Shown here: piece after piece, positions 1 through 64,000 of the stretch
How the letters are laid out: each line of letters starts with the position of its first letter
Position numbering within the stretch: position 1 is the stretch's first letter
Source of the DNA: a virus
Length of the DNA: 64,000 nucleotides
Direction: 5' to 3' (one strand)
Virus record (IMG/VR): IMGVR_UViG_3300020166_000747
Notes under the pieces: model-generated
What the model saw: only the letters and a program-made list of their open reading frames with translations
Told to the model about the DNA's origin: nothing
Databases searched by the model: none
Translations under genes and position numbers: made by a program

Positions 1-2
1 GT

Positions 3-575
3 ATGGCAGGTGCCTTCGTTGAACCAATGGAAGCTAACTCGTTATACGTAGCACAGGCATCTATTCAACTTATTAATAGAATCATCAATCGTGCAAAAGA
101 AGAAGATCCAGTAATTACAAATTCACAAATTCATGCATTCAATAAGAATATGTGCAAACTAGAAGATGGCATAGCTGACTTTATTTCCTATCACTTTACA
201 CTTTCTGACCGTGAAGATTCTACATTTTGGAAAAAAGTTAAGCAGTACGGAATCGACCACAATCACAAAGAAGCAAATTGGGAACACTACCGTAGACCCG
301 TTAACTTCTTAGGCAACGGCGTATACCCGGACCAAATGTGGGCAATGCTTGGTGTATATATGGATAAGTTTGATGACAGTGTGGAACTACACACCAAACC
401 TGAACTAATGGAGATGGCAAAGATTAAATTTGATTACATTCATAAATCAAGTAAAGCTATTGGGAACTATGCGCCACACGCATATGATTGGCATCGTAAA
501 TTCTTATATGAAGGTAAATCATATGAAACTGTACTTGCAGAAGCATTAGCTAAAGCGAGTAGGAATTTATATTAA
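3..575 (+). CDS. Flavin-dependent (tryptophan halogenase family) protein, C-terminal part; 5' truncated by window edge
   Basis: GAFVEPMEANSL resembles the family F(I/V)EPLE(S/A) motif; FISYHF...REDSTFWK matches the family C-terminal region. Confidence 0.75.
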   Translation: MAGAFVEPMEANSLYVAQASIQLINRIINRAKEEDPVITNSQIHAFNKNMCKLEDGIADFISYHFTLSDREDSTFWKKVKQYGIDHNHKEANWEHYRRPVNFLGNGVYPDQMWAMLGVYMDKFDDSVELHTKPELMEMAKIKFDYIHKSSKAIGNYAPHAYDWHRKFLYEGKSYETVLAEALAKASRNLY

Positions 576-1171
576 TGATATTAGAAGAATTCGTAGGGGC
601 GAATGGGCTAGAATTTAGGATAGTTGAATGTGGTTCTTCTCATATGTCCGATATCAAAGAGTTTTGCAAAGCATGTAAAGACGATGGTTTCCAAAATAAT
701 TCTAGTTTATCTGCGTTAAAAATTGGTAAATGGGGTAGAGAAGAAAAATGGTGGGCAGTATACTTTAATGATAAGATCATTAGTTTAAGCGGCGCACATT
801 ACTTACCACATCTGCATAAGGATTGCTATGTAATTGCTTATAGACTCGCAACGTTAGATTCATTTAAAGGTATGGCAAATGATATCATGTCTAGTCGTAT
901 GTTAACATGTTTTGGTATGGGTAGGATGTTACCGCATATGGCTGATTGGTGCAAATTACGTGGTGCTAAATATATTGTTATGACTTTTAACTCACCCGAC
1001 AACGGATCAGATCCGAGTGGTACTATGCACAAAGCACACAGAGTTGCTCACATGGTACTACCGAAAGATAACAAATTTACATTACTGTATAGAGATATTC
1101 CACTATATGGTACCAAGCAAGATGTTTGGAAATTAAATTACCGAAACTTTATCACAATGGAAGAACTATGA
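575..1171 (+). CDS. Hypothetical protein, possible GNAT-fold acyltransferase
   Basis: 198-aa ORF coupled to neighbours (TAATG, ATGA); WAVYFNDKIISLSG...YRLATL...WCKLRGAKYIVMT is GNAT-like in pattern only. Confidence 0.4.
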   Translation: MILEEFVGANGLEFRIVECGSSHMSDIKEFCKACKDDGFQNNSSLSALKIGKWGREEKWWAVYFNDKIISLSGAHYLPHLHKDCYVIAYRLATLDSFKGMANDIMSSRMLTCFGMGRMLPHMADWCKLRGAKYIVMTFNSPDNGSDPSGTMHKAHRVAHMVLPKDNKFTLLYRDIPLYGTKQDVWKLNYRNFITMEEL

Positions 1172-2328
1172 CAATTTTTGTAGAAAACGTTTCTATGATT
1201 ACCCCATTTGGGCTTACAAATTCATCATGGGATAATATTTGTAACAATAATGTTGCATATAATACACTTACTAGATTTGATTCAAGTTCTAGTAGATACA
1301 TACGTTCTAAAGTGGCTGGTGAGGTTAACTTTAGTGCAGAAGAACACACGATTTTATCCGAAAATGATAAGGATAGATTACCAGAATATATGCAATGGGC
1401 ATTAGCGTTGACAGAGGAACTGATCGGCAATAGGGAATTGCCATTGGGACGTACTGCTGTATTAGTATCTCCGGGACTATCGATATATATCGAAAGTGTG
1501 GAAGCAAAAAATGCAAATAGAACGAATAGTTTTACTTTCTGTTCAAATATGACTGCACACAATATTAATATTAAATATGGATTTACTGGACCTAGTGCTA
1601 TGACCATGACTGCATGTAGTACCGGAATGTATAGTATTATTCTAGGGTGCATGTTATTAGAAACAGGACAAGCAGATTATGTTATTGCAGGCTCAGTAGA
1701 TAAAAGTGTTTCATTTGATTCCGTAATGCAAATGGGAAAATTAAGGGCATTGTCTACTCGGTACAATGATGCTCCGAAATTAGCAAGTAGACCATGGGAT
1801 ACAAAACGTGATGGACTTGTAATGTCCGAAGGCGGAGCATTGTTCTTATTAACAAATAAAAAAACAGAAAATACAATTTGCGAGATTGCAAGTTATGCAA
1901 TGAACAATGATGCGTATCAAGTTGTTGCGCCGCATCCCGAGGGTACATTAATTGAACGTTGTATGAGCGATGCCGTAATGAAAGCGGGACATGCACCTGA
2001 TTTAATTAACGCACATGCTACAAGTACACCTATGGGAGACTATATTGAAATTGATGCTATCAGACGCATTGGTTTAGGCGATATGCCAATAACTGCAAAC
2101 AAGTCACAGTTGGGTCATTCTATGGGTGCCGCAGGTGCAATAGAATGCGCACTTAGTGTACTTTCATTAAAAAATAATATAATCACACCATCGATAAATA
2201 TTGATAATATAGAAGACGGTTACGACATTAACTATTACAGCGAGTCTAAAACACAAGAAATAAACTCTGTAATGTGTAACAGTTTCGGCTTTGGTGGCAC
2301 AAACGCAAGTATAATCTTTAGAGAATAA
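1168..2328 (+). CDS. fabF: Beta-ketoacyl-ACP synthase II (FabF/FabB family)
   Basis: Intact Cys-His-His triad: TACSTG, NAHATST, KSQLGHSMGAAG; C-terminal NSFGFGGTN; start set at ATGA overlap 1168. Confidence 0.93.
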   Translation: MTIFVENVSMITPFGLTNSSWDNICNNNVAYNTLTRFDSSSSRYIRSKVAGEVNFSAEEHTILSENDKDRLPEYMQWALALTEELIGNRELPLGRTAVLVSPGLSIYIESVEAKNANRTNSFTFCSNMTAHNINIKYGFTGPSAMTMTACSTGMYSIILGCMLLETGQADYVIAGSVDKSVSFDSVMQMGKLRALSTRYNDAPKLASRPWDTKRDGLVMSEGGALFLLTNKKTENTICEIASYAMNNDAYQVVAPHPEGTLIERCMSDAVMKAGHAPDLINAHATSTPMGDYIEIDAIRRIGLGDMPITANKSQLGHSMGAAGAIECALSVLSLKNNIITPSINIDNIEDGYDINYYSESKTQEINSVMCNSFGFGGTNASIIFRE

Positions 2329-2329
2329 A

Positions 2330-2962
2330 ATGCATAACACACAAAAAATACTATTCTTTCATCATCTAGCGATTATTGCCGGTCTGTTATACTATGGTTT
2401 TAATATACAATATGCAGTTCTAATACTAATCGGCTGTATCTTGTGGGCATATATCGTAGGTCATAAGGGGCTACATATATATCTTGCACACCACGATTAC
2501 AAAGATAACATAAAAAGTTATCTATATACTATAGGTGCTTTGGTCACTGGTGTTGGCTCTCCATTAATGTTTGCTGCAACACACCGACAGCACCACAAAT
2601 TTCACGACACCGAAAAAGACCCACATTCTCCAGAACATATTGGCTGGTTAAATGTGTGGTTTATGAACTACAATTCTCAACACATATCTCCTAGACTAGT
2701 TAGAGATTATCTAAAATCAAACTTTCAAAAGTTTATGAATAGACACTGGATGAAATTGACAGTTGCTATGATTGTCGTTCTGGGACTAATAGACCCGAGA
2801 ATTGTTTGCTTCATTATATCACCTTTCAGCGTCTATACTTTCCATGGTTCATCTGCAATCAATGTATTCGGACATCTTAATGGTTCGCCTAGAAACTCAA
2901 AAGAAGTCCTATTTTGGAATCCATGGGACACAAAGCATAAGGAACACCACGAATGGAAATAA
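2330..2962 (+). CDS. Membrane fatty acid desaturase (delta-9-like)
   Basis: Three His boxes HIYLAH, HRQHH, HKEHH; DPHSP motif; hydrophobic segments. Confidence 0.88.
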   Translation: MHNTQKILFFHHLAIIAGLLYYGFNIQYAVLILIGCILWAYIVGHKGLHIYLAHHDYKDNIKSYLYTIGALVTGVGSPLMFAATHRQHHKFHDTEKDPHSPEHIGWLNVWFMNYNSQHISPRLVRDYLKSNFQKFMNRHWMKLTVAMIVVLGLIDPRIVCFIISPFSVYTFHGSSAINVFGHLNGSPRNSKEVLFWNPWDTKHKEHHEWK

Positions 2963-2993
2963 AAAATAACGTAACGGCCTCGAAAAAGGGCGT

Positions 2994-3392
2994 TTGAACT
3001 TTCAAGATTTATTCAGAAACAACCCTAAAATATGGATGCCAATAGCAGAACTGCTAGACAATGTTTTAACGGTAGGAATAAATGATAGATTTATACGTGC
3101 AGAACGTGAATACATTTTTGCATACTTTTCAAAAGAAAACATGTGCGTCTTTTGTTATGAACACCATATAGAATTTGCATATGATTTAGGTTACAATGAT
3201 AGCATTGTTATTGAAAACTTAACTGACAGAGACGCACTAGAAAATATATTTTGGATTAGAAATATTGCATTACTAGTGAACACTGCTATAAAAGAGTACG
3301 ACATAACACAAGTTAATCCCACAGATAAAAAACTAAAAGACACTACTATTAAAGAATATGGATATAACTTCAAAAAAAGCATAGGAAGATAA
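2994..3392 (+). CDS. AhpD/carboxymuconolactone decarboxylase-like protein (start uncertain)
   Basis: EREYIFAYFSKENMCVFCYEHH resembles the ERExI...SxxNxCxxCxxxH AhpD-like motif; only a TTG start in frame near the 5' end. Confidence 0.55.
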   Translation: MNFQDLFRNNPKIWMPIAELLDNVLTVGINDRFIRAEREYIFAYFSKENMCVFCYEHHIEFAYDLGYNDSIVIENLTDRDALENIFWIRNIALLVNTAIKEYDITQVNPTDKKLKDTTIKEYGYNFKKSIGR

Positions 3393-3437
3393 AAACAAAG
3401 CAAACCACGAAGATGCGAAATATTTTGCTAAAAAAAC

Positions 3438-3474
3438 TTGACAATATCCTCACATGTGTTATATTAATAGAGTA
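3438..3474 (+). promoter_or_regulatory. Sigma70-type early promoter (extended family)
   Basis: TTGACA 3438, 16-nt spacer, TG-T-TATATT followed by AATAGAGTA, shared with promoters at 33390 and 34077 (variant at 37869). Confidence 0.8.
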
Positions 3475-3496
3475 GTCAGAAAAGAGGACGAATCAT

Positions 3497-4834
3497 ATGC
3501 AAATCGAACCTAAGAAAATTATAACAGAAGACGATTTCAATGCAGTACTAGATGATCTGCTTAAAGAAAACGGCATCGAAGTTGACGAAAATTCAGAAGA
3601 ACCTGTAGTGTTTGAATACACTGATACAGAAGTCAAAGAAATGATTGTATCAGGTCGTGTACGCATGTTGATTAAGCATCCGTTTTTCGGTACTCTCGCT
3701 ACACGTTTGAAGCTAGTCGAAGCTGAGTGGTGTCCTACTGCGGCTGTTGACGGTAAACACTTCTACTACAACTGTGATTTCTTTCGTACACTGACTAGCG
3801 AAGAAATTGACTTTGTTGTAGGTCATGAAGTAATGCACTGTGTGTACGAACATTGTGGTGAGTCTGGACGTTTGATGGATTACAAAGATGAAAATCGTGA
3901 TCCTAAACTATGGAATATCGCAGCCGATTACAAAGTAAATCAAGCATGTGTAGAATCTAAAATCGGTGTTATGCCTAAAATGGCTCTTTATGATAGAAAG
4001 TATTACAAACAATACACTGAGGAAATCTATGCTGACCTACTTCAACAGAAGAAAGATGGCAAGGACTTCTCAAATACAAACACACTTGATGAACACTTGT
4101 TCGGCGATGGTGAAGGTTCAGGCAAAGATGGCGAAAATGATCCTACAGGTCGTAGCGCGCCTATCAAAGTTTCTAAAGAAGAAGCTAAAGCTATCAAAGA
4201 CCAGATGAAACAAGCTGTACTACAAGCTGCACAAGCGGCGGGGGCAGGCAATCTACCAGGTGATGTTAAACGTATCATCAAGGAAATGACAGAGCCAAAG
4301 ATGGACTGGCGTGAGCATTTGAACCTTGCAGTTCAATCATCACTAAAATCTGACTTTACATGGATGCGTCAATCACGTAAATCACGTTCACTAGGTATCT
4401 ATCTGCCTGGCACTGACAATGATTATCAAGTAGATGCCGCAATCGGTATTGATGTTTCAGGTTCTATCTCGCATCAAATGATTCAAGATTTTATGGGAGA
4501 AATCTCAGGCATCATGGATCAGTTTCAGGACTTTCGTTTGCGTGTATGGACATTTGATACACAAGTGTACGCAGACTCATACAAAGAATTCACACCGATG
4601 AATGCAGATGAAATCAAAGATTACGAAATCATCGGCTGTGGCGGTACTGATTTTGAATGTAACTTTAACTTCATGGAAGAGAACGATATTGTTCCTGACA
4701 AGTTCATCATGTTCACTGATGGTTACCCATTCGGTTCATGGGGAAATGAAGCATATTGTGATACGCTATTCGTTATTCACGGGTCAGATCATATCATCCC
4801 ACCATTTGGTGACCACACTTACTACTCTAACTAA
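3497..4834 (+). CDS. HExxH metallopeptidase-like plus vWA domain protein (DUF2201-type)
   Basis: TAAVDG, GHEVMHC, WNIAADY; vWA MIDAS DVSGS, GGTDF, FTDG; AGAGGA RBS. Confidence 0.85.
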   Translation: MQIEPKKIITEDDFNAVLDDLLKENGIEVDENSEEPVVFEYTDTEVKEMIVSGRVRMLIKHPFFGTLATRLKLVEAEWCPTAAVDGKHFYYNCDFFRTLTSEEIDFVVGHEVMHCVYEHCGESGRLMDYKDENRDPKLWNIAADYKVNQACVESKIGVMPKMALYDRKYYKQYTEEIYADLLQQKKDGKDFSNTNTLDEHLFGDGEGSGKDGENDPTGRSAPIKVSKEEAKAIKDQMKQAVLQAAQAAGAGNLPGDVKRIIKEMTEPKMDWREHLNLAVQSSLKSDFTWMRQSRKSRSLGIYLPGTDNDYQVDAAIGIDVSGSISHQMIQDFMGEISGIMDQFQDFRLRVWTFDTQVYADSYKEFTPMNADEIKDYEIIGCGGTDFECNFNFMEENDIVPDKFIMFTDGYPFGSWGNEAYCDTLFVIHGSDHIIPPFGDHTYYSN

Positions 4835-4837
4835 AAG

Positions 4838-4845
4838 CATAAATA
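4838..4845 (+). promoter_or_regulatory. T4-like late promoter box (CATAAATA)
   Basis: NATAAATA 5 nt upstream of ATG 4851, no SD. Confidence 0.55.
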
Positions 4846-4850
4846 TTATC

Positions 4851-5390
4851 ATGAGCGATACATTACTCTTGAATGCTGATGGCGCGCCACTAAGCATCAC
4901 TCCACTTTCAACACTCACGTGGCAAGAAAGCATTAAACTAATATGGTTGGATAAGATTAATGTACTCGAATGGCATAACGATTGGGAGGTACATTCTCCC
5001 AATCATACGTTGCTTGTACCAGCAGTTATATCAGTACGTGATTACGTTAAGAGTGCAGGTGATGTTAATTTCTCACGCAAGAATATCTTTATAAGAGATA
5101 ATCATAAATGCCAATATTGCTTACAAACATTCAAAACATCAGAACTTACCCTAGACCATGTCATTCCTAGATCCAGAGGCGGTAAGACAAGTTGGACAAA
5201 TATCGTAAGTGCATGTAAAAAATGCAATCATGCAAAAGCGAATAGAATGGATATTCGCCCAATAACAATGCCGAAACAACCCAATCTTTATCAGATGATA
5301 GGTAATAAGAATTTTACACTATCAATCAGACATGAAATCTGGCTCAAATACCTTAATTGGCCAGAAGAATTTGTTCGTAGAGTAGCATAA
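4851..5390 (+). CDS. HNH endonuclease (McrA-like)
   Basis: RDNHKCQYC, LTLDHVIPRSRGG, WTNIVSACKKCNHAK; N-terminal LLLNAD typical of this family; start reset to 4851. Confidence 0.9.
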   Translation: MSDTLLLNADGAPLSITPLSTLTWQESIKLIWLDKINVLEWHNDWEVHSPNHTLLVPAVISVRDYVKSAGDVNFSRKNIFIRDNHKCQYCLQTFKTSELTLDHVIPRSRGGKTSWTNIVSACKKCNHAKANRMDIRPITMPKQPNLYQMIGNKNFTLSIRHEIWLKYLNWPEEFVRRVA

Positions 5391-5403
5391 CAATAAAAAA
5401 GTG

Positions 5404-5432
5404 TTGACAATCACCAAATAATTTAGTATAAT
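5404..5432 (+). promoter_or_regulatory. Consensus sigma70 promoter
   Basis: TTGACA-17 nt-TATAAT perfect match in intergenic DNA. Confidence 0.85.
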
Positions 5433-5507
5433 AGTATTATGATTAGATATGTTCTATTCATATTATATATAATAATGAAATGACATCAACCTATAGGAGA
5501 ATATAAA

Positions 5508-5756
5508 ATGTCAGAAGAAACTCAAGTAGAAGCGCAGGCGGAAGCTCCAGCAGTAACAGTCAATGATTTGGCTAACGTATATGCAGTAATCGATCTTGCA
5601 TCAAAGCGTGGTGCATTCCAAGCTGGTGAACTTTCAGCAGTAGGCGCAGTTGCTAATAAAATCAAATCATTTATTGATTTTGTACAAGCAGCACAGGCAG
5701 AACAAGCAGAACAAGCAGAGGGCGAAGCACCAGCAGAAGCTCCTGCAGAAGGTTAA
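5508..5756 (+). CDS. Small acidic hypothetical phage protein
   Basis: AGGAGA RBS, clean 82-aa ORF (IDLASKRGAFQAGE core). Confidence 0.75.
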   Translation: MSEETQVEAQAEAPAVTVNDLANVYAVIDLASKRGAFQAGELSAVGAVANKIKSFIDFVQAAQAEQAEQAEGEAPAEAPAEG

Positions 5757-5759
5757 GAT

Positions 5760-6398
5760 ATGGCTTTTCTAAAACATGTCGGTAGACACGAAGGTACGGG
5801 ACAACGTTTAAGTGTTGTCTTCCTTCAGTTGCCAGACGATAAAGAAAATGCACTTGTTGTATACAGTGATTCATTACCGGATCGATATCATGACGATTAC
5901 ATGCAGGCGGTAGAATCACCAGAAGGACAACAATCAGCAAACTTGTATGAAGTTCTTGGACGTAAAGTATTTTGGCATGGTACTACTATGCTTGATACAT
6001 TGCACAAAGAAGGACACTTAGTGAAGATTCCAACAGGTTCAATTATTATGACACCTAATTCTAATACTAATGTTCCTCTAAATGATATTCTTGCACAAAT
6101 GGATAAAGATGAAATGGAAATCCCAGCAACGAATGATACAACGCAGACTCCTGCGGAATCTCAAGTTGATGCAAATGTAGCAGAATCACAACAAGACGAG
6201 AATAAAGCAATTGCTCAAAATCTCTTGATCCAAGCTAATCTTCTACAACAAGATGCCGAAGCGAAACGTCAGGAAGCATATAAGTATGATCCTACACTAG
6301 CACCAAAGACAGAAGCAAAGCCGAAAGTACGTGTTACTAAAGCTAAAACATCTGACGCACCAAAGAAACGTGGGCGTCCGAAGAAGTCTGAGGCATAA
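5760..6398 (+). CDS. Hypothetical phage protein with basic C-terminal KKRGRPKK tail
   Basis: 212-aa ORF in operon; AT-hook-like RGRP at C terminus. Confidence 0.75.
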   Translation: MAFLKHVGRHEGTGQRLSVVFLQLPDDKENALVVYSDSLPDRYHDDYMQAVESPEGQQSANLYEVLGRKVFWHGTTMLDTLHKEGHLVKIPTGSIIMTPNSNTNVPLNDILAQMDKDEMEIPATNDTTQTPAESQVDANVAESQQDENKAIAQNLLIQANLLQQDAEAKRQEAYKYDPTLAPKTEAKPKVRVTKAKTSDAPKKRGRPKKSEA

Positions 6399-6399
6399 T

Positions 6400-6672
6400 A
6401 TGTCAATCAAGCGTGGTAGCATTATAGACCGTATTAAGCAGGAACGTGAACGTCAAGTTGATATTCCTGGTAGCGAATTCGATGCAAACAACTCTCCGAA
6501 TGATTGGATTGCAATTGCAACTTATTATCTTGCGCAAGAGACTAGACGTGCTACTATGCTTGAAGCACCAAGTTCGGTAGAATTTGAAAAAGAACTTATC
6601 AAAGCTGCGGCAGTAATTGTCGCAGCTTTGGAACATACAGAACTAATGAAAGAAGAAGGTAAACTTTCATAA
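6400..6672 (+). CDS. Possible MazG-like nucleotide pyrophosphohydrolase
   Basis: ERERQ...W...EKELIKAAAVIVAALE resembles the ELxxxAAV helix of all-alpha MazG-like phage proteins; start reset to ATG 6400. Confidence 0.45.
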   Translation: MSIKRGSIIDRIKQERERQVDIPGSEFDANNSPNDWIAIATYYLAQETRRATMLEAPSSVEFEKELIKAAAVIVAALEHTELMKEEGKLS

Positions 6673-6989
6673 TGGATTTTGATAGAGACGGTGAATTTGA
6701 TAGGCTCATGGAAGAAATCTTCCCTATGAGTATACCAGCGCAATTTGTTAAGTCAATCATTGTTAAGATGAAAAATGGACAAGACATTGAACTAACTGGA
6801 GATGAACTACTACACCCATTGCCAATGGCAGAGAATATGGGGTGGGATAAACTAGCATCACATTTCGAACAAATAGATGATATTGAAGTACAAATCGATG
6901 TAGATGGCATCAAAGAAAGTGTTGTTATGAATGTACAGAATATTCTTTCAAACCACTTTAATGACGGATCGGGGGGAACAATTGATTAG
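6672..6989 (+). CDS. Hypothetical protein
   Basis: 105-aa acidic ORF, TAATG-coupled. Confidence 0.65.
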   Translation: MDFDRDGEFDRLMEEIFPMSIPAQFVKSIIVKMKNGQDIELTGDELLHPLPMAENMGWDKLASHFEQIDDIEVQIDVDGIKESVVMNVQNILSNHFNDGSGGTID

Positions 6990-7497
6990 TATGATTTTTG
7001 CCTGTGACAACGCAGGCGGCATTGGATATAAAAATGGTCTACCTTGGCCTCATATTTCAGAAGACTTGCAACATTTTAAACGTATAACTGAAAACAGTGT
7101 AGTAATTATGGGCAGTAACACTTGGGATAGTCTTGGCGGGTTAGCACCTCTCAGAGGCCGTACTAACTATGTTATTACTGTGAAAGGATTGTCAAATTTT
7201 GCAGGTGCCTTCGACTGCTACGATTATACACAGTATACAATGGAAAACATTATCACTGCCATTGATTTTAGGCATCCAGGTAAGGACACAATTATCATAG
7301 GCGGTAAGAAGATTTATGACGAAGCATATAAGTATTGTGATACAATATATATGACAAGAGTTATGGATACATATAAGTGTGATACAGTGGTAGATACTGA
7401 TATGTATCTAGATGGGTTCGAATGTCGCTCTACACGTAGAGTAGCAGGCGACCAGCATAAACCGTCTGTTTCAATTGAACGTTGGGAAAGAGCATGA
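6982..7497 (+). CDS. folA: Dihydrofolate reductase
   Basis: IG...GLPWPH..EDLQHFK, IMGSNTWDS, PLRGRTNYV, IIGGKKIY, CDT; start TTG 6982 or ATG 6991. Confidence 0.93.
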   Translation: MISMIFACDNAGGIGYKNGLPWPHISEDLQHFKRITENSVVIMGSNTWDSLGGLAPLRGRTNYVITVKGLSNFAGAFDCYDYTQYTMENIITAIDFRHPGKDTIIIGGKKIYDEAYKYCDTIYMTRVMDTYKCDTVVDTDMYLDGFECRSTRRVAGDQHKPSVSIERWERA

Positions 7498-8369
7498 GTA
7501 GTAATAACTGGAATGAAGATATGTACTTGGACCTTTTGCATACTGTATTACATACAGGTGAGCAAAGAGGACAAGAACGCACTGGTGTCGGTACGCGGGC
7601 ACGATTTATGTCATGGTTAGACTTTGACTTACGCAATGGATTCCCACTGCTAACAACTAAGAAAGTAGCTTTTAAAAGTGTACTAAGTGAATTACTTTGG
7701 TTCATTGAGGGTTCACAAAATGAACGTAGACTTGCTGAAATTCATTACGGCAAACCACGTACCGAACTCAGAGGTAAAACTACTATCTGGACAGCAAATG
7801 CTGACAATCAAGGAAAAGCCCTTGGTCATTACAATAGTGAAGACAATAAGGACTTAGGTCCAGTATACGGTGTACAATGGCGTAACTGGAATGGTGTAGA
7901 CCAACTTGCTAATGTAATTGAAGGTATTAAAAATGACCCACAGGGACGTAGGCATATTTTAAGTGCGTGGAATGTCTCTGACTTAGACAAGATGGCTCTG
8001 CCGCCATGTCACACATTCTCACAATTCTATGTAAACAATGAGAATGAACTTAATTGCAATCTATATCAGCGTAGTGCAGATTTGTTCTTGGGAGTACCGT
8101 TTAACATTGCAAGCTATGCTCTACTAACACATATGATTGCACATGTATGCGGACTTAAAGTTGGAGATTACTACCACACTATTGGTGATGGTCATATCTA
8201 CAATAATCACGTAGATGCAGTTAACACGCAATTAGAAAGAGAAGCAAAGCCGTTTCCCAAACTAAAGATTATCGGTGAACATAAGTCTATCGATGATTTT
8301 ACTATGGACAGTTTTGAAATTGTAGGTTACGACCCTGAACCGTTTATTAAAGCACCAATGGCAGTTTAG
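7494..8369 (+). CDS. thyA: Thymidylate synthase (ThyA)
   Basis: RTGVGT, FPLLTTKK, GPVYGVQWR, MALPPCH, QRSADLFLGVPFNIASY; uninterrupted. Confidence 0.97.
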   Translation: MSSNNWNEDMYLDLLHTVLHTGEQRGQERTGVGTRARFMSWLDFDLRNGFPLLTTKKVAFKSVLSELLWFIEGSQNERRLAEIHYGKPRTELRGKTTIWTANADNQGKALGHYNSEDNKDLGPVYGVQWRNWNGVDQLANVIEGIKNDPQGRRHILSAWNVSDLDKMALPPCHTFSQFYVNNENELNCNLYQRSADLFLGVPFNIASYALLTHMIAHVCGLKVGDYYHTIGDGHIYNNHVDAVNTQLEREAKPFPKLKIIGEHKSIDDFTMDSFEIVGYDPEPFIKAPMAV

Positions 8370-8370
8370 A

Positions 8371-9426
8371 TTATTCTACTGTACTTAGGCCGTCTATAAC
8401 ATCTCCATCGATGACCATATCAACCGGATGTTTTTCTCCATAGAATTCATTTTGTTCCCAGCATTGGTCTTCTTCATTCCAATCAAACCAAGGGCTAACT
8501 GCTAATACATAGTTAGTCCTTTTATGCCCTGGCATCGGCTTTGCTACATATGGCCTGTGTGTTACATATGTATCCCATACATACCAATTTCCGGGAGTAA
8601 ACGATTTTGTTCCGTAATCTTCTATTTCGATACCATATGCATTCTCTGGATTATCAAGTGCTAGGTTTATACGAAGTTCGTAAAACCAGCTTTCATCTCT
8701 ATGCCATAAGTATTTGTTTGCATTCTCTTGCGTTGCTTTATCGTCAATGCCTTTAATTTGAGCAATACGACTACGCACGGGAGAAGACTTAATCCTATCT
8801 CTGAGAGTGCCCAGATATCCATGCCCAGAACATTCACTCCAATTCCTAAACCCCCATGTGTCTGGGTACGTATCTTTGTTGATACGTTCGCCTACATCTT
8901 TTCTATCTTCATACGTATCTAAAAGTTCACTTAGCATCTTATCATCAATTATACCATGTTGATGTAAGTACTTAAAGCCGTGATGCATACCAAACTCTTG
9001 AGTTTCGCTCCACAGGTCTTTATCTAAACGTTTTTCCATGATTTTTTCAAATAGTGAAAAGTTCTTCATAAACAGTTCGTCTGGGATATTATTTCTAGGA
9101 TATCCTAATGTCTGTGCGTTCGATGGAATGTTGCCATATCTATATGTAGGATTAGTTACTAAACTTAATCCGCCATAATTAGAACTTCTAGCAAACTTTC
9201 CTTGATATATATTTAAAAACCCATACCAACCATACTTAACGAATGCATCTTCAATGCTATCTTTTAGTGCATCTATGTCTAACTGTGAATCTTTAAATTC
9301 AAACAGAACACCTTCTTTACTCGGTTTCATTGTTTTTGCATACTTGTCAGTGTCTAGTGTTTCTGCAATCCAAGCATGTACGGCTTTTCTGTCTGGGCAA
9401 TCTTTTATATAAAATCTTTTCTTCAT
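8371..9426 (-). CDS. Putative 2OG-Fe(II)/Asp-Asn beta-hydroxylase-like oxygenase
   Basis: RSRIA...WHRDE...RINLAL...WDTYVTHR: HxD...H facial triad in C-terminal cupin-like region. Confidence 0.55.
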   Translation of the reverse strand: MKKRFYIKDCPDRKAVHAWIAETLDTDKYAKTMKPSKEGVLFEFKDSQLDIDALKDSIEDAFVKYGWYGFLNIYQGKFARSSNYGGLSLVTNPTYRYGNIPSNAQTLGYPRNNIPDELFMKNFSLFEKIMEKRLDKDLWSETQEFGMHHGFKYLHQHGIIDDKMLSELLDTYEDRKDVGERINKDTYPDTWGFRNWSECSGHGYLGTLRDRIKSSPVRSRIAQIKGIDDKATQENANKYLWHRDESWFYELRINLALDNPENAYGIEIEDYGTKSFTPGNWYVWDTYVTHRPYVAKPMPGHKRTNYVLAVSPWFDWNEEDQCWEQNEFYGEKHPVDMVIDGDVIDGLSTVE

Positions 9427-10598
9427 TTCTTATAACTCACATCACCTGGGTAGATCGGAACCATTGCACCAGGCGCGCGTTTTGGGATCTTACTATCTGC
9501 ACTAGATACGCAACTATCTGAAATACATACCTTAGGTGCATCGAACAGTTTAAACCCGCTTTCAATATACCCTAGAGGCTCGTCGGAGCAACTGTAAGAG
9601 CGTTTAATAGACCCATCAGGTTCACGTATGATAATACCCTTAAACCCACTTGTGCAATCCCAGCCTTTAAACTTATTAAAGTTAAACGCATTGAAACGTT
9701 CTGCTTGGTCCATATAGTACTTGTCGCCCTTACTATCTTCAAACTCAACTTGCATGATAGGTGGGACGTTCTTATCATCACCGTTTAACATATCCATCTT
9801 ATACATAGAACCTGTACGAGGTTTTGGACGCTTTGCTTTGATATCATTTGCTTTCGCAATAGTATCAGTATACGCACGTTGCGGCATACCGTTCTGCATC
9901 ATCTTTAATTGTTCATCAGTATAACCATCTACAACACGTGACGCTGTAGGATCGGACTGAGGTTTTAGTGTAACATTGATGCCACGCTTATGAAAGTACA
10001 TTGCATTGTCCCAATCTCTTTCGAACCACTCGGGGACTAGAACCATGTTAATTGTCACTTGCACATCGTGTTCCATACAGAACAACAGCTTATCAGCAAA
10101 TTCTTCCTGCTTTGCATATTCACTGTGGAATGATGCAGTAATACTAGCACGATGAAACTTTGCAACAATATCACAATATGTCTGAAACCAATCCATCTTA
10201 CGTGCCATATTTGTTGTCATATGAACAGAGGTATAATTAGTGTTATCGACATCATCAGCCAAATGCTGCAAAATATCCAGGTATCCTGGATGAAAAGTAG
10301 GCTCACCGCCTGACAGACTAAAATGAAAGCTATTAAAACTGTTATCACGTGCTTGCCTCTTTATTTCATCTATTGTTGCTAAACATAACTCTGTGGGCCT
10401 GTGGTCTTTTCTATCGCTCCTAGCATAAGGCCAGCAGTACGAACACTTGTAATTACAGAAACGTCCTAATAACCAAGATACTGAAAATAAGTCTCTGTAT
10501 AAAAGTGTTCGCTGCCCGACTTTTACAATATCATCGTATGGAGTTGCAGTAAAGTCATATTGTGACCAATAGTCTGCGTCTTTCTTAATCTCTGTCAT
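9423..10598 (-). CDS. Radical SAM protein with C-terminal Cys cluster
   Basis: CNYKCSYC, LSGGEPT, TTN; WDCTSG...C...C...C at C terminus. Confidence 0.92.
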   Translation of the reverse strand: MTEIKKDADYWSQYDFTATPYDDIVKVGQRTLLYRDLFSVSWLLGRFCNYKCSYCWPYARSDRKDHRPTELCLATIDEIKRQARDNSFNSFHFSLSGGEPTFHPGYLDILQHLADDVDNTNYTSVHMTTNMARKMDWFQTYCDIVAKFHRASITASFHSEYAKQEEFADKLLFCMEHDVQVTINMVLVPEWFERDWDNAMYFHKRGINVTLKPQSDPTASRVVDGYTDEQLKMMQNGMPQRAYTDTIAKANDIKAKRPKPRTGSMYKMDMLNGDDKNVPPIMQVEFEDSKGDKYYMDQAERFNAFNFNKFKGWDCTSGFKGIIIREPDGSIKRSYSCSDEPLGYIESGFKLFDAPKVCISDSCVSSADSKIPKRAPGAMVPIYPGDVSYKK

Positions 10599-10600
10599 AT

Positions 10601-12028
10601 TTATACCTTATACTTCTTCATTGCTGTATATAGTTCTGGCAGTTGCCGTTCCATATCTTCATCTCTGATATTATCTAACTTACCATTGTAGTCCCAAAAC
10701 TTCTTATTATTTTCTTCTGTAAACCAATCTTCTCCATACATAAAATTAATGTTAGTATCTAGAAGTTGGTTCATCTTTTCAATTGCCCATTCTCTATTAG
10801 CTGGCTTAATCATTCCCATCATAGCAGGATTCTTTTTTGCTGGACTATGAAAGTCAATAGTATCTACGATACTATCTTTGAATTCTGTTCTGAACGCTTC
10901 CCAACTATCACGTACTTGATCTTTGACATCTTTTGGTAAGAAGCGTGTACTCAATTCGTGTGGTCTATGTATAGGATGTACGTTAGCATAAGGTTTAGGA
11001 TTGTTTTTTAGCATAGGAGATATAACAGCAAAGTCCTGTTGTATCTTCCATTTTAAAAACTCAGGTAAATGAAATGCATTCAATGAGCCGATAGTAAAAG
11101 CGATCCATGCTCTAAACTTCATTGTTTCTGTGCCAACTTCATCTAGCTTCTTTAGATTTTTTTCTATTAGTTTCGACTTTAGCGGATTACGTACATACTC
11201 TAGTGTATCACCTATGCCGTCCATTGAGATACCAAACTGCACTTGCTTAAATTCTGACCACAGTTCTAATGCACGTGGCTGAATATTAGTAAGGTTTGTA
11301 TTGTATTCTAGTGTAATATCCTTAGAATATCCTTTTTCTACACAATGATTAAGGAATTCATAATGACGTTCAATAATTAGTGGCTCTCCACCAACTAGAT
11401 ATACATGTTGCATACCAGCGACATTGTTTTCTAAATTTTCCCAGAAATGGTCACGATGTACCCAATCATAGTCATCAGCAACGAACTTGCCCTTTTCATT
11501 CTTATACATTTCTACGATGCCATGGGTGTCTTTGAATCTGTTTGTCCCCCACATCTTCACGTAATCATCATACCATGCACTTGAATCCATTGGAGAACAC
11601 ATACGACACTTTAGATTACAAAAGTTACCTAAACGAATATCGTAATAAGTTTGTTTGATGTGGTCTAAGTCAATTTTGCCGTGTTCATCTGTATGCTTAA
11701 CTGCATCTTCCCAAGTAATATGTTTAGCAAATCTTTCACCATCATTAATGCGGCGCGATTTCATACCTGCTTTTTCTTCACGTACACAACGTACACATTC
11801 AGGATGCCATTCCCCATCTAACATAGTCTTGCGAATTTCTTTGGCAAGGGGTGAGTTAATAGCATCAGTGATATTATCACGATGCAAGTTATAATTTTTA
11901 CCGTCTTCCTTCTTATATATTCCTCGTGTTGGTCCCTGATTAGCATGACAACAAACTCTCAAGTCACCGTTTGCACGTGTTGAAATATTAATCCAAGGAA
12001 GAATACAGAATGTATCACTCTTTTGCAT
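10601..12028 (-). CDS. N-terminal twitch-domain radical SAM protein
   Basis: FCILPW..VCC..CVRC then CNLKCRMC, VGGEPL, YNTN. Confidence 0.93.
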   Translation of the reverse strand: MQKSDTFCILPWINISTRANGDLRVCCHANQGPTRGIYKKEDGKNYNLHRDNITDAINSPLAKEIRKTMLDGEWHPECVRCVREEKAGMKSRRINDGERFAKHITWEDAVKHTDEHGKIDLDHIKQTYYDIRLGNFCNLKCRMCSPMDSSAWYDDYVKMWGTNRFKDTHGIVEMYKNEKGKFVADDYDWVHRDHFWENLENNVAGMQHVYLVGGEPLIIERHYEFLNHCVEKGYSKDITLEYNTNLTNIQPRALELWSEFKQVQFGISMDGIGDTLEYVRNPLKSKLIEKNLKKLDEVGTETMKFRAWIAFTIGSLNAFHLPEFLKWKIQQDFAVISPMLKNNPKPYANVHPIHRPHELSTRFLPKDVKDQVRDSWEAFRTEFKDSIVDTIDFHSPAKKNPAMMGMIKPANREWAIEKMNQLLDTNINFMYGEDWFTEENNKKFWDYNGKLDNIRDEDMERQLPELYTAMKKYKV

Positions 12029-13241
12029 ATTCGTTCATCTCCGTATCTTCAAAGTTTTGCTCACCGTTGCCTCTGAAATCTAATTCTTTGCCACAAGTCT
12101 TACCGCATATCCAAAGACGTTCTTGTGAGTTAGTATTCCAGCTTGAAACTAAATCGTTTGAGAAGTATGGTGACTTTAAGATTTCAAAGATACTATGCTT
12201 TGATAGATTATTAAAGTCAGCTCCATACTTTTCCCACATATCTTTGTTATCTTCAATGCGTCTTGGCGTTGCCATGTCATGACCAATCTTACTGTAGTAA
12301 TGTCCCTGCCAACAGCACGGCCAAACTTTACCTTGATAGTCAACAAAGATACTTTTATCTCTTGCTGTTTGGCATTCTATCTCTGTTGTATTTACATAAT
12401 TATCAAAGCTCTTGTGTTTCTTGATAACTGCATCTACTTTCTCTGTAGTGTTAGCTTGCTTCTTTGGTGCAGCAAGAATAGTCTCTAATGCTTTTTCTTT
12501 TTGTTCTGTAGTCTTTTCTTGCTTTTTCTTTTGCGCTACATGTTGTTTAGCAACGAACTGAATCTCTGTACGCTTAACAATCTGCTCTTGTTCTTCGCCA
12601 TCATAATGTGTTGGGATTACATAACGATTTGATTTCTTATAGCGAAACTTGACAAAGCCCATGTCTTCTGCTAGTTGTCGTGCTTCTTCAATTTGATGTT
12701 CATTGTGCGCAAAACCAATGTAATCCCAACGTGCAATCCCGCCGGCGGCGATGAATGCTTTTGAATTGCGCATAATCGTTGACCATTTAGAGTTTACACG
12801 ATACAAGTGATTAGTATCTTCTAATCCATCAATAGCAAAGATTACCTTGTCTGGTTTTCGCATGATAGTAGCAAGCTCAGTCCACCATGCTTCTGTCTGT
12901 GCTGAACCATTTGTACTAAGTGTTACTTGTGGTACTCCCATATCTTTGCACATCTTAACTACTTCAAGTAGATAAGGATACATAATAGGATCACCATAGT
13001 TACCATTGATAAAGACATGATTGGGAAGAAACGGCTTAGTGTCTTCTAATATCTGTTGAATTAGTCTAGGATCAGTGTCAGTTAAGTCTAAGTCATCACG
13101 CTTTCGGAGATTTCCATCGTCCCCATCCATTCCGGTTGTTCTTCCGCACATAGGACATAGCAAATTGCATCTAGAAGTTAATTCTAAATGTAATACACCG
13201 ATGTTAAAGTCTATATACTTTAAGTTCTCTGATTTCGCCAT
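12015..13241 (-). CDS. Radical SAM/SPASM-twitch protein (GNYGD subtype)
   Basis: CNLLCPMC, NGNYGDP, STNG, FAIDG; C-terminal C..PCC..CGKTC. Confidence 0.92.
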   Translation of the reverse strand: MAKSENLKYIDFNIGVLHLELTSRCNLLCPMCGRTTGMDGDDGNLRKRDDLDLTDTDPRLIQQILEDTKPFLPNHVFINGNYGDPIMYPYLLEVVKMCKDMGVPQVTLSTNGSAQTEAWWTELATIMRKPDKVIFAIDGLEDTNHLYRVNSKWSTIMRNSKAFIAAGGIARWDYIGFAHNEHQIEEARQLAEDMGFVKFRYKKSNRYVIPTHYDGEEQEQIVKRTEIQFVAKQHVAQKKKQEKTTEQKEKALETILAAPKKQANTTEKVDAVIKKHKSFDNYVNTTEIECQTARDKSIFVDYQGKVWPCCWQGHYYSKIGHDMATPRRIEDNKDMWEKYGADFNNLSKHSIFEILKSPYFSNDLVSSWNTNSQERLWICGKTCGKELDFRGNGEQNFEDTEMNEYAKE

Positions 13242-14812
13242 CTCATAAACACTTTTTCTGGCATACTATTATATGCGTTATTTAATTCTGATACTTGCAT
13301 TCCTCGCGTAGGAGACCCGTCCCAATCTGCACTATGAACACGCATACGCGCATTAATCTCTGACAGGTCATTCATGAATTTAGAATAAACCTCTCTGCGT
13401 TCTTCATATGATAGAACCCAAGTTGTATAACGTGTAGTAATGTAGTTACTACTCCATAATACATCATCAAAGTTATCATCTGGTTCTTCGATTATATTCA
13501 ATAAAGAACTCCAATCTCTTATGAGATTAGACTGTGTATATGTAGTTTCATTATGTCTTACACGCTCAAAGAATTCGTACCATTCTTCCATGCTATCAAA
13601 AATACGTAGGATACTTGCTTCATATGCATCTTTCGCACGTTCTCTTTCACTTGCCCAATCTTCTGATTCATAGTCAAAGTCTTCGTAAATAGAGATTAGC
13701 CCTATATCTTTATTATAATAGTTTTCTTTCAAAAAGTCAAGATACATATTGAAGTTTCTTGGATCCCATTCTTCATTTACCCACTTACGTACATTAAGTG
13801 CATTCTGTGAGATATCAAAGTATTTAACCTTTACATCGTCAATACTTGTATCGGCATGCCAATTTCTCATGAATGCGAATGTTTTGAAACCTGCTGCAAC
13901 TGAATATAAATTTCGCAGTGGCTTCTTTGATGGTACAAATTTAATATCATCAATACTTTCAGTGTTTAGAATCCACATGGCATGCGGTGACCGTTCTACT
14001 GTAAACTGTTGGTAATCTAGGAAATCTTTCTTTGTGCCATCAAGTGGCGTGTCCCACTTCTTAAAGTTTGCACAATCTTCTCTAAAGAACTTTTTAAATT
14101 CTGCTTGTTCTTCTTTGATTTCTGGATACACATATGTTTTTGTTGCGCGTGCCGATTCATCAAAGTTAGGAACAGACAGTCCCATTTTTAAGCTCTCGTT
14201 AATGAAGTTCCACCCAAAGCCAGTACGTTTGATTTCTTCTTGTGCTGGGCCGGGAGCTAGATACTTAGGTGTATGACTATCATGAAAGTTTTCTGTACTA
14301 CGAATAGCTTGTCTTACTTCTGTCTTTTTAACACTGAAATCGCCAAACAACGGTTCTCCAAGTTCTTTCCATAGCTTATAATTAATAACAAAGCATTGCT
14401 CATGTAACCTAAACCAACGATCCTTATGTTGTTCATCAAGAATATGCCCCATTACTAGAAACTTATTCTGTTGCGCCATTGGTAGATATTCATGATTACA
14501 GTATTCTCTAAAAAGACTATAACCATGCTCAAGCGGTTTCCAAGCATCATATAAAAAATTACCATATGCTTGCACGACAACCATATCAATGTTTGATTCT
14601 TTTTCATCAGTCTTTACAGCTTGTAAAATTTTATCTACTGAATTTTCTTCATAGATTGGATGCTTAAAGAAACTGTAATTGTTTCTTAAAAAATTATAAG
14701 TAATCGCTCTCATATAATTACTGATTTCATCATCACCAATCGTTTTAGATGTGTCTAGTACTGCACATCTAATCTGTGGCATGAAGTTGTAAGAGCGTTG
14801 ATTTTTCTTCAT
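13220..14812 (-). CDS. Hypothetical two-domain protein (glycosyltransferase-like N terminus, Rossmann/methyltransferase-like C terminus)
   Basis: 530-aa ORF coupled to neighbours; GHILD..LHEQCFVIN and YSVAAGFK..YFDISQNAL motifs. Confidence 0.45.
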   Translation of the reverse strand: MKKNQRSYNFMPQIRCAVLDTSKTIGDDEISNYMRAITYNFLRNNYSFFKHPIYEENSVDKILQAVKTDEKESNIDMVVVQAYGNFLYDAWKPLEHGYSLFREYCNHEYLPMAQQNKFLVMGHILDEQHKDRWFRLHEQCFVINYKLWKELGEPLFGDFSVKKTEVRQAIRSTENFHDSHTPKYLAPGPAQEEIKRTGFGWNFINESLKMGLSVPNFDESARATKTYVYPEIKEEQAEFKKFFREDCANFKKWDTPLDGTKKDFLDYQQFTVERSPHAMWILNTESIDDIKFVPSKKPLRNLYSVAAGFKTFAFMRNWHADTSIDDVKVKYFDISQNALNVRKWVNEEWDPRNFNMYLDFLKENYYNKDIGLISIYEDFDYESEDWASERERAKDAYEASILRIFDSMEEWYEFFERVRHNETTYTQSNLIRDWSSLLNIIEEPDDNFDDVLWSSNYITTRYTTWVLSYEERREVYSKFMNDLSEINARMRVHSADWDGSPTRGMQVSELNNAYNSMPEKVFMRWRNQRT

Positions 14813-15609
14813 TGTGTCACTTTATTCCAACTGTTTAGTATTAAATCTTCAAATTCTTTTCCGCCATACTGTCCATGAACAATCATATGTACACGAACTT
14901 CATCTGTGTCATTCATCACAGCATGTTTGTGTCCTACATTCATCTTAAACATTTTGCCTGGCTTCCACGGAACATACGCATTGTCATCAATCATTTTAAA
15001 GTAACAATGCTCTGGGTTGTTCAACGATATATTTAGCGGTCCTAATTTGTCGTGTTCGTAATCAGTATGCGGAGTGATATAACCGCCTGGTTCTAGATAC
15101 ATGAAACGTACTCGATCAAACGCATTATATCCGGGGATAGATTTAATCATCTCTACTGTTGTTGGGCATTTATCTGCAATCTCTGTCCAGCCATATGCTT
15201 TACGTGCTTCATATTCGTTTTCATATGTAAACCCGGCTGCAATTACATCTTTACTATCCCAATGTTGTGATATGTGCTTGTGTAACCCATGTAGAGTCAG
15301 GGAGCGCCAACCACGATGCCCATAATCGTTTGGATCATTTTCATCATAGTCATTTGAACGATGCTGAATTGCCTCATCATAGACTTCCATCGCCTCATCA
15401 TAGCATTTCTTCCAATCAAACTCTGGGACATCTAATTCAAGCCAAGGTATACTAGACTCATGTGTTACCCACTTTGATTTTCTAAAACGTGCAGTTGGTG
15501 GGAACATAGGCTCATTCATCATAGCATCTACAAACGAACCTGGCATTGTATCAAAGCTATAACTATTTCTATCTTTGAAATGTTCTTCTATTGTTTTTGG
15601 ATAATCCAT
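14809..15609 (-). CDS. Aspartyl/asparaginyl beta-hydroxylase family 2OG-Fe(II) oxygenase
   Basis: GWRSLTLHG, RVRFMYLEPGGYITPHTD, HAVMN, RVHMIVHG; start reset to TAATG overlap at 15609. Confidence 0.85.
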   Translation of the reverse strand: MDYPKTIEEHFKDRNSYSFDTMPGSFVDAMMNEPMFPPTARFRKSKWVTHESSIPWLELDVPEFDWKKCYDEAMEVYDEAIQHRSNDYDENDPNDYGHRGWRSLTLHGLHKHISQHWDSKDVIAAGFTYENEYEARKAYGWTEIADKCPTTVEMIKSIPGYNAFDRVRFMYLEPGGYITPHTDYEHDKLGPLNISLNNPEHCYFKMIDDNAYVPWKPGKMFKMNVGHKHAVMNDTDEVRVHMIVHGQYGGKEFEDLILNSWNKVTQ

Positions 15610-16271
15610 TATTCTAATCTCCCAAATGCCCATTTACGTTCTTCGCACCACCAACATTCACCACAATGCCCAAGTCCGGGGTCTTCTATTTTTTCAAAAT
15701 AATCACTTGTAGGATCATATTCGCAACTACGTGTAATACTATATAAATCTTCTAGTAGATTTTCTTCATTATACATTTTTGCAATTGATCTTTTATCTAC
15801 GTTTGTCCATGGTGTATATGCAACGCCATTGACGATAAACGGCTTAATTACTCCAGGATTACGCTTTGTCTCTGTAATCTTTAATTTAAAATTATCTGAT
15901 ATATTAGTCGGCGGGTTCTCTGTTATGCCAGTGTATAGCATTTTTATAACGCCATTATCTATATAAGGTCTCAGCTTTGGAAATAGTGTCTCAGAACTCT
16001 GTACTTCACAGTATGAAATATGATGCTCTATATTACTGTTGCCTGTTAATTGAATACAACGTTCAACTACTTTAGTAGCGACCTCTACGTTATGTCTGCT
16101 ACGTTGATTATTACCAGTAGAGAATATATAAATCTTATCTTCGCAATGCTTCATTAGGTTATACAAAAGTATAGAGCTATCTGCTCCTCCGCTACAGCTT
16201 ACGCCTACCGGTCCTTCATATATATCTAAATTCACACCAGATACATCGATAGATTTAATTACTCTAGTCAA
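15609..16271 (-). CDS. QueC-like PP-loop ATPase
   Basis: SGGADS PP-loop; TRSC...HCGECWWCEER Zn site. Confidence 0.78.
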   Translation of the reverse strand: MTRVIKSIDVSGVNLDIYEGPVGVSCSGGADSSILLYNLMKHCEDKIYIFSTGNNQRSRHNVEVATKVVERCIQLTGNSNIEHHISYCEVQSSETLFPKLRPYIDNGVIKMLYTGITENPPTNISDNFKLKITETKRNPGVIKPFIVNGVAYTPWTNVDKRSIAKMYNEENLLEDLYSITRSCEYDPTSDYFEKIEDPGLGHCGECWWCEERKWAFGRLE

Positions 16272-17820
16272 TATCTAACTCCTGCTGATTGACGTGGAAC
16301 CCACTATCTTCTAATTCTTTTAATAGTCTGTCATCGAACTCGCCGTCCCAATCATCACCAGCTTCTGGTGTCCAATCTAGTAATGGTGCCATCTCTGGGA
16401 ACACATCTCTAAAGTTTGTATCTCTAATAGCATCCATCTTTTCAATATACTCAATAAATTCTGGCATACGCTCACGTGACCAGTCGCCACTATTCATAAA
16501 TGATATCATACCTTTAAGTCTTCGCACACCATATGCGGCATGTAACCACTCATCTTTGCTCGTCTGTGTCTCTGTTACGCCATCACATTTTTCCCAGTTG
16601 TCTTCAAGCCACTCAATAAAGGTATCAAATTTAGCTTCACACATTTGCTTGAACCAGTTAGGAAGAACTTTAACATTCAAATGTGGTGGGTGATAAACAA
16701 AATGATAGTTAATCATACCTGCACCCAGTGGCCACAGATTGATTTTCTTAAAGTTTTGCTCAATTTTCCACTTGACAAAATCAGGTAAGTAGTATATGTT
16801 TAGTGCTTGTACGGCACACGCTACTGTTACTTCTACATTAGGACCCGTATTGTCTAGTACATGAAACATGTCTACTGTATGTTGCCATGTTGATGGGAAA
16901 CGAATATAATCGTTCATCTCACTAATCGAGTCAACTGAGTAATGAAAACGTACACGCTTGAACAGTTTCCACAAGTCGAACAAACGCTGTGGCATCTCTA
17001 AACCATTGGAGTTATAGCGTAGTTCAATCTGCGGAGCATAACCTCTACGAACAACTTCTTCAAGTAGAGTGTAATGTTCTTCGATGATAGTCGCTTCGCC
17101 ACCAGCAAAATACAATTGCTTCATGTGTGGGATTTGTTCATATAACTGTTCCCAAAACGCTTCGTTCTTTTTATGCCAGTTGTAACTTGCACCATCAATC
17201 TGACCTTTGTTACCCCATTGCATTGTTTCTTTCAGTGATTCATTCTCAATAGTCGGATGCAGTTTAAGCCAATCTTTAACCCACATTGAACTATCATGTG
17301 GCGAACACATAATACATTTCAAGTTACATTTACTGCCAAGACGTAAATCTAAGTATCTGATCTTCGGAGGGATTTCGCCTTCGTCAGATGTCTCATCGAT
17401 GATTTGCTCCATATCTACTCTACGTGACCAGTACTCAGTTTCCCAAAAACGCTTAGACATGTGACCAGCATCTTCTTCATTATAACATTTAATACATGAT
17501 GGTGGTTTCTTATTATTAAGCATCTGCATACGCACATTTTTCATGTAATCGTTGTTCCAACTAGACATTAAGTCTGTGTGATTCAAGTTAGCAGGTTTAC
17601 CATCGGCATTTTTTAAAACACCAACTTCGCCACCGTGTTCTTTGTCGTTAGTCGCGCCAACCGAACTCGCATTCGCTGTACAACAAACACGCATATGTCC
17701 ATTTGGGCGAGTAGACAAATGAACCCATGGCAATAAGCAAAACGTATCGCTAGGTGCATGTGGTACTCGTTTACGAAACTCTGCTAAATTCTTATTAAGT
17801 TCTTCTGATTTGTCAGACAT
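16264..17820 (-). CDS. N-terminal twitch-domain radical SAM protein
   Basis: FCLLPW..VCC..CIKC then CNLKCIMC, AGGEA, YNSNG. Confidence 0.93.
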   Translation of the reverse strand: MSDKSEELNKNLAEFRKRVPHAPSDTFCLLPWVHLSTRPNGHMRVCCTANASSVGATNDKEHGGEVGVLKNADGKPANLNHTDLMSSWNNDYMKNVRMQMLNNKKPPSCIKCYNEEDAGHMSKRFWETEYWSRRVDMEQIIDETSDEGEIPPKIRYLDLRLGSKCNLKCIMCSPHDSSMWVKDWLKLHPTIENESLKETMQWGNKGQIDGASYNWHKKNEAFWEQLYEQIPHMKQLYFAGGEATIIEEHYTLLEEVVRRGYAPQIELRYNSNGLEMPQRLFDLWKLFKRVRFHYSVDSISEMNDYIRFPSTWQHTVDMFHVLDNTGPNVEVTVACAVQALNIYYLPDFVKWKIEQNFKKINLWPLGAGMINYHFVYHPPHLNVKVLPNWFKQMCEAKFDTFIEWLEDNWEKCDGVTETQTSKDEWLHAAYGVRRLKGMISFMNSGDWSRERMPEFIEYIEKMDAIRDTNFRDVFPEMAPLLDWTPEAGDDWDGEFDDRLLKELEDSGFHVNQQELDID

Positions 17821-17849
17821 GTTAACTCCAATTTTAATTATATACGTAT

Positions 17850-18911
17850 TTATTCAACTCTATACTTAGTTGCCTCAACATCAGCAATACAGCTACACCA
17901 ATCGTATTCACAGATTCTACCAGTTACTGGAAATTCTATGTTATCTGGATCGTTCATCATTCCGTGTTTCAAATCCGAAAAACAACTGCTACCAGAAGTT
18001 ACAACGCCGCGTTCATCAACTTTTAATGTTTCAACCCCTATATTACACATCCAGCCTTTCCAACTATTTCTGCCCGCGGCCATTGTATCATTTGATTGAG
18101 TGAACTCTATTTTTCCAGTATACGTATTAACAAATCGCATTAGTTTTCCATATGCTACCCGGCTTTGTTTTCTTTTATTCAACTCATGTTCAAAATTATC
18201 ACTATTTTTTAAATCGACATTAAAAAATTTAGGCTCACCTGCATATTTCTTAATTTCTTCTAAAAAGTCTGCACTATAATCAAATGTTTTATCATCGACA
18301 ATCGTTACTTGTAAACTTTTTGGGATAATACTACTACATTTAGCGTTTTCATAATAATATTTTGCTGCTTCTAAGCAATGATCCTCCAATGGCGGATACA
18401 TACATACCTGTACGCTAGTGACTACTCCCGCATCGTATAATATATTAAGTACATCGGTACAGTGAACATAATCTGCATTTTCGGGATGCCAACTAATAAT
18501 AACTTCATCAAATAAGTTAGCATTGCGTTTCCACCAATTCAAAGTACGAGATCCATTGGTCAATACACGCACAACACAATCTGGATCATATTCTTTGACT
18601 TTATTGAAAAATTTAGAGAAGTCTTTCCAGACCGTAGGTTCACCACCTAGTAAGTTCCATACAATCTTTTGTTTTCCAATTGAACGGTAATGGTCAGTAG
18701 TGCGTTTCACAAAATTAAATGCTATATCAACCTCTGGCCAAGCAAAGGTACCACCATACGACATTGGATGACAATAAGTACACTTATAATTACACGTGTT
18801 ACCTAAGGTCCAATCCACTATTACATAATCGTTTCCCATAATAGATTCATATCTATTATATTCTGAATTTAATTGGTCATTAGATTTGCTGATAAACTTA
18901 ATCTCTTGCAT
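17850..18911 (-). CDS. Radical SAM protein with C-terminal Cys cluster (paralog of 9423-10598)
   Basis: WTLGNTCNYKCTYC, LGGEPT, LTNG, WKGWMCNIG..C..C..CSC; start reset to 18911. Confidence 0.92.
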   Translation of the reverse strand: MQEIKFISKSNDQLNSEYNRYESIMGNDYVIVDWTLGNTCNYKCTYCHPMSYGGTFAWPEVDIAFNFVKRTTDHYRSIGKQKIVWNLLGGEPTVWKDFSKFFNKVKEYDPDCVVRVLTNGSRTLNWWKRNANLFDEVIISWHPENADYVHCTDVLNILYDAGVVTSVQVCMYPPLEDHCLEAAKYYYENAKCSSIIPKSLQVTIVDDKTFDYSADFLEEIKKYAGEPKFFNVDLKNSDNFEHELNKRKQSRVAYGKLMRFVNTYTGKIEFTQSNDTMAAGRNSWKGWMCNIGVETLKVDERGVVTSGSSCFSDLKHGMMNDPDNIEFPVTGRICEYDWCSCIADVEATKYRVE

Positions 18912-19999
18912 TATTGAAACTGTGCCTTGAATGCATCGAACTCTTTGCCACATGTTTTAGAACATACCATTGGTTTGCCAGCATGAGTATTTGGTTTACC
19001 CCAACTATCAACTAAGTTTTTAGTGAAGTAATCATTTTCAAGTACAGCCTTGATGCCATGCTTTCCGGCATCAAATGCATCTTTGCCACCACTACCTTGT
19101 ATTAGTTCCCATACTTGATTTTGTCCTGGCTTTTGCCACCACTTATACATGTTGCCTGCAACCCAACAACATGGGAGTACAAGACCTTCAGCACTTAGAT
19201 ACATGTTCTTTTCTTTTGCAACTTTACAGCTAATTTGTACATTGTCAAAGTATTGTTCTAGTGATCCGTGTTTCTCTTTTAGTTCTTCGATCTTGTCGAG
19301 TGCTTTATTTTGGTACTTAACTTCTTTTGGCTTTGCAAGTAATTGTTGCTTTTCGCCCTTGCGATTAACAGCTTGGTGCTTTTCTTTGCCTGCAATTTGC
19401 ATAGTAGAAAAGAAGCGACCAGTCTTCTTTGGCATAAACTTTCTAAACCCAACTTTTTCAGCAAGCGCCCGTGCTTCTTCAACCTGATGCTCGTTGTGTT
19501 CAAAGATAAGATAATCCCATTCTGCTTTACCGCCTGCTTCAATGAATGCTAGTGCATTCTCCCAAGCGATATCCCAATTAACACCTTGTCTGTATAGATG
19601 ATTTGTATCACCAAGTCCATCAAACGAGAACTTTAGATATGACCAGTTACCTAGAGTCTTAGCAAGTTCTCTCCACCAGTCTGGCTTCTTTGCACCAGCG
19701 TTTGTATTCATGCCTAATGTAAGTTCTTTCTTACATGAACGAAAATATTGAAATACTTCTAGCGTATCTTTAGCTACGATAGGATCACCAAAATTTCCAC
19801 ATAGATAAATTCTATCAAGTTGTTTGACAAACTCTGGCGGCATAATACGCTGTACATCTTCTAATGACAGTTCATGCATTCCCAAGTTTGGGTTGTCAGC
19901 ACCACCGTTCTGATTTCGATCACACATAGGACATGTCGCCTGACACTTCTCTGTAATTTCTAAATGTACAACCCTAATATCTTCATAGCTGTATAGCAT
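18911..19999 (-). CDS. Radical SAM/SPASM-twitch protein (GNFGD subtype)
   Basis: CQATCPMC, LCGNFGDP, FSFDG, PCC, CSKTC. Confidence 0.92.
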   Translation of the reverse strand: MLYSYEDIRVVHLEITEKCQATCPMCDRNQNGGADNPNLGMHELSLEDVQRIMPPEFVKQLDRIYLCGNFGDPIVAKDTLEVFQYFRSCKKELTLGMNTNAGAKKPDWWRELAKTLGNWSYLKFSFDGLGDTNHLYRQGVNWDIAWENALAFIEAGGKAEWDYLIFEHNEHQVEEARALAEKVGFRKFMPKKTGRFFSTMQIAGKEKHQAVNRKGEKQQLLAKPKEVKYQNKALDKIEELKEKHGSLEQYFDNVQISCKVAKEKNMYLSAEGLVLPCCWVAGNMYKWWQKPGQNQVWELIQGSGGKDAFDAGKHGIKAVLENDYFTKNLVDSWGKPNTHAGKPMVCSKTCGKEFDAFKAQFQ

Positions 20000-21197
20000 T
20001 GTATTCCTCTTTTATAAAATCCCAAACTTCTGGGATATAATCTTTAATATGTTGATTTCTGGACTTGTCAACAATCTTGGTACGGTGAGCCAAATCAGTA
20101 ATAGGAAATTCCCTATCATCGTAGTATAACCGTTCTAATACTGGTATTACTTTTTTCTTCATATGCGTCCTGTTCAACTCGCCTTTATCTATATCATCAA
20201 GTAAACGAATTAATAACTGTATGCGTTTATCTCTAATCTTTTTTGGTATCGATAAACAACTTAATGTTTCGGGGGTAATTAGTAATTCTGGTCTTGTATA
20301 GACACCTATCTCGCTACTCCATTTAAGCATTTCATGTAAATTGAATAGATTGTATGCTTGTAAAGTATAACTTATTTCTCCATAAGATGCAAGAGAATGA
20401 TACGTTCTTATGTTCTTATTTATTGAATTAAATTTTACGGGGTGCCTGATATACTCAACTGTTTTACTAGTACCGTCTATACTGTAATTAAACGATATCT
20501 CACTGAACTTAGAAATCTTGTCAATAAAACGCTTGTTACCATTAGTACAGTTCGTAGTAAAATGAATAGGTACATCTAACATATCACGTTCAATAAGAAT
20601 ATCTAAGAACTTATCTACTTCTGGCATAATTGTAGGTTCACCACCAAGAAACTTGACTCTTCTACCTTTATCAGCATTTTCTAGAAGAAACTCGATATTA
20701 TGTTCTCTCTGTAAAACATTACTCTCTCTAATGTTACCTCTACCGAACACAGGTTCCAATGTCGTGTCTTTTTTTACTTCTTTTTGTATTGTTGAACTTG
20801 CTACAGGACCACACATTCTACAACCGAGATTACATAAGTTTCCGGGACGAATATCTAAATCAATAGGAGAACCATATTGGTTTCCAGTTTTAAGATTGGG
20901 AATAATGCCCAACGTCTCATACGAATTAGCAAATCTATTTCGGTCACTTACACCACCATTGTCTTCTAAATCAAAACATTTACTACACATAGATGGACGT
21001 TTATCATCTAAGAAATCTTGTCTAATACCAGTTAAGTATTCATTAGTCCAACGTTTTTTTAAATCTAGTTCAGTCCAGTCTTTTACTACGTTATCCATTT
21101 CATCAGTTGACATACAACATACACGTTCGCCTTCATTGCTATGAACATACATATGAATAAAAGGAGCATAGCAAAAGTTTTTAGGTAAATCTGTCAT
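19983..21197 (-). CDS. N-terminal twitch-domain radical SAM protein
   Basis: FCYAPF..VCC..CSKC then CNLGCRMC, LGGEPT, TTN, SIDG. Confidence 0.92.
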   Translation of the reverse strand: MTDLPKNFCYAPFIHMYVHSNEGERVCCMSTDEMDNVVKDWTELDLKKRWTNEYLTGIRQDFLDDKRPSMCSKCFDLEDNGGVSDRNRFANSYETLGIIPNLKTGNQYGSPIDLDIRPGNLCNLGCRMCGPVASSTIQKEVKKDTTLEPVFGRGNIRESNVLQREHNIEFLLENADKGRRVKFLGGEPTIMPEVDKFLDILIERDMLDVPIHFTTNCTNGNKRFIDKISKFSEISFNYSIDGTSKTVEYIRHPVKFNSINKNIRTYHSLASYGEISYTLQAYNLFNLHEMLKWSSEIGVYTRPELLITPETLSCLSIPKKIRDKRIQLLIRLLDDIDKGELNRTHMKKKVIPVLERLYYDDREFPITDLAHRTKIVDKSRNQHIKDYIPEVWDFIKEEYNAIQL

Positions 21198-22604
21198 TTA
21201 TTTTCTTCCAATAACCATATATCTGTCATACTTTTCTAAATTAAGTGTACCTTTGAAAATGACTTCTGACAAGTTAAGTTTATCGGACCATGCATCCTCA
21301 TGTCCGATAGTATTCACTACTGTATCATCATCATGTTCTACAAAGTTGTTGTTCTGCATAATAACAAGTGTTCCTTTTGGAATGCTGCCGAACCATTCAT
21401 CAAAATCTTCAATGTGTTCACAACTAGTATTGATAACGCAGGTTGGACCTTCAATATCAAGTGTAGATTTAGTCTTCTCAAATTCTGTTGCATCGCTATA
21501 CTTGTAATGATTAACAGGCAATGTTTGTGCCTCATATTTTAGTTTACGGACATCACGCACGAAACTCTTAAATCTCATGTTATCCATGATGTACTCTTTA
21601 TTAAGAGTGTCAGCTGGATTATCCGTACTAGGGTCAATATCAAAACTGTAGATGTTTTTAGCATCGATACGTTCAAACATTAATGCACTTAATACGCCAT
21701 ACCACCCAGCGCATACATATATGGTGTCACCTAAATCAATCTCAAGTGCGGTCACCATGTCAATCAACCACTTCTTAGAGCGCAGTTGTCCACGCGAAAA
21801 CGCATCTGTTAGCGCATCGCCTTCAAAACGATTAATCATCTTTTTCATATTCTGTGGGATGATGTATCTGCTTCCAGTAATAAAGTCAACAGTATCAGCC
21901 ATCTTTGTTTTCATGAGCGTGTTTGATTTAAGGAGTCCAACTTCTTCACATTCTGGATCAATAGCTTGTAGAACTTTAAATAGTAAGAATAAGTCTGGAT
22001 CAGTTTCTACTGCAACAATGTTCTTCAATGCGTCAAGTATCTCAACTGTTGGGTCTGGCATTTCCATAACTACTCTGAATAGTAATTCAGTTTGTAGCAA
22101 CACAAAGCGATTAGTACCACATGCATTTTTTAACGCACCAAGTACTTCACTTTCACCCAATGCACGTTCAATAACATTGAATAGAACAAAGATATTATCA
22201 CGTGAGAACTCACCGTCACCACATGTAATGTTCTTTAAATTGTCAATAAAGTCAGTTTCATCAGGATACAATCCATGTAGAACTCTGAAAACAAGATAAA
22301 GTTTTTGTCTATCTGGTGTATCTACTGCCATAAAATTACGCAATGCATCAAGTGCATCTTCATCTTGTGAAATTGCATTGATTACTTTAAATAGAACGAA
22401 TACGTTGTCATCTTCTGTACGTTCATATACAAGGTTCATAAACGCTCTTACAGTCTCACTATGCTTGCGTCCTAGCATAAACTGTGCAAGTGTAAATATA
22501 CTAGAAAGTTCTTCTGTGTTTACGACACGCTCTAGTTCTTGTACAAGTGGATACTTCTCGCCGTATAGCAGTGATAGTCTATCTGCAATTTGATATGGTT
22601 TCAT
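21198..22604 (-). CDS. Helical-repeat plus class I SAM-dependent methyltransferase-like protein
   Basis: About six LFxV...DALxN repeats, then DAFSRGQLRSKKWL, CAGWYG, SFDIDP, INTSCEH. Confidence 0.6.
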   Translation of the reverse strand: MKPYQIADRLSLLYGEKYPLVQELERVVNTEELSSIFTLAQFMLGRKHSETVRAFMNLVYERTEDDNVFVLFKVINAISQDEDALDALRNFMAVDTPDRQKLYLVFRVLHGLYPDETDFIDNLKNITCGDGEFSRDNIFVLFNVIERALGESEVLGALKNACGTNRFVLLQTELLFRVVMEMPDPTVEILDALKNIVAVETDPDLFLLFKVLQAIDPECEEVGLLKSNTLMKTKMADTVDFITGSRYIIPQNMKKMINRFEGDALTDAFSRGQLRSKKWLIDMVTALEIDLGDTIYVCAGWYGVLSALMFERIDAKNIYSFDIDPSTDNPADTLNKEYIMDNMRFKSFVRDVRKLKYEAQTLPVNHYKYSDATEFEKTKSTLDIEGPTCVINTSCEHIEDFDEWFGSIPKGTLVIMQNNNFVEHDDDTVVNTIGHEDAWSDKLNLSEVIFKGTLNLEKYDRYMVIGRK

Positions 22605-23536
22605 TATTTGTATCCTATTTTCATGTAATATTGTTTATCACCGTATGTGATAACACCAGTGTATAGTTCAAAACTCATTGGAAATTGCTTGTTAAAGTTT
22701 TGTGAACTTGCAAACGGTTTAGGTACATCACCAGTTTCACCGACTAGTACAAGTCTGCGCATGTCTGGAATCATCTTATACCAATCTTTATAGTTCTTCA
22801 AATAACTAATATTAGTATTAATAAGAGTTCCAGGAATTTCTGAGAATGGATTACTTAGCTCACCGTTCTGTAATTGTGTGATAAACGTATGTTCATCATA
22901 TCCGATATTGAACAAGTCTTGTGTCGTTGCTTTGAAGCGCCAGTCTGCAAGTAGTTCTTTACTCATCATTTCATCTGCTAAGAATTGACATACACCATTG
23001 ATGTCAAATGAGCGGATATTCTCGAATCTAAGTCTAGTGTCAAATAGCATCGCTGGAAGGATTCCCATGCCGCCGCCAAGAACATAGATTGCACCAAGAT
23101 ACTTTTCACCGAATGCATGTTGCATCTGTTGTGTAATCCAACTATATACTTTAGCATTCTCTTTGTTAACGAAAGATGAAATGTCAACGTTTGGATACGA
23201 GTAAATGATTTCTTTTAATCTGTCTGTTAGCTTGTCTTCAATTGGCGGAGTAATATGTGTCAAGAAGTCCATTGCTTGGCGATAGTTACCTAGTTGTTGT
23301 GCAACGTTCTCTTTTGAGTATGTAACTGCCATATCTTGATAATCGTAATCAAGTTTCGCTAGTGGCTTTTCACGTCTACGACTAACACGCTTGTAGTTGA
23401 TTGTTTCAGTAATCTCTGGTTCTTCGTCCAATTCTTCCTGTTCAATCAAGTCTGTTACGCCAACCTCATCGTATAACTCATCATTCTTTTTAATGTTTGC
23501 AGCTCTGCGGTTTCTACGTTCACGTATATTACTCAT
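22604..23536 (-). CDS. Methyltransferase-like paralog of the 21198-22604 C-terminal domain
   Basis: YVLGGGMGIL, IRSFDING, RFKA, LINTN, YYMKIGYK align with the adjacent protein. Confidence 0.55.
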   Translation of the reverse strand: MSNIRERRNRRAANIKKNDELYDEVGVTDLIEQEELDEEPEITETINYKRVSRRREKPLAKLDYDYQDMAVTYSKENVAQQLGNYRQAMDFLTHITPPIEDKLTDRLKEIIYSYPNVDISSFVNKENAKVYSWITQQMQHAFGEKYLGAIYVLGGGMGILPAMLFDTRLRFENIRSFDINGVCQFLADEMMSKELLADWRFKATTQDLFNIGYDEHTFITQLQNGELSNPFSEIPGTLINTNISYLKNYKDWYKMIPDMRRLVLVGETGDVPKPFASSQNFNKQFPMSFELYTGVITYGDKQYYMKIGYK

Positions 23537-26500
23537 CGTTCTTTTCCTTAAACTTTTCTTCTAGCCATTCAAAGTCGTTAATCTTTCCTAGCATTTCATC
23601 ATTGCCTGCATATTCTGTTCCCCATGCACGTCCTGCTCTAGCACCTGCAATTGCATACGTACCGAACTCACGGTCTTCACCTTTAGTACACCATGCTTCT
23701 AATCTTTCATCGTCTTCGTCTTGTTTGTTACGATGAATAATGCTAGAACTCAACTTAGTACATTCGCGGAAAGCAGACTTCCAAGTATTGAATGGGTCTG
23801 TATTAAATGCCGTGTAGTTAGCTGGTGTTGGCATCGGCTTAAACTTCTCAGAGATAGATGTTGTAAAGTCAATGCGCCAGTCTTTTGCATCACGTAGCAA
23901 CTGTGTTGGGAATAGTTTTAGTCCGCCATAACCATAAATCAAATCATTCACTGGGTTCTTAGACTTCCAAGTGTGTACTGTGTCTTCGTCCCATACGCTT
24001 GGGAAATATTCAAAGTTGAATTCTTCAAGCAATAGAGCATCAGCATCAATCACATAGAACATGCGAGTATCAGCTAAGTTTGCTGCCGCTTGGTGTGCAT
24101 TAAAGATACCTTTAACCCCATGTACTCTCTTTGCATGTGGCACACGTTCTAATAGTTTAGCATAGTTTCTATCAGCGAACTTCTCCTGATAACTCAACAT
24201 GATAACATCATATGGAATGTCACGTGTAACCGCTGTTGCCTTCTTGATTGGTTTCTTATTCTTAAAAGTCATCTTACGTAACTTGTCAGCATCAGGTTTT
24301 AATTCTTTAATTGCACTTGCTGGAATAAGTTTTAGTCCGCCGAATTGATGCACAAACCCAGTGTATGGGTTTTCTTTAGGCCACAGATGAAAGTGTGACT
24401 TATGATGTCGATCAACATAGTGTGTTCTGTCAAAATCTTCTAGCATTTCTACATCATTGTCTAGTGCCCAGAAATAACCGGTCTTTGTCATCCTAGCGGC
24501 TTTTTGATATGCCTCTGCCAAGTCTGTTGCATCAATCACATCAATGTTCTTGTGTTCTGTGAACTTTGCAGTGTTTTCAGAATACATACCTTCATCAAAA
24601 TAGAATGCTGGGTGACCTACAACACGTGATGCAGTTTTATCTACACGAATAATATTTTTAAATCTATCAAATGAGAAGTCTTCTTTGCTCGGATTGAATT
24701 GCTCAAGATGTGGTCTATGTACAAGATATACACCAGCTTCCCCGTCACCCTCACTTTTAAACGCAAATACGTTTTCGATAGAGTGAATATCTGGATAGTA
24801 ATCAAAATCCCAATCTTCTAGTAGGTCAACCGCAGTATCAACTACCCAATAAAACACGTGCTTCTTGGATTGTGTGTATGCTTTGTATGGGTCGCGGGTG
24901 TAATACTTTTTGATAGTGTGTCTATCTGGAATACGTGCCACGATATCATCATAATATTTTACATTCTCTGAATGATATGCTTTATTTGATAGAGCAAGAC
25001 CGCCATGTCCTAGTCTTTCACCTTTGCGTGACTCAAAAGAGAAAATATGCGTAGGACCAGTGTCATACAAGTCTGGATAGAAATCATCAATCGTAGTATC
25101 CGTTAATTGTAAATCTGGGTTAACCATCCAGAATGTATCTTGTGTAGCAAGTTTTACTGCCTCTTCAACTGTACGTGCTTCGACACGTTCAATTGTTTGT
25201 AGTTTACCTGCAACTATATCAGTATCTTTTTGTTGTTCAGTATCGCCGCCATTATGCGGAACAAGGCGTACTCCGTTACGAATAGCGGTGTCTCCATTAA
25301 GAACATTAAAGTTATGCGTATAGTGTCTATCATATGATAATGGCACATAGTCTGGTTGTTCAAAGTCTACGTGGTTCGCAACTAACCAAACCATTTCTGT
25401 ATCAGCTTTTGATGCAACCGACGTATCTAACAAATCATCTACACGCATAACATCAAATGGTATGTCAGTAAGTTCTTTAGTTTCTACATAAGATGCTCTA
25501 CGTCTAAAGTTAAATTTTGTGTATTGCTTATCATCGAATTCTGCATAGTCTTTTCTGAATAATCCAACCCCATAGAATTCACGTGCATCACCTGCATGAT
25601 TTGTTCTTTGCCATACGACAATCTGTTTGCGACCTTCTTCAGTTAATGAAAAATCAAATTCGTAATCAAAGTTGAAGTCTCCAACTTTAGTATCGGCAGT
25701 TATGATGTAATAATAATTGTACTTAGAATTCTTACTTGCATACTCATGCAATTCTATCCCAGTCTTGTGATTGCAACGTTCTATACGTGGAAAGCGTTTT
25801 TCAAGTTCTTTAAAGTTTGCATCACCGAAGCCACGATCCCAATAGAATATATTATATTCTGGTACTACAGAAACTTCACGTTCATGGAACTTTACACTGT
25901 ATTCATCATATTCCTTAGTTAATAGAACTACGCCCTTTTGAAAAATATGTGCAGATGCTTGTTCATATAAATCAGGATAGAAATCAAAATTAGTAAGTTC
26001 AACTGCTGGATCAACAATAAGTGACGGGTATGATTTTACTTGTTCTATTCCTCCTTTGAGTGTTGATGACAGAATAACATCAAACTCTTTCACATTGCCC
26101 AACACCTTATCAATATCTTTTTGTTTTTCTTCATCATAGTTACATGGAACAAGTTTGATATGATTACGTGCTACTGCACCTGTATGTGTTACAATGTTAA
26201 AATTATGAATATACTTTTTATCATACGATGGTGGAACAAAGTCTGGTGTGAAGTTTTCTACACAATCATCTACTACCCAAGCCATTTCATAACCACATTT
26301 GTTAACATCATCTATAGATTTAACAGTCGGATACATGATTGGTTTCACATCATTCGTTTGTGCATAGATTGCTCTACGCCTGAAATCAAAGTTATGATAC
26401 TTCTTATCTGCAAATAAGTCATAGTCTTTTCTGAACAGGCCCACACCTTTATATTCTAATGGCATATCATTAAAGTCTGTTTTCTGCCACACCACAATCT

Positions 26501-28049
26501 GTTGTCTGCCTTCTTCTGTCATAGAAAAATCAAACTCGTAATTGAAGTCAAAATTACTCACATCAACATCATCTGTAATGAAATAGTAATAATTGAATTT
26601 ACTTTTCTCTTGTGCTTGTTTGTGTGCTTCTACAATGTCACCTGATAGCACAGTATAATCTGTATATTGTTTTACACTCTCTGTATTATTTCCAGAGTCA
26701 TATACAAACACATCATATTTTGGGATATGGGAAACCACTGTCTCATGGAACTTTACATTATATTCGTCATACTCACTATTAATAAACACAACGCCTTTAT
26801 TGAACACATGTGCGCTTGCTAAGTCATACAAGTCAGGATAAAAGTCAAAACTATCTACTAGTTCTACTGCTGGATCAACAATTAAAGTAGGATAAGTTTC
26901 AGCTTTTGATATCCCACCTTTAAGTGTAGATGCATTAACAACATTTGTTTCTTTTAAAGTACCTACTACTTGATCAATATCTTTTTGTAACTCAATGTCT
27001 ACATTTTTGGGGACAAGTCTAACACCATTTCGTACTACATTACCGTTCGATGTTTTTACGTTAAAGTTATGAATGACTTCTCTATCATATGAAAACGGAT
27101 AGTATTCGTCAGAAAAATCTTCTACATCATCATGTACAAGCCAATACATATCAGTATCAACATCATGATTTAAATTATGAAGGTCTTTAGTACGAATTAC
27201 AGGAAACTCTAAGTCACGTGCAATAGGGTCACGTTCATATACTGCTTTGCGTCTAAAGTTAAAGATAGCATACTCACGTTCTTTAAACATGAGACCATCT
27301 TTTGGGAACAATCCAATACCGTGATACTCTCTAACTAAATTTGTCTTGGGGTTTTCTTTTTGCCATACAACAACTTTTTGATTTTCTTTATCTAGTCCAA
27401 ATGCAAACGAGTAATCAAAATTGAATGTGTCAAAAATCTCTGTATTTGGATGTATTAGATAATAGAAATCAGTACGTGTTTCTTTGCGACACATTTCATG
27501 TACATCAATATTAGTTTCGCCACGAACTACATTTATACCAGGGAACCGTTCTTTTAGCTTTTCAAAGTTTTCTTTCCCATAGTCTTTTTCCCAATAAAAG
27601 ATATCATATGTTTCAGTAGTCGGCTTGTATTCTACATTGTCAGTAGTATGCTCTTTAAAGTCACCAGTCAAATAATATGCATCTTGGATATACTGAACTT
27701 CTTTGTTCTTCACATCACTAGTTTTAAATAGCTTAACACCAACAACTGAACGGAATACATTACGCTCCTCTGCATTCCAAACATGTACAACGTCTTCATC
27801 CCAATTATCGGTCTGAAAGTCGAAATCGAAATCATCATCGACACATACATCTGGATCAATAATCCAGAAGTGTTTTGTGTTTGTGATAGCAGCAATTTTA
27901 CTAATCGCTTTATCAATCTTTGGATCGCTCCAGTCTTCTAGATTGATTTTAACCATGCGAAAGTTAGGATATTTTTTACATATCCTATCTAAACGTTCAT
28001 TAGTTTCTCTATCTGATTTGTAAGTTAGATAAAAACCGTCGTATGCCAT
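23529..28049 (-). CDS. 1506-aa multi-repeat glycosyltransferase-like protein
   Basis: Repeated F(W/Y)xID/F.FD(Y/F)/H.W/G.LF units; C-terminal AKRVHGVKG..AH..FYVIDAD domain similar to 57183-58160. Confidence 0.7.
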   Translation of the reverse strand: MAYDGFYLTYKSDRETNERLDRICKKYPNFRMVKINLEDWSDPKIDKAISKIAAITNTKHFWIIDPDVCVDDDFDFDFQTDNWDEDVVHVWNAEERNVFRSVVGVKLFKTSDVKNKEVQYIQDAYYLTGDFKEHTTDNVEYKPTTETYDIFYWEKDYGKENFEKLKERFPGINVVRGETNIDVHEMCRKETRTDFYYLIHPNTEIFDTFNFDYSFAFGLDKENQKVVVWQKENPKTNLVREYHGIGLFPKDGLMFKEREYAIFNFRRKAVYERDPIARDLEFPVIRTKDLHNLNHDVDTDMYWLVHDDVEDFSDEYYPFSYDREVIHNFNVKTSNGNVVRNGVRLVPKNVDIELQKDIDQVVGTLKETNVVNASTLKGGISKAETYPTLIVDPAVELVDSFDFYPDLYDLASAHVFNKGVVFINSEYDEYNVKFHETVVSHIPKYDVFVYDSGNNTESVKQYTDYTVLSGDIVEAHKQAQEKSKFNYYYFITDDVDVSNFDFNYEFDFSMTEEGRQQIVVWQKTDFNDMPLEYKGVGLFRKDYDLFADKKYHNFDFRRRAIYAQTNDVKPIMYPTVKSIDDVNKCGYEMAWVVDDCVENFTPDFVPPSYDKKYIHNFNIVTHTGAVARNHIKLVPCNYDEEKQKDIDKVLGNVKEFDVILSSTLKGGIEQVKSYPSLIVDPAVELTNFDFYPDLYEQASAHIFQKGVVLLTKEYDEYSVKFHEREVSVVPEYNIFYWDRGFGDANFKELEKRFPRIERCNHKTGIELHEYASKNSKYNYYYIITADTKVGDFNFDYEFDFSLTEEGRKQIVVWQRTNHAGDAREFYGVGLFRKDYAEFDDKQYTKFNFRRRASYVETKELTDIPFDVMRVDDLLDTSVASKADTEMVWLVANHVDFEQPDYVPLSYDRHYTHNFNVLNGDTAIRNGVRLVPHNGGDTEQQKDTDIVAGKLQTIERVEARTVEEAVKLATQDTFWMVNPDLQLTDTTIDDFYPDLYDTGPTHIFSFESRKGERLGHGGLALSNKAYHSENVKYYDDIVARIPDRHTIKKYYTRDPYKAYTQSKKHVFYWVVDTAVDLLEDWDFDYYPDIHSIENVFAFKSEGDGEAGVYLVHRPHLEQFNPSKEDFSFDRFKNIIRVDKTASRVVGHPAFYFDEGMYSENTAKFTEHKNIDVIDATDLAEAYQKAARMTKTGYFWALDNDVEMLEDFDRTHYVDRHHKSHFHLWPKENPYTGFVHQFGGLKLIPASAIKELKPDADKLRKMTFKNKKPIKKATAVTRDIPYDVIMLSYQEKFADRNYAKLLERVPHAKRVHGVKGIFNAHQAAANLADTRMFYVIDADALLLEEFNFEYFPSVWDEDTVHTWKSKNPVNDLIYGYGGLKLFPTQLLRDAKDWRIDFTTSISEKFKPMPTPANYTAFNTDPFNTWKSAFRECTKLSSSIIHRNKQDEDDERLEAWCTKGEDREFGTYAIAGARAGRAWGTEYAGNDEMLGKINDFEWLEEKFKEKNDE
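24924..27608 (-). repeat. Three tandem intragenic super-repeats of ~290-310 aa
   Basis: Units start at 27608 (YDIFYW), 26717 (YDVFVY), 25856 (YNIFYW); each carries VVWQ, G(I/V)GLF, F(N/D)FRR, HNFN, (K/R)LVP, FYPDLY. Confidence 0.88.
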
Positions 28050-28087
28050 ACTTACCCTATAGTTGTAATTTCTTACATTATAACAGA

Positions 28088-29620
28088 TTATTCGTCTGTT
28101 GTAAAGACTTTAATTCCGTAATGATTAGAAAAATCTTCTGCATCTTTCAAGTCATTGACAATTGGTTGTCCTTTAATGTTCAATGATGTATTTACTAAGA
28201 TTGGACAACCAGTCTTTTCTTTAAACTTTGTTAACAACTCGTATAGACCTGGATGTGTTTCTTTGTTTACTGTCTGCACACGTGATGTTCCGTCTTTGTG
28301 TATAATAGCTGGAAACTTTTCTGGATACTTACATGTTGCAACGAACTGCATATAAGGAGATTGTGTGATGTTCTTTGGCATATCGAAGTAATCATGCACA
28401 TCCTCTTCTAAAATCATAGGAGCAAATGGTCTAAACTTCTGTCTGCGTTTGATTTCATTCATACGATCCTTAATAGTATCTCCACGAGGATCTGCTGTGA
28501 GTGTACGATTACCCAATGCTCTTGGACCAAACTCTGCTCGTCCATTTGCAATGCCAATGATATCTCCATTAAGCAATGCCGCTAATGACTTCTCTACGGG
28601 ATACGTACCTTCGATATTGTGACCTAGATATGCAGTAGTCCAGTTAATTCTATTCTTAAAGAATTTTTGTGAAGCACCAATACAACTACCAGCATCACCC
28701 GGGTTTGGCATAATCCATACATTATCATAGTTGTGCGTGATGTTACTATTAGCACTACAGTTAAGTGCGCAACCTCCCATGATAACTAGATTTTTACTCT
28801 TACATACTTTTCTAGCATGTGAGATTATATTATCAAGTATCATTTCATAAACTTTCTGTGTCGCTGCCGCTAAATCAAATAAGTCTTGTTCGATCGTTAG
28901 TTCTGGTAGTAACCACTTACAACCCCTATGTAAATTTTTTCTAAAAGATACAATCGTAAAAAATTCACCGCTGTGGTCATTTAGTTTAATACCAATCTCA
29001 TCTAATAAATGAGATACTAAAGTTTTACCTTGATATTCTCTATTTGGATTACCATATGCTGCCATGCCCATGAGAATGTATTCGTCTTCCTGTGGCTTTA
29101 GTCCTAAACGCTGTGTCATTGCACTATAGAATAGCCCAACTGAATTAGGATAAGACTGTTCGTACTCTCTTAATAGCGTATCATTCACACCATTCCAAAT
29201 AGTAAGAGTTTCAAATTCTCCCATACTATCGATGACAACAACTGCGGCATCATCAAATCCACTAGTGAAATAGCCACTAGCAGCATGTGTGTAATGATGC
29301 GATTGATATTTAATCTTAATACCATTAAGTTCAGGGAAGTTCTTCAAATACCGTTTTGGCATTTCTTCTTTGTCAAATGCTAAACTATATTGTCTAGCAG
29401 TGAATTGTCTAAACTTCTTTAGTAATGGTCTTTCATACCACGCAATAAAATCTGGCTTACCATACGATAGTGCCTCTTGAATGATTTCATCATTCAGAAG
29501 CGGGTCATTTTTAATCTTAGAATAGCGTTCACTATGACTAGCAAATAGAATTTCGCCGTCTTTAATAACACTAACTGCGGCATCATGGTTAAGTGCGCCA
29601 GATATACCTAGTACAATCAT
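28088..29620 (-). CDS. Carbamoyltransferase (NodU/CmcH/TobZ family)
   Basis: HDAA..ERYSKIK, HHYTHA, GGCALN, PGDAG, EFGPRALGNR, FRPFAP, NTSLN. Confidence 0.95.
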   Translation of the reverse strand: MIVLGISGALNHDAAVSVIKDGEILFASHSERYSKIKNDPLLNDEIIQEALSYGKPDFIAWYERPLLKKFRQFTARQYSLAFDKEEMPKRYLKNFPELNGIKIKYQSHHYTHAASGYFTSGFDDAAVVVIDSMGEFETLTIWNGVNDTLLREYEQSYPNSVGLFYSAMTQRLGLKPQEDEYILMGMAAYGNPNREYQGKTLVSHLLDEIGIKLNDHSGEFFTIVSFRKNLHRGCKWLLPELTIEQDLFDLAAATQKVYEMILDNIISHARKVCKSKNLVIMGGCALNCSANSNITHNYDNVWIMPNPGDAGSCIGASQKFFKNRINWTTAYLGHNIEGTYPVEKSLAALLNGDIIGIANGRAEFGPRALGNRTLTADPRGDTIKDRMNEIKRRQKFRPFAPMILEEDVHDYFDMPKNITQSPYMQFVATCKYPEKFPAIIHKDGTSRVQTVNKETHPGLYELLTKFKEKTGCPILVNTSLNIKGQPIVNDLKDAEDFSNHYGIKVFTTDE

Positions 29621-29627
29621 TTAATTC

Positions 29628-29741
29628 TCACTTATAGATGAATGGATCACGCTTGCGTAGTTCTTCTAAACGTGCTTTTAGTTCTTTGCGTCTTTTATAC
29701 TCTGCCCATGGCCAAGTAATAATTTCCCAAATCTTTCTCAT
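29628..29741 (-). CDS. 37-aa small protein ending RDPFIYK (absent from ORF track)
   Basis: Hand translation MRKIWEIITWPWAEYKRRKELKARLEELRKRDPFIYK; AAGGA RBS, ATGA overlap with upstream gene, exactly fills the gap. Confidence 0.8.
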   Translation of the reverse strand: MRKIWEIITWPWAEYKRRKELKARLEELRKRDPFIYK

Positions 29742-30472
29742 TGTCCTTCTCCTTTTCTTGTTGTTTCGATATCATCGAACAAAATCTTTGCCCAGTCTGC
29801 GTGTGCAGTTTCGTCTGGATGCATGTAGCGTTCATCGCCTTCTTGTTTGAAATACATTTCGTTGTCATGCATGTATGTAAAGAACGTTTGCTGTTCGTAT
29901 ACACGTGTCATATCAAGTTGTGTCAATACGTTATTCATATCAGCTTGTTCGCATAGTTCAGTAAACTTAGTTGGCTCAAGTAAATTGGGCGTTAGATTTA
30001 ATGAATTAAAAATCACATACTCTAAGCCTGCATTCTTAAAGAAATTCTGTAGTGTAAGAACGTGAATTAAATATTGATGGAAGTCATACACTGGAGACCA
30101 GAAATGTTTCATATACAGTGTATTAAATAAATCAACATCACGATTTGTTTGTTCATCTAACATAATATTACCGTGATACTCATGTGCAGGAACATTATGA
30201 ATTAGTGTATTCGATGCTTCAATAAAGTGTTCACGTCTGCTCGGCGCAGTCATACCGATAGCACAGAATGGTTTCTTACCTTCTGCTAACAAGTCACTTA
30301 CTGTTGTAATAGTATTACGAACAATAAACTGATTACTTACGCCACGCTGTGCTTCTGTAACTGTTTCGCCCCTGTCCAATCCAAGCATCTCTGCTAGTTC
30401 AAAAGGCCACGCTTTATCTTTTAGTGCAAGACCAGTTCCGTATGTAAAACTACATCCGTTCGCATATAACAT
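29738..30472 (-). CDS. SGNH/GDSL-like protein
   Basis: YANGCSFTYG, GVSN, C-terminal HPDETAHADWA. Confidence 0.7.
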   Translation of the reverse strand: MLYANGCSFTYGTGLALKDKAWPFELAEMLGLDRGETVTEAQRGVSNQFIVRNTITTVSDLLAEGKKPFCAIGMTAPSRREHFIEASNTLIHNVPAHEYHGNIMLDEQTNRDVDLFNTLYMKHFWSPVYDFHQYLIHVLTLQNFFKNAGLEYVIFNSLNLTPNLLEPTKFTELCEQADMNNVLTQLDMTRVYEQQTFFTYMHDNEMYFKQEGDERYMHPDETAHADWAKILFDDIETTRKGEGQ

Positions 30473-30489
30473 ATTTTTATTCCTCTAAT

Positions 30490-31104
30490 TTACTTCTGAT
30501 TATAATCGAAACAGCCTAATAATGCAAGACGTTGTCCCGGTCCAGTATTTTCTACTTTGTGTTCCCAATTACTATTTAGGTACCATAGTTCACCAGGATT
30601 CATTAATTGCTTAACGACCACATCATCTTCTGTTTTCATATGCATGATTTGTTCGCCTTGTACTACAACCGTAAAGCGATCCTTGCCAGGTTGGTCAATA
30701 TGATATCGCAACTCATCATTATTTTTTATAGTTGCATAACGCATTCTATAAAGCGGTGACTGTAGCATATATGCTACTTCTTCATAAACGTGTTGAAATT
30801 CTTCTCTGAGTACAGTGAAGTTATGTTCAATATACTCGGTGCCGTCTAAGTGAGTTTGTATGTCATGCTGACTATAGTTTAAAACATCCGCTCCAGTAAC
30901 CTGGTTAAGGTCATCCGATAGTTGCGCCTTTCTTAATTTAACGGCGCTATCTAGAGACGGTGGCGTATTATGAAAGTTATTTGAGAGTGTCAATATGGCA
31001 GATTCACTTATGTTTCCGAAATATTTAAAGTACGGATATTTTAGTCTCTTCCGTATGATATCGCGCTTACCTAGATACTTAATTTTATTAAAGTTATCAT
31101 CCAT
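30490..31104 (-). CDS. Cupin/Asp-Asn beta-hydroxylase-like oxygenase
   Basis: RMRYA..YHID..GELWYLNSNWEHKVEN..RLAL. Confidence 0.7.
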   Translation of the reverse strand: MDDNFNKIKYLGKRDIIRKRLKYPYFKYFGNISESAILTLSNNFHNTPPSLDSAVKLRKAQLSDDLNQVTGADVLNYSQHDIQTHLDGTEYIEHNFTVLREEFQHVYEEVAYMLQSPLYRMRYATIKNNDELRYHIDQPGKDRFTVVVQGEQIMHMKTEDDVVVKQLMNPGELWYLNSNWEHKVENTGPGQRLALLGCFDYNQK

Positions 31105-31129
31105 GTTAAATCCTGCTATAATTTTATTT

Positions 31130-31137
31130 GATAAATA
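31130..31137 (+). promoter_or_regulatory. T4-like late promoter box (GATAAATA)
   Basis: 5 nt upstream of ATG 31143, no SD. Confidence 0.55.
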
Positions 31138-31142
31138 TATTT

Positions 31143-32063
31143 ATGCAAACAAAATCATTAAATTATTATGAGGTGATACCAGAAGAAAACACATTTGTGG
31201 ATATTATGGTAGATATTACGCACAAATGTAATATGACATGTAAGAACTGTTATATTCCAAATCGTGATGTTCCCGATATGGATTTAGAAAAATATAGAGA
31301 TTTTATTTCAAGACTCAAAGGTAGGTGTATGATTAGAATCGTAGGTGCTGAACCGACGATGAATCCACTGTGCGAAGAGTATATTAAAATTGCGTTTGAG
31401 TATGGACATAGATGCATCGTATTAACCAATGGATTAAGATTAGCTCATAAGAATTATGTCGATAAACTACATACTTCTGGATTAAGACATATATATTTGA
31501 GTCTGAATGGTGTAAACAACGATGACTGGTATGTAGAAATAGACGAAATGCGATGTGCTACTAAGAAAATTGCGGCACTGCGTAATATCAGAGATAGAAA
31601 ATTTATCTTAGATATTGGTACTATTATTGTCCCGGATGTAAACGAAGACGCGCCAAGAGCGTTACTAGAGTTATTTGATCAAGAGAATGTAAAGAATGTT
31701 CTAATGCGAATTAAGAATGTAGGCCAATTAGGTCGCTTTCAGACAGAAGCAGATGACAATGTAAAAATGGATCAACTAGTAACCTTATGCTCAGAACAAA
31801 TGGGAGTGAGTGCAGACTATATAAATAGTTTCAGAGATAAAAAATTATACGGTGTGTATGAAGAAAAGAATTCAATATTATTCCCATTACGTGAAGGGAA
31901 TACTATTCTGAATAGAGGAAGATGGGTCAAGATAACAAACTGGGATACTGATAATGAAAGCGGTATTCCAGATCCTAACTCACAAAGACGTGGGCGTGTT
32001 ACAGAAAACTTTACTATCGCTCCACTATATGAACATATAAAAATGAATGAAGGTGGATACTAG
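31143..32063 (+). CDS. Radical SAM protein (MoaA/PqqE-like core, no evident auxiliary cluster)
   Basis: DITHKCNMTCKNCY, VGAEPT, LTNG, YLSLNG. Confidence 0.9.
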   Translation: MQTKSLNYYEVIPEENTFVDIMVDITHKCNMTCKNCYIPNRDVPDMDLEKYRDFISRLKGRCMIRIVGAEPTMNPLCEEYIKIAFEYGHRCIVLTNGLRLAHKNYVDKLHTSGLRHIYLSLNGVNNDDWYVEIDEMRCATKKIAALRNIRDRKFILDIGTIIVPDVNEDAPRALLELFDQENVKNVLMRIKNVGQLGRFQTEADDNVKMDQLVTLCSEQMGVSADYINSFRDKKLYGVYEEKNSILFPLREGNTILNRGRWVKITNWDTDNESGIPDPNSQRRGRVTENFTIAPLYEHIKMNEGGY

Positions 32064-32064
32064 C

Positions 32065-32301
32065 ATGAGTAGAACAAGAAATACACTTAAAGAAATTACA
32101 TTAGATAGAATTGATATTGAACTGACTGATGAAATTATCGATTCAGGCACTTCCTTTAAGGAACTAGGGGTTGATTCGTTAGATACGATTGAAATTATTG
32201 TATCGATAGAAGACCTATTAGATATTGAATTATCAGATGAAAGACTTGATGATATTGATAATATCAAATCATTAGCAGCATATCTAGCAGAATTTGATTA
32301 A
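32065..32301 (+). CDS. acpP: Acyl carrier protein
   Basis: Acidic 78 aa; ELGVDSLDTIEI phosphopantetheine Ser motif. Confidence 0.9.
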   Translation: MSRTRNTLKEITLDRIDIELTDEIIDSGTSFKELGVDSLDTIEIIVSIEDLLDIELSDERLDDIDNIKSLAAYLAEFD

Positions 32302-32322
32302 TAAAATCATTATTGAACAATA

Positions 32323-33351
32323 ATGCACTATGAATTTTATAATCAATTATGGGACTTCGATGATGATGTAGAACTTTATTTTCTACATGAGCGCATCTTA
32401 GAAGACGCATACTTACGAATAATAAAAGCACCAAAGACTGAACAAAGAACTGACAAAGCAACACGTGAATTTATCCGAGGCATGAAGCAGGTCTGGACTA
32501 AACGTGCGGAAACTGGGTCCAATGAATGGGCAAGGCCAGTGGTACATAACTATGATGATTCAATGTTTGAACGGGTAAGTGATGATTACACAATGTGTTG
32601 GAAGAAGACCAACGAAGCACATGACATACTTGTTATACATTTAACTAGTTTTGCTGGGCATGAAGGTAGACTTACTAATTCATTAACTAATGTAAGTTCC
32701 AAAATTATTAATTTAGACACTGATCTATTAATAGTTAATGAAGATCCATTCCGAATGCCCGAAAGTTTATATCCTAGTTATTTTATATTAGGGTGTAGTT
32801 CAAAATGCAATTCACTTAGTGCAACTGCGGATCAAATAAAAACATACATTAAAAAAGAATATAAGAACATTGTTATATACGCTGATTCTAAACATGCAGG
32901 TTCCGGTGTAAGTCTCGCGTATGAGTTGGCAGACTTAAACCCATGTGTACTCGTTACTGGCGGAATTACAACTTATGACTGGGACGCATCGCCGTGGGTG
33001 AAAATGTATTTAAAGTGGTTTAATCGTCCGGATAATCTGAAACATCAATTTCTTTCTATATCTAACATAGCAGTAGCACATTTTATAAAAAGCTATAAAT
33101 TTAAACAAATGGGGATAAGTGAACGACTAACTAATCCTTATAAATTCCTAGATGAATATAATATCAAAGTTGACTTTTACCACGGAAAATATGATTTTGA
33201 GTATATTAAATTTAAAAATCATGTAGAAAACTTAAATCTTAAAAATATTAATATGCATGAAGTTGACTATAAAATATCTGATTCGCAAACACACAACATT
33301 CGTCCTTACGTAGACAGATTTATTCTTTCCGAATATATAAAAAACTTATAA
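32323..33351 (+). CDS. Hypothetical protein, possible alpha/beta-hydrolase fold
   Basis: IVIYADSKHAG resembles a degenerate nucleophile elbow; late HNI His. Confidence 0.4.
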   Translation: MHYEFYNQLWDFDDDVELYFLHERILEDAYLRIIKAPKTEQRTDKATREFIRGMKQVWTKRAETGSNEWARPVVHNYDDSMFERVSDDYTMCWKKTNEAHDILVIHLTSFAGHEGRLTNSLTNVSSKIINLDTDLLIVNEDPFRMPESLYPSYFILGCSSKCNSLSATADQIKTYIKKEYKNIVIYADSKHAGSGVSLAYELADLNPCVLVTGGITTYDWDASPWVKMYLKWFNRPDNLKHQFLSISNIAVAHFIKSYKFKQMGISERLTNPYKFLDEYNIKVDFYHGKYDFEYIKFKNHVENLNLKNINMHEVDYKISDSQTHNIRPYVDRFILSEYIKNL

Positions 33352-33389
33352 GCAACTGTAAACACACGATTATTTCTTACCTTTTTTTC

Positions 33390-33426
33390 TTGACATTCCT
33401 GCTATATATGCTACATTAATAGAGTA
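33390..33426 (+). promoter_or_regulatory. Sigma70-type early promoter (extended family)
   Basis: TTGACA-16 nt-TACATT with TG extension, followed by AATAGAGTA. Confidence 0.8.
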
Positions 33427-33447
33427 ATAAGAGAGAAAGAGAATGAC

Positions 33448-33708
33448 ATGTTTAGAATCCCATCATTTTACAAAGAAACAGTAGACTTCAAAACTGCTTG
33501 GAACACAATCACAAACTTTGGTCGTGGCGATGCACTTGAAGGTATGAATGCTATGCAACGTGTTTGGGATGAACATTGTGCTAGTTATAATTGTGACCAT
33601 GCGCACTTCTCTGATGATTCTGATTTTTATGAATACTATGAAGCAGAAGTAAATGCTTATAACGTAGTTTTTGAAAACATGGGTAAATTGTTCGGAGAGG
33701 CAGCATAA
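33448..33708 (+). CDS. Small hypothetical early protein
   Basis: 86-aa ORF directly after early promoter. Confidence 0.75.
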   Translation: MFRIPSFYKETVDFKTAWNTITNFGRGDALEGMNAMQRVWDEHCASYNCDHAHFSDDSDFYEYYEAEVNAYNVVFENMGKLFGEAA

Positions 33709-33709
33709 T

Positions 33710-33886
33710 ATGTGGCAAGTTGTAGCAAATAACCGCAACGGGGACTACTTCACTAAGTCAGCATTAACTCTAGAAGAGTCACGTGAAATTCATAGTCTAC
33801 TCAGTAACAGTGGTCAATGGGCGGCAGTCCGTAGTCTTGATACTGAATATTACTCGGAGAGAAAAACACAACATGTGGGAACTTAG
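33710..33886 (+). CDS. Small hypothetical early protein
   Basis: MWQVVANN..., GAGG RBS, start 33710. Confidence 0.6.
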   Translation: MWQVVANNRNGDYFTKSALTLEESREIHSLLSNSGQWAAVRSLDTEYYSERKTQHVGT

Positions 33887-34073
33887 AACAACATTCAGTG
33901 AACCAAATCCCTTGAGGCCTAACGATGGCCTTGAGAGAAGTGGGTTGTTTGTTGAAACTCTGTGTGAAGCATTGTCTTGGTGGGAGTGTAGAACTCGTTC
34001 AGGTTGTCAAGTTAAAAGATTGCATGTTATGCTCGACCCAACTGGTAAAGTAGTGAAAATAAAATTCGATTAA
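33873..34073 (+). CDS. Small hypothetical early protein
   Basis: MWELRTT..., GGAG upstream, start 33873. Confidence 0.55.
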   Translation: MWELRTTFSEPNPLRPNDGLERSGLFVETLCEALSWWECRTRSGCQVKRLHVMLDPTGKVVKIKFD

Positions 34074-34076
34074 TAC

Positions 34077-34113
34077 TTGACATTTTATCGAATCATGCTA
34101 TATTAATAGAGTA
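34077..34113 (+). promoter_or_regulatory. Sigma70-type early promoter with CGAATCA in spacer
   Basis: TTGACA-16 nt-TATATT-AATAGAGTA; CGAATCA at 34089-34095. Confidence 0.82.
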
Positions 34114-34133
34114 ATCAAGAGAGAGGAACTACT

Positions 34134-34901
34134 ATGATTAACGCTGATATTTTCGTTAAGAATACAGGTCTAGAAACAGGTAAGATTTACAATCAACCAA
34201 TTAGCAAAGTAGAACTACTTGCACTTGCTATTGTGGCACAGCGCATTAACGGTGAATACTTAAAGCGAGGTGGGGTGTCCGACTTTGTTACTAAGATCGA
34301 AGACGGCGAAGAAGTACAACGCTATGAACGTACCAAAAACTCTAATCGTTTTGTTATGGAAACAGTCCAGCAGATCGACCCAGATGTATTAACTGACGAG
34401 TTGCTTGCAGAAGCACAAGAGATGTTGACTAATCTTGAAATGGAATATATGTTCAAAGTTCTCGCAGATACAATGAATGACTTTGAAAATTCCATTCATC
34501 AGTTTCTATCAGACGAACCGGATGTATCACTAGATGGTTCTAATTTTGAACCACGTGCGCATATTGGGGTTGTTGCTTACATTCCAGCGTATGTAGAACG
34601 TGAGACAAAACAACGTGACCTTGCTGAACGTTCAATCGGTTCTGAGTATTTAGGAACTAAAGGTGAATCTATTTCCGCGCAGATTGAAATTGTATCTAAG
34701 CGCCAAGCAACTGCTTGGGCAGGTTGGAACGTAAATGCTATCACAACTGATGGCAATCGTGTTTCGTTCTTTACTACAAAAGATGAAATTTCTAATAAGA
34801 CTGGAGTGTTTGGTATATATGCGAAAGTCAAAGATTGTGGTACTGTTTGGCGTGAGGAAAGTATAAAAGAAACTCGCCTTAACTATGTGAAGTTTATTTA
34901 A
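34134..34901 (+). CDS. Hypothetical phage protein, possible C-terminal OB-fold
   Basis: GAGGA RBS; SEYLGTKGE...AKVK...ETRLNYVK beta-rich C terminus. Confidence 0.65.
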   Translation: MINADIFVKNTGLETGKIYNQPISKVELLALAIVAQRINGEYLKRGGVSDFVTKIEDGEEVQRYERTKNSNRFVMETVQQIDPDVLTDELLAEAQEMLTNLEMEYMFKVLADTMNDFENSIHQFLSDEPDVSLDGSNFEPRAHIGVVAYIPAYVERETKQRDLAERSIGSEYLGTKGESISAQIEIVSKRQATAWAGWNVNAITTDGNRVSFFTTKDEISNKTGVFGIYAKVKDCGTVWREESIKETRLNYVKFI

Positions 34902-35823
34902 AATTCTCACGATATATTAAATCAGCAATATCTTTATTCATCGCTTCGCCGAAATGGCCCAATCCCAGTAGTTGGGCGGTCGGGTCATAATTTAAGTCAC
35001 GTCCGTATAAACTGTTTATTAACTCATACGGTTCCGGCGTCTGCAAATCGTTAAGTGAAAATTTCATTTCACCTTGTTCGTGTAATAATTTTAAATCATA
35101 CAATCGTGTATCTATAGGTTTAATCCAATTGGCATCATCGTTTTGATCGATGTATTTGTCAATAGCATAGTACTGTTTATTACCCAGCAATGTTTGCACA
35201 TCAATTGCAGTCATCCATTCATGGATTGAATTATGGCATTCTATATCAAAAAATACGGACGGGACCTTATCATGCACGATCCTTTTTTTCCGGGTAGCCT
35301 CATCAAATCCCGGCATAACATTAATTGATTCCCATCTGTTCCCATCGCCGTAATCTTCTAAATGCATCCACGTATGTCTAGTAGGGTAACTCCACAATAT
35401 TATTATTTTTTTAGGATTATACTGTTGCATGAACGTAATGGCATTGTTATGAATAGTTCGATTACTAGAGCCTGGTATGCCAGCATTAACAAACGGTTCT
35501 CCATACTCACGGGTTAATATTTCACTGATTGTGTTACTATTTTCAATTCCTTGACCATAGATATAAGAACACCCTATTACGACTGAAGTTTTGCTCCAGT
35601 CAATTTGGTCCAATTCTTGATTACATCTAAACCCATCACTGTTGTGTACATAATCTATTTTAGTATTTGTATACTTCCAATACTTAGAACTGAATACACC
35701 AAGGTTCTTTTTATGGTGTTCTTCTTCATTGTGTCCAGTGAACAATGTGGTCGATTTTTGAAAGCCAGATTTAATAAATCTTCTTTCTGGGAAACTGTTT
35801 AAATTAAATATATCTACGCTCAT
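34894..35823 (-). CDS. SGNH/GDSL-like protein
   Basis: NSDGFR, IGCSYIYGQG, NAGIPGSS, HFG; start reset to 35823. Confidence 0.7.
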   Translation of the reverse strand: MSVDIFNLNSFPERRFIKSGFQKSTTLFTGHNEEEHHKKNLGVFSSKYWKYTNTKIDYVHNSDGFRCNQELDQIDWSKTSVVIGCSYIYGQGIENSNTISEILTREYGEPFVNAGIPGSSNRTIHNNAITFMQQYNPKKIIILWSYPTRHTWMHLEDYGDGNRWESINVMPGFDEATRKKRIVHDKVPSVFFDIECHNSIHEWMTAIDVQTLLGNKQYYAIDKYIDQNDDANWIKPIDTRLYDLKLLHEQGEMKFSLNDLQTPEPYELINSLYGRDLNYDPTAQLLGLGHFGEAMNKDIADLIYRENFK

Positions 35824-35828
35824 ACATT

Positions 35829-35876
35829 TATTTATCTGCGTGTAATTTTTTTGGATAATAACTACAAACATAAATA
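35829..35876. promoter_or_regulatory. Back-to-back late promoter boxes
   Basis: GATAAATA on minus strand (35836-35829) and CATAAATA on plus strand (35869-35876), each 5 nt before its ATG. Confidence 0.6.
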
Positions 35877-35881
35877 GTAGT

Positions 35882-36652
35882 ATGAAAATAGTGTTAGTTA
35901 CAGGTGGGTTCGACCCATTACATTCAGGACATATTGCATATTTTAAAGCGGCAAAAGCGTTGGGTGACAAACTAGTTGTAGGTGTTAATACAGACGCATG
36001 GCTTACTAGAAAAAAAGGCAGCCCGTTTATGCCAAGCAGTGAAAGAATAGCAATAATTCAGAATTTAAAAATGGTAGATGATTGTGTAGTGTTCGATGAC
36101 AACGATGGCTCAGCCATAGATGCTATTAAAAATTTAAAAATATTATATCCAAATGATGATATTATCTTTGCTAACGGCGGTGACCGCACTAAAGAAAACA
36201 TTCCTGAAATGATTTTTGATGATGTTGAATTTGTATTTGGCGTAGGCGGTGAAGATAAAAAGAATAGTTCATCTTGGATACTAGAAGAGTGGAAAGCTCC
36301 TAAAACAATTAGATCATGGGGATATTATAGAGTGATACACGAATATGATAATCATACTAAAGTAAAAGAATTAGCAGTACCTCCGGGCGGGATGTTATCT
36401 ATGCAACGACATAAAGAACGTTCAGAACATTGGTTCGTAGCAGAAGGAACTGCAACTGTGAATACATTAAATTCTAGCAGTACTGATGTTGAAGAACATG
36501 GAGTATTTCATAAGCATCAATCATTACATATACCCGTAGGTATGTGGCATCAGCTTGTCAATGCACACGATACTGATTTAAAGCTAGTAGAGATACAGTA
36601 CGGAACTAATTGTGTAGAAGAAGATATTGAGCGAAATGACACGGTTCTTTAA
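35882..36652 (+). CDS. Cytidylyltransferase-family domain fused to mannose-6-phosphate isomerase type II cupin
   Basis: TGGFDPLHSGH, FANGGDR; RSWGYY, LSMQRHKERSEHW, VEIQYG..EEDIER. Confidence 0.9.
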   Translation: MKIVLVTGGFDPLHSGHIAYFKAAKALGDKLVVGVNTDAWLTRKKGSPFMPSSERIAIIQNLKMVDDCVVFDDNDGSAIDAIKNLKILYPNDDIIFANGGDRTKENIPEMIFDDVEFVFGVGGEDKKNSSSWILEEWKAPKTIRSWGYYRVIHEYDNHTKVKELAVPPGGMLSMQRHKERSEHWFVAEGTATVNTLNSSSTDVEEHGVFHKHQSLHIPVGMWHQLVNAHDTDLKLVEIQYGTNCVEEDIERNDTVL

Positions 36653-37859
36653 AGATGGGTGTTACGGAGAAGGATCAGATCCAACGTACCTAACACAATC
36701 ATTGATGTATGATCATGTAGAGTATATGCAGCATAAATTAGACATTCTGGAATACAATAAATTTAGACACGGTGATGATTACTTTTGGAACGTTGAACTT
36801 ACTGCTGAAAATCCTGATATACCAAGATTTCAGAAATCTGATGATATTAAGAAGCCATACAATATAGTGGTACCTGACAGTGTGCTGGAAGATATATTAC
36901 ATGGTAATGCTAGATTAGCGTTGAACTATTCACTTGAAGGGTTTACTGATATAGATTGGGATAGATTGTTCGCAGCAGTTCTTCCAATCCCTAAGGAAAA
37001 AATAATATATATAACGAGTGTTTACGATACCACCAAATTAGAGGCAGATAGTGGGATAAAATGCTATTATACAAATTATTGGGAGACATTACTACAGCGT
37101 ATTTGCCAGACTGGCAGTAGTTATTCGTTCACTGATCCTGACGCTGGTTGGAAACAGTTCAATAAACAAATTAAACTTATAGAACAAAAATACAATCGTA
37201 GTAAAATGTTCACCGCGTACAACCGAAGACCAAGAGAACACAGACTTGCGTTACTGGGTGACTTAAAGAATAAAAACTTATTACACAATGCAATCTATAG
37301 TTGGGGCGGGAAGTTCGAGACTGATTATGATACTAACACGTTGTGCCGCACCGTAAATAAACAATTTTTTGACGGCAATGACGAGAGTAAAATGTATCAA
37401 TATCTTATCGAAATTAACGATAAAATTGTTGAGCATGATGTATCCTTAGATATTAATCCAGCCTTTGTATTTAATTGGGATCATATATTTAATACTAATT
37501 TCCAGCTTATCACAGAAACCAATGCAGATTCCGATAGTACATTTCTAAGTGAAAAGAGTTTTAAACCTTTTGCATCTGGTCAACCATTTGTCATGTGGGG
37601 TGATGTATACACCGTAAACGCATTGCGTGAAAGTGGATATGATACATATGACCAGTGGATTAATCACTCATATGACACCGAAACAGACAATGCTAAGAGG
37701 TTACAGATGGTAATCAAAGAAGTTGAACGATTATGTGCAATCACTGAAAGTGATTGGCTAGACATGTTATACGACATGCTACCAACTATAGTTAAAAATA
37801 ATAGAAATTTCATGAATTCCAACTCTCGGTGCATCCAAAACAATTCTCATACACTCTGA
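36636..37859 (+). CDS. Hypothetical protein, SEKSFKPF family (possible GT-B-like transferase)
   Basis: YNRRPREHR, ITET, FLSEKSFKPF..GQPF, GYDTY..INHSYD; paralog of 41036-42361. Confidence 0.55.
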   Translation: MTRFFKDGCYGEGSDPTYLTQSLMYDHVEYMQHKLDILEYNKFRHGDDYFWNVELTAENPDIPRFQKSDDIKKPYNIVVPDSVLEDILHGNARLALNYSLEGFTDIDWDRLFAAVLPIPKEKIIYITSVYDTTKLEADSGIKCYYTNYWETLLQRICQTGSSYSFTDPDAGWKQFNKQIKLIEQKYNRSKMFTAYNRRPREHRLALLGDLKNKNLLHNAIYSWGGKFETDYDTNTLCRTVNKQFFDGNDESKMYQYLIEINDKIVEHDVSLDINPAFVFNWDHIFNTNFQLITETNADSDSTFLSEKSFKPFASGQPFVMWGDVYTVNALRESGYDTYDQWINHSYDTETDNAKRLQMVIKEVERLCAITESDWLDMLYDMLPTIVKNNRNFMNSNSRCIQNNSHTL

Positions 37860-37868
37860 ATTAAAAGG

Positions 37869-37916
37869 TTGACAGATATCGAATCGAGTGCTATATTAAT
37901 AGTACGAAACGAATCA
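37869..37916 (+). promoter_or_regulatory. Sigma70-type early promoter with two CGAATCR sites
   Basis: TTGACA-17 nt-TATATT-AATAGTA; CGAATCG at 37880, CGAATCA at 37910. Confidence 0.82.
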
Positions 37917-37938
37917 TTAACAACAGAGAGTAAACTTT

Positions 37939-39651
37939 ATGAAAAACCTACTTCTAACAACTTCTGCATTGTTGGTACTGTCAGTCGCGTCAGCAAGTGC
38001 GAATGCAACCTCAGATGCACAACGTATGCTTAACAAGCTAGGCTATAATGCAGGAGCAGTTGATGGGGCTTACGGCAGTAAGACCAAACGTGCGCTTGAG
38101 GCATTCTACACAGATAACGGCACATCATATGACGGTACGTTAGATGCCAATGAAGTTTCGGATCTGAAAGCTGCAGCAGTTGAAGCTGGCGTAAAGTTCA
38201 ACGTACCTTCAGGTATTAGCGTAAGTGATCAATATCGTTTTGAAAACTTTGCAGGTCTTGTAAGCCTAAAGTACGCAAATGCAATTCGTCGCAGTTGGTT
38301 TGGATATATTGAAATCCCACTAATTGATACAAACGATGACGGCTACAAAGACCTTGTCTTTAACTCTGATGGTCCCGATTTCTTTAGACAACAGAAACTA
38401 GGAAAGAATGATGCTAATGTAGTCACAGTCCCATACAATGCTAAATGGAAAGATTGGGATATGTTTGAAACAGTAGAGTCTCCAAATAGCACATTCGGCA
38501 ACCCAATGATGCAATACGCTGACATGAATGGTGATGGTAGAGTTGATATCGTTGCTGCCACATCAGTCCCTGGCGGCAGCTTCAATGAAGGTGGCGCGGT
38601 TGTATACTTCAATCAAGGCGATGGTACATTCAAAACAAAGATGATTAGTCGCAAAAAGTTTACTCACGCACTAGCTATCGGTGATCTAGACGGCGATGGT
38701 GATCAGGATGTTATCTACCATCATCTAGGTGCAACAAGTATTCAATGTGAAATCAACGATGGTCGTGGTAACTTTAAACGTAAAAATTGTATGCGGGCAC
38801 CAAAGACATTCAATCAACCATACGCGCAAAACATTTGGAGTTTCCGCATTGCGGATTTCGATAACGATGGTGCGCAAGATGTAAGCATCTGGACAAATGT
38901 TGGTAGTTCGAAGGTAGATAATTCTTGGGGACAAGTAAGACAGAACGAGTTACAGCATCCTACAATTTTTTGGGGAGACAACAGTGTTAAGTTCTCTTAC
39001 AAAAACAAAACATCGCTAGATGTGACACCTTGGACAGACGGTGCACTACAATCAGGTAAGCCAGTCTTTTTAACTTCGAACGCAGGTACAACTGTTGATA
39101 TCGGGAAAGACGGTGATGTCGATTTAGTTACTATTCTAGTGGGTAAGCATTCAGTTGGTGGGGCTCTAGTCATTCATGAAAATTTAGGCAACCGACAATT
39201 TCGTACAAAAGAACTGACACGTTCGGTATTCTTAAAAAATGATCCAGATCGGTTTCGTACAATGCAAGATAAAACTGATCGGGTGAATAAAGCTAAAGAT
39301 TACACATGGTTAACTGAGAGCCTGGTATGGAATGATATGTGTGGTAACGTGATGTTCTTGGATATCAACAATGATGGCATTGATGACTTTGTATGCGGTG
39401 GCACTGGTTGGGATGACAACTCTGCAACAATCATTGATCGTTGGGATAATAATCAGAAAGATCATCAACGCATCATGCCGTGGATGAATACTAAAGATTG
39501 GAATCCTAACTGGAGCAGTAAAAACCGTTATGCTATTCTAGATATTCATGGCAACGTAAAAGATAGTGGTAAGATTTTTAACAATGAACAAAGCGATTTT
39601 TCAGCGAAGTTTAAATCTCGTGGTTATAAAATAGATACTATCGGTTTCTAA
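37939..39651 (+). CDS. Secreted protein: signal peptide, peptidoglycan-binding domain, FG-GAP/VCBS repeats
   Basis: MKNLLL..ASANA signal; QRMLNKLGYNAGAVDGAYGSKT; repeated DxNxDGxxD motifs (DMNGDGRVD, DLDGDGDQD, DFDNDGAQD, DINNDGIDD). Confidence 0.85.
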   Translation: MKNLLLTTSALLVLSVASASANATSDAQRMLNKLGYNAGAVDGAYGSKTKRALEAFYTDNGTSYDGTLDANEVSDLKAAAVEAGVKFNVPSGISVSDQYRFENFAGLVSLKYANAIRRSWFGYIEIPLIDTNDDGYKDLVFNSDGPDFFRQQKLGKNDANVVTVPYNAKWKDWDMFETVESPNSTFGNPMMQYADMNGDGRVDIVAATSVPGGSFNEGGAVVYFNQGDGTFKTKMISRKKFTHALAIGDLDGDGDQDVIYHHLGATSIQCEINDGRGNFKRKNCMRAPKTFNQPYAQNIWSFRIADFDNDGAQDVSIWTNVGSSKVDNSWGQVRQNELQHPTIFWGDNSVKFSYKNKTSLDVTPWTDGALQSGKPVFLTSNAGTTVDIGKDGDVDLVTILVGKHSVGGALVIHENLGNRQFRTKELTRSVFLKNDPDRFRTMQDKTDRVNKAKDYTWLTESLVWNDMCGNVMFLDINNDGIDDFVCGGTGWDDNSATIIDRWDNNQKDHQRIMPWMNTKDWNPNWSSKNRYAILDIHGNVKDSGKIFNNEQSDFSAKFKSRGYKIDTIGF

Positions 39652-39674
39652 TACTATGTTGATTACTTAAAACT

Positions 39675-39702
39675 AAAAAGACGCTTTCGAGCGTCTTTTT
39701 TT
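39675..39702. terminator. Bidirectional intrinsic terminator
   Basis: AAAAAGACGCT-TTCG-AGCGTCTTTTTTT between convergent genes. Confidence 0.9.
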
Positions 39703-39707
39703 ATGGT

Positions 39708-40940
39708 TTATTTTATTGTTCTAGTGTTGCCGTAATGCTCTACTATAACACCGCTAACAGCATTGAACTTTCTCCATGGGTCAACTACAATTGAACGTTC
39801 TGGAATATCACAATACAATGCATCTTTGTGTGAATTACCAGTGTACTCATACGTAGTAGATGCACTGTGCGCCATTAAAAATACTGCTGGGCCTGTTGAT
39901 GTTCTGTCATCATCTGTCATAGGGTCTACATACTCAACATCAATACCACACTCATTAATATACGTTGCAATCAACATACTATAACTTCCCTCTAAGTATG
40001 GGACATTTGGCTTATATGCCTTACCATGAATAACGATAGGTAGATTGTTTTCATTCGCATGTTTCATTAATCTTAACGCAATATTCTTAGCTTGTATCTC
40101 TCTTGCATTCATAATAGCATCAAACATATCATACCCCAAGTCTAGCTCTTCTGCCATATAACGTAACGCAATGTTATCACGTGGATGACATCCACCGCCA
40201 TCTCCCATGCCAGCAGTCATATATTGTGGCCCCATGATGCGCATAGTACTGTGTGCTAGTGCATTTGTTACTACGTCTACATTGATATTACCTTGCTTTT
40301 CTGCAACGTCTTGTATCATGTTTACTAGACCAATCTTAGCACTGATGAATGTATTGTAGAATACTTTTATTGCTTCGCATTCATCCCATGTACCAATCTC
40401 ATAACGTGGGTTGTTTTCCATAATTGTTTTATAGAAGTCAGTTAATTGTTTTGCATCTCCGTTGTGATCTCCATCTTCTGTGCCGATCATAACCATTTCT
40501 GGATTAACCATATCATATGCAACACTTCCCATGGCGATCAAGTAAGGGTTATATACGAAGCGTGGGTTAGTGATGTGCTGTACGAAGTGCTTACGGGTCG
40601 TCCCTGGCAGTACTGTGGAGATAAGAACAAGTAGTTGACTATCATTCATATGTTCATTTGCTTCTTTAATAACATCAATAACGATGTCATAGTTGAAGTC
40701 TTTGGGCGCCAAGTGTGCCGTCGGTGCATTACCATCATACATTGGGTCATGTGGGGTTGGTACCGCAACGAATACAATGTCTCGGTCTTTAACTAGTTCT
40801 TGTATAGTAGTAACTACAGTTATGTCATCACTTGTTCTGGGAGAGACATCATACCCCTTAACCTCATGTCCTTTTTGTGCAACTGCTTCTGCACATGGCA
40901 TCCCAAGTTTGCCAACTCCGATAAATCCAATCTTACTCAT
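39708..40940 (-). CDS. UDP-glucose/GDP-mannose dehydrogenase family protein
   Basis: GVGKLG, FVAVPTP, STVLPGT, KVFYNTF, GDGGGCHPRD, AYKP. Confidence 0.93.
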   Translation of the reverse strand: MSKIGFIGVGKLGMPCAEAVAQKGHEVKGYDVSPRTSDDITVVTTIQELVKDRDIVFVAVPTPHDPMYDGNAPTAHLAPKDFNYDIVIDVIKEANEHMNDSQLLVLISTVLPGTTRKHFVQHITNPRFVYNPYLIAMGSVAYDMVNPEMVMIGTEDGDHNGDAKQLTDFYKTIMENNPRYEIGTWDECEAIKVFYNTFISAKIGLVNMIQDVAEKQGNINVDVVTNALAHSTMRIMGPQYMTAGMGDGGGCHPRDNIALRYMAEELDLGYDMFDAIMNAREIQAKNIALRLMKHANENNLPIVIHGKAYKPNVPYLEGSYSMLIATYINECGIDVEYVDPMTDDDRTSTGPAVFLMAHSASTTYEYTGNSHKDALYCDIPERSIVVDPWRKFNAVSGVIVEHYGNTRTIK

Positions 40941-41035
40941 TTATATCACCCGATCCAAATTGTTCTGTTATATTTTAAATACAGTATATTTATTACTGCT
41001 GATTTAGTTGTTACCATAAAATAATATTTATTATA

Positions 41036-42361
41036 TCATTTTCGTTCTTCTATGTAAGAAAAATTAATACCGTTACGCTGATATGACGTAATAAGATTAT
41101 TATAATTTTGTTGTAATCGTGCTATGTATGTACCTTCAGAGGTTTTTCTCTTGAAAAAGTTTTGCCCCAATGATAGGTTCACCCGCTTAATCTCATCTCT
41201 CAATTCAAGCAACCTTAATTTAGTATCTTCAGTACTATCATACGAATGTGAAAACACATCGTCGAAGGTATCATATCCTAATTGTTTCAGCGCAGATACA
41301 GTACCGACATCCGCCCACGTTAAAAAGGGCTGACCTAATAGGAATGGTTTAAAACTTTTCTCACTTAGGAACGTAGTATCATTCGTAGCCCATGTCTCGC
41401 ATATAAATTGATAATACGTATCGCTAAGATGATCTATATTGATAGTATTAACTAAATTTATATGCAGGTCTTCGGTTGATTCTTTACCGTTCTGAAGATT
41501 ACCCCACGATAGTACTTCCTTAATTGAATCTGTATATTCAATACCAGTGTAATTTACATACTGATATCGTATAAAGTCGTTGGTAGACTCATTGACATTA
41601 TTTAATTGAACAGTAGTATATTGATCTACCGATCCTCCCCAACTCCATATCATAGTGTCGAGTAAATTTTCTTTATGTAATACTGACATTGCATTAATTC
41701 TATGATCTCTTATTCGTCTATTATAGAATGTGTTCATGTACTTGCGGGTTTCATTTTGGACGAGATCATTTTTATACTTATCTAGGTAAGATTTGATATT
41801 CTGAGGCGTGTGCATTCCAAGACCTGCGCAACTCCGTTCCCAGTAGTTTATCCACATTAATGTAATACCTGATGGGTCTGTTACAGGAGTGTTATAACGA
41901 TAATCGCCGGTTAGAAAAATCACACTACTCGGTTCAACGCCTAATAGTTTTTTAACATAGTTCATGTTTATACTATGATAACCTTCAAGCGCATGAAATA
42001 CCAATACCTTAACTTTACCTGCATTGATCTGTTTCCTAATATTATTAGGAATGTTAAATATTATATTATTCTGAATGAAATATTCATTAAGTTTGTCTGG
42101 ATCATTGTAAATTTCCTCCAATTGCTCCAAATGTGCAACACCTCTAGTCATCTGAGGCGAAATTGCATTCATAGCGAACTGATTAAAGTTTCCCTCAGAA
42201 TAGCACGATATTAAATAATATATCGTATCGTCATCTCCGTGATCAGTATTACGGAACTCTACCTGAGGTAATATAGTTAACGTGCTTAGTTCATCTGAAT
42301 TAACAATGTTATGGGGATAAAATTCTTCTTCTGACTGTACATATAGATATCTATTTGTCAT
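41036..42361 (-). CDS. Hypothetical protein, SEKSFKPF family
   Basis: YNRRIRDHR, ICET, FLSEKSFKPFLLGQPF, GYDTF..FSHSYD. Confidence 0.55.
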   Translation of the reverse strand: MTNRYLYVQSEEEFYPHNIVNSDELSTLTILPQVEFRNTDHGDDDTIYYLISCYSEGNFNQFAMNAISPQMTRGVAHLEQLEEIYNDPDKLNEYFIQNNIIFNIPNNIRKQINAGKVKVLVFHALEGYHSINMNYVKKLLGVEPSSVIFLTGDYRYNTPVTDPSGITLMWINYWERSCAGLGMHTPQNIKSYLDKYKNDLVQNETRKYMNTFYNRRIRDHRINAMSVLHKENLLDTMIWSWGGSVDQYTTVQLNNVNESTNDFIRYQYVNYTGIEYTDSIKEVLSWGNLQNGKESTEDLHINLVNTINIDHLSDTYYQFICETWATNDTTFLSEKSFKPFLLGQPFLTWADVGTVSALKQLGYDTFDDVFSHSYDSTEDTKLRLLELRDEIKRVNLSLGQNFFKRKTSEGTYIARLQQNYNNLITSYQRNGINFSYIEERK

Positions 42362-43298
42362 TGGTGTATTCCGTCAATAATTGTCCAGCAATAATCTGAT
42401 TTGCAGAAGGCGTCCAATGACCACAAGACAAAAACATATCAGAGACATCAAAGTTGCTTTCTTTGTTCCATACGTTATCGATTGACCCTGACAGGTCTAC
42501 TCGTTTTAGCTTAGATTTCTTTTCTAGTTTTACTAAATTTTCATGAAACCAAGACAGATCCTCAGCACTGTACACTGTATCCAGGATAGGGTCGTTCAGT
42601 AGGTAATAAAAAGGAATATCCAATCCTCGACACATCCAATACATTTGAACAAAATAATTTTCACATTTAATTAAACTATTCAGTGGAGTCGCCCATTCAG
42701 CAAAATATGTCATATATTCTCGCTGGGCTTTGCGTAACACCTGTTTCTGGTTGATGCCCATTGTTTCTTCAGTAACTGGATTCTCAATAGTCTGATTGAA
42801 ACAAAAGGCTTTATTTTCATAAGTATTGTCATATAATATAGGACTATCAATATTATATCTATTATATACGTCAGTATAATTCATATAACTAGCTGAGATA
42901 GTAGAAAAGAATCTATTCAATGGGGCAAGGTTAAAAACAACTGCTTTTGTTTTTTTTGCGTACTCGGAATTAAACCATTGGTTCAAAATCTTCACTGTGT
43001 ATGTATTGTCAGCACCTGGCTGCCCTAAATTTATAAATTTAGTATCGCCGCTCAATTTATTAAGACAGTAATCAATTGTCTGGTGTGGTCCTACGCCATC
43101 ACCGTAAATAAAACTATCTCCGACTAATACTACAATATTTTCATATGAATCTATATCGTCGATATTAGTACGTGATGGCAAGTCACTTGGCCAATGGTCG
43201 TGGGAATGGTTAAAGGGAATTTTCTTTCCTTTGCCATCAAACCATGAAGTATCAGCAAAAGATGAAAATTGAGTATTTTTTATTCTATTATCTGGCAT
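42351..43298 (-). CDS. SGNH/GDSL-like protein
   Basis: VGDSFIYGDG, NLGQPGADN, GHWTPSANQIIA; start at 43298 after GGAG. Confidence 0.7.
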   Translation of the reverse strand: MPDNRIKNTQFSSFADTSWFDGKGKKIPFNHSHDHWPSDLPSRTNIDDIDSYENIVVLVGDSFIYGDGVGPHQTIDYCLNKLSGDTKFINLGQPGADNTYTVKILNQWFNSEYAKKTKAVVFNLAPLNRFFSTISASYMNYTDVYNRYNIDSPILYDNTYENKAFCFNQTIENPVTEETMGINQKQVLRKAQREYMTYFAEWATPLNSLIKCENYFVQMYWMCRGLDIPFYYLLNDPILDTVYSAEDLSWFHENLVKLEKKSKLKRVDLSGSIDNVWNKESNFDVSDMFLSCGHWTPSANQIIAGQLLTEYTNDK

Positions 43299-43731
43299 AA
43301 TAATCTCCACAATGTCCGTAAATAGGTACATTTATATTTATATTTATATTTATATACACGTGTGGAGTTTCAAAATCTAAGAACACCGACTTTGGTCCAG
43401 GGATCAATACTTTGTGCAATCCCCATATGAAGCCGCCTGACGTGAAAACGTAGTCATCTGCGTCATGCGAAAACATATTTAATTTACTATCACTACCTAG
43501 TATCTCTGCTGATTTCCGATCTTTAAGATGCACGAATACATTAGGCTTATTCACTAGTTCATATTTAAATAATTCCTGAGGCTCATCATGACCGAAATAT
43601 AACTTTCCGTTGTATTCCTGTACATCGACTTCAATACCGAATCCCTGATTATAAGCGTGTTCTAAGTATGCAATCTTGTTCTCTTCTGAAGAAGGACCAG
43701 CAATGTTTCCTCTGTGTGCAATGTAAATCAT
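43288..43731 (-). CDS. Short glycerophosphodiester phosphodiesterase-like protein
   Basis: IAHRGN, GIEVDV, FGHD, HLKD, GHCGDY. Confidence 0.75.
   Translation of the reverse strand: MIYIAHRGNIAGPSSEENKIAYLEHAYNQGFGIEVDVQEYNGKLYFGHDEPQELFKYELVNKPNVFVHLKDRKSAEILGSDSKLNMFSHDADDYVFTSGGFIWGLHKVLIPGPKSVFLDFETPHVYININININVPIYGHCGDYYAR
43330..43353 (-). repeat. In-frame hexamer microsatellite (ATAAAT)x4
   Basis: Encodes ININININ; creates overlapping TATAAATA boxes. Confidence 0.9.
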
Positions 43732-43758
43732 TTAAAGTCTCCCAATAAATTATAATTC

Positions 43759-44358
43759 TTACAATAATCCATTTAAAATCTCATACGTTTCTTTACTAGA
43801 GTTGACTCTATATACATGGTCTACGTCAGACCGCATTGCGGCTTCATATCCAACATCACTATCCTCAATGATACATGTCTCTGTTTTATTTACGCCAAGC
43901 AGTCGTATTGTTTCGTTGAATATATATGGGTCCGGTTTTCTCTTGTCTATGGGAAGATAGTTCGCAGTTAATACTACTTCAAACATATCTAAGTTGAATT
44001 GGTTCAATACACTGAAAACAAACTTGCTTCTTGCATTGCTTGCTAATGCAACTCGTTTGCGCTTTGATAGCTCACGTAGTTGATCGATTAACATAGTGTC
44101 CATGTGTACAGTGTTTAGGTTCGCATCAGTATAAACTTGTTTTAACTCGTACACAGAACCCGGATCGATACCCTGCGCAAATTTACTATTAATATAGTCA
44201 ATCTTATTGAGTGTCGGGATACCTTCAAGCAAATCTTCTAACTCTGTAGTTATATTGAAGTCGCTAACTTGTGCAACTGCCCAAGAAAATGATTTACGGT
44301 GCAATTGGTTAGCGTCTATTAAAGTTCCATCTAAATCAAATATATAACAATCATGCAT
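43759..44358 (-). CDS. HAD-family phosphatase
   Basis: IFDLDGTL, LASN, KPDP, IEDS..G. Confidence 0.92.
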   Translation of the reverse strand: MHDCYIFDLDGTLIDANQLHRKSFSWAVAQVSDFNITTELEDLLEGIPTLNKIDYINSKFAQGIDPGSVYELKQVYTDANLNTVHMDTMLIDQLRELSKRKRVALASNARSKFVFSVLNQFNLDMFEVVLTANYLPIDKRKPDPYIFNETIRLLGVNKTETCIIEDSDVGYEAAMRSDVDHVYRVNSSKETYEILNGLL

Positions 44359-45049
44359 CGATATAACCTAAGTAGTCTTTTGGAGTCCCAATGGGGTTGA
44401 AGCTATCTACTTCAAACGCTTTAACTAAATTACCAGATTGTATTATATAATTATACAATGGCGCGATATAGAATTCACCTTCGCTTGTTAGATCAGATGC
44501 TTTGAAGAAATCATATGCTTCCATAAACAACTTACCCGATTGAAAATGATATTGACCAGTGTTTCTAAATTTCGATATAGGTTGTTTCTCTGCTATACCG
44601 TATACCCTCATGTTACTATCCACACAAGAATAGCTACTCTTTTTATCCCATTGACAATGTTCAACTAAGACAATACTACATTCGTTTGTATTTTTTGTAA
44701 ATGCATTAAAGTCTAAATCTAATACAAAGTCACAATCTGCAATTAACCAAGGTTCATTGATGTACTCGCTATCTTTTATAACATACGATGCACTAGTTGC
44801 TGCACCGTCCGTGTAGTAATCAATACTACTAATAATACCGTCTTTATAATTCGGTGAATACTTTTCTATATGCGATTCTTGAAATAGAAAATGATAACGC
44901 ACATCTGCATCATTGTCAATAGATAAACTATCCAATGCGTATGTAAACATTTGCTTACCATTAACGTCTATAAACGGTTTCGGAACATCCGAATAATCTG
45001 CAAAGCGGGAGCCCTTGCCCGCACACAATTGCAATATATTAAGTGTCAT
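44351..45049 (-). CDS. Sugar-phosphate nucleotidyltransferase-like protein
   Basis: AGKGSRF..PKPFIDV, TDGAA, ADCD, AEK, GEFYIAPLYN, IGTP. Confidence 0.85.
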   Translation of the reverse strand: MTLNILQLCAGKGSRFADYSDVPKPFIDVNGKQMFTYALDSLSIDNDADVRYHFLFQESHIEKYSPNYKDGIISSIDYYTDGAATSASYVIKDSEYINEPWLIADCDFVLDLDFNAFTKNTNECSIVLVEHCQWDKKSSYSCVDSNMRVYGIAEKQPISKFRNTGQYHFQSGKLFMEAYDFFKASDLTSEGEFYIAPLYNYIIQSGNLVKAFEVDSFNPIGTPKDYLGYIDA

Positions 45050-45050
45050 A

Positions 45051-46097
45051 CTATGCTTCTAATTCCCTAATAAAGGTTTTGATTTGACTTTCTACATTAT
45101 CACCTGAATGTAACCAGCCGCCCGTGTTTGCTAACCATTGGTTACCAATTTCATCACGTATATTTTTTGCAACATCTGGTGTCATCCCACAGCTTAAAGC
45201 TGCCCAAACATTGTGCTTCTGACACAGTGAAACCGCGTCACGTACTTCTTGGTGGTCGCCTGGATAATAGCCGCCAATCATACCTGCATGAATACTGTCG
45301 ATGCCTTGATAGATTGCTAGTTTTACAATTACTGTCCAATCAATGCCAAATGGATTACTGGGATCTGTGTACGCTCTGATGCCACTTCGTTGGAAGTGAG
45401 TGAATAGGTTGCGTTCATTGCTATCAGCATATGCGCCTAGCCCACTCCAGAAGTTAATGTGTACTCCATCACCTCGATATGCTTTAACTAAATCTAACTG
45501 CTCAATTAGATGTGCAGGATTACCATTAACGCAGTATGTGTATACAGTGTCAGGATGTTGTTCCATAATAGGCTGTATTAATTCTAATCGTCTTTCAAGC
45601 GGTAAATACGCTGGATCTCCAAGTATCTCATCTTCTTTTATAAAGTCTATCCCACCGTTACACATCTGCGTTACAATGTCAACTAACTGCGCGTCAGTTA
45701 ATCCAGCTTTGGGCTTGACGATGCTACCGATTAACGGACGATTGCGTGTCTCGTTAAGTTTCTTAGTTGGTGTTTTTTTAGTAAACGGCTGATTCAGTTC
45801 TATATCTACGATTCTGCATACGTTAATCAACCCGATGTCGCTTTGTCCACCATTAATCGTACATAACATCTGTCCGATATCTTTAAGTGAATGTAGGTTT
45901 CTCCATTTAAAATCGATAACAACTTTGTTATCATCGATTGATATTAGCTCTGCCATACTTTGGATAATACCGGCTGCTGTCTCATATGAACTTCTGATGT
46001 TGGGGTTACCAACACTCTGTCCAATTACAATAGCTTCTGCTGCCTTAGGTATATCAATGCTTTCGACATGATATGTCACTCTATACGAATCGTTCAT
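45051..46097 (-). CDS. RuBisCO-like protein (form IV)
   Basis: RPLIGSIVKPKAGL, GGIDFIKEDE, HFQRSG, IHAG, LSCG, TGG; carboxylation-specific residues appear substituted. Confidence 0.9.
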   Translation of the reverse strand: MNDSYRVTYHVESIDIPKAAEAIVIGQSVGNPNIRSSYETAAGIIQSMAELISIDDNKVVIDFKWRNLHSLKDIGQMLCTINGGQSDIGLINVCRIVDIELNQPFTKKTPTKKLNETRNRPLIGSIVKPKAGLTDAQLVDIVTQMCNGGIDFIKEDEILGDPAYLPLERRLELIQPIMEQHPDTVYTYCVNGNPAHLIEQLDLVKAYRGDGVHINFWSGLGAYADSNERNLFTHFQRSGIRAYTDPSNPFGIDWTVIVKLAIYQGIDSIHAGMIGGYYPGDHQEVRDAVSLCQKHNVWAALSCGMTPDVAKNIRDEIGNQWLANTGGWLHSGDNVESQIKTFIRELEA

Positions 46098-46124
46098 ATT
46101 TACCTCTGTTAGTTATGTATGTAC

Positions 46125-46832
46125 TTATTTATACTCTTTAATACATGCATCAATATATTGCGCAATTAATTTATGTCCAGTTTCATCTGGGTGTCCCGAC
46201 CTCTTGAGATTAAAATCACTCAGGTCGTATCTAGAATTCGCATGCCAGTGCCAATCTGATGATGAAATGTCCTTTATTTTTCCGTCGGTTGCAACGTCAA
46301 GTAATGTTCTATCAGCAAAAACCATTCGATCAACACTATTATGAACTTTATTATCATAGAATGCATTAACATTGATGATTGGGATATCTTTAGCTAACCA
46401 ATGTGCAGTGCATAATTCATTATAAAATGTATCTATAAATTCATCATCTGCCAATGTTTTTGTCACAGACACAAAACGATCATGTGTATTGGTTTCTAAC
46501 TCCCAATCACAACGCCTGTTGGATGCTCTAAATTGTGAGGTCCATGCTAGAATTATTATATCAATAGTAGTATCCATTGTCAAGCGATCATGTAATATTT
46601 CTAATATTTGCCTATTAGACACGCCAGACTGACTTAGATTTTCTACCTGGTATTCACCGCTAAGAGATAGTATAGTTGACCACCGATGAGTGTCTACATA
46701 CGCATGATTTTTTTCACACTTTACAGTAAAATCCGGACCGTATTTTGTTATAGCTTCTTCTTCTGTACAAATAGAACGGTCCCATAATTCAGCGCCCCAT
46801 GTCCAACTATCACCTATACATAATACTTTCAC
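46125..46832 (-). CDS. SGNH/GDSL-like protein
   Basis: IGDSWTWG, NLSQSGVSN, GHPDETGHKLIA. Confidence 0.72.
   Translation of the reverse strand: MKVLCIGDSWTWGAELWDRSICTEEEAITKYGPDFTVKCEKNHAYVDTHRWSTILSLSGEYQVENLSQSGVSNRQILEILHDRLTMDTTIDIIILAWTSQFRASNRRCDWELETNTHDRFVSVTKTLADDEFIDTFYNELCTAHWLAKDIPIINVNAFYDNKVHNSVDRMVFADRTLLDVATDGKIKDISSSDWHWHANSRYDLSDFNLKRSGHPDETGHKLIAQYIDACIKEYK
46126..46133 (-). promoter_or_regulatory. Late promoter box TATAAATA upstream of the RLP gene
   Basis: Exact TATAAATA overlapping the upstream stop codon, followed by a GAGG RBS. Confidence 0.45.
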
Positions 46833-47155
46833 TCAACTACTACCTTATCGTTAAATCCTAAGCTAGGTGTTTTAACGCATACGATATGACATTCTTCTAA
46901 CAACTCTACAATCGTTACTTCCTTAGGATCAAATATGAATATGTCACCTGGTCCTAATGTTTCTCCGTTTGCAATTAAACTGCCAACAAGCAACAGATTG
47001 TACTCAGTAGATAACTCCTGATAATGTTTCTCTGGTGTATCTTCTTTCTTGTGAATTTGAAATCCAACTTCAAATTCTTCAGTTTTTAAAATTGCAGGTT
47101 CAAAGTTTCCTATGAACCACCCTCTTGTAAAGTTTTCAATACGTTCTCGTTTCAT
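46829..47155 (-). CDS. Small cupin-fold protein
   Basis: RGWFIGNFEP, HYQ..TEYN, GDIFIFDP, VKTPS. Confidence 0.6.
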   Translation of the reverse strand: MKRERIENFTRGWFIGNFEPAILKTEEFEVGFQIHKKEDTPEKHYQELSTEYNLLLVGSLIANGETLGPGDIFIFDPKEVTIVELLEECHIVCVKTPSLGFNDKVVVE

Positions 47156-47173
47156 TTGACAAATCCTTTGGTA

Positions 47174-47213
47174 GATAAATAACTATGTATATAACTATAT
47201 GTGTATATTTATC
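47174..47213. promoter_or_regulatory. Face-to-face late promoter boxes in a divergent intergenic region
   Basis: GATAAATA (+) at 47174-47181 and GATAAATA (-) at 47213-47206. Confidence 0.55.
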
Positions 47214-47227
47214 AAGAGGTGAAATGA

Positions 47228-48166
47228 ATGAAAATTGGCGTATTATTAATGGGACAGGTTAGAAATTTTGACGTAACGACAGAATTTCTAAAAAAAGAAT
47301 TTGACTTGCCGGGAGTAGATGTAGACTATTTCTGCCATACGTGGGACTCAGTTGTTAATTTTTCACCATGGAATAATATGAAAACAACTGACGAAAGATT
47401 TTCTGATTTGCAGATGCATGATCAAGGCAAACTCATGGACACTATTAGCCTTATTAATCCAAAAAAATCCATTATAGAAAGTTATGACAAATTAGAAGAA
47501 ATTTTTGATACAATTTATCACCCAGAATACAAAAATGAGACAACCAATGTTGTACATGACAAATTTTTAGGATGTGGTTGGGCGGCTTTTGACAGTGATA
47601 GCACTCTCAAGTTCTCTGATTGGAATTACTATTTCAGTCTATTAGGTCAATTTTATAGTACTAGCCGGGCATTAGATTTGCTTTGTGAGTATGAAAGAGA
47701 AGTTGGAATAAAATATGATGTCATTGTGCGTTGGCGTTATGATTTGGTATCGAACACTCATTACCGAGATACTGATGCCCGTGTTAACCAATGGTGTGTT
47801 AACCCAATGAAACATGAACACGGAGATACTATATTCTTTAATTCTTTAAGTATCTGGCGGGGCATGCAATGCGCTACTGATCATATGTGGTTTGGGGCGG
47901 CTGGTGCATTTAAGAGTTATACCGCAAACTTTGATCAAAAATATATTAGTTTGGTTCGTGCAAAAATAATGAACAACAAGACAGTACTCAATGAAAACGC
48001 AGTACAAGATATTATTATTAATCAGAAGATGTCTTCTAAAGAATCCAGTATGGGATTAGCGGTCGTAAGACCTGGCGCAACTAAAGAAATGTCGTTTGAC
48101 GAATTATATGATTTGGAAATCGCACATGAAGCGCAAAAACGATCATTAGCATTGAGGAGTCAATAA
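47228..48166 (+). CDS. Putative glycosyltransferase-like protein (GQxR / HxW / RxD family)
   Basis: MKIGVLLMGQVR, FCHTW, YDVIVRWRYD, TDHMWFG, NE. Confidence 0.55.
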   Translation: MKIGVLLMGQVRNFDVTTEFLKKEFDLPGVDVDYFCHTWDSVVNFSPWNNMKTTDERFSDLQMHDQGKLMDTISLINPKKSIIESYDKLEEIFDTIYHPEYKNETTNVVHDKFLGCGWAAFDSDSTLKFSDWNYYFSLLGQFYSTSRALDLLCEYEREVGIKYDVIVRWRYDLVSNTHYRDTDARVNQWCVNPMKHEHGDTIFFNSLSIWRGMQCATDHMWFGAAGAFKSYTANFDQKYISLVRAKIMNNKTVLNENAVQDIIINQKMSSKESSMGLAVVRPGATKEMSFDELYDLEIAHEAQKRSLALRSQ

Positions 48167-48999
48167 TGAAGATAGCATTAGCATTTTTTGGACAGCCGAG
48201 AGGCATAGACAATGATATGATTATCGAACAATGGTTAAGGATACTAAGAGATTCTTCGGAAACTTGCACTTTTGACGTGTATGCTCATTTTTGGGATAAC
48301 CAAAGTAATACTAAAATTTCAGATACATATGAAGAATTTGTTAAAGAAACCCAAGTTGATGCTAACACACATTTTGACAAATTTATAAAGGCATTTAGAC
48401 CGAAACAACTACACATTGAGCCTTCAAACGTACTAGATAAATTATCTAGTTTGTATTTTAGCAATAATGAATATGTAAACGCACGAGTTGATCCGGCTAT
48501 TCCAAGTACTGGACGAGCGACTATTGGCCAATGGTATAGCACCGAACGGGTACTGGACCAGGTTATTAATAGCGGAGTAGAATATGATATAGTCATCAGA
48601 ATCAGACCAGATATAATATTCGAACAGACCGAAAGCCATCATAGATTTTTTGAATTTTCGCTAATAAACCATTTTAAGGCATGTGCTGTCGGTAACAGAT
48701 GTATTGGTGTTCCTTCTATAGAAATAAAATCAGGAACTCCGATTCTGAATGATTGGTGGACGGTTATGTACGGAGGTTTTGTTGAAGAGTTTAAAACAAA
48801 CTTAACAAAAAATATATCATCGCAAATCAATGCAATATTTACAACTTTAGATACACCAAATAGTATACAAGAAAATGCACTACACCGACATTGCATCAAA
48901 CTTGACATCAACGCAGTTTCAACAAAAGCTGAGGCGAGAATTTATAGAAAAGAAGAAGGAACTTGGGTATGGCCTAATTACTTAGTAGATAGCAAATAG
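48166..48999 (+). CDS. Putative glycosyltransferase-like protein, tandem paralog
   Basis: MKIALAFFGQPR, YAHFW, YDIVIRIRPD, NDWW, QE. Confidence 0.55.
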   Translation: MKIALAFFGQPRGIDNDMIIEQWLRILRDSSETCTFDVYAHFWDNQSNTKISDTYEEFVKETQVDANTHFDKFIKAFRPKQLHIEPSNVLDKLSSLYFSNNEYVNARVDPAIPSTGRATIGQWYSTERVLDQVINSGVEYDIVIRIRPDIIFEQTESHHRFFEFSLINHFKACAVGNRCIGVPSIEIKSGTPILNDWWTVMYGGFVEEFKTNLTKNISSQINAIFTTLDTPNSIQENALHRHCIKLDINAVSTKAEARIYRKEEGTWVWPNYLVDSK

Positions 49000-49004
49000 A
49001 TTAT

Positions 49005-50228
49005 CTACGTGTGATACTTAGTCTTAACACTGTCCCACGTACTTTGCATTTCTGCATTAGTATCTTTTCCACAGAAAATTGAACAAGTGCGTAAGCGTTT
49101 ATTTCTTACATTGTTATCGTTAAAGTTTTCGACATATTTTTCTTGGAACATTGGACCATCAATTATATCTTTCAGTGTAACATGGCGAAGAGAAATTTTA
49201 TCTTTACCATAATCATTGATAAACGATTTTAATTGTGATGTTTCTTCATTATCATATGCATAATACTTGCTTGCAGTGAAGCAACAGGGCCATACTAATC
49301 CTTCACTACTGACAAAGAAACTATCGGATTTCAAAACTAGACAATCAATTTTTGTAGAACCTAAATCTTTTTCCCATTGGGTCAATGGTCTAGTGTTATC
49401 CATTTTAAATGGCTTCGGAATATACTTAGGCCTATGTTCCTCTAACTTAAAAGTTTTTAATGCGTGTTTCGATTCTACATCCTCGCCGTCAACCTTGTTA
49501 AACGTTGTCTTACTAATATAATCCTTGATGACATTATTTTGCCAGCGACCTTCCATTGGAGGTTCAAGTACATAATCTAACTGTCCAGTTTCATTAAACA
49601 CATGCATTGCCGGAGTAGCCACTCTATCCGTATCACTATTGACAAATCCGAGTGCCTTTTTATGAAAGAAGTGATCAAACCCCATTTCTTTAGCTAGTGC
49701 CTCTGCTTCAGTAACTTGATGTTGATTGTGCTTGAATACTAAATAATCCCAACGTGCAGTTCCGCCAGCCCCTATATAATTTTTGGCTGCGGACATAATC
49801 TTATGCCAGTGAGTCCCACGACGATAGATATGGTTCGTATCTTCTAACCCATCGATACTAAAAGTAACATGCCCGTTACTACCGACAAGCCTACCTAAAT
49901 CCTGCCAGAACTTTTCATTACGTCCACTTGCATTAGTATTCATAGTCACTTTGATGTTTGGATTCAATTCCTTTGTGTACTCTAGAATTGAAATCAATTC
50001 TGGGTTTGTCATCGCATCGCCATAATTACCACAGAAAGAAATAGAAAATAATCTAGAGATTAATTCAACTGGGAACCATTTTTTGTATTGTTCTAACGTA
50101 ACATACGTTTCTGTAAACATCGGATTCTTTATACCGCCGGATTGTCGTCTGTTACAAACCGGACATAATGCGTTACACAAGCTGCTCACTTCTAAGTCCA
50201 AATGTTGTAGTCTGTCATATGTATACAT
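49005..50228 (-). CDS. Radical SAM/SPASM-twitch protein (GNYGD subtype)
   Basis: CNALCPVC, FCGNYGDA, FSIDG, PCC, CSIFC. Confidence 0.92.
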   Translation of the reverse strand: MYTYDRLQHLDLEVSSLCNALCPVCNRRQSGGIKNPMFTETYVTLEQYKKWFPVELISRLFSISFCGNYGDAMTNPELISILEYTKELNPNIKVTMNTNASGRNEKFWQDLGRLVGSNGHVTFSIDGLEDTNHIYRRGTHWHKIMSAAKNYIGAGGTARWDYLVFKHNQHQVTEAEALAKEMGFDHFFHKKALGFVNSDTDRVATPAMHVFNETGQLDYVLEPPMEGRWQNNVIKDYISKTTFNKVDGEDVESKHALKTFKLEEHRPKYIPKPFKMDNTRPLTQWEKDLGSTKIDCLVLKSDSFFVSSEGLVWPCCFTASKYYAYDNEETSQLKSFINDYGKDKISLRHVTLKDIIDGPMFQEKYVENFNDNNVRNKRLRTCSIFCGKDTNAEMQSTWDSVKTKYHT

Positions 50229-50230
50229 AA

Positions 50231-51421
50231 TTAATGTATCCTCTTAAATTCTGGTAAATAATCGCCGATAACTTGGTTACGTATCGTATCTAAGTTACGA
50301 GTGTATTCTTTTGCTTGTTCCCATTTCTCTGGTTTATCAGGTCCACCGAACATGTTTTTAAATTCTTTTAATTTGTAATCTTCAAATACATTACTAAATC
50401 GTTCATGTATGCTATCACGCATAGCTTTAGGTAATGCTGCAGGGGATAGAATGTCTGGATCATACACATAGTTATGATGAACCCATACTCCATGTTCTCT
50501 ATGGAAGAAGTTATAAAAGTCTCCTAGAGTAGAGTAGTTCATCCATGATACAGTTTGCGTTACATCAATTTCAAAGTCTTCTTCCTTAATACGTAAGAAG
50601 TTCTTCATAACAGTGTCCCATTTAGTTGGGTATCGAATGTAATGATTTCTATCACCTAGGTCGTCGATGCTACAACTAATCTTCACATGATCGAACTTTC
50701 TCCATAACTCTATCACTTCTTCACTCATTAGCGTCATGTTGATATTGTACCACAGTTTGATATCTGTTTTACCCATATCAACTAAACGCTCTAAGAACTT
50801 AAAGTGTTCTTTGATTAGTGTTGGTTCTCCACCATTAATATAGAATGTCTTTACTCTGTCGCAATGCTGTAGTAAGTCATTCCAGAACTCTTCACGTTCA
50901 GGCCATCTAAAGCCTTCCATCGTGTCATAGCTTGTGAGTTTGAATGTTGTACTGCTTTGTAGTTTGTCGTAATCGTTACGCCATTTAGATGATGATGCTG
51001 GATTACAAGTACGACATGCAACATTGCAAACATTACCTAATCTAAGCTCAACGAAATCGAGTTGTACATCTTTCATGTAGCCAGTATCGTCAGTGGCGTC
51101 CCTAGCGACTCCTACAGTGTACTCAGGATAGTTCTTAATCTCTTCTAACCGTTTGCTTTGCATACCTTTTGCTTCTTCCGAGTAACAACGCATACATGCC
51201 TTAGGCTTCTTTCCATCAAGTACTTGTACTCTTGCTTTGCGGAATGACTCGCTATTCATCGTTTCGAATACGGTATCTCTGTTGAGATTATAATAACGTC
51301 GATCACCATCTTTCGCACTACTAAGTGCTTGTCTGTGATCCGCAATACAGCAATGCGTCACACCCCCATGAGGATGTGTCGCTAGGTGTTGAAATAGTAA
51401 TGGGCAGAATGTATCAGTCAT
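50231..51421 (-). CDS. N-terminal twitch-domain radical SAM protein
   Basis: FCPLLF..HCC..CMRC then CNVACRTC, NGGEPT. Confidence 0.92.
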   Translation of the reverse strand: MTDTFCPLLFQHLATHPHGGVTHCCIADHRQALSSAKDGDRRYYNLNRDTVFETMNSESFRKARVQVLDGKKPKACMRCYSEEAKGMQSKRLEEIKNYPEYTVGVARDATDDTGYMKDVQLDFVELRLGNVCNVACRTCNPASSSKWRNDYDKLQSSTTFKLTSYDTMEGFRWPEREEFWNDLLQHCDRVKTFYINGGEPTLIKEHFKFLERLVDMGKTDIKLWYNINMTLMSEEVIELWRKFDHVKISCSIDDLGDRNHYIRYPTKWDTVMKNFLRIKEEDFEIDVTQTVSWMNYSTLGDFYNFFHREHGVWVHHNYVYDPDILSPAALPKAMRDSIHERFSNVFEDYKLKEFKNMFGGPDKPEKWEQAKEYTRNLDTIRNQVIGDYLPEFKRIH

Positions 51422-52697
51422 TATCTATTTGCCCGTGTACATACGCAGATAACTCAGGGTATACCGCTCTCCAATCTAAGTTTCTACGTTGATCCATCTT
51501 GTCGGAGTATGAAACGAATTCTCGTAACATTTCTAAATCAGGTTCATTACTTTCGATTGCTTTATAATATCCCGTTAACATATCAAATTCTTTAGTATCG
51601 GGGTTAACCAAATCTATTAGTTTTTGCAAGTCCGGTAACACGTAACTTCCAAACTTAGTTGGATCTAAAAATGGTGGGTTTTGAATAATGTTCCAGCTTT
51701 GTTCAATCTCTTTATCGTAACGTAGTTGATAGTCCAATACTTTTTGTCGTAATTCCCAATTAGTAGGCGTGGTCAGCGGACAAATTGTACTATGTACTTG
51801 AACTGTAATGCCATCTAATTCCATTAGTGTATTGAAGTTCTCTTCCCATTGCTCCAAGTCTATCCCGTAACGTGAATATTCTTGTTCAGGTCCCCATGCA
51901 TCAATACTACATACAACAATCCAATTGTCAATTTTCCCAGTAGCGATCATTTTTTGAATCCTTGCAAGTTTCTGTTTGAACAGGCGAGGTTTATGCATCA
52001 AATTACTAAACATCTTTATACCGATATTAGAATTATCATTCTCCGATTCTTCAAAGAATGATAAACATTCCTCGAACTCTTCTTTCTGATACAGTGGTTC
52101 GCCACCTAAAATATGAAACATTTTAATTTTGTGTGAATGTTCGTGCATCCATTCCCAGAACTCACCCTTGCGCTTTTCGTATCTATTTGAACTTGAGAAA
52201 TTACCATCAAGACTATAGTACTTACTAGCAGGACCATACTTTTTAATCTCTGCTTCAATTTTACTACTAAATTGCGGTGTGCAATATGTACATGCTAGAT
52301 TACATGTATTCTTAAAGTATACCTCAACACAGGTAGGAGTCACTTCGTCTTGTAATTCGTTGTTTTCAGAATACATAATTTCATGCGGATTCCAATTATT
52401 CATCGGAGTGAAAACCTGTCTTTCACTCTTGCCGCCGGAATCTTCGACACGTTTGCAGTATTGGCAACTGTCCTTAGGCCACTTCCCATCAACCATGCGC
52501 TTGCGTTCTTCAACTAATTTCGGATGCTTGTTAAAATCTTTAAAATTATCGTCCGGCGATAGATTAAATCCGCCGGTTCGGTGACACATATTGATTTGGT
52601 CAAGACTTAGATATAATGTTAACCAACTCCATTTTAACGCACACGCTGCCTCATTCTGAATAGGGAACATTCTTCCTGATTTATTTTCTTCCATCAA
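51414..52697 (-). CDS. N-terminal twitch-domain radical SAM protein (CxxKW subtype)
   Basis: CALKW..MCHR..CQYC then CNLACTYC, LGGEPL. Confidence 0.92.
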   Translation of the reverse strand: MMEENKSGRMFPIQNEAACALKWSWLTLYLSLDQINMCHRTGGFNLSPDDNFKDFNKHPKLVEERKRMVDGKWPKDSCQYCKRVEDSGGKSERQVFTPMNNWNPHEIMYSENNELQDEVTPTCVEVYFKNTCNLACTYCTPQFSSKIEAEIKKYGPASKYYSLDGNFSSSNRYEKRKGEFWEWMHEHSHKIKMFHILGGEPLYQKEEFEECLSFFEESENDNSNIGIKMFSNLMHKPRLFKQKLARIQKMIATGKIDNWIVVCSIDAWGPEQEYSRYGIDLEQWEENFNTLMELDGITVQVHSTICPLTTPTNWELRQKVLDYQLRYDKEIEQSWNIIQNPPFLDPTKFGSYVLPDLQKLIDLVNPDTKEFDMLTGYYKAIESNEPDLEMLREFVSYSDKMDQRRNLDWRAVYPELSAYVHGQIDND

Positions 52698-54081
52698 ATC
52701 GTCTCCACCAAAGATACAGTTCTGTATCTAATTTGTAAATATCTTCTAGCCGATATTGTTCTTGTCTAATCTGGTCAAGTCTATCTTGATATCCTTTACC
52801 ATTCTTAAACTCTTGTTCGTGTGTATCTGGCCATTGTTCTGCAAATGTCGGACGTTTCTTCATTTCATGTAGAGTGTTAATAAGTGTCTCTTGCTTTTGT
52901 GTACCACGTGGTTCCATATATGCTAATAACTCATCAATTTTTCTGTCAAGAATATGACGTGGCCACGCAAACGGTGACATAACAATATCAGCATGAAATG
53001 CAAACATGATTTTTGTTTCCATGCGCACATCTAATTCTAGTGATAAGTCAAACAAATCTTTTAATGAGAACATGCCTGGACCTGTGATAGTCAAGTCAAA
53101 TAGCATTTTATGCTTACCACCAGGTGCTGCCAGTCCTTGCTTGAAGTTATCTAGCCATTCTTCCCATACGATACCCTTACGAATAAACTCTACAATATCA
53201 CCAGTACCATCGATAGATGCGCACATTAACCAGTCTTTAAACTGTGGTAGATAATCAAATAGATTTTTACCTTTGAAGTCTACACGTGATAGATTAGAAT
53301 TATAACGCAAATAACAGTTCTTTGCAGAACCGTTGTTTACCATTTCTTCTAATGCCCACCAATGCATATCATACATAAGAGGTTCGCCGCCGACCCAATA
53401 GATTTCTTCTACTATGCCGTCACTAATTGCTTTCTTGAACTCAGGTTCAGCAACGTCTTTCTGAAACTTTTGCATTTTCTGTTTAACAGTAGGTTGCATA
53501 AAGGGCTGATTTTCAATACTCCACATGTCGTGTTTCTTCTTTTCAGCTTCCCATGCACTTGATAATTGCTCACCGCACATACGACACTTGAAGTTGCACA
53601 AGTTTGAATAACGATAGTCAAAGGAAATTACTGGCATTTCTGTACGCCCATCATCATCTGTCTTATCAAATGCTTCTTGTATCTTATCTTTGAATAGTAC
53701 ACCTGTGAACCATTTGCGATACGAACTTAGTGATAGAGTGTCATCATTACACACATCACATTGTGGAATGCGCTCTCCTGCCATTAGCTTCTTACGAATG
53801 TCACGCATGTAAGGAGAGTTCCAATGTTCTTCTAGCGTTGTTGGATTAAAGTCATCAACGTCAGTTTTAGAATCTGTTACTTCCCCATACTTTGAATCAT
53901 TTGATGCATCGATATACTGCTTTTGAAAAGAGTGTTCTTCACGTGATGCACAACACATTCTACGTTCACCTTGTGGCGAGATATAAGTATGTGACCACGG
54001 TGCCATACAGAAAGTTTTGTTTTCACTTTCTTCAGCACAACTTGCATCATCTTTCCAGATTGGTACGATTCGTTTAGTCAA
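52681..54081 (-). CDS. N-terminal twitch-domain radical SAM protein
   Basis: FCMAPW..MCC..CDVC then CNFKCRMC, VGGEPL. Confidence 0.92.
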   Translation of the reverse strand: MTKRIVPIWKDDASCAEESENKTFCMAPWSHTYISPQGERRMCCASREEHSFQKQYIDASNDSKYGEVTDSKTDVDDFNPTTLEEHWNSPYMRDIRKKLMAGERIPQCDVCNDDTLSLSSYRKWFTGVLFKDKIQEAFDKTDDDGRTEMPVISFDYRYSNLCNFKCRMCGEQLSSAWEAEKKKHDMWSIENQPFMQPTVKQKMQKFQKDVAEPEFKKAISDGIVEEIYWVGGEPLMYDMHWWALEEMVNNGSAKNCYLRYNSNLSRVDFKGKNLFDYLPQFKDWLMCASIDGTGDIVEFIRKGIVWEEWLDNFKQGLAAPGGKHKMLFDLTITGPGMFSLKDLFDLSLELDVRMETKIMFAFHADIVMSPFAWPRHILDRKIDELLAYMEPRGTQKQETLINTLHEMKKRPTFAEQWPDTHEQEFKNGKGYQDRLDQIRQEQYRLEDIYKLDTELYLWWRRFDGRK

Positions 54082-55624
54082 CTATAATTCCTCCGAGGGC
54101 ATCAGTCTCCGTATCCCACCCACCTACTTTTATTTTCTGTTCGTGTGCGTCATCTCCGCTACCATACTCTTCAGTCGTAGCAGGATCAAGCCCACGTGGT
54201 GCATTTTCAAGAATAAATGTCTTAGACTTTATTTGTTCAGCGGTGGGGACTTCTGCCTCAAGTGTGTTATACCAATCAGCCATCGGACCTTTAAAGGTTT
54301 CAGCGAAACTCTTATTACGTCTTACATCAAACTGTGAAAAGAATGCCTTAAAGTCGTTGTACAATTTACCTTGATCTGCTGTGTTCTTATGTGGTGTTTT
54401 AACAATATCAAGATAGTCGATCAGTCTGCGTACACTTGCGCGTTCATGTTCGAATATTTTTTTACTATTAAGAAAAAGCCATGAAGTCAATTTGTCTTTG
54501 TAGTATTTTTTAAGATGTTCTGGTAAAATCGCGGCACTCTGAAAACTTGGGAATCGTAGAATGTTCAATGTAAGCGAAGGAGCACGTGGTCCGTATTCTT
54601 CACGTAGTTCAACTATTTCATCCATAAATTCAGTGATGCTATTTAAGCACAACGAATTGATTGTCATCATCATATGTAGTTTCTGTACATTAGATTCTTT
54701 AAGAACACGATGGATACTATTCATCCATTTGTCATAATCCAAACCGTCACGTATATACTCAGCTTGATCTTTTGTTGCTTCCATAGAAGTGTAGATTTCA
54801 AAGTTAGGAACATACCAAGACTTTTCAATCAACTTGTCTAGTACTTTAGGAGTTTCTGGTGACAAGTTACTATTAATAGCAAATCGCATATTACGACCAC
54901 GATCTGGGTTCTTTTCAAACCAATCAAACAACTTCCAAGTACCCGTATGCATGATGGGTTCGCCACCAGTAATACGAATTTCTTCTAGACTGTCTGCTAA
55001 ATCACTTTCCCACCATGTATGAAACGCTTGAATGAATGGATTGTCTTCTGCTTTCTTTGTTGTAGGTTCTGCCCACGGAGCAGTGTCCATAAAGTGGCCG
55101 CGCCCATCAGACTGAATATTTTGATATGCGCCATAATCATTGATGTCTTTAACCCATGCAGTTGAGAATGCTGGATTACAGTAAGTACACTTTAGATTAC
55201 ATGCTCTATCAAATGAGATTTCAAGTGTACGCAACGGTACATTGGAATCCCATGGCATTTCCATACTCTTGTCAAGGTCTTCATTGCTGAAGATTTCAGT
55301 TTTGAATACGCGGTCAGAGATATGGTCTTTGCCCATATCTTCTACTTTCCAACAGTATTCGCATTCACTAGGACGTTCGCCCTCTTGCATCATCTTACGC
55401 ATCTTCTTCTTATGCATAGTATTATGAATTGCAGAAGGATTGTCTTTTAGTTCTTCGACTGGAATCCAGTGTCCAGGTGGGTGATGACAACTTGTAGTTT
55501 GCCCATGACCCAACCAAATAGTTGCATTATACCATTTTGCACCACAATAGCTTGCGCTCTTGGTATCAATTATACGTTCTTTATACTGATGAAGGGTTTC
55601 CCCATTCTTGTTGTCACGCGCCAT
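54074..55624 (-). CDS. N-terminal twitch-domain radical SAM protein (CxxKW subtype)
   Basis: CGAKW..SCHH..CEYC then CNLKCTYC, TGGEPI. Confidence 0.92.
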   Translation of the reverse strand: MARDNKNGETLHQYKERIIDTKSASYCGAKWYNATIWLGHGQTTSCHHPPGHWIPVEELKDNPSAIHNTMHKKKMRKMMQEGERPSECEYCWKVEDMGKDHISDRVFKTEIFSNEDLDKSMEMPWDSNVPLRTLEISFDRACNLKCTYCNPAFSTAWVKDINDYGAYQNIQSDGRGHFMDTAPWAEPTTKKAEDNPFIQAFHTWWESDLADSLEEIRITGGEPIMHTGTWKLFDWFEKNPDRGRNMRFAINSNLSPETPKVLDKLIEKSWYVPNFEIYTSMEATKDQAEYIRDGLDYDKWMNSIHRVLKESNVQKLHMMMTINSLCLNSITEFMDEIVELREEYGPRAPSLTLNILRFPSFQSAAILPEHLKKYYKDKLTSWLFLNSKKIFEHERASVRRLIDYLDIVKTPHKNTADQGKLYNDFKAFFSQFDVRRNKSFAETFKGPMADWYNTLEAEVPTAEQIKSKTFILENAPRGLDPATTEEYGSGDDAHEQKIKVGGWDTETDALGGIIVD

Positions 55625-57182
55625 ATTTTACCTCGTATTCTTCTTTAGCTTCATTCCAAAAGTCTGTCATTTCAGGGAATGTTTCTAAGAAATTTAGTCC
55701 CCTACGCTTATCATACTGTGTAAAGTATTCGTAGAAACGAATTAACTTATCACTTAATTCTGCGTCACTCATATTTAGTCCTTCTTTTGCCCAAGCCAAA
55801 TCACGCTCAAGTTTTAAGACTTCATAGTTCTTAAATCCAGTATACTTACGTCCATACAAATCATTTGGTAGAACATTTGCTTTCATGTAATCGATATTGC
55901 TTTGAATAGTATCAAGCATGATTGGATCTGCTAGTTGAATTGTCATCCAGTCTGGATAACGTAAGTAAGGAATATCAAACCAAACACGTTGACGTTTCTT
56001 GCGCACAAATTTTGGATGCTTAAATCCATTTCGGTCGGGAGGCTGAATAACTTTGTCTTCTTGATTTTCATACCCAAATTCTTCGCGCAACTTTAGAATC
56101 ATATCTAAGAACCCACGTAAATTTGGTATACTAAGGAGAGTAAAAGTGTTAATAAACGAAATCTCTGTACCATCTGTTTCAGACAATACTCGACGGCAAT
56201 TTTCATACATCGTATCAAAATCAAGGCCATCACGAAGATATTCAGCCTGCTTCCCGACACTATCAACACTAACATATAAACTAAAATGCTTACATGCTGG
56301 TGCGACATACCAATGATTTCCGCTATCTGGGTTGAAACGTTCTGGATCTTCCCAAACGCGGACTTCTTCTAATTTCTGTATTTTCTCAATGAACTTATCC
56401 ATTAACGCTGGTTGAGGAGGCGCCATGTTTGACGTAATACTCAAGTCTAAGAATGCGTTTGGATTTTCATTGACATAATCTAATACTTTGAATGTATTCT
56501 TATCCATAAGAGGTTCACCACCTGTCATTCGGAATACTTTCAATTCGTTGTACACTTCTGGAAACCATTTCCAAAATGCTTCAATATAAGGATTATCTTT
56601 ACGTGCTACTTCAAGTGGCATCATACCAGTCTTACGTAGATAATCAATATCATTATGCCCAGTACCGTTAGCAAATCTAAAGCCACCATGTTTCTTAACA
56701 TCATCTTCCCATGCAGTAGATAGATGCGGAGAACAATAAGAACACTTTAGATTACATGCTTGATTGAAATTTACTTCAACGTATCGCGGTGTTATCTTGT
56801 GATCCCAAGGATTGTTTACTACTTCGTCCCATGCTTCTTTGACCCACCACTCACTACTGCGATAGTGTCTATCACTTAGACGACCACCTTCCGGGGCATT
56901 CGGTGCATCTTCTACATTCCAACAATACTGACAACCTTCAGGACGTTCACCCTGCAACATTTGCTTACGCTCTTGCATCTTAAATGTTGTATTGTGTAAT
57001 GCACCTACATCTTTTTTCAGTTCATCTAACGGAATAGCATGTGTAGGTGGATGATAACAACTATGTGTACGGCCTTGCGGCAGATGCAAACTTACTTGCA
57101 ACCACTTTGCCATACACATAGATGGTGAAATAGAATTTAGCTTTTGACGTGTGCTTACTGCATCGTCATCATAATTTGACAT
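55614..57182 (-). CDS. N-terminal twitch-domain radical SAM protein (CxxKW subtype)
   Basis: CMAKW..SCYH..CQYC then CNLKCSYC, TGGEPL. Confidence 0.92.
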   Translation of the reverse strand: MSNYDDDAVSTRQKLNSISPSMCMAKWLQVSLHLPQGRTHSCYHPPTHAIPLDELKKDVGALHNTTFKMQERKQMLQGERPEGCQYCWNVEDAPNAPEGGRLSDRHYRSSEWWVKEAWDEVVNNPWDHKITPRYVEVNFNQACNLKCSYCSPHLSTAWEDDVKKHGGFRFANGTGHNDIDYLRKTGMMPLEVARKDNPYIEAFWKWFPEVYNELKVFRMTGGEPLMDKNTFKVLDYVNENPNAFLDLSITSNMAPPQPALMDKFIEKIQKLEEVRVWEDPERFNPDSGNHWYVAPACKHFSLYVSVDSVGKQAEYLRDGLDFDTMYENCRRVLSETDGTEISFINTFTLLSIPNLRGFLDMILKLREEFGYENQEDKVIQPPDRNGFKHPKFVRKKRQRVWFDIPYLRYPDWMTIQLADPIMLDTIQSNIDYMKANVLPNDLYGRKYTGFKNYEVLKLERDLAWAKEGLNMSDAELSDKLIRFYEYFTQYDKRRGLNFLETFPEMTDFWNEAKEEYEVKYGA

Positions 57183-58160
57183 TTAATGTCCGCTCCAACC
57201 AGTGGTTTTTTCTGTTGCTAATGGATTCTTTACTCTTGGGGGATTTGAGTATACTCGCTTGAAAAATGCTGCTACTTCTGGAGTTGGATCACATAGTTCC
57301 ATACCAATCTTATCAACTAAGATATCACCGATACGCAAACATTCATCAAACAACTTATCATAGTCCCATTCTACTTTTGTGTTTTCGCATTTCATTTCAC
57401 CGCCTTTAAATGGTGGGAAGACTTCGTTTTCGAAATACTCTTTGAACCAATCATAGCTAGAAATGTTTTCTAGTACGAAATCAGGGTTAAGATTGATATC
57501 ATAGCAACCAAGACGTGCGCCGAATAATGCCCAGATGCCGTTCTCTACATCAGAACCAATGTTACACCATGTAATTAAACGCTCATAGTTCTTAGGCCAG
57601 ATACGTTTCTTAAAGTCTTCTACAGGAACTTTCTTACCTTCATCAAGTGACATTTTAGCACCTTCACGATAACCAGCACGGAATGCTTGGAACGGTGATC
57701 CTGCATTATATACGAGTGAGTACACATTGTTCATCTGAATATAGTTCAAGTCCCAACAGAAGTCAACCTTTTTTGTTTCATCTTCTGCATTTTCATGTGT
57801 CTTCATATCAAGTACAAGTTGTACTGGCCAGCATTTAATTCCGCCGTTGCCATAAACAAGTCCGTTCACAACGTTCTTCGCTGACCATGAGATAACCGAG
57901 TTAGCTAAGTCAGTGTCTTCTGGGAACGTAAGTTCAATATCAAAGAACTTTTCATCTACGATGTTATCACCGTCGATAGTAATAAATCTGTCTGTATCAC
58001 TTTGTCTCGCACATTCCTTGTGCGCATTATCAAAACCTTTAACGCCATCTACACGTTTTGCAAATGGAAACTTCTGTAGCAAGTCTGCCCAGTGTTTCTC
58101 TTTATTTGGTTCATCGTAACTTAGATAAAAGATATCTAGTTCACCAATTTCTAGTTTCAT
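57183..58160 (-). CDS. GT-A-like glycosyltransferase (single-unit homolog of the 1506-aa protein's C terminus)
   Basis: LSYDEP, AKRVDGVKGFDNAH, ITIDGD (DxD), YGNGGIK, AFRAGYREGAKM. Confidence 0.7.
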   Translation of the reverse strand: MKLEIGELDIFYLSYDEPNKEKHWADLLQKFPFAKRVDGVKGFDNAHKECARQSDTDRFITIDGDNIVDEKFFDIELTFPEDTDLANSVISWSAKNVVNGLVYGNGGIKCWPVQLVLDMKTHENAEDETKKVDFCWDLNYIQMNNVYSLVYNAGSPFQAFRAGYREGAKMSLDEGKKVPVEDFKKRIWPKNYERLITWCNIGSDVENGIWALFGARLGCYDINLNPDFVLENISSYDWFKEYFENEVFPPFKGGEMKCENTKVEWDYDKLFDECLRIGDILVDKIGMELCDPTPEVAAFFKRVYSNPPRVKNPLATEKTTGWSGH

Positions 58161-58162
58161 TC

Positions 58163-58738
58163 TTATGCTCTCCTTAACGAATAACTATCAAAATACTTAC
58201 GAGTGTAAATACTTATATCGTATTTATAGTCGTAGTTAATTGTTACTTTTTCACCACTCAGCAAATCACTAAACTTAATCATTTGCATACTAATCAGGAA
58301 CTCTGGTTTATCTTTGTGTGTAATAAAGAAAGGATGTGAATCAGTTCCAGCAACTACAACTGATTGGTTCTTGTCTACGTTTGAACGTGCTACTAGGTCA
58401 TCACTTGCACTGATAACAACAGCATCATCTGTCATTTCTATATTGATATCAGCACCATCAATTTCTACAATCTTTGATATTTGGTTCTCTGCACTACGTT
58501 GCTTAATATTAACTTTACGCTTTACAATATCATATATCAATGGATTGTCACTACGCTTTACAGTATAATCTGAAAACTTATATGTACCATCGATAAACGG
58601 AAGAATATCATCTAGTTCAAATATCGCATACATGTTATCAGTGTCATCTGTTCTTCCACTGATACTTGTTATGGTACCAGTGTCATCAAAGTATACATAT
58701 CTGTTTGTTCTATTTTCTTCTAATGTACTTGTAATCAT
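58163..58738 (-). CDS. Hypothetical protein
   Basis: ORF coupled by ATGA; start reset to 58738. Confidence 0.7.
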   Translation of the reverse strand: MITSTLEENRTNRYVYFDDTGTITSISGRTDDTDNMYAIFELDDILPFIDGTYKFSDYTVKRSDNPLIYDIVKRKVNIKQRSAENQISKIVEIDGADINIEMTDDAVVISASDDLVARSNVDKNQSVVVAGTDSHPFFITHKDKPEFLISMQMIKFSDLLSGEKVTINYDYKYDISIYTRKYFDSYSLRRA

Positions 58739-59592
58739 AACACTGCCTTTTCGTAAGTCGCAATCTTTTCTTGTGTCATCCATTCTTTCTGTACATAGTG
58801 TACTGGAAGGTTCTGAACAAAGTTACCGATACGAACTTCAAGATTGTCTGCTAATTCACTTGGGATACTCTTTGTCCAGATGTTATCAATCTTTGCTCTT
58901 TCAATATTCTGAACATGTGATTTCATATGAACGAATGTAGGAACATCCTTAATATCATAATCGCACACAACTTCTTCAATGTCAAGTAGTTTAATCGCAA
59001 GAGCATATGCCATATCAGCACTCATCCAATTCTGACCGATACCTTTAAGAAACTTATCGTAGTAAACATTCCAATGTGTCATAATAAGTTCAATCATACG
59101 GAAAAACTCATATGCAGGTTGTGTCTTTTTAAAATACGAAAAGTTGCTGTATACGTCTGGCAGTTCTAGTTCTGTAAACTTCTTACGGTAGAAGTCATCT
59201 ACTACATCTTCGCCGCGAAATGTTTTTACGTTTGTACAACACCATACGTCTTTAGTAGCTAGATAATCCCACCAATGATCCACGCTGTGTGTAAACACCA
59301 TATCACTATCCAAGATAATCGTTTCATCAAACGGAGACATGTGAATGTACTTCCACTTATTATGAATCTTCCAATTATCTGTACCAGCATCATCATTCCA
59401 AGGAATATCTACAATATGGTCAAAGACTTTACGGTGTTTATCTTGTACTAAACTCTTAGTGTGTTCATCTACGCATACACAAATTGCGTTCTCTTGCTGT
59501 GTGGCTTTTAAACTAAGTGCTAGAGCATATGTCATTTCTAGGTAGTCAAACTCATTATTATTCTGAGCAATTACAATGTAACCTTTACTCAT
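58735..59592 (-). CDS. GT-A glycosyltransferase-like protein
   Basis: SPFDETIILDSD (DxD), YFKK, SAD, FVHMK, HY. Confidence 0.7.
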   Translation of the reverse strand: MSKGYIVIAQNNNEFDYLEMTYALALSLKATQQENAICVCVDEHTKSLVQDKHRKVFDHIVDIPWNDDAGTDNWKIHNKWKYIHMSPFDETIILDSDMVFTHSVDHWWDYLATKDVWCCTNVKTFRGEDVVDDFYRKKFTELELPDVYSNFSYFKKTQPAYEFFRMIELIMTHWNVYYDKFLKGIGQNWMSADMAYALAIKLLDIEEVVCDYDIKDVPTFVHMKSHVQNIERAKIDNIWTKSIPSELADNLEVRIGNFVQNLPVHYVQKEWMTQEKIATYEKAVL

Positions 59593-60455
59593 AGTGTTTC
59601 TCCTAGTTCTAACATCATATCAACATTACGTTCAATCGCACGTTTATTCATAATATGTAAATCTGTATTAGTGAAGCGGGACAACAAGTGTTCTTCGATT
59701 GTTTCTGCTTTAGCACAATACATGATAACATCATTCGCACTATTTACCCTAAAGATATCATCTAAGTCAAACGAGTTGTTAAGATAGTCTATAGGAAGTG
59801 ACGGCGCACTAAATGCTACATTTCCGTTTAACATGTGCAATGCAATTGCAAATGCAAAATCGTTTCTAAACAGATTACCAGAGCAATTGTATAGAGCATA
59901 ATAGTATTTGTAGTTGTACTTGATATGTGTGATTAGATTGAACAAGTTTTCTGCGAACTCGCTCTTTCTAAAGAAGAACACAGTCGCCCAACACATTGGA
60001 ATAGTAAAATCATCAATATAGGAAACATTACCGCCATGTCTACCAGCAATGTCCCTATATTGATAATTAATCATGAAGTCATTCTCGCTTCCCCATACCT
60101 GGTCAAGTGTGTCACTCATTATAAAGTAATCACAGTCAATGACCAATGTTTCTTCATATGGTGAAAGTTCATATACTTCACTGCGTCCCATATTTTTAAA
60201 GGATGCATACTCAGGACTGTTCGCAGTATCTTTGAACAGTCTAGTATTCTCTGGTTGAAAGTTATCTGAAATAATAGTTCTATCAAAATATTGCTTGATT
60301 AGTTCCGGATGTTCATCTGCCGAGGCGCTATCTGTAACGAGACAAATTTCGTCAAATTCACTAAGATTTTTCCTAGCATAACCAGCACTTGCACATGCAA
60401 TCTTCACATAATCAACGTAACCATTATTTCTTGCAAAAAGAATAATACCGCGCAT
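59589..60455 (-). CDS. GT-A glycosyltransferase-like protein (paralog of 58735-59592)
   Basis: SPYEETLVIDCD (DxD), FFRK, FRNDFAF, HIMNK. Confidence 0.7.
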   Translation of the reverse strand: MRGIILFARNNGYVDYVKIACASAGYARKNLSEFDEICLVTDSASADEHPELIKQYFDRTIISDNFQPENTRLFKDTANSPEYASFKNMGRSEVYELSPYEETLVIDCDYFIMSDTLDQVWGSENDFMINYQYRDIAGRHGGNVSYIDDFTIPMCWATVFFFRKSEFAENLFNLITHIKYNYKYYYALYNCSGNLFRNDFAFAIALHMLNGNVAFSAPSLPIDYLNNSFDLDDIFRVNSANDVIMYCAKAETIEEHLLSRFTNTDLHIMNKRAIERNVDMMLELGETL

Positions 60456-60835
60456 TAGATTTCAAGTACCTTTTCAATCTTGCGTGAACTACGCAATTTT
60501 TGATAGTCATTGTAGTACTCATTGATTACTTCGAAGTAAAGACTGCTAATATCTTCTAAAAACTTTTCAGTGTCATCAATTTGGATTGGAATATCATTCT
60601 TGTCCAATAAAATTAGACTTGTCTTACCAGATACAACAGCCATATTTACAAAAGCAATAAGCTCCTGTGATACGCGGAATGTACCGCCATTAGTGCTGTG
60701 TGACAATAGGTTTTGTGTCTTGACTTTAAGATTATTCTTAGCCAAGTTAAATGTTTGCATTGTGTTTGAAAAGTCCAGTGCTTTAGCAAGACGTTCTTGT
60801 TCAGCACTAGAGGAATTGATAGTTTCGTTTGACAT
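60455..60835 (-). CDS. Hypothetical protein
   Basis: 126-aa ORF, AGGAGA RBS, first gene after the sigma70 promoter. Confidence 0.75.
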   Translation of the reverse strand: MSNETINSSSAEQERLAKALDFSNTMQTFNLAKNNLKVKTQNLLSHSTNGGTFRVSQELIAFVNMAVVSGKTSLILLDKNDIPIQIDDTEKFLEDISSLYFEVINEYYNDYQKLRSSRKIEKVLEI

Positions 60836-60859
60836 GGTTATTCTCCTAATATTACTTCT

Positions 60860-60888
60860 ATTATATAGAAATATTAGAGAAATGTCAA
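60860..60888 (-). promoter_or_regulatory. Consensus sigma70 promoter heading the GT/radical SAM operon
   Basis: Minus strand TTGACA (60888-60883)-17 nt-TATAAT (60865-60860). Confidence 0.85.
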
Positions 60889-60891
60889 GTG

Positions 60892-61866
60892 TTAAAGTTC
60901 AGAAATATGAGAATATGTCGGAGTTGGAGTAACAACACCTAATCCAGATACATCATTATCATCTGCACGTTGTTGATCAATCGTTACAGTAAGTGTGCCT
61001 TCTGTATAGTCAGTGCCTGTCCAAGTGCCACCACCGTCATTTGTCCATGTACCTGTATCAGATACGTGACCATCATTGTATTCAATCTTAACATCAATCG
61101 CAGAACCATTTGTTTTCGCATACACATTAAGTTGGTTTTGTACATAATCACCAATGCCACCTTTTGTATACACAAGCGCATATGTTGCAGTTAGACCAGT
61201 AAATCCTACACCCGGAGTACCAACACTTGCTGAACTTTCTGTAGAATTATTTGATAATTTAACAGTTGCAATATCTGTTAATAAATCCGCCCATGCATCA
61301 CTTTGTGCATGTGATATATCATAACCTGTTAATTCAGTTGATATACGAATTTCACCACCTGAGTTAAAGAAGTTACGCATTGCATCTGTATCTGAGAATG
61401 TAGTTTTGAATTCGTAATTTTGTGGGTTATTTGAATTATCCCAATGATTACCTGTTGATCCAGGATCTACGAATGTCTTTGATGACGAAATTTTGTTTGT
61501 CTCAAGCGTCATCAAAGAGATGTCGTAGTTTAGTTTATTAGCACGAACACTAGTAATATCATTTTCTAGGTCTGGAATTAACTGAATGATTTTGTTTGGT
61601 GCTGGGAAATCTGAGTCACTAGTACTAGCCGGAATATTAATAGCTGTTGATTGGTGTTGAGCGGCGAACTTAATAGATGTTAATAGTTCATCCCAATTCG
61701 CCGCCCGTACTTTTGAACCAGCGGTCACAAGAGTTACCAGTAGCTGTGATTGGCCATAACCCGAATCACCTGCCCCTAATCCAACAATCTCATTAATATC
61801 ATTTGCGAAACCGTTGAAATCAGATGCCCTGATTTTGCCTCCCAGATAGTAACTTTGTGGTGCCAT
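60892..61866 (-). CDS. Putative virion structural protein
   Basis: S/T/G/D-rich, Cys-free; GYGQ, FFNSGGEIR motif shared with neighbour. Confidence 0.6.
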   Translation of the reverse strand: MAPQSYYLGGKIRASDFNGFANDINEIVGLGAGDSGYGQSQLLVTLVTAGSKVRAANWDELLTSIKFAAQHQSTAINIPASTSDSDFPAPNKIIQLIPDLENDITSVRANKLNYDISLMTLETNKISSSKTFVDPGSTGNHWDNSNNPQNYEFKTTFSDTDAMRNFFNSGGEIRISTELTGYDISHAQSDAWADLLTDIATVKLSNNSTESSASVGTPGVGFTGLTATYALVYTKGGIGDYVQNQLNVYAKTNGSAIDVKIEYNDGHVSDTGTWTNDGGGTWTGTDYTEGTLTVTIDQQRADDNDVSGLGVVTPTPTYSHISEL

Positions 61867-61890
61867 TTAATTTGTCCTCAGTGTATTATT

Positions 61891-62808
61891 TTATAATGTA
61901 TTTGTTACTGTACATGTTGGGTTAGTCAATACCACCGAACCACTTGCATTCGATAATTTTAGTGAAGAAACATTTACAGTTGATGTACCTGCCACGCTAT
62001 CTGCACCAGTCCAAGACCAAGCACCGCCATAACCAGAGCCTGAACCAGTACGTGCAACGTGTGCGTCTACTAGACGTACTGTGATGTAAAGGTCTGAACC
62101 AGAAATGTAAGCTGAAATGTCTGCATAGTTTGATGAATAATCACCGTCGTCTGCATACTCACGTTTTACATAAGCGTTTGATGATGTTAAGTCTGAGTAC
62201 TTCTTACGTGTTGATGTATCAATGTTAGTTGAATCTGTCGCACGAACCGAGAAACGATATGTTCCCATTTCACCTGTAAGTTGTTCCCATGAAGTGCCTT
62301 GTTGGTTACCTGTTGGATCATCGTGTGACATTGAAACGCGAATTTCACCGCCAGCAGCGAACCAGGCATGCATATTAGTTGTTGAACCGAAAGCTACTTT
62401 CGTTACTGTATCACGTGTGCCGTTCCAGTTTGAAACAGTTTGCGTTGTTTCTGTTGCAGTTGTTGTGTCCCAACCTGATGAATAGCTCCATGGTGAGTTG
62501 AAACGTGTGTTAATATCGCTTTCAAATGTTGCCGCGGCGCCCGCATAGTGTGACCATGCAACGACTGTGCCTGCATTTACTGCTGTAAATGGGTTTGTAA
62601 TATTATAATAGTTTGAAATTTTTGCTGCTGCCGAGTAAAGTGAATCGAAGTATGCATCATCGATTAAATCACCTGTACTTGGGTTAGCAGCAATTGTGTG
62701 ACCTTGGTTGTAACCACCTGCTACACCTGTTCCGTTAAGAATAGTGTTCATTTTGGTACGTAGGCTTGCAAATGGGTCATTTGCATTAATTGTATCTCCT
62801 ACAGCCAT
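61891..62808 (-). CDS. Putative virion structural protein (paralog)
   Basis: S/T/G-rich; GYNQ, WFAAGGEIR; AGGAG RBS. Confidence 0.6.
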   Translation of the reverse strand: MAVGDTINANDPFASLRTKMNTILNGTGVAGGYNQGHTIAANPSTGDLIDDAYFDSLYSAAAKISNYYNITNPFTAVNAGTVVAWSHYAGAAATFESDINTRFNSPWSYSSGWDTTTATETTQTVSNWNGTRDTVTKVAFGSTTNMHAWFAAGGEIRVSMSHDDPTGNQQGTSWEQLTGEMGTYRFSVRATDSTNIDTSTRKKYSDLTSSNAYVKREYADDGDYSSNYADISAYISGSDLYITVRLVDAHVARTGSGSGYGGAWSWTGADSVAGTSTVNVSSLKLSNASGSVVLTNPTCTVTNTL

Positions 62809-62885
62809 ATTTTTGCTCCTAAGTTGACTAGTCGTTTAGTTGGCTTACGCCTTTAAAAACCAAGAAAGATTTTCCGGATTCTTTC

Positions 62886-63548
62886 TTAATTAATTTGTAT
62901 TGTAACCGTATAATCGATTACGATTGTTCTATTCGCCGATAGTAACACTGGATGGAAAGTCACATGTGTTAGCATCAATGTTTTATCCTCGTCCAAATCC
63001 GACCAATCGTTTGTATCAGTAATCAAATTGCCAGATAGTAGTGCAATTTCATCAAACGTGAAAGTCTTTGATACTGTTGAATCGTTTTCTGGAACTGTTT
63101 CGTTATTCATATCAGCATATTGCTGATGATCCATTTCTACTCTAAAATTAATCTTTGATGTATTATCAGGAACAATTTCGCCCTCTCCCATGTCTTGACC
63201 TGGGAAGTAGACTGTGTTCTCTGTTCTTTGTTGATACTTTTTAGCGTATAATGTTGAATTACTTGAAGTGATAGGTAGTTGGTCGTAAATACCAAATACT
63301 CTAGGAGAGCGATATGAAAGTGTTGTAGTTGAACTACTACCACCGTTACCGAATGCCATCCAATTTACAAAAGGTGCAGTGCCGCCAGTATTCACATCAA
63401 CTGCGGATCCCGCTAATGCACTTGCAAGTACATATGCCATATTACCTGGGTGAATGGCATTTCTCTTTTGTACAAGAATGTCACCACTATCTTTATCAAA
63501 GATTTTAAGTGTGCCGATAACTTGTGATTTAATATCTTCGTTAAACAT
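62886..63548 (-). CDS. Putative baseplate/tail-associated structural protein
   Basis: KRNAIH..FGNGG..FTFDEIAL..LTHVTFHPV..NR..IDYTV pattern recalls tail-collar/baseplate-type proteins; start 63548. Confidence 0.55.
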   Translation of the reverse strand: MFNEDIKSQVIGTLKIFDKDSGDILVQKRNAIHPGNMAYVLASALAGSAVDVNTGGTAPFVNWMAFGNGGSSSTTTLSYRSPRVFGIYDQLPITSSNSTLYAKKYQQRTENTVYFPGQDMGEGEIVPDNTSKINFRVEMDHQQYADMNNETVPENDSTVSKTFTFDEIALLSGNLITDTNDWSDLDEDKTLMLTHVTFHPVLLSANRTIVIDYTVTIQIN

Positions 63549-63576
63549 TCGTATCTCTCTTTTCAAATTCTAAGTA

Positions 63577-63584
63577 TATTTATC
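63577..63584 (-). promoter_or_regulatory. Late promoter box GATAAATA
   Basis: Intergenic, upstream of a putative structural gene. Confidence 0.55.
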
Positions 63585-63606
63585 ATTTTAACTGATATGT
63601 CTTTTA

Positions 63607-63999
63607 TTATGTGTCCTCATGAGAATAAATCTGATCAGGTGCCCCCAATACATAAATTGTATTGCCATTATCTACACTTGTAGCAACGCCATTGTACACC
63701 CCACGCTCTGAAATTCTCAGATTATTTGTAGATTTGCTATCATACACCATAAACTCTACGTTTCCATTTGCATCCTCGACGGCAACTAAACGTATAGTTT
63801 TAGATTTTGCCGCTTTGAATTTAGATGCTTGGTTAACAACTAGAGTTTCGCCATCGAATGATGAAATTGTACCACTGTCTGTTACAGGAATATGATATCC
63901 TCTTCCAAATTTATCATACACGTAAAACTCTTTTCTGTCAAGTGTCGTCCTTGTCTCATCTGTAAATGTATCTACTGTTACGATTGAAGCGTCTCTCGC
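63607..63999 (-). CDS. C-terminal fragment of a larger (probably structural) protein
   Basis: Frame is open to the window edge (ARDASIVTVDTF...YSHEDT). Confidence 0.6.
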   Translation of the reverse strand, partial: ARDASIVTVDTFTDETRTTLDRKEFYVYDKFGRGYHIPVTDSGTISSFDGETLVVNQASKFKAAKSKTIRLVAVEDANGNVEFMVYDSKSTNNLRISERGVYNGVATSVDNGNTIYVLGAPDQIYSHEDT

Positions 64000-64000
64000 T

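Follow-up and report, generated by a model that had tools for sequence, protein, structure and literature searches.

A ligase–halogenase–GNAT–ketosynthase operon as a candidate acyl-chain pathway of T4-like marine jumbo phages

Why would a phage carry closely packed genes for a halogenase, an acyltransferase, a ketosynthase (KS), a desaturase and an AhpD-type protein, and do these genes act together? The window analyzed here is the whole 64,000-nucleotide stretch of the virus record IMGVR_UViG_3300020166_000747, and a sequence-only reading of it had proposed that a five-gene operon at positions 3–3392 encodes a viral mini fatty-acid/polyketide pathway. All five ORFs were found where that reading had placed them, on the plus strand (Table 1), and of their successive junctions the first two are overlaps of 1 and 4 nt and the last two gaps of 1 and 31 nt. 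The operon is larger than described, i.e., the left window edge cuts it, and the gene of an AMP-forming acyl ligase and the part encoding the 374 N-terminal residues of the halogenase lie upstream of the window. The full operon has six genes, in the order ligase, halogenase, GNAT-fold ORF198, FabF-like KS, desaturase and AhpD-fold protein. The insert was delimited by blastn as a precise 5.99 kb relative to cassette-less relatives, with homology to the cassette-less relative picking up again at position 12862 of L001 (the same phage in other samples), which is window position 3436. It is flanked by the core phage genes for an AAA5 ATPase and a DUF2201-VWA protein, which are ~100 bp apart in close relatives without the cassette. 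A promoter scan placed a near-consensus sigma-70-like promoter, TTGACT-17-TATAAT, immediately 3′ of the AAA5 terminator; the next one, also sigma-70-like (TTGACA-16-TATATT), belongs to the downstream core VWA gene. Because the cassette promoter is of the host sigma-70 type, the operon is probably expressed early.

Table 1. Features of the cassette and its candidate carrier protein in the window.
Feature	Position	Strand	Evidence
Trp_halogenase-family flavoenzyme, C-terminal 190 of 564 residues	3..575	+	Pfam PF04820
ORF198, divergent GNAT-fold acyltransferase-like protein, 198 aa	575..1171	+	AF2, Foldseek, VIA
FabF-like elongating KS, 386 aa	1168..2328	+	PF00109, PF02801
Membrane di-iron desaturase-like protein, 210 aa	2330..2962	+	His boxes, PF00487 sub-threshold
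ORF132, AhpD/CMD-fold protein, 132 aa	2994..3392	+	CxxCxxxH, VIA
Insert right edge and VWA promoter	3436..3465	+	blastn, promoter scan, sequence
Phage ACP, candidate cassette carrier	32065..32301	+	PF00550 1.6e-11

To define the cassette, we surveyed IMG/VR contigs related to the window phage. The ligase, halogenase, ORF198 and KS genes were all present in each of the 24 loci with both flanks, and 17 close relatives had an empty site. Over a KS identity range of 56–99%, these four core genes keep their order and the overlaps between stop and start codons. The co-occurrence in relatives predicted for the halogenase, GNAT and KS genes was confirmed, as the three stand together in every complete cassette. 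The halogenase and KS genes were not observed apart in any case; reduced variants lack both and have a ligase-like and a GNAT-like gene. In the first ligase-like protein of the reduced variant, the A3 motif is degenerate and the C-terminal subdomain is missing; this variant keeps the GNAT. There are zero, one or two desaturases per cassette, in changing positions, the AhpD-like gene is optional, and the commonest architecture (A) has no desaturase. Thus, the desaturase and AhpD-like genes are present here as reported, but they are lineage-variable add-ons rather than members of the core cassette. Because they are optional, the jamaicamide-style alkyne logic that had been suggested cannot be the general function of the operon, the core of which is ligase–halogenase–GNAT–KS. 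The AAA5–VWA site can be empty, hold a full or a reduced cassette or be a mosaic, and it also accepts unrelated passengers (an HD-domain gene and the p268 family); it is clearly a recombination hot spot. We found no earlier description of the operon in the literature searched.

The KS has the N- and C-terminal ketoacyl-synthase domains and an ATG start codon that matches its homologues. Its intact FabF catalytic triad was verified: C150, H283 and H317 are invariant among 14 diverse homologues, as are K312 and F373–G377 (GFGG). Homologues are 56–99% identical, after which identity falls to ≤37% for FabF-like proteins of 412–433 aa, and no GTDB genome gave a match above 36%. FabF provides the nearest solved structures. 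The score against the FabF equivalog TIGR03150 was 277 bits (cut-off 493.75), and this result and the ≤37% identity led us to reject FabF proper, or an orthologue of it, as the identity of the protein. We assign the KS, from its sequence, to a FabF-like, virus-specific clade, almost all members of which are viral or metagenome sequences. The ligase (455 aa, upstream of the window) matches the AMP-binding families PF00501 (1.5e-41) and PF13193 (9e-6), and in an alignment to FadD13 it keeps the A3 motif TSGTTGAPK, the A8 motif GYWCTGD and the A10 lysine (GKI). The structures closest to it are those of FadD13, feruloyl-CoA synthetase, 4CL and MenE, and by these family features it is classified as an ANL adenylate-forming ligase.

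The halogenase fragment in the window matches Trp_halogenase PF04820 at 4.7e-13. The complete 564-aa protein, which we took from the same phage in other samples (L001 8307–10001), matches this family at 3.5e-94 over residues 7–464 and is ~30% identical to Thal, PrnA, RebH and VirX1. The catalytic motifs on which the sequence-only reading had made its case depend were recovered in part: GxGxxG, the catalytic lysine and the glutamate are present, but WxWxIP is degenerate (W-x-F-x-I-[P/S/T]). Among the 10 phage copies, the flavin motif, upstream of the window, is GGGAAG or GGGVGG in all, and the lysine motif YKLGNKF and the glutamate motif EPME are unchanged. The former aligns to YK(M/V)A(V/I)KF of Thal, which we take to be the segment that holds K79, and the latter to EPLE; the reference catalytic residues were K79 of PrnA/RebH and glutamate E346. 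The position of WxWxIP reads GW-x-F-[IV]-I-[P/S/T] in 10/10 copies, and that of the tunnel motif Fx.Px.Sx.G reads [F/M]-x-E-P-M-E-[A/G]-N-x, with the Ser and Gly positions replaced. WxWxIP is also missing from some active flavin-dependent halogenases (FDHs), the viral FDH VirX1 is an active enzyme, and a few FDHs, with CmlS as a putative case, work on enolisable aliphatic thioesters (PMC8407142). The window protein can be classified by its sequence as a Trp_halogenase-family flavoenzyme, and that it is a halogenase proper is probable, not certain. It is of the free-substrate Trp type and not of the carrier-protein type. Since it is of this type and its WxWxIP and FxxPxxSxG motifs are degenerate, its substrates may be free indole-like compounds, or it may be no halogenating enzyme at all. 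A search for a PF01613-type flavin reductase returned none.

The gene at 575 had been called a GNAT, and its AF2 model (pLDDT 87.6) agrees: Foldseek (E about 1e-6) gave 384 matches at E ≤ 0.001, those listed being GNATs throughout, and VIA gave Z values of 10–12 over 140–160 residues. The window protein has no Pfam match; Acetyltransf_1 was matched in 5/29 members of the ORF198 family, at best with 2.1e-5. Almost all members of this family are viral or metagenomic. The CFGMGR stretch varies in relatives, GNAT motif A (Q/R-x-x-G-x-G/A) is not conserved, and the conserved residues N41, N42, R90 and Q182 are particular to the family. The best single structural match is the GNAT domain of Streptomyces lividans PAT (Foldseek rank 1; VIA Z 12.1), the structure of which was solved bound to the C-terminal domain of acetyl-CoA synthetase. 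The N-acyl amino acid synthase FeeM (Z 10.7) is among the tied matches, as the Z values lie within about 1 of each other across dozens of unrelated GNATs. Because there is no conserved motif A and the list of GNAT matches is flat, the donor and acceptor cannot be read from the modelled structure. In an unrelated contig of bacterial appearance, the gene immediately upstream of a KS encodes an AMP-binding domain fused to an ORF198-like protein (AMP-binding::ORF198-like).

The fourth gene had been described as a three-His-box desaturase, and the boxes HIYLAH, HRQHH and HKEHH (HxxxxH, HxxHH, HxxHH) are indeed in its product, along with four hydrophobic stretches. The same boxes occur in the cassette desaturases of the related locus L018, to the PF00487-bearing DesB of which the window protein is 32% identical (E 4e-18). 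PF00487 itself gave 8.7e-5 and 22.8 bits, under the gathering cut-off of 29.7, and we file the protein as desaturase-like. The sole cultured-phage match is a 216-aa FA_desaturase-domain protein of Pelagibacter phage Mosig (29%). For the fifth gene, ORF132, an AhpD-type fold is supported by C51-x-x-C54-x-x-x-H58, invariant among homologues, and by structural matches of the AhpD/CMD type. Its start codon is TTG, and homologues begin with MTFQDLF at that position. The best 20 VIA matches of its AF2 model (pLDDT 81.6) are all of this type (Z 6.6–9.6, rmsd 2.3–4.3 over 92–114 residues); they include bacterial AhpD/CMD proteins, the debrominase Bmp8 (Z 9.1) and sestrin-type entries. ORF132 has no match to Pfam CMD (PF02627), and its profile match to TIGR04030 (1e-3) is far under the cut-off. 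Its Atlas feature matches to CMD clusters score 0.90–0.91, and its Foldseek E values are only 0.4–3.

As a candidate carrier, the phage encodes an ACP with the serine motif DSL (GVDSLD). A homologue was found in 5/5 cassette-bearing records and in 0/5 cassette-less ones, in all five of which the syntenic site is covered. Since the cassette-less phages look like one clade, as few as one or two evolutionary events may underlie this correlation. The ACP gene is 29 kb from the cassette, inside a radical-SAM/glycan island and adjoining a radical SAM gene of its own, and for this reason the ACP may serve the island in place of the cassette. An AcpS-type PPTase is encoded by some cassette-bearing phages, including a complete 342.6-kb relative; we searched this complete relative for FabD, KR and DH and found none of them.

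From these observations we propose an acyl-chain pathway of ligase, KS, halogenase/desaturase and GNAT, all steps of which are conjectural and to which we give an even chance. The ligase would adenylate a carboxylic acid (fatty or aryl) and load it as a thioester, most likely onto the phage ACP, which the phage AcpS-type PPTase would convert to the holo form. With malonyl-ACP from the host, the KS would carry out one condensation of the acyl group, and at the resulting beta-ketoacyl-S-ACP the phage's own chemistry would end because no KR, DH or FabD is encoded. None of the checks that the sequence-only reading had named spoke against it; of the mini fatty-acid/polyketide pathway that it suggested, one Claisen extension would therefore stand, and a fuller pathway would not. 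The halogenase would install a halogen at an electron-rich site: the alpha-carbon of the beta-keto thioester, which is enolisable, or an aromatic starter. In lineages that encode them, one or two desaturases would introduce unsaturation, and the CxxC AhpD-fold protein would contribute thiol redox or dehalogenation trimming. Finally, the GNAT-fold protein would offload the chain onto an amine or hydroxyl acceptor. Our joint claim is that T4-like marine jumbo phages exchange a self-contained accessory operon horizontally, that the five window genes make up its right-hand five-sixths, and that it works by this mechanism; we hold this claim with the same evenly balanced confidence. It is possible, but doubtful, that the virus-specific KS, ligase, halogenase and GNAT, with the phage ACP and PPTase, give these phages a halogenated metabolite of beta-ketoacyl or N-acyl type. 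Its form would be either a diffusible signal or antibiotic-like amide, or an acyl-halogen decoration passed to the glycan of the nearby radical-SAM island.

The usual auxiliary gene of a phage encodes a single enzyme that enhances the metabolism of the host. In contrast, a multi-enzyme thiotemplate-type operon with its own ACP and PPTase would, if true, be rare small-molecule chemistry for a virus. Jumbo phages that are abundant in the ocean and uncultured both conserve and shuffle the operon, and no close relative of its KS clade or its GNAT family turned up in the cellular genomes searched. If the metabolite reading is true, the operon would count as a genuine biosynthetic gene cluster carried by viruses and moved between phage lineages by recombination as a cassette, and if the product is a halogenated acyl chain, viruses would be a marine source of organohalogen, lipid-like natural products. 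Trp-halogenase-family genes, which many marine phages carry, would gain a testable biological context, and the 386-aa KS, the 455-aa ligase and the new GNAT family would be compact parts for biocatalysis.

The same enzymes could also remodel host membrane lipids with no dedicated product. The ligase would then recycle free fatty acids as an acyl-ACP synthetase, the KS would supplement host FabF, the desaturase would act on host lipids as cyanophage vFADs do, and the GNAT, being OlsB-like or N-acyl-amino-acid synthase-like, would make aminolipids. The FabF-like character and nearest structures of the KS, the fatty-acyl-CoA synthetase FadD13 as nearest structure of the ligase, the FeeM match of the GNAT (Z 10.7) and a sigma-70-type promoter that suits early host takeover are consistent with this, and phage Delta9 desaturases acting on host lipids are documented (PMC5776448). 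However, remodelling leaves no role for the halogenase, which every full cassette keeps and which is lost along with the KS; the KS belongs to a deeply separate, virus-only clade (≤37%) and is no captured host fabF, the commonest architecture has no desaturase, and the phage supplies its own ACP and PPTase. We therefore regard it as unlikely. There may also be no pathway, the genes being unrelated auxiliary genes gathered in the AAA5–VWA hot spot and the halogenase acting alone, like VirX1, on free indole-like or aromatic compounds. We consider this quite improbable: the fixed order of four genes with overlapping codons across KS identities of 56–99%, the joint gain and loss of halogenase and KS, and the ligase::GNAT fusion beside a KS in an unrelated contig all argue against it, although the shifting states and unrelated passengers of the site and the single Trp-halogenase genes of cyanophages and pelagiphages are what it would predict.

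A narrower alternative concerns the GNAT alone, which could be a Pat/AcuA-like regulator that acylates the A10 lysine of the adjacent AMP-forming ligase and so switches it off. The PAT domain is the best single match (Z 12.1), the A10 lysine is kept, and a ligase is always present alongside the GNAT. We judge this role very unlikely, as dozens of unrelated GNATs score within about 1 Z unit of one another, a covalent ligase::GNAT fusion fits substrate hand-over better, and the reduced variant keeps its GNAT despite the degenerate A3 motif and missing C-terminal subdomain of its ligase-like protein. Lastly, an ACP-built acyl chain, possibly halogenated, might be attached to a sugar polymer made by the 52-kb radical-SAM/glycosyltransferase island and so decorate the virion. 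The island begins 5 kb from the cassette and contains the ACP gene next to a radical SAM gene, and the short desaturase of phage Mosig lies within a radical-SAM/carbamoyltransferase island beside tail-fibre genes. Against this, VWA, HNH, DHFR and ThyA genes stand between cassette and island, the cassette promoter is sigma-70-type and not a TATAAATA late promoter, and the DUF6071 and carbamoyltransferase genes of the island are retained in cassette-less relatives; such decoration seems rather improbable to us.

We compared the proposed acyl-chain operon with known systems. The halogenase resembles VirX1 and the halogenases of T4-like cyanophages and pelagiphages, which are viral Trp_halogenase-family FDHs with a K79-type lysine; it is 29–30% identical to the HTVC008M, P-TIM40 and S-B64 copies and matches VirX1 (6QGM) at 3.9e-54. 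Unlike the VirX1-type genes, it is fixed in a ligase–GNAT–KS operon and has degenerate WxWxIP and FxxPxxSxG motifs, and several other phage halogenases adjoin an annotated 2OG-Fe(II)/phytanoyl-CoA-type oxygenase rather than a KS. JamA/JamB/JamC (with JamD) and TtuABC, which we compared by description only, likewise unite a ligase of the acyl-ACP synthetase type with a membrane desaturase, a flavin halogenase and an ACP. Here, architecture A lacks the optional desaturase, 29 kb separate the ACP gene from the cassette, and KS and GNAT belong to the core; a JamABC/TtuABC-type alkyne cassette was rejected on the first two of these grounds. Chloramphenicol biosynthesis offers another likeness in CmlK/CmlS, an AMP-ligase and a flavin halogenase thought to take an enolisable beta-keto/malonyl thioester before N-acylation (PMC8407142). 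This likeness is again one of description, and no KS or GNAT-fold partner of CmlK/CmlS was found in the literature searched. CmlS was not among the phmmer matches of the phage halogenase at 1e-5, and we know of no demonstration of its activity in vitro. The bromopyrrole pathway Bmp1–8 also pairs an adenylating enzyme and a carrier protein with a flavin halogenase and, in Bmp8, a CxxC enzyme of AhpD/CMD fold. Bmp2 is a carrier-protein-dependent halogenase, not one of the free-substrate Trp type; here the phage protein matched only distant ~410-aa halogenases (5bul and 5bva), at about 1e-7. The Bmp pathway is not known to include a KS. ORF132 is optional and as close to ordinary AhpD as to Bmp8. 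ORF198 shares its fold with FeeM, LuxI-type synthases and the CurA loading GNAT, and like them it would take an ACP- or CoA-bound acyl group. It has no sequence match to Autoind_synth or other acyl-ACP-using GNAT families, and neither LuxI-type synthases nor CurA were among the structural matches listed. Three His boxes of the DesC/SCD type also mark the cyanophage membrane desaturases vFAD-I and vFAD-II (PMC5776448), but the window desaturase is much shorter (210 aa) and lies within a KS and halogenase operon.

The operon cut by the left edge of the window was completed by an exact-sequence look-up of the protein encoded by its 198-aa ORF (ORF198), which recovered the left part; the same phage also turned up on contigs, up to 141 kb long, in a number of other assemblies of metagenomes and sequencing runs. 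The remaining 374 residues of the flavin halogenase (Hal, 564 aa in full) lay upstream of the window. Upstream of Hal, and overlapping it by 4 nt, was the gene for a 455-aa AMP-binding ligase, which was preceded on the recovered contigs by an AAA5 (MoxR/CobS-like) ATPase gene. Of the junctions between the five ORFs in the window, the first two were overlaps of 1 nt and 4 nt, and the next two were gaps of 1 nt and 31 nt. On the 3′ side, the ORFs were followed by genes for a DUF2201 metallopeptidase-VWA protein, an HNH protein, DHFR, and ThyA.

Positions of the cassette genes and associated features (L001, contig of the same phage extending left of the window; other L numbers, further records)
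Feature	Position	Strand	Match or content
Hal, C-terminal piece	window 3-575, open at left edge	+	Pfam Trp_halogenase 4.7e-13
ORF198	window 575-1171	+	Pfam: no match
KS, two-domain ketosynthase	window 1168-2328	+	Pfam
Des, membrane desaturase-like	window 2330-2962	+	Pfam FA_desaturase, sub-threshold only
ORF132, AhpD/CMD fold	window 2994-3392	+	Pfam: no match
Insert limits	L001 6872; L001 12862 = window 3436		homology lost; homology regained
ACP trio	window 31128-33351		radical SAM gene (311 aa), ACP, 342-aa protein
ACP	window 32065-32301		PP-binding 1.6e-11
255-270-aa family	L012 11200-12006; L014 11208-12020		Pfam: no match
Paralogue of this family	window 34134-34901
Reduced cassette	L087 10266-12780 (also L080, L099, L104, L118)		341-aa ligase-like, 186-aa ORF198-like GNAT, 93-aa ORF, 227-aa AMP-binding
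AMP-binding::ORF198-like fusion and KS	L139 903-8588
SbmA/BacA-like gene	L001 3399-4433		PF05992 8.2e-77
~55-nt repeat, three copies	L001 5227-5283, 5427-5480, 5676-5735
L33 homologue, SAM synthetase, HtrA-like protease	L020 18861-19016, L020 1-673; L018 1389-2657
Mosig island	L220 53768-66319		216-aa FA_desaturase-domain gene

To survey relatives, the AAA5 protein was used as a scan query, which gave 80 loci. Of these, 24 had the flanking genes on either side together with all four of ligase, halogenase, ORF198, and KS, and about ten further loci had a cassette interrupted by a contig end. No cassette gene was found in 17 close relatives (AAA5 78–94% identical), in which the AAA5–VWA spacing was ~100–200 bp (14 loci) or 0.8–1.4 kb (three loci), and 20 distant T4-like phages (AAA5 55–59% identical) likewise had no cassette. 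The cassette is a discrete accessory insert. In a nucleotide alignment with a cassette-less relative, homology ended exactly at the AAA5 stop, and from the positions at which it was lost and regained, the insert measures 5.99 kb. The six genes of the cassette span L001 6943-12818. At its left end, the AAA5 terminator (12-bp stem) is overlapped by a promoter, TTGACT-17-TATAAT, and the VWA gene beyond the right end retains a promoter of its own, TTGACA-16-TATATT. The total of sigma-70-like sites was not above chance (39 found vs 41 expected), and the promoter argument uses only these two 11-of-12 sites, one at each cassette edge. The T4 late-promoter word TATAAATA was absent upstream of the cassette, and its single match in 20.6 kb was distant and on the opposite strand. 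A ~55-nt repeat occurs three times just upstream of the AAA5 gene, each copy with a near-consensus promoter (TTGACA-N16/17-TATAGT or TATATT) ahead of small genes.

The genes flanking the cassette matched phage families strongly (phrog_1314, 2e-104; phrog_1297, 1e-96), and its relatives are viral contigs of IMG/VR; among those with the cassette is a complete genome of 342,607 bp that has terminal repeats and encodes a capsid protein of T4 gp23 type. A blastn search of the cassette against cultured phages returned no match. The phage encodes a homologue of the SbmA/BacA-like inner-membrane peptide transporter ~6 kb to the left of the window, with a 36% identical copy at the corresponding place in a relative (L018, a 338-kb metagenome scaffold); genes for a ribosomal protein L33 homologue, a SAM synthetase, and an HtrA-like trypsin-PDZ protease were found near the cassette in relatives.

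The internal order of the cassette varied. Architecture A is ligase-Hal-ORF198-KS followed by an unrelated 266–270-aa passenger gene; B is ligase-Hal-DesA-(56 aa)-ORF198-DesB-KS; C is ligase-Hal-Des-ORF198-KS, with or without ORF132; and D, that of the window, is ligase-Hal-ORF198-KS-Des-ORF132. In a reduced form, all that is left of the cassette is a degenerate ligase-like gene together with genes for an ORF198-like protein and a 227-aa mini-ligase. The ligase-like protein of this form has a degenerate A3 motif (TNGSTLESKP), the mini-ligase has intact A3 and A8 motifs, and neither halogenase nor KS was found in the five records concerned. The nearest cassette-bearing relative showed ~85% DNA identity across AAA5, the ligase, and nearly the whole halogenase, and homology resumed at ORF132 and VWA; in between, the ORF198-KS-Des block was swapped (KS 69% nucleotide identity, ORF198 45% protein identity, desaturase elsewhere in the order). 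Because this block was replaced inside an otherwise similar cassette, the cassette interior has been exchanged between lineages. The 255–270-aa family, encoded directly 3′ of KS in architecture A, behaves as a mobile passenger gene; its paralogue in the window lies 32 kb away.

The ligase retains the A3, A8, and A10 motifs, and its nearest relatives (FadD13, feruloyl-CoA synthetase, 4-coumarate ligase, and MenE) activate carboxylic acids, not amino acids. The sequence-only reading had proposed a check of the full halogenase motifs, and here the result was divided: GxGxxG, the catalytic Lys, and a Glu are conserved, but WxWxIP is degenerate, reading W-x-F-x-I-[P/S/T], as is the FxxPxxSxG motif. 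Active FDHs may be without WxWxIP (review PMC8407142). CmlS was not among the halogenase's sequence matches listed, an absence that is no exclusion. In KS, Cys150, His283, His317, Lys312, and GFGG are invariant, and its homologues comprise ~100 cluster representatives at 56–99% identity, followed by FabF-like proteins at ≤ 37%. A tblastn search with KS gave only matches of ≤ 36% identity, to small unannotated records or records annotated as ordinary fabB/fabF, and no cultured phage carried this KS.

The GNAT identity proposed for ORF198 from the sequence was borne out by a confident AF2 model (pLDDT 87.6), whose listed structural matches were GNATs only; LuxI-type synthases, CurA-type GNATs, and OlsB were not among them, which again excludes nothing. 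Acetyltransf_1 was matched by 5 of 29 wider family members, and neither PHROGs nor NCBIfam gave a family for ORF198. A profile search found 151 proteins at E ≤ 0.001 among 1.8 billion representatives, and the nearest Atlas clusters were 100% viral. Since no ORF198 relative was found by pattern scans of GTDB genomes, and KS scans of GTDB species genomes gave nothing above 36% identity, no cellular donor could be named. A distant family member on a contig that looks bacterial (L139; GC 36%, secreted proteins) forms one polypeptide with an AMP-binding domain, and its gene is directly followed by that of a KS, a linkage of ligase, GNAT, and KS that does not depend on the window phage. The second catalytic His of this KS is apparently replaced, and a T4_deiodinase-family gene lies 3.7 kb beyond it.

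Homologues of the ACP, suggested earlier as a possible carrier, were present in 5/5 cassette-bearing vs 0/5 cassette-less records, all five of the latter having the syntenic DUF6071 neighbor without the ACP and its neighbors. An AcpS-type PPTase was encoded by the complete relative and one other cassette-bearing record, and a search of the cassette-less fragments yielded none. Because the cassette-less phages are close kin, a small number of evolutionary events may account for these correlations. The reduced-cassette records, fragments 3–18% complete, yielded no ACP. The complete relative has no FabD, KR, FabA/Z, or PF01613 flavin reductase. Its second ACP stands alone at the syntenic site (L226), and a third lies far off; the ACP trio of the window is kept as a block in relatives (L221, L222).

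The sequences directly show gene order, co-inheritance, and intact catalytic residues; we infer the chemistry of the cassette. On the most economical reading, the ligase would load an acid onto the phage ACP, KS would add one malonyl unit to give a β-ketoacyl-ACP, and the halogenase would attack an electron-rich carbon, either the enolisable α-position, as proposed for CmlS (PMC8407142), or an aromatic starter; tailoring of the chain would fall to the optional desaturases and the AhpD-fold thiol protein, and the GNAT would offload it onto an acceptor. Jamaicamide-like alkyne formation, the earlier comparison, was rejected as the general function, since a desaturase is missing from the commonest architecture. 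Remodeling of host lipids by the cassette is unlikely. Phage desaturases (vFADs) are known singly (PMC5776448), as are viral halogenases (VirX1), and no description of this gene combination was found in the searchable literature on phages, including two marine jumbo-phage surveys. That the genes are unrelated occupants of a hot spot seems quite unlikely, and halogenase and KS were never apart in the surveyed loci. We regard acylation of a glycan of the neighboring island as similarly doubtful. Pfam and PHROG scans found many radical SAM genes and a carbamoyltransferase at 8–57 kb of the window. It is improbable that ORF198 is a Pat-like regulatory GNAT. The ORF198 family has conserved residues of its own (N41, N42, R90, and Q182).

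Regarding the optional genes, three His boxes of SCD/DesC type and four hydrophobic segments are present in Des, which shares 32% identity with a PF00487-bearing cassette desaturase. In ORF132, CxxCxxxH is invariant, and the 20 best structural matches, which comprise bacterial AhpD/CMD proteins, the debrominase Bmp8 among them, and sestrin-type entries, all had folds of the AhpD/CMD type. The cultured pelagimyophage Mosig (Pelagibacter phage, MT647606) has a desaturase gene in an island that adjoins tail-fiber genes and contains radical-SAM, carbamoyltransferase, aminotransferase, FMN-reductase, and peroxiredoxin genes, a pairing of desaturase and thiol protein that parallels Des and ORF132 in the window cassette.

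Follow-up and report, generated by a model that had tools for sequence, protein, structure and literature searches.

Clustered radical SAM genes in an uncultured marine giant phage are candidate tailoring enzymes of two glycan-building modules

A 64-kb stretch of DNA (the window) from an uncultured marine giant phage encodes 14 radical SAM (rSAM) proteins, and on balance we favour the reading that the 13 clustered ones serve as the tailoring enzymes in two glycan-building modules carried by the phage. What kind of substrate they act on, which reactions they run and where the product goes (virion or host surface) are what we infer. For the rSAM substrate the best candidate is a glycan or NDP-sugar, and editing of an unusual sugar chain is the most likely role, because rSAM proteins with an N-terminal twitch domain (N-twitch) occur together with a sugar-transferase-like protein and in some cases are fused to it.

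Fourteen diversified radical SAM genes in 64 kb

All 14 rSAM ORFs were found intact in the window at the coordinates below, and each protein carries a single CxxxCxxC by sequence reading. PF04055 is passed at its gathering score by 12 of them; 18911 (26.1 bits) and 55614 (25.3 bits) just miss the cut-off of 29.5, and 18911 is 31–35% identical to 12015 and 49005. ORF coordinates, motif reading and the PF04055 and NF033640 models together bear out the 14 CxxxCxxC-bearing genes counted in a first-pass annotation of the sequence. Genes are named by their first coordinate.

9423..10598, minus strand: rSAM type d, C-terminal four-Cys motif, third member of core A; PF04055 47.5 bits; dN/dS 0.033
10601..12028, minus strand: N-twitch rSAM type a; NF033640 363.6 bits; dN/dS 0.059 (single pair)
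12015..13241, minus strand: rSAM type c, GNYGD, putative C-terminal twitch or SPASM-like domain; PF04055 32.9 bits; dN/dS 0.072
16264..17820, minus strand: N-twitch rSAM type a, anchor of core A; NF033640 425.7 bits; dN/dS 0.062
17850..18953, minus strand: rSAM type d, variable accessory copy; PF04055 41.1 bits
18911..19999, minus strand: rSAM type c, GNFGD, C-terminal CC...CxxxC, partner of 16264 in core A; dN/dS 0.058
19983..21197, minus strand: N-twitch rSAM type a, variable copy; NF033640 292.1 bits
31128..32063, plus strand: stand-alone rSAM type e, no auxiliary Cys motif; PF04055 54.4 bits
49005..50228, minus strand: rSAM type c, GNYGD, putative C-terminal twitch, variable member of array 2; PF04055 30.1 bits
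50231..51421, minus strand: N-twitch rSAM type a, fourth member of core B; NF033640 354.5 bits; dN/dS 0.083
51414..52697, minus strand: N-twitch rSAM type b, variable insertion; NF033640 220.6 bits
52681..54081, minus strand: N-twitch rSAM type a, anchor of core B; NF033640 331.8 bits; dN/dS 0.072
54074..55624, minus strand: N-twitch rSAM type b, core B; NF033640 304.7 bits; dN/dS 0.083
55614..57182, minus strand: N-twitch rSAM type b, core B; NF033640 305.1 bits; dN/dS 0.049

The six rSAM genes of array 2 (49005-57182) lie in tandem, as first described, and overlap. An auxiliary Cys motif is present in 13 of the 14 proteins, because type d too has one at its C-terminus; only 31128 is without. 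Paralogs share 20–36% identity and are placed in separate deep clades, and dN/dS is 0.03–0.08, not near 1, for the nine genes having close orthologs. Strong purifying selection acts on these diversified and intact genes, which are not decaying duplicates, and the occurrence of 14 rSAM genes within 64 kb is not chance. A search of 14 control model genomes with NF033640 returned no match above the cut-off. The genes also do not map to known cofactor-biosynthesis families, the other outcome that would have spoken against the first-pass reading: no rSAM ORF reaches any equivalog cut-off for MoaA, NirJ, PqqE, QueE, AhbC/D or MftC, and the best scores against cofactor-biosynthesis rSAM models are 18–50 bits against cut-offs of 206–650.

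Eight genes belong to the N-twitch family NF033640

A four-Cys twitch domain lies at the N-terminus of eight of the 14 rSAM proteins, the number first annotated, and these score 221–426 bits over their full length against NF033640 (N_Twi_rSAM; curated cut-off 170 bits). The remaining six score 34–54 bits or give no match and are not members. The layout is thus already curated in NCBIfam and hence not new; its earlier description as unusual overlooked this family. At least 8,374 NF033640-family clusters at 50% identity exist in public data, and a Bacteriovoracaceae ortholog has already been named by NCBI as a twitch domain-containing radical SAM protein. We found no characterised member of the family and no paper on it, and a sequence search found no related solved structure. 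The family definition does not cover the arrays of 8–13 copies per phage, the two cores or the GT-A-like partner seen here.

All five type a proteins (10601, 16264, 19983, 50231 and 52681) carry C...CC...CxxC ahead of the SAM motif, but 50231 reads FCPLLF and so departs from the FCxxP(W/F) initially ascribed to the type. Type b (51414, 54074 and 55614) has the expected CxxKW plus a lone Cys with His or Tyr as the next residue. Across 86 N-twitch sequences, three twitch ligands (C28, C109 and C112) never vary, C46/C47 are conserved at 90% or more, CxxxCxxC stands at 165-172, C-terminal to the twitch Cys residues, and GGE is invariant. The C-terminal-region DxxR (D463 and R466 in 16264) is likewise conserved at 90% or more, consistent with the helix proposed to be shared by types a and b. 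Pfam SPASM matches fall at residues 6–113 of 10601, 16264, 50231 and 52681.

Conservation differs among the members. There are more than 3,000 homologs of 16264, the best 120 at 63–94% identity, and at least 7,995 of 52681, on contigs of up to 355 kb, with a protein at least 45% identical in all 79 core B loci. Relatives of 50231 occur at 36–86% identity in most core B loci, 10601 is 36–42% identical to its bacterial relatives, and an ortholog of 51414 is absent from the nearest relative, L088.

Most structural neighbours of the AlphaFold2 (AF2) model of 16264 (pLDDT 88.5, pTM 0.87) are SPASM enzymes that modify peptides or proteins (anSME, CteB, SuiB and SkfB); BlsE, viperin and DesII tie with them at Z 11–12.4. 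As judged from this model, the neighbours point to no sugar enzyme in particular.

Types c, d and e

Type c (12015, 18911 and 49005) has GN(Y/F)GD in place of the GGE-type motif, and five C-terminal Cys residues (C258, C277, C278, C346 and C350 in 18911 numbering) are conserved at 96% or more in 86 sequences, compatible with the C-terminal twitch initially reported. Against PF13186 (SPASM/twitch; cut-off 21.5 bits), 12015 scores 23.9 bits (residues 290–379), 49005 falls just under at 20.1 bits and 18911 gives no match; comparison of the type c C-terminal domain with the N-twitch profile gave an hhalign probability of 75% (E 2.5e-5). Only 28 of the 79 core B loci have a match to 49005.

Type d (9423 and 17850) shows the WxLG..CNYKC motif read earlier. 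C315, C337, C358 and C363 are all invariant among relatives of 9423; among those of 17850, C303, C348 and C353 are invariant and C324 is kept at 61%, and identity to 17850 in the nearest phages is only 43–68%. We rejected viperin (NF038283) as an assignment for type d: 9423 scores 43.5 and 17850 39.1 bits against a cut-off of 180, and the alignment is confined to the N-terminal half of the core.

The type e protein, 31128, belongs to a separate family and is encoded outside both arrays, and its inclusion in the originally proposed assembly line is not supported. Its top NCBIfam match is TrsS (83 bits against a cut-off of 490), and it has 443 homologs on contigs of up to 343 kb.

Two conserved cores in viruses, one of them also in predatory bacteria

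Core A, consisting of 18911 and 16264 (with 9423), recurs in 76 viral loci and on Bacteriovoracaceae/Bdellovibrionales chromosomes, while core B, consisting of 55614, 54074 and 52681 (with 50231), was seen at 79 viral loci; the accessory rSAM genes around both are variable. Orthologs of 18911 at 45% identity or more are present in 65 of the 76 viral core A loci, and bacterial orthologs (47–48% identity) lie directly upstream of a 16264-type gene (L002, L008 and L009). Bacterial orthologs of 9423 (59–62% identity) also adjoin the 16264 type (L001, L002, L008, L009 and L011). On the bacterial chromosomes core A neighbours GT2, GT-C (PMT_2) and FAD oxidase genes. A complete 342-kb phage has 11 NF033640 matches above the cut-off and a complete 328-kb phage has 13.

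A GT-A-like partner and natural fusions

57183..58160, minus strand: X, a divergent GT-A-like (nucleotide-diphospho-sugar transferase fold) protein; AF2 pLDDT 90.2
23529..28049, minus strand: 1506-aa protein of at least four tandem X-like repeats and a weaker fifth, by match to X and fused X domains

X is a near-constant partner of cores A and B, present in 64 of 76 core A loci, 71 of 79 core B loci and three of five bacterial loci. Its Foldseek matches, at E about 1e-3, are mostly GT-A glycosyltransferases with some sugar nucleotidyltransferases; the comparison with 6p61 gave VIA Z 10.1 (rmsd 3.2, 138 residues aligned), with Z about 10 for X residues 1–155. D63-x-D65 (DxD) is invariant. The predicted structure thus combines the Rossmann-like nucleotide-sugar-binding fold and the DxD metal site of GT-A proteins. 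The fold match is modest, and X may not transfer sugars, because MobA/IspD-type sugar nucleotidyltransferases have the same fold. Searches of Pfam, NCBIfam and PHROG place neither X nor the 1506-aa protein in a family at an E-value of 0.01 or lower. Repeats of the latter at about 146–261, 731–833, 1162–1255 and 1280–1501 match X domains at E 1e-8 or better, and the fifth (472–543) at E 0.007.

In other genomes an X domain is fused to a 16264-type rSAM (P0065, P0070, P0076 and P0094). Two or three N-twitch modules also occur in tandem fusions, one of which adjoins a GT2 gene; P0174 is a single 950-aa protein with 55614-like and 54074-like modules in the same order as in the window. A fusion with an FkbM methyltransferase also exists. 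One fused 55614/54074-type protein is encoded by itself next to ClpXP, and the flanking 5 kb or so contain no transferase gene. The X-rSAM fusions and those of two or three modules support joint, possibly hetero-oligomeric, action, as the first-pass annotation had suggested. Of the sugar assembly line that it also proposed, the sugar component fits the frequency of X in the loci and its fusions, but the assignment as oxidases, epimerases or deoxygenases is an analogy to BtrN, anSME and DesII.

Other genes of the window

14809..15633, minus strand: Asp/Asn beta-hydroxylase-type Fe(II)/2OG oxygenase in array 1; PF05118 63.2 bits
15609..16271, minus strand: QueC-like PP-loop ATP pyrophosphatase; PF06508 33.8 bits
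21198..23536, minus strand: paralogs Y1 (468 aa) and Y2 (310 aa), no assigned family; homologs accompany core A
28088..29620, minus strand: NodU/CmcH-type carbamoyltransferase; PF16861 183.9 bits, PF02543 142.7 bits
29628-29741: 37-aa ORF; C-terminus LEELRKRDPFIY(K/R)

The close relatives L004 and L005 also keep the oxygenase gene, and the QueC-like gene recurs in bacterial L002 and L003. Homologs of Y1 and Y2 occur in 57 and 40 of the 76 core A loci, respectively, and in bacterial L002, L008 and L009; their sole family match is a weak one to TenA/PQQC (21.2 bits, under the cut-off). Sugar-nucleotide genes of the window encode a UDP-glucose dehydrogenase, a cytidylyltransferase-cupin and the carbamoyltransferase. 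The window showed no gene recognisable as a glycan exporter or polymerase.

Proposed function and alternatives

In the proposed scheme, 18911, 16264 and 9423 would work with the multi-repeat 1506-aa protein as module 1, and 55614, 54074, 52681 and 50231 with X as module 2. The transferase domains would bind or transfer nucleotide-activated sugars. In each rSAM enzyme, a 5'-deoxyadenosyl radical would take hydrogen from an unactivated sugar carbon and the single auxiliary [4Fe-4S] cluster (twitch) would handle the electron, leading to oxidation, epimerisation, dehydration or C-C bond changes. This chemistry rests on analogy because NF033640 members have no known reaction. The carbamoyltransferase, Fe(II)/2OG-type hydroxylases, the PP-loop amidotransferase-like enzyme and the sugar-nucleotide genes could add further decoration, and variation of accessory rSAM genes around the fixed cores may alter the product between phage lineages.

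The structural neighbours anSME, CteB, SuiB and SkfB would also suit rSAM enzymes that modify a peptide or whole protein, in RiPP-like or virion-protein maturation, with the GT-A-like domains then glycosylating the product as MftF does after MftC. X is also structurally like the peptide S-glycosyltransferases SunS and ThuS, some fused NF033640 members contain TPR linkers, and the C-terminus of the 37-aa ORF is nearly invariant in 37 related loci. However, in 34 of the 37 loci that ORF has the carbamoyltransferase gene rather than rSAM genes as its neighbour, and it was not found in the five bacterial core A loci; Pfam detects no RRE or leader-binding domain, and the arrays are too tightly packed for further precursor genes. 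We regard peptide or protein modification as rather unlikely. BtrN and other twitch rSAM enzymes whose function is known use small cyclitols as substrates, and NodU/TobZ-type carbamoyltransferases also work in antibiotic pathways. With such a carbamoyltransferase present, with BlsE and viperin (nucleotide-type substrates) among the tied neighbours of 16264, with CNYKC and weak similarity to viperin and MoaA (39–44 bits) in type d, and with KAS, desaturase-like and halogenase genes at 3-2962, the arrays might instead yield a small, soluble compound such as a natural product, cofactor or modified nucleotide, for example an aminoglycoside- or nucleoside-like one used during infection. Four or more tandem transferase-like repeats fit stepwise assembly of an oligomer better, the bacterial clusters lie among GT2 and GT-C genes, and the window has no visible transporter or resistance gene, so that we consider a soluble product improbable.

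Array 1 abuts DHFR and thymidylate synthase genes, also in L004 and L005, one fused rSAM pair adjoins a DNA_alkylation-family gene, and glycosylation of phage DNA is known. These points would suit hypermodification of phage DNA bases, in which X-like domains attach a group to DNA and rSAM enzymes rework it, as in thymidine hypermodification. We hold this to be very improbable: on bacterial chromosomes core A has GT2 and GT-C genes around it, no family match pointed to a hydroxymethylase, DNA kinase or DNA transferase, and ThyA (PF00303 343 bits) reads as an ordinary thymidylate synthase.

Relation to known systems

The twitch and SPASM dehydrogenases BtrN and anSME likewise combine an rSAM core with a Cys-rich auxiliary [4Fe-4S] domain, but in eight window genes this domain is N-terminal. 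Although anSME is among the best structural matches (Z 12.4, rmsd 4.0, 225 residues aligned), the matched rSAM structures share only 8–18% sequence identity with the window enzyme. BtrN is absent from the structural match lists; the C-x17-C...CxxC spacing in the window resembles that of BtrN. In mycofactocin, the rSAM-SPASM enzyme MftC and the GT-A-type transferase MftF act in one pathway. The window similarly pairs auxiliary-cluster rSAM enzymes with a GT-A-like protein and encodes nearby a short peptide (the 37-aa ORF) ending in Tyr-Lys or Tyr-Arg. Unlike mycofactocin, its rSAM proteins score 19–28 bits against the mycofactocin rSAM cut-off of 265, no MftB, MftD or MftE homologs were seen and the peptide is tied to the carbamoyltransferase. 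The GT-A domain of the PBCV-1 A64R capsid glycosyltransferase is matched by X (Foldseek 2p6w, E 1.7e-3, prob 0.99), and both viruses encode their own transferase(s). The chlorovirus glycosylation system is not known to include rSAM enzymes, whereas rSAM genes outnumber transferases in the window. Zaragoza-Solas et al. 2020 (PMC7029224) only mention cassettes in the host recognition cluster of pelagimyophages and cyanomyophages; they assign no family and describe no core structure, partner protein or function. The complete relatives found in the present analysis are about 330–340 kb.

Significance

rSAM enzymes catalyse reactions that rank among the most difficult in biology, and NF033640 is a large family without any known reaction. 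That complete phages of about 330–340 kb maintain 11–13 copies under strong purifying selection is an unusual genetic investment. More speculatively, and with low probability, N_Twi_rSAM and GT-A-like subunits might form obligate hetero-oligomeric machines for a novel radical editing of growing glycans, with accessory swapping creating a combinatorial surface-sugar code in marine jumbo phages and predatory Bdellovibrio-type bacteria. The fixed cores and natural fusions mark out small gene sets that can be co-expressed. If the substrate is a glycan, these genes would extend radical sugar editing beyond antibiotic pathways and would give phages and predatory bacteria a new route to vary surface or virion sugars.

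Radical SAM genes and their cysteine motifs

The window is densely coding (37% GC) and contains all 14 radical SAM (rSAM) ORFs claimed by the first-pass annotation, which are named here by their start coordinates. Twelve of them reach the Pfam gathering score of PF04055; the other two, 18911 (26.1 bits) and 55614 (25.3 bits), lie slightly below the 29.5 cut-off, and 18911 shares 31–35% identity with 12015 and 49005 while 55614 scores 305 bits on NF033640. Each ORF has exactly one CxxxCxxC motif. The proposed motif classes were borne out on reading the sequences, apart from 50231, which has FCPLLF and not FCxxP(W/F). Type a (10601, 16264, 19983, 50231 and 52681) carries C...CC...CxxC N-terminal of the SAM motif; type b (51414, 54074 and 55614) carries CxxKW, with a single Cys where type a has CC; type c (12015, 18911 and 49005) combines GN(Y/F)GD with a CC...CxxxC motif at the C-terminal side; and type d (9423 and 17850) carries WxLG..CNYKC.

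Beyond this initial description, type d also has a C-terminal Cys motif: C315, C337, C358 and C363 are all invariant among relatives of 9423, and three of the four C-terminal Cys are invariant among relatives of 17850, with the fourth at 61%. The five C-terminal Cys of type c are each at least 96% conserved (86 sequences). Given these C-terminal Cys in types c and d, an auxiliary Cys motif is present in 13 of the 14 rSAM enzymes and absent only from 31128, the single type e gene. In an alignment of 86 N-terminal twitch (N-twitch) sequences, C28, C109, C112, the three SAM-cluster Cys, GGE, N272, S295 and R307 were invariant and C46 and C47 were at least 90% conserved; the DxxR helix described earlier was also recovered, with D463 and R466 kept in at least 90% of sequences.

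An established N-terminal twitch family

Each of the eight proteins of types a and b gave a full-length match to NCBIfam NF033640 (N_Twi_rSAM), with scores of 221–426 bits (cut-off 170 bits). The N-terminal twitch layout is thus already catalogued, and a Bacteriovoracaceae ortholog is already named N_Twi_rSAM by NCBI. A profile from the 86 N-twitch sequences matched 8,374 cluster representatives at E ≤1e-30 among 1.84 billion. Searches of the literature turned up no specific account of the N-terminal twitch, of NF033640 or of multi-rSAM phage clusters; radical SAM cassettes are mentioned, without analysis, in the pelagimyophage host recognition cluster (PMC7029224). No near-identical DNA was found among deposited phages, and the sole match of 16264 among deposited phage proteins, at 23% identity, was in Ralstonia phage RsoM2USA.

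A PDB sequence search returned no real relative for 16264, 9423, 18911 or X, a protein encoded at 57183–58160. The rSAM core of the AF2 model of 16264 (pLDDT 88.5, pTM 0.87) matched anSME, CteB, BlsE, viperin, SuiB, SkfB and DesII at Z 11–12.4, and since these matches are all tied they give no functional pointer. The type a N-terminal domain aligned with the C-terminal domain of the neighbouring type c enzymes, CC being matched to CC (hhalign probability 75%, E 2.5e-5), which suggests one module in two positions.

Divergence and selection among the paralogs

Paralogs within the window share only 20–36% identity and fall into separate deep clades, type b forming a clade of its own. The first-pass annotation had raised two outcomes that would speak against its proposal, namely degenerating paralogs with dN/dS near 1 and membership of all the genes in known cofactor-biosynthesis families, and both fail. 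Against close relatives, dN/dS was 0.03–0.08 in nine genes, the nearest orthologs of 17850, 19983, 31128, 49005 and 51414 being too distant, with saturated dS; none of the rSAM genes approached the cut-off of a cofactor-biosynthesis family. The rSAM paralogs are not decaying duplicates.

Two conserved gene sets in phages and bacteria

More than 3,000 homologs of 16264 were found, and the top 120 share 63–94% identity with it. Its type occurs in 76 IMG/VR loci, within clusters of up to 12 rSAM genes (maximum from loci >15 kb). A gene of the 18911 type stands ahead of it in nearly all 76 loci, directly upstream in most, and a 9423-type gene is often present too. MAGs of Bacteriovoracaceae and Halobacteriovoraceae and a bacterial contig of 2.9 Mb also carry this trio, core A, with GT2, GT-C and FAD oxidase genes as its neighbours; a short Bdellovibrionales contig has the 16264-type gene alone. 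The second array (49005–57182) has a core, core B, of 55614, 54074 and 52681, usually with 50231, in an order kept in most of 79 viral loci; 51414 and 49005 are its variable members. NF033640 matches above the cut-off number 11 in one complete phage with terminal repeats (342,607 bp), 13 in another (328,149 bp), and 8 and 10 in two bacterial genomes; the 14 control model genomes had none. Differences between the window and the closest phages involve whole genes (L004:5356–6630 and 17794–19406, + strand): these phages have an aminotransferase, a second hydroxylase and an extra rSAM gene but no QueC-like gene.

A GT-A-like partner and gene fusions

Homologs of X (325 aa) were present in 64 of the 76 core-A loci, 71 of the 79 core-B loci and 3 of 5 bacterial loci. 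Its AF2 model (pLDDT 90.2) has a GT-A-like fold at the N terminus, and its Foldseek matches were mostly GT-A glycosyltransferases; VIA gave Z ~10 across residues 1–155, in a range that also takes in sugar nucleotidyltransferases. D63-x-D65 is invariant. The automatic ESM Atlas name for X is 'Glycosyltransferase 2-like', and that for Y2, one of two paralogous proteins (Y1 and Y2) at 21198–23536, is a weak methyltransferase lead. PHROGs returned nothing for X, Y1, Y2 and neighbouring unknown genes except one family of unknown function. A 1506-aa protein (23529–28049) contains at least four X-like repeats and a weaker fifth.

In other genomes, the X domain and a 16264-type enzyme are joined as one protein of 713–722 aa. 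Tandem fusions of two or three N-twitch modules are numerous in the wider family; one, P0174, joins a 55614-like to a 54074-like module, ordered as the window genes are, and another carries a fused FkbM methyltransferase. Of the evidence available, these fusions speak most strongly for the rSAM enzymes acting together and with X. The ~240-aa N-terminal extension of 52681-type fusions (P0439 and others) was considered as X-like and rejected (hhalign probability 0.1%), and no Pfam family was found for it. The two-module N-twitch rSAM fusion P0174 is encoded in isolation on a bacterial contig (L167:1153–4005, + strand); it adjoins a DNA_alkylation-family gene, PadR and ClpXP, and no transferase lies close by.

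Other features of the window

Genes of other kinds were also identified:

3–2962, + strand, tryptophan-halogenase fragment, beta-ketoacyl synthase and fatty-acid-desaturase-like gene, together
3497–5390, + strand, DUF2201 metallopeptidase/VWA-like gene overlapping an HNH endonuclease ORF
37939–39651, + strand, 570-aa protein with a peptidoglycan-binding domain and FG-GAP repeats, between both rSAM arrays
45051–46097, − strand, short RuBisCO-like protein (PF00016, 91.5 bits)

The genes at 3–2962 are of lipid or natural-product type, here in a phage, and the RuBisCO-like gene shares its minus-strand operon with HAD hydrolase and nucleotidyltransferase-like genes. The late-promoter motif TATAAATA was not enriched in the window (7 observed vs 8.5 expected); three overlapping copies with 6-base spacing (43335–43354, − strand) are found immediately upstream of the gene that starts at 43331. 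RNA searches gave no Rfam family and no tRNA. The 783-base stretch at 33352–34133, which has no Rfam match, holds ORFs of 86–96 aa only, none >100 aa. A 37-aa ORF (29628–29741, − strand) fills the gap between a DUF6071 gene and a carbamoyltransferase gene, and its C-terminus reads LEELRKRDPFIY(K/R) with little variation in 37 related viral loci.

Possible role of the rSAM arrays

The substrate of the rSAM enzymes could be a peptide or protein, for which the 37-aa ORF, with its nearly invariant C-terminus in those 37 loci, would be a candidate; however, this ORF adjoins the carbamoyltransferase gene in 34 of the 37 and was not found in the bacterial loci. Other alternatives are that the arrays make a soluble small molecule or that they hypermodify DNA. 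The sugar and tailoring genes in the surrounding context include a UDP-glucose dehydrogenase, a cytidylyltransferase-cupin, the carbamoyltransferase, hydroxylases and a PP-loop enzyme. This context, together with the GT-A-like partner, leads us to lean slightly towards arrays that would build and radically edit an unusual sugar chain, a chemistry that we infer from the genes.

Follow-up and report, generated by a model that had tools for sequence, protein, structure and literature searches.

The window, a 64,000-nucleotide stretch of DNA from a giant marine phage (IMG/VR virus record IMGVR_UViG_3300020166_000747), encodes a 1506-aa protein made of 13 homologous units and ending in a single complete domain, unit C. 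Three of its segments are super-repeats, which vary in number among relatives as three-unit cassettes. We put the chances at about even that it is a soluble enzyme whose one active site lies at the C terminus, behind a twelve-unit, non-catalytic arm whose length is set by the cassettes.

The array protein is read from a single, uninterrupted open reading frame (Table 1). Self-BLASTP with the protein cut into chunks revealed three super-repeats at residues 148-444, 445-731, and 732-1042, with 40-58% identity in 150-aa chunks (best E value, 7e-57). Compared over their whole length, the super-repeats show an identity of 41-44% at the protein level and 55-57% at the DNA level, and their periods of 297 and 287 aa correspond to 891 and 861 nt. 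Each contains three sub-units (a, b, and c), which together with N, X, Y, and C gives 13 units. Homology between units was analyzed by profile-profile comparison with hhalign, using nine unit types and the C-terminal helical tail as a control. Unit N matched every other unit type with a probability of 83.5-99.9%, compared with at most 5.6% for the control. The N-half of C matched N, a, b, c_last, X, and Y (85.6-99.9%), while c_int was connected to it via N, c_last, and X. These comparisons confirm a preliminary description of this DNA as encoding three tandem units with the above periods and three copies of a small domain in each, flanked by N- and C-terminal units to make about 13 in all. The same description had noted that DxD motifs are clearest in terminal units and substituted in most internal ones, and the motifs are as noted: IIDPD at residue 63, ALDND at 1195, and VIDAD at 1333, compared with LIHPN, IITAD, LVANH, and IVDPA (twice) in internal units. 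DxD is present in N, Y, and C and absent from the other ten units.

Table 1. Features of the array gene and of genes discussed in the text (positions in the window)
Feature	Position	Strand	Remarks
Carbamoyltransferase gene	28088..29620	-	conserved upstream neighbour
Sigma-70-like promoter	28077..28105	-	TTTACA-17-TATAAT with TG; 28 nt before start codon
Whole array gene (P0001)	23529..28049	-	1506 aa; 13 homologous units and helical tail
Unit N	27609..28049	-	aa 1-147; tail-less; DPD kept; hhalign 99.9% to N-half of C
Cassette 1	26718..27608	-	aa 148-444; 1a (HPN), 1b (HDD), 1c (DPA)
Cassette 2	25857..26717	-	aa 445-731; 2a (TDD), 2b (DDC), 2c (DPA)
Cassette 3	24924..25856	-	aa 732-1042; 3a (TAD), 3b (ANH), 3c (NPD)
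Unit X	24606..24923	-	aa 1043-1148; short; DTA
Unit Y	24210..24605	-	aa 1149-1280; tail-less; DND
Unit C, N-half	23865..24209	-	aa 1281-1395; DAD and YGYGGLKL motif
Helical tail of unit C	23532..23864	-	aa 1396-1506; invariant R1428, E1429, K1432, W1453
TENA/PqqC-like next gene	22604..23536	-	start overlaps array stop by 8 nt
468-aa protein gene	21198..22604	-	no Pfam/NCBIfam match; conserved partner of C-domain gene
Stand-alone paralogue of unit C and tail	57183..58160	-	325 aa

An assembly artefact as the source of the repeats, which the preliminary description had considered unlikely, was rejected because of the divergence of the repeats and the evidence of independent contigs. Long exact DNA repeats are absent (at best, 71% over 131 nt), and Tandem Repeats Finder returned nothing relevant, just two trivial short rows. 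Contigs from other runs span the gene colinearly: an X5 contig is unbroken over 22000-28854, and one from X6, a run of a different study, covers 24907-26901 with 0 differences, spanning two super-repeat borders. None of the other-run contigs compared joins across a whole cassette, and the same 13-unit plan was found in ten further proteins from other assemblies. Two joints were seen that may derive from relatives. One, with a 21-letter side, skips 324 (23582 to 23907) and is present in all four runs; in the other, a low-depth X6 contig links 24669 to 28745. The array gene is also present in RNA-library contigs, an observation that is not proof of transcription.

Unit C is a full member of a protein family, hereafter the C-domain family, with a conserved N-half and a tail bearing R-E-x-x-K and W. 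The family contains at least 1304 clusters (50% identity, E values up to 1e-3) from phages, Bdellovibrionota, and Rhodobacterales, and is matched by the array protein with E values of 2.6e-148 to 5.5e-56 among the 150 representatives listed. Pfam, NCBIfam, and PHROGs have no model for the family and gave nothing useful for the whole array protein; PHROGs run on 60 family members returned 0 families. When 12 kb were compared with phage records by megablast, no match emerged, and a limited literature search found no paper on the C-domain family or on pseudo-GT domain arrays. Members include stand-alone proteins of 225-240 aa, such as P0173 and P0176, as well as RsoM2USA_348 and RsoM2USA_350; the identity of unit C plus tail to the family is 44-56%. 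The window also holds a stand-alone paralogue, which the preliminary description had called a GT matching the C terminus of the array protein. The match itself stands (residues 1281-1501; 33% identity, E = 3e-30); the paralogue has no Pfam or NCBIfam match, however, so the label GT is putative.

The tail distinguishes two classes of unit. It occurs once in the array protein, on unit C, and among 148 representatives of the wider family there is one tail per protein in 135 and two in 13. At least one tail-less unit is present in 95 of the 148, with a maximum of 15; most family members have 0-5 such units, whereas the lineage of the array protein has 6-15, ordered in cassettes. DxD is kept in 155/158 tailed domains of these representatives, but in 56/319 tail-less units. 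Within the array protein, unit C keeps 30 of 32 family-conserved positions and the other units 3-14 (13 in N and 14 in Y). One complete, catalytic-looking domain thus follows a degenerate array, in line with the earlier proposal of one or few catalytic domains plus an array of pseudo-GT domains. Judged by sequence, the other units are candidate pseudo-enzymes: they are homologous to C and have lost conserved residues and the tail.

Among 68 close relatives, the DAD of unit C is present in all 68. The substituted motifs are also constant, with NPD of c_last in 61/61 and DPA of c_int in 38/39, and unit identity among three-cassette orthologues is 64-87%. This pattern indicates that the degenerate states are maintained, not decaying. 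Unit N has an acidic pair in 68/68 close relatives (DPD in 57, DPE in 6, and DAD in 5), and Y has DND in 51/68. Hence more than one site might bind a metal or nucleotide.

The proposal that the units are GT-A/GT2-like is only partly supported. Curated models gave no GT family match for the whole array protein. A piece comprising Y and C matched PF00535 with an E value of just 0.03 (14.7 bits, not reaching the cut-off of 23.3), and the weak match of Y spans the helix and the DND. Units of two relatives do pass the curated cut-offs, if narrowly (P0094, 25.3 versus 23.3 bits; P0069, 27.1 versus 27). Weak PF00535 matches were obtained for 13 of 60 family members and PF13641 matches for 2; these are the only recurrent families, each of the 18 others among those listed being matched by 1/60. 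The weak matches fall in one register, with DxD near profile position 85. With hhalign, the DAD of unit C fell opposite the DxD of an alignment of 22 GT2 sequences. P values were 1.2e-4 to 1.4e-3 (1.2e-4 for the N-half of C) and probabilities 17-55%, over just 32-53 columns around DxD; the scores of 28-31 compare with a mean of 13.8 and a maximum of 24.4 for 60 block-shuffles and with 20-22 for a reversed GT2 profile. The likeness to GT2 (PF00535/PF13641) consists of a helix, a hydrophobic strand, and DxD in one register, along with a start formed by a beta-strand and S-Y-x-E. It stops soon after DxD, and the C-terminal half is the family-specific helical tail, which showed no likeness to GT2 in hhalign (P = 0.067).

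Other comparisons were negative. The C-domain profile gave no hhalign signal with a WcaA-family profile (P = 0.34-0.53; 0.41 for an alignment of 103 WcaA orthologues); this profile is narrow, since the WcaA search yielded close orthologues only. Nor was there a signal with single E. coli proteins, GT2 and controls alike. Phmmer against PDB sequences found no relative, and the family profile found no PDB chain at E values up to 10. PF00535 had no match in 4/4 related phage records at E up to 0.1, and none in 8/10 stand-alone C-domain proteins at E up to 1. The C-domain gene has bona fide GT1 and GT2 genes at its flanks in Pedobacter, Sulfitobacter, and a Bdellovibrionales chromosome. The last, complete domain is probably sugar-transferring.

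The preliminary description had called the array expandable, and relatives indeed differ in cassette number. Among the 68 close relatives, 1, 2, 3, and 4 cassettes were counted in 33, 14, 11, and 1 proteins, respectively; copy number changes in three-unit steps, with fixed cassette borders, and one-cassette homologues of 921-925 aa occur. Cassette 2 is the middle cassette that is missing from a two-cassette relative, P0012. First and non-first copies of sub-unit a form separate groups (support 0.999), as do last and non-last copies of sub-unit c (support 1.0). Middle cassettes are of at least two types, and their barcodes are shuffled among relatives. Ordered cassettes are gained, lost, and exchanged in natural phage populations.

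The promoter ahead of the array gene has 11/12 hexamer matches, and its motif is kept in 9/9 related loci. The array gene leads a run of radical-SAM genes. A module of C-domain, TENA-like, 468-aa, and radical-SAM genes was found in 12-13 of 78 cellular loci, and 26 of the 78 have radical-SAM homologues at most 8 kb away. Bdellovibrionales and Ralstonia phage RsoM2USA combine the same partners with a single-unit C-domain protein. The C-domain family is tied to an uncharacterised radical-SAM/TENA-like/468-aa gene set in phages and predatory bacteria.

In the reading that we favour, which infers that sugar is transferred, what the acceptor is, and what the arm does, the array protein would be a soluble enzyme with its sole working active site at the C terminus. 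Unit C (residues 1281-1506) would be a nucleotide-sugar-transferase-type domain, composed of a GT2-like front half with DxD and the family-specific tail. The twelve preceding units would be duplicated front halves of C that have shed the tail along with the majority of catalytic-signature residues, each held in its own fixed "substituted" state. They most likely build a non-catalytic arm to which a long acceptor, or one made of repeats, would be bound (either a glycan chain or a protein rich in repeats, for example a fibre); alternatively, the arm may position the active site along the acceptor. The number of three-unit cassettes would set the length of the arm, and phage lineages would alter this number by in-register unequal recombination. 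Expression of the array gene would be driven by its own host-type promoter, with translational coupling to the partner set, i.e., the TENA/PqqC-like protein, the 468-aa protein, and the radical-SAM enzymes.

It is doubtful, if conceivable, that the array is a genetically tunable molecular ruler or processivity track, with which phage lineages, through the exchange and number of cassettes, would determine how long a modified glycan becomes or how it is spaced. Each three-unit cassette would then add a fixed length or set of binding sites, and the modified glycan would be built on a virion or host-surface target by the C-terminal domain and the radical-SAM partners.

Four other explanations were weighed, given here in order of decreasing probability. 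It is rather unlikely that the units have a different Rossmann-like nucleotide-binding fold and that C transfers a non-sugar moiety, e.g., a nucleotidyl or phospho-group. A GT2 similarity that is limited to one segment (helix, strand, and DxD) would fit such a fold, as would a tail without known relatives and a weak match of one member to Glyphos_transf (E = 0.092), but PF00535 and PF13641 alone recur among the families matched, and the bacterial neighbours are glycosyltransferases. The array could also be a docking scaffold in which each pseudo-unit or cassette recruits one radical-SAM or other tailoring enzyme into an assembly line. This we consider quite unlikely. The array gene does head the radical-SAM run and overlap the next gene, and the module recurs in cellular loci, some of which have radical-SAM homologues close by. 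However, the idea that radical-SAM gene number tracks repeat number, put forward in the preliminary description, did not hold: the 10 kb downstream contain 4 radical-SAM genes in loci with 1, 2, and 3 cassettes alike (9 loci from about four lineages). In addition, Bdellovibrionales and RsoM2USA pair the same partners with a single-unit protein.

A multi-site polymerase, in which N, Y, C, and perhaps the non-canonical units are all active and jointly build a hetero-oligosaccharide repeat, is improbable. N and Y lack the tail with its invariant D1394, R1428, E1429, K1432, and W1453, they hold fewer than half of the conserved positions, and DxD is rare in tail-less units family-wide. In favour of a polymerase are the conserved acidic residues of N and Y in close relatives and the two complete domains of 13/148 wider-family proteins. 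More improbable still is a non-enzyme, i.e., a virion-associated or host-surface-binding structural protein built from a recycled alpha/beta module, with repeats that tune reach or avidity. Cassette-wise length variation and mosaic exchange are reminiscent of adhesins and fibres, and the island is similar to the pelagimyophage "host recognition cluster", which is hypervariable and combines fibres and glycosyltransferases with radical-SAM cassettes (PMC7029224). Yet the promoter is host-type rather than late, the array gene sits amid enzyme genes, DxD and other polar residues are near-absolutely conserved in the tailed domain, and single-unit homologues are found in bacterial chromosomes among glycosyltransferases.

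Several known systems resemble the favoured single-site enzyme with its non-catalytic arm. Multi-domain viral and bacterial glycosyltransferases, like the array protein, have several transferase-type domains per chain, but there the domains are active. O-antigen chain-length "rulers" and the array model have in common the notion that the size of the product follows from the length of the protein; the rulers are coiled coils, whereas the array would be made of pseudo-enzymes. Should product length or the spacing of acceptors be determined by the arm, this would represent a new design of template-free length control, and a true ruler would both control product length by a new principle and put pseudo-enzymes to a new use. 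The two-domain GT-A enzyme B3GLCT has an acceptor-binding GT-A domain without catalytic activity, an extra domain that was termed unusual (PMC13597200). There, too, the inactive copy, probably derived from the catalytic domain, lies N-terminal to the active one, and by analogy an inactive domain used for substrate recognition serves as a working model for the arm. B3GLCT has a single extra, full-size domain, whereas the array protein carries twelve extra front-half units per chain and its relatives up to fifteen, in cassettes that vary between lineages. The cultured Ralstonia phage RsoM2USA has a minimal, one-unit version adjoining the partner genes, which makes the chemistry testable.

When 150-residue chunks of the array protein (P0001; other P-numbers are homologues) were compared with the rest of the protein by BLASTP, three super-repeats were found, at residues 148–444, 445–731, and 732–1042 (40–58% identity in chunks, E down to 7e-57). 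Their periods, 297 and 287 residues (891 and 861 nt), are those of the preliminary description; whole super-repeats share 41–44% protein and 55–57% DNA identity. Weaker matches link the ends of the protein both with its interior and with one another, as for residues 1–148 with 1278–1412 (E 5e-11) and 45–114 with 1177–1248 (E 4e-7). The protein was parsed into 13 units: N, three cassettes of sub-units a, b, and c, then X, Y, and C, the latter comprising a front half and a helical tail. Nine unit-type alignments from 68 close relatives were compared profile against profile. Unit N matched every other unit type with 83.5–99.9% probability; the C-terminal helical tail, an internal control, reached at most 5.6%. 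The small domains proposed inside the super-repeats and at the termini are thus homologous; types b, c, and X, which are short, correspond to the second half of longer units (pre-DxD helix to G-G-x-L strand). The DxD-like and substituted motifs quoted earlier were found in place, as was the similarity of the C terminus to a stand-alone paralogue, which itself had no family match.

Features and their coordinates (in the window unless another record is named)
Feature	Coordinates	Strand	Remarks
Array gene	23529..28049	-	ORF; 1506 residues, reading frame unbroken
Sigma-70-like promoter	28077-28105	-	TTTACA-17-TATAAT, TG extension (extended -10); 11/12 hexamer matches
Stand-alone paralogue	57183..58160	-	325-residue ORF; 33% identity to array C terminus, E 3e-30
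Radical-SAM paralogues	9423-21197 and 49005-57182	-	many with a SPASM-type cluster domain N-terminal to the radical-SAM core
RsoM2USA block (L119)	MG752970 209659-224318		two GT-like genes, small gene, 317-aa C-domain paralogue, radical SAM, 233-aa one-unit C-domain protein, 468-aa-like gene

Assembly artefacts, already considered unlikely, do not account for the repeats. The best pair of DNA copies within the array gene is 71% identical over 131 nt, a divergence too high for an assembler to be misled. Near-identical sequence occurs in 16 sequencing runs from about eight studies, each run sharing half or more of the sampled words. In run X5, one contig spans 22000–28854 colinearly with the array gene; in X6, from another study, two super-repeat borders are spanned with zero differences. 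Ten further proteins from other assemblies have the same 13-unit plan. In X6, a single low-depth contig connects 24669 and 28745 through 8 foreign letters, and a joint that "skips 324" (23582/23907, with a 21-letter side) was seen in all four runs; both joints may originate in relatives or paralogues.

The array is expandable, as had been suggested. Among the 68 close relatives, 33 have one cassette (7 units, 894–944 aa), 14 have two (1215–1240 aa), 11 have three (1503–1522 aa), and one, P0003, has four (1805 aa); the others are six six-unit forms, two proteins with extra a-b pairs in place of cassettes, and one truncated protein. In the sub-unit a tree, first and non-first copies separate with support of 0.999, the sole exception being the truncated P0021, and in the c tree, last and non-last copies separate perfectly (support 1.0); in the b tree, positions are intermixed. 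The trees therefore give the plan N-a-b-[c'-a'-b]n-c-X-Y-C, with n from 0 to 3. The first a and last c are anchored, and in-register exchange has its breakpoints in or near b. Cassette "barcodes" (sub-units clustered at 72% identity) revealed two kinds of middle cassette, both present in P0003, and last cassettes that are mosaics; P0012 equals the window's array protein without its middle cassette. In three-cassette orthologues, the terminal units are 81–87% identical and the interior 64–68%, with the closest partner switching abruptly, in line with cassette shuffling. Alternative plans (repeated a-b pairs without c; six-unit N-a-b-b-Y-C) also exist (P0023, 1372 aa; P0027, 1142 aa; P0057–P0063, about 855 aa), so expansion is not confined to the three-unit cassette.

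When residues 1278–1506 were searched against 1.84 billion representatives, 1304 clusters matched at E ≤ 1e-3 and 966 at E ≤ 1e-10; the matching proteins are 225–2164 residues long. Alignment of Y and C with 59 short members showed that E1289, H1319, D1337, K1378, and D1394 of the front half are invariant polar residues, as are R1428, E1429, K1432, and W1453 of the tail. Taking the 32 positions of the front half whose conservation among 154 wide-family C domains is 85% or higher, we counted how many each unit retains: 30 in C, 14 in Y, 13 in N, 12 in 2a, 11 in each of 1a and 3a, and 3–8 in the remaining units. Judged by sequence, the last unit, C, is the sole complete unit, which agrees with the proposal of one or few catalytic domains plus an array of pseudo-GT domains. 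The pattern extends to 148 family representatives: a single tail is present in 135, 131 have their last tail ending no more than 40 residues from the C terminus, and 95 have at least one tail-less unit (maximum 15). DxD is kept in 155/158 tailed domains versus only 56/319 tail-less units. The other 13 representatives have two tails, in two complete tandem domains (e.g., P0125, P0129, and P0133–P0135). Among close relatives, C has DAD in 68/68, c of the last cassette NPD in 61/61, c of earlier cassettes DPA in 38/39, N an acidic pair in 68/68, and Y DND in 51/68. Because substituted motif states are fixed, the degenerate units are being maintained rather than decaying.

The claim that the units are GT-A-like was supported in part. 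Weak PF00535 matches occur in 13/60 family members (best E 8.2e-5), PF13641 matches in 2/60, and each of the other 18 listed families matched one member; in the multi-unit relatives P0094 and P0069, single units barely exceed curated cut-offs. The weak matches share one register (window unit Y 28–58 on profile 65–95; P0254 21–65 on 51–94; P0264 30–104 on 57–131). Against unit C, an alignment of 22 GT2 sequences from five bacterial genomes placed DxD on DxD and the preceding helix on helix (P 1.2e-4 to 1.4e-3), scoring 28–31, compared with a mean of 13.8 and maximum of 24.4 for sixty block-shuffles and 12–14 for a control radical-SAM alignment. C-domain genes also lie between recognised GT1 and GT2 genes in Pedobacter and Sulfitobacter; in Bdellovibrionales they have a GT2 gene on one side and a radical-SAM gene on the other. 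However, the window's own array protein had no match above family cut-off, the similarity to GT2 is confined to 32–53 columns, and the reversed GT2 profile still scores 20–22. The WcaA-family profile and single GT2 sequences gave no signal with the C-domain profile, no PDB chain was matched by sequence, PF00535 had no match in four related phage records, and the helical tail had no known relative. The front half of the unit is probably of GT-A type.

These sequence patterns are best explained if the C-terminal unit is the single active transferase domain and the truncated copies of it that come first form a non-catalytic arm, kept by the phages and set in length by the number of cassettes. We infer that the arm binds something and that it may measure, tether, or recruit. 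The closest worked example is B3GLCT, in which acceptor binding falls to the one inactive GT-A domain, a feature that PMC13597200 calls unusual; the array protein, in contrast, has twelve truncated copies.

In nine IMG/VR loci the genes come in one common order: DUF6071, carbamoyltransferase, array, TENA/PqqC-like, 468-aa unknown, and radical-SAM genes, the array stop codon overlapping the start of the next gene. A QueC-like gene follows the radical-SAM genes in five of the nine, and an Asp/Arg-hydroxylase and a 530-aa unknown follow them in all six two- and three-cassette loci. The one-cassette loci L007–L009 have a tandem TENA/PqqC-like paralogue pair (L007, about 8758–10508) and another radical-SAM order. 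The sigma-70-like promoter, 28 nt ahead of the array start codon and partly within the carbamoyltransferase gene end, is kept as a motif in 9/9 related loci despite differing surrounding sequence. Radical-SAM gene number, suggested to track repeat count, did not: four such genes lie within 10 kb downstream at one, two, or three cassettes, in a comparison of nine loci from few lineages limited to that flank. The island fits the pelagimyophage "host recognition cluster", which, as described in PMC7029224, mixes fibres, glycosyltransferases, and radical-SAM cassettes.

The C-domain family was also found at 78 loci in cellular genomes, including many Bdellovibrionota (complete chromosomes among them), Rhodobacterales isolates, Dyadobacter, Pedobacter, and Streptomyces. 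Of these loci, 26/78 have window-type radical-SAM genes no farther than 8 kb away, 12/78 have the TENA-like gene, and 13/78 have the 468-aa gene. In Bdellovibrionota chromosomes and MAGs (L012–L062, e.g., L035, L051, and L057), a module of C-domain, TENA/PqqC-like, 468-aa, and N-terminal-SPASM radical-SAM genes recurs. The sole match among 50,697 phage records was the cultured jumbo phage Ralstonia phage RsoM2USA, where one compact block combines relatives of both window clusters with one-unit C-domain proteins; all genes of the block are annotated as hypothetical.

Follow-up and report, generated by a model that had tools for sequence, protein, structure and literature searches.

A divergent family of RuBisCO-like proteins linked to sugar nucleotidyltransferases in viruses and cells, with a possible role in nucleotide-sugar biosynthesis

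Background

To our knowledge, every RuBisCO-like protein (RLP) with an assigned function acts in salvage or catabolism, and the substrates of all characterised members are free acyclic sugar phosphates. A metal site made of a carbamylated Lys, an Asp and a Glu, together with a K175-type base, forms an enediolate from a ketose phosphate.

A phage RLP clade has already been published. These divergent "form IV-like" RLPs were found on large myovirus-like contigs and in Beckwithbacteria; at key positions they differ from the known form IV proteins, their function was left "unclear" and their gene context was not reported (Jaffe, Castelle, Dupont, Banfield 2019, Mol Biol Evol 36:435; PMC6389311).

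Here we describe an RLP encoded in a 64,000-nucleotide stretch of viral DNA (IMG/VR record IMGVR_UViG_3300020166_000747, referred to as the window), which the initial annotation had placed in a nucleotide-sugar operon. A literature search for links between RLPs and nucleotide sugars, nucleotidyltransferases or polysaccharide biosynthesis returned nothing relevant.

Results

Organisation of the operon

Nine co-oriented open reading frames, so tightly packed that neighbours overlap or are only a few bases apart, fill positions 39708-47155 of the minus strand (Table 1), confirming the nine-gene run of the initial annotation. The start codon of the nucleotidyltransferase (NTase) gene lies 1 nt past the RLP stop codon. 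A hairpin behind the last gene is likely the terminator of the operon, and two tandem DUF7796-like paralogs diverge from it on the other side. Neither the T4 late-promoter motif TATAAATA (7 found, 8.5 expected) nor, overall, sigma-70-like sites are enriched in the window.

The window also encodes phage HNH endonucleases, DHFR, thymidylate synthase, a Nol-like carbamoyltransferase and a jumbo-phage protein family, and its RLP has its nearest relative, at 75% identity, on an IMG/VR contig of 202 kb, making "viral" a reasonable label for this DNA. No DNA match of the window was found among phage records.

Table 1. Features of the RLP operon and its borders (positions within the window)
Feature	Position	Strand	Size and remarks	Evidence
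Hairpin	39675..39700		11-bp stem, T runs on both sides; between convergent gene ends	
NDP-sugar (UDP-glucose type) dehydrogenase	39708..40940	-	410 aa; last gene of run	PF03721, PF00984, TIGR03026
Family-less accessory protein	41036..42361	-	441 aa	no Pfam/NCBIfam match
GDS...GHW-motif protein (SGNH-like by eye), accessory	42351..43331	-	326 aa	translation
Miniature GDPD-like phosphodiesterase	43288..43731	-	147 aa; motifs HR...ExD...HD...HxK	profile A2, Foldseek
HAD hydrolase, beta-phosphoglucomutase subfamily	43759..44358	-	199 aa	PF13419 5.3e-19, TIGR02009 1.4e-22
Sugar-phosphate nucleotidyltransferase (NTase)	44351..45049	-	232 aa	NCBIfam, PDB profile
RLP	45051..46097	-	intact, 348 aa; "form IV-like" family	PF00016 7.4e-26, AF2 model, Foldseek
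GDS...GHP-motif protein (SGNH-like by eye)	46125..46832	-	235 aa	translation
Small cupin	46829..47155	-	108 aa; first gene of run	profile A3 against PDB cupins
Two tandem paralogs, "capsular polysaccharide biosynthesis"/DUF7796-like viral family	47228..48999	+	312 and 277 aa	HMM c9

Fold and active site of the RLP

The AlphaFold model of the RLP (pLDDT 90.5) matches the form III RuBisCO 2d69 in Foldseek (TMq 0.87) which, together with the PF00016 barrel, places the protein in the RuBisCO large-subunit superfamily; PDB entries 1tel and 3nwr are fold neighbours only. Against NCBIfam models it scores 38-79 bits, the cut-offs being 409-700. It reaches 68.7 bits with the form III model (cut-off 497) and 77.5 bits with the large-subunit model (cut-off 438), compared with 444-551 bits for true form III sequences.

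The active-site residues named in the initial annotation proved to be read correctly. Retained are K128-P-K130 (equivalent to K175/K177), K154-E-D156-E157 (K201/D203/E204), H270 (H327), S302 (S379), G304 and G326-G327, as well as R237 (R295), a position occupied by K or R across the family. Replaced are E60 (by Q27), N123 (by G84), H294 (by Q236) and K334 (by Y277). This pattern of kept and replaced residues is invariant in the active-site columns of 109 distinct family members, and the metal site K154 (the predicted carbamate), D156 and E157 together with K128 is found in 109 of 109 sequences. In addition, the protein ends 21 residues past the GG motif and so lacks a C-terminal tail. All four carboxylation residues being lost, the protein falls outside the bona fide RuBisCOs of forms I-III, which bears out the earlier view that it does not fix CO2.

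Phylogeny and distribution

In a tree calculated without the DeepYkr, Photo and NonPhoto RLP references, the family, whose members measure 330-400 aa, forms a separate clade (support 100) outside MtnW and the OiaX/acid-sugar RLPs, and groups with the form IV RLPs (super-clade support 99) and not with forms I and III. A grouping with known catabolic RLPs, which would have spoken against the proposed biosynthetic role, was thus not observed. A class-wide genome search with PF00016 returned mostly form I RuBisCO and was used as outgroup only.

The clade is carried by 379 IMG/VR contigs, and loci with RLP and NTase span phages, SAR11, Legionellaceae, Francisellaceae, Nonomuraea, CPR and DPANN. No PHROG was found for the window RLP, and none of 50,697 deposited phage genomes was found to contain the RLP.

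Linkage to the nucleotidyltransferase

The NTase shows NCBIfam matches of the AglF/GlmU/HddC type, and its family profile matches PDB 4evw with 1.7e-36, supporting the label it had been given. Its membership in the nucleotidyltransferases is also evident from the G-x-G-x-R loop, in which A10, G11, G13 and R15 are conserved, and from matches to PF00483 in 11 and to PF12804 in 20 of 24 members. At E <= 1e-30, 2,977 relatives of the NTase were counted.

Of 128 loci, both viral and cellular, 120 have an NTase gene no more than 6 kb away from the RLP, and six of the eight exceptions are contig ends. Natural fusions exist in both domain orders, namely NTase-RLP, RLP-NTase and RLP-NTase-cupin (P0125-P0137), and in Legionellaceae the cassette is reduced to the bare RLP-NTase pair. 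The RLP is thus genetically locked to the NTase, with the cupin and the miniature phosphodiesterase as frequent extras. Related loci also contain glycan genes, i.e. GT25, GT61, 4,6-dehydratases and a methyltransferase.

Accessory genes

Profiles support the labels of the cupin (PDB 7zvm, 1.3e-5), which occurs in 50 loci and is also fused to NTase or RLP-NTase, and of the GDPD-like protein (GDPD 7e0v, 8.4e-5), which is present in 51 RLP loci and occurs elsewhere as an NTase-GDPD-HAD-NTase fusion. GDPDs are also the top Foldseek matches of the latter (model pLDDT 90.5, probability 0.98), but TMq is 0.41 and TMt 0.29. Its catalytic motifs HR, ExD and HD are invariant (H6, R7, E34, D36, H48, D49), whereas its length of 147 aa is too short for a full (beta/alpha)8 barrel, which takes about 230-250 aa, and it has no Pfam match. 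The HAD label is likewise supported by the matches given in Table 1, as is that of the NDP-sugar dehydrogenase, although its match to TIGR03026 (2e-49) lies below the cut-off of that model; homologs of it occur in only 8 related loci.

The two proteins labelled "SGNH" do carry GDS...GH(P/W) motifs when inspected by eye; neither matches a Pfam or NCBIfam family, the 235-aa protein has no homolog in any related locus, and the 326-aa protein is not conserved among them. The "SEK-family" label of the 441-aa protein found no support, and this protein too is not conserved in related loci.

The DUF7796-like paralogs, assigned by HMM c9 (1.2e-59 and 2.1e-16) and by ESM Atlas labels, belong to a family present in 31 RLP loci and are candidate transferases; the family has no sequence match in the PDB. 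In Pasteurella, BcbE as well as BcbG must be present for the type B capsule to carry its fructose side chain (PMC13552107).

The HAD hydrolase and cassettes without RLP

Next to the RLP the HAD hydrolase is rare: apart from the window, 4 of the RLP-selected loci contain it. It is the usual partner in cassettes that lack the RLP. Among 80 viral loci selected by their NTase, 11 contain the RLP (1 with HAD) and 69 do not (62 with HAD, 35 as HAD-NTase fusions). This alternation is significant in raw counts (Fisher 1e-7) and not significant in phylogenetically independent pairs, of which 2-3 are informative. An RpiB isomerase takes this place in phage Bellamy, where an RLP-less cassette contains an NTase-RpiB fusion, and Bellamy-type cyanophages are alike. 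In most relatives, the RLP occupies the slot that is filled by HAD or RpiB in RLP-less cassettes.

The idea that a sugar phosphate is dephosphorylated and then nucleotide-activated accordingly fails as a family-wide scheme, because HAD is not a conserved partner; of the conserved linkage expected for NTase and HAD, only the part concerning the NTase held. One NTase clade (support 97) contains the window with both RLP and HAD, two loci with HAD only (L234 and L235) and one with RLP only (L003). With both genes present, the window agrees equally well with sequential and with alternative steps.

Discussion

Judging from conserved residues and gene context, the RLP is probably a RuBisCO-superfamily enzyme that is catalytically competent but does not carboxylate, that shares a pathway with the neighbouring NTase and that feeds, or possibly tailors, an NDP-sugar for a glycan. 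It would enolise an acyclic ketose phosphate, most likely a pentulose phosphate (ribulose-5-P or xylulose-5-P) or a bisphosphate, and re-protonate it to an isomerised or epimerised sugar phosphate, which the NTase would couple to NMP. The cupin may epimerise the sugar further, the HAD of the window may contribute as a mutase or phosphatase, and the DUF7796-like or other transferases may attach the unit to a glycan, be it on the virion, on the infected cell or, where the genome is cellular, on the cell surface.

More tentatively, the family might constitute an undescribed biosynthetic branch of RuBisCO, in which a ketose phosphate of the pentose-phosphate pathway is converted into a rare sugar phosphate and activated by the NTase to a new nucleotide sugar. 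This branch could serve glycans of virions or surfaces in phages that abound in marine and fresh waters, in SAR11, Legionella and CPR bacteria and in DPANN archaea, and could have been exchanged between phages and hosts.

It is also conceivable, although rather unlikely, that the RLP acts after the NTase by isomerising or epimerising an NDP-linked keto sugar or NDP-ketopentose, instead of supplying the sugar phosphate. Fusions in both domain orders and the HAD retained alongside the RLP in the window would be consistent with such a late step, the Legionella NTase could take a common metabolite directly, and the kept equivalents of R295 and H327 could hold a diphosphate. Since the cassette of many phages works without an RLP, the step it performs could be an optional extra. 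However, a supply step by HAD should then remain necessary, yet so few RLP loci retain it, and characterised RLPs all act on free sugar phosphates.

Less probable still is a product in the manner of CDP-ribitol or CDP-xylulose, i.e. an NDP-activated ketose or polyol phosphate that is transferred as a phosphodiester-linked unit and not as a glycosyl residue. A LicD-family gene (PF04991, 1e-42) adjoins the RLP-NTase pair in four Legionellaceae loci, suggesting that the product there could be a phospho-polyol donor; being found in these loci only, LicD is a hint from a single lineage. The frequent phosphodiesterase-like protein and weak IspD matches in 7 of 24 NTases point in the same direction, as does one RLP locus (L072), where a true homolog of RibB (6.5e-56) shares the gene run of the RLP. 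Viral fusions of DHBP synthase and NTase are listed in the ESM Atlas, but were not confirmed here, as a search for longer NTase fusions yielded only a HAD fusion and the N-terminal half of P0180 matched neither the PDB nor the Legionella RibB. Moreover, the best relatives of the NTase are sugar-1-phosphate enzymes, and an NTase-NTase-GT2 fusion, whose GT2 part is of the polyprenyl-phosphate transferase type (ArnC/DPM1), argues for a true glycosyl donor.

That the RLP is an auxiliary gene for methionine salvage or for acid-sugar or apiose breakdown, located in a glycan island by chance, is very improbable: OiaX is its top NCBIfam match and the family groups with the form IV RLPs, but all scores lie far under the cut-offs, the family forms a clade of its own, the RLP is fused to the NTase and, unlike in reference RLPs, no mtn genes, DUF1537 kinase or transporter are nearby. 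A working CO2-fixing RuBisCO, as might be suspected from the fold and from the form III enzymes as nearest structures, can practically be dismissed given the invariant replacement of K334, E60, N123 and H294, the missing tail and the unmet NCBIfam cut-offs.

Should the biosynthetic reading hold, an RLP with an anabolic role in glycan building would extend the chemistry known from the most studied enzyme fold. A function would also be gained for a clade that is carried by hundreds of phage contigs and occurs at SAR11 and Legionella loci, and a new nucleotide sugar with a bearing on phage-host recognition might emerge. Natural NTase-RLP fusions and cultured Legionella species with the bare RLP-NTase pair make the question directly testable; L. 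nautarum and L. maceachernii are cultured carriers.

Comparison with known systems

With MtnW (YkrW, the 2,3-diketo-5-methylthiopentyl-1-phosphate enolase) the window RLP shares the RuBisCO fold, the predicted carbamylated-Lys metal site, a presumed enolisation that is free of CO2 and the form IV super-clade. It differs by its separate branch and by a score of 38.2 compared with 513.6 bits (TIGR03332), and the MtnW reference is flanked by methionine-salvage genes, none of which is found at the window RLP. OiaX and the acid-sugar RLPs belong to the same super-clade and provide the best NCBIfam match (3.7e-22), but the score of 78.7 bits contrasts with a cut-off of 700. The OiaX/DUF1537-linked reference RLPs measure about 420-430 aa and stand in a catabolic context beside four-carbon acid-sugar kinases, transporters and regulators, whereas the window family is found beside NTases; no DUF1537-type kinase was labelled among the recurrent neighbour families examined at RLP loci.

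The nucleotide-heptose and CMP-Kdo pathways, which lead from a ketose phosphate via a rearranged sugar phosphate to an NDP-sugar, resemble the proposed pathway, also with regard to the HddC-type matches of the NTase. Their HAD phosphatase step is paralleled by the HAD-NTase fusions common in RLP-less cassettes. The difference is that an RLP is found where a SIS- or RpiB-type isomerase normally stands, and that the cupin and the miniature GDPD are extra. In the cultured cyanophages S-CAM9 and Bellamy, homologous NTase, mini-GDPD, cupin and DUF7796-like genes show the same arrangement, but as HAD-NTase or NTase-RpiB cassettes without RLP.

Finally, the "form IV-like" RLPs of Jaffe et al. and the family described here are alike in that a Beckwithbacteria row (L095) and 47 viral rows lie together inside the family clade, a membership established by proxy and not via their sequence set. 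Beyond their description, the family is here linked with an NTase cassette and with fusions, and traced to many lineages of cells (SAR11, Legionellaceae, DPANN, Nonomuraea). Phage RLPs themselves are not new; only the biosynthetic reading is.

Fold, active site and phylogeny of the RuBisCO-like protein

The RuBisCO-like protein (RLP) carries the RuBisCO catalytic domain (PF00016, 7.4e-26), and its structural model (pLDDT 90.5) matches form III RuBisCO and RLP structures with a TMq of 0.82-0.87; relative to RuBisCO, it is truncated at the N and C ends alike. Throughout 109 distinct relatives K175, K177, K201, D203, E204, H327, S379, G381 and G403 (RuBisCO numbering) are kept, G404 is retained in all except two, the position of R295 is occupied by K or R, and E60, N123, H294 and K334 are invariably replaced by Q, G, Q and Y, respectively. 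The residue mapping of the initial annotation was correct, and the invariance of the pattern indicates that selection maintains the machinery for enolisation and that the one for carboxylation has been lost. On every NCBIfam RuBisCO/RLP model the window RLP scores 38-79 bits against cut-offs of 409-700, while true form III proteins reach 170-265 bits even against the MtnW and OiaX models, which marks the family as unusually divergent.

For the phylogenetic check proposed in the initial annotation, the tree combined form I and form III RuBisCO with RLP references from annotated plasmids, namely MtnW, OiaX and four acid-sugar RLPs linked to kinases, but with no DeepYkr, Photo or NonPhoto sequences. 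The family forms a single clade (branch support 100) which groups with the form IV references (99), yet outside MtnW and outside the OiaX type. At its base lie sequences of cellular origin (Legionellaceae, Francisellaceae, Nonomuraea, Elusimicrobia, DPANN and SAR11), and in a derived clade phages are intermixed with SAR11, CPR and others. The window RLP pairs with a 75%-identical IMG/VR sequence within a long-branched, almost wholly viral subclade.

Genomic context

The window looks like part of a large phage, encoding HNH endonucleases, DHFR, thymidylate synthase, a Nol-like carbamoyltransferase (best phage relative: Ralstonia jumbo phage RsoM2USA, 50% identity) and one jumbo-phage protein family; it contains no tRNA and has no DNA-level match to deposited phages. 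Within the RLP operon, neighbouring ORFs overlap or are separated by a few bases. A perfect sigma-70 consensus (TTGACA, 17 nt, TG, TATAAT; 12/12) precedes the RLP start by roughly 450 bp and could be an internal promoter for RLP and nucleotidyltransferase (NTase), with promoter-like sites showing no overall enrichment.

Features of the window and of related loci; operon genes in order of transcription
Feature	Position	Strand	Length	Remark
Operon	39708-47155	-		nine ORFs
Cupin		-	108 aa	1st gene
GDS...GHP protein (SGNH-like)		-	235 aa	2nd gene
RLP	45051-46097	-	348 aa	3rd gene
NTase		-	232 aa	4th gene; starts 1 nt past RLP stop codon
HAD, beta-phosphoglucomutase-type		-		5th gene
GDPD-like protein (mini-GDPD)		-	147 aa	6th gene
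GDS...GHW protein (SGNH-like)		-	326 aa	7th gene
Protein, no family assigned		-	441 aa	8th gene
NDP-sugar dehydrogenase		-		9th gene
Hairpin, likely terminator	39675-39700			ends operon
Sigma-70 consensus	46555-46583	-		within SGNH-like gene
(TATAAA)n repeat	43335-43354	-		three overlapping TATAAATA matches
Viral DUF7796-like 'capsular polysaccharide' family	47228-48999			two paralogs, divergent from operon
PF01467-PF01050 fusion	35882-36652	+		homologs in 9 RLP loci
Radical SAM/SPASM genes	49005-57182; 9423-17820	-		numerous
ORF beside carbamoyltransferase gene	23529-28049	-	1,506 aa	no PHROG match
LicD-family gene	L123:6645-7496	-		Legionellaceae; also L124-L126
RibB homolog	L072:2630-3262	+		131-kb viral contig

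The repeat codes for an 'ININININ' insertion in the mini-GDPD, missing from 21/21 aligned homologs, and the adjoining residues 124-128 are modelled with pLDDT <50. Six tandem radical SAM/SPASM genes, several with an N-terminal SPASM-like domain, directly adjoin the cassette. Elsewhere in the window, a cytidylyltransferase-like domain is fused to a mannose-6-phosphate-isomerase-type cupin.

The RLP family has 1,919 word-index matches and is represented on 379 IMG/VR contigs and in many cellular genomes. Of the 128 loci whose RLP reaches 30% identity or more, 120 have an NTase homolog within 6 kb, and six of the other eight are contig ends. The cassette of four Legionellaceae loci is a bare RLP-NTase pair, and three fusion architectures exist (NTase-RLP, RLP-NTase and RLP-NTase-cupin). 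Context and fusions together are the strongest available evidence that RLP and NTase serve one pathway. The initially proposed linkage to NTase and HAD therefore holds for the NTase, but not for the HAD, which recurs in only 4 related loci. The dehydrogenase recurs in only 8, cupin and mini-GDPD in about 50 each, and no homolog of the 441-aa protein or either SGNH-like gene was found in related loci. Further genes of RLP loci are glycan genes (GT25, GT61, 4,6-dehydratases, a methyltransferase). In the four Legionellaceae genomes, a divergent LicD-family phospho-alcohol transferase gene adjoins the pair; in the viral contig L072, one gene run holds a second NTase, the RLP cassette and a genuine homolog of DHBP synthase (RibB; 6.5e-56 against the Legionella protein).

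Proposed pathway

For the RLP, the fold, the conservation of the residues needed for enolisation and the genetic link with the NTase are established. We propose that it would convert an acyclic ketose phosphate via an enediolate to an isomerised or epimerised sugar phosphate, from which the NTase would next form an NDP derivative; the cupin may epimerise this derivative, and transferases would use it. Ribulose-5-phosphate is the substrate of both RpiB and DHBP synthase. Because these enzymes are partners of the NTase (RpiB confirmed in Bellamy-type phages, DHBP synthase by a listing in the ESM Atlas only) and a RibB homolog occurs in one RLP locus, our best guess for the substrate is a pentulose phosphate. 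One main rival is that the pathway yields a phospho-polyol donor, as hinted at by LicD in the Legionellaceae loci, the phosphodiesterase-like gene of the cassette and weak IspD matches of the NTase; the other is that the RLP tailors an NDP-sugar.

Cassettes without RLP and comparison with known systems

With 2,977 representatives at E <= 1e-30, the NTase family far exceeds the RLP family in size. When 80 viral loci were chosen by NTase, 11 had an RLP, only one of them with a HAD alongside; of the 69 lacking RLP, 62 had a HAD, which in 35 of them forms the N-terminal part of a fusion with the NTase. The partner label switches at least 7 times in the NTase tree, where one supported clade (97) unites the window with two loci that have the HAD alone and one that has the RLP alone. 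As RLP, HAD or other partners occur in turn, we read the cassette as taking its sugar phosphate from interchangeable upstream enzymes, RLP being one, although the alternation is without significance once phylogeny is allowed for and the window carries both. The RLP-less cassette also occurs as single polypeptides, namely giant NTase-GDPD-HAD-NTase(-unknown) fusions of 1,000-1,300 aa (P0144, P0147, P0178, P0190, P0182) and an ArnC/DPM1-type NTase-NTase-GT2 protein (P0150).

Phage RLPs are already known: 'form IV-like' members were published in 2019, with their function left open (PMC6389311). For a link of RLPs to nucleotide-sugar synthesis we found no paper in our literature searches. Cassettes without RLP are present in cultured cyanophages, as HAD-NTase, mini-GDPD and three DUF7796-like genes in S-CAM9, and as an NTase-RpiB fusion (gp206, annotated 'phosphatase'), a cupin and an NTase-NTase gene in Bellamy; their mini-GDPD, cupin and DUF7796-like members are labelled 'hypothetical protein'.
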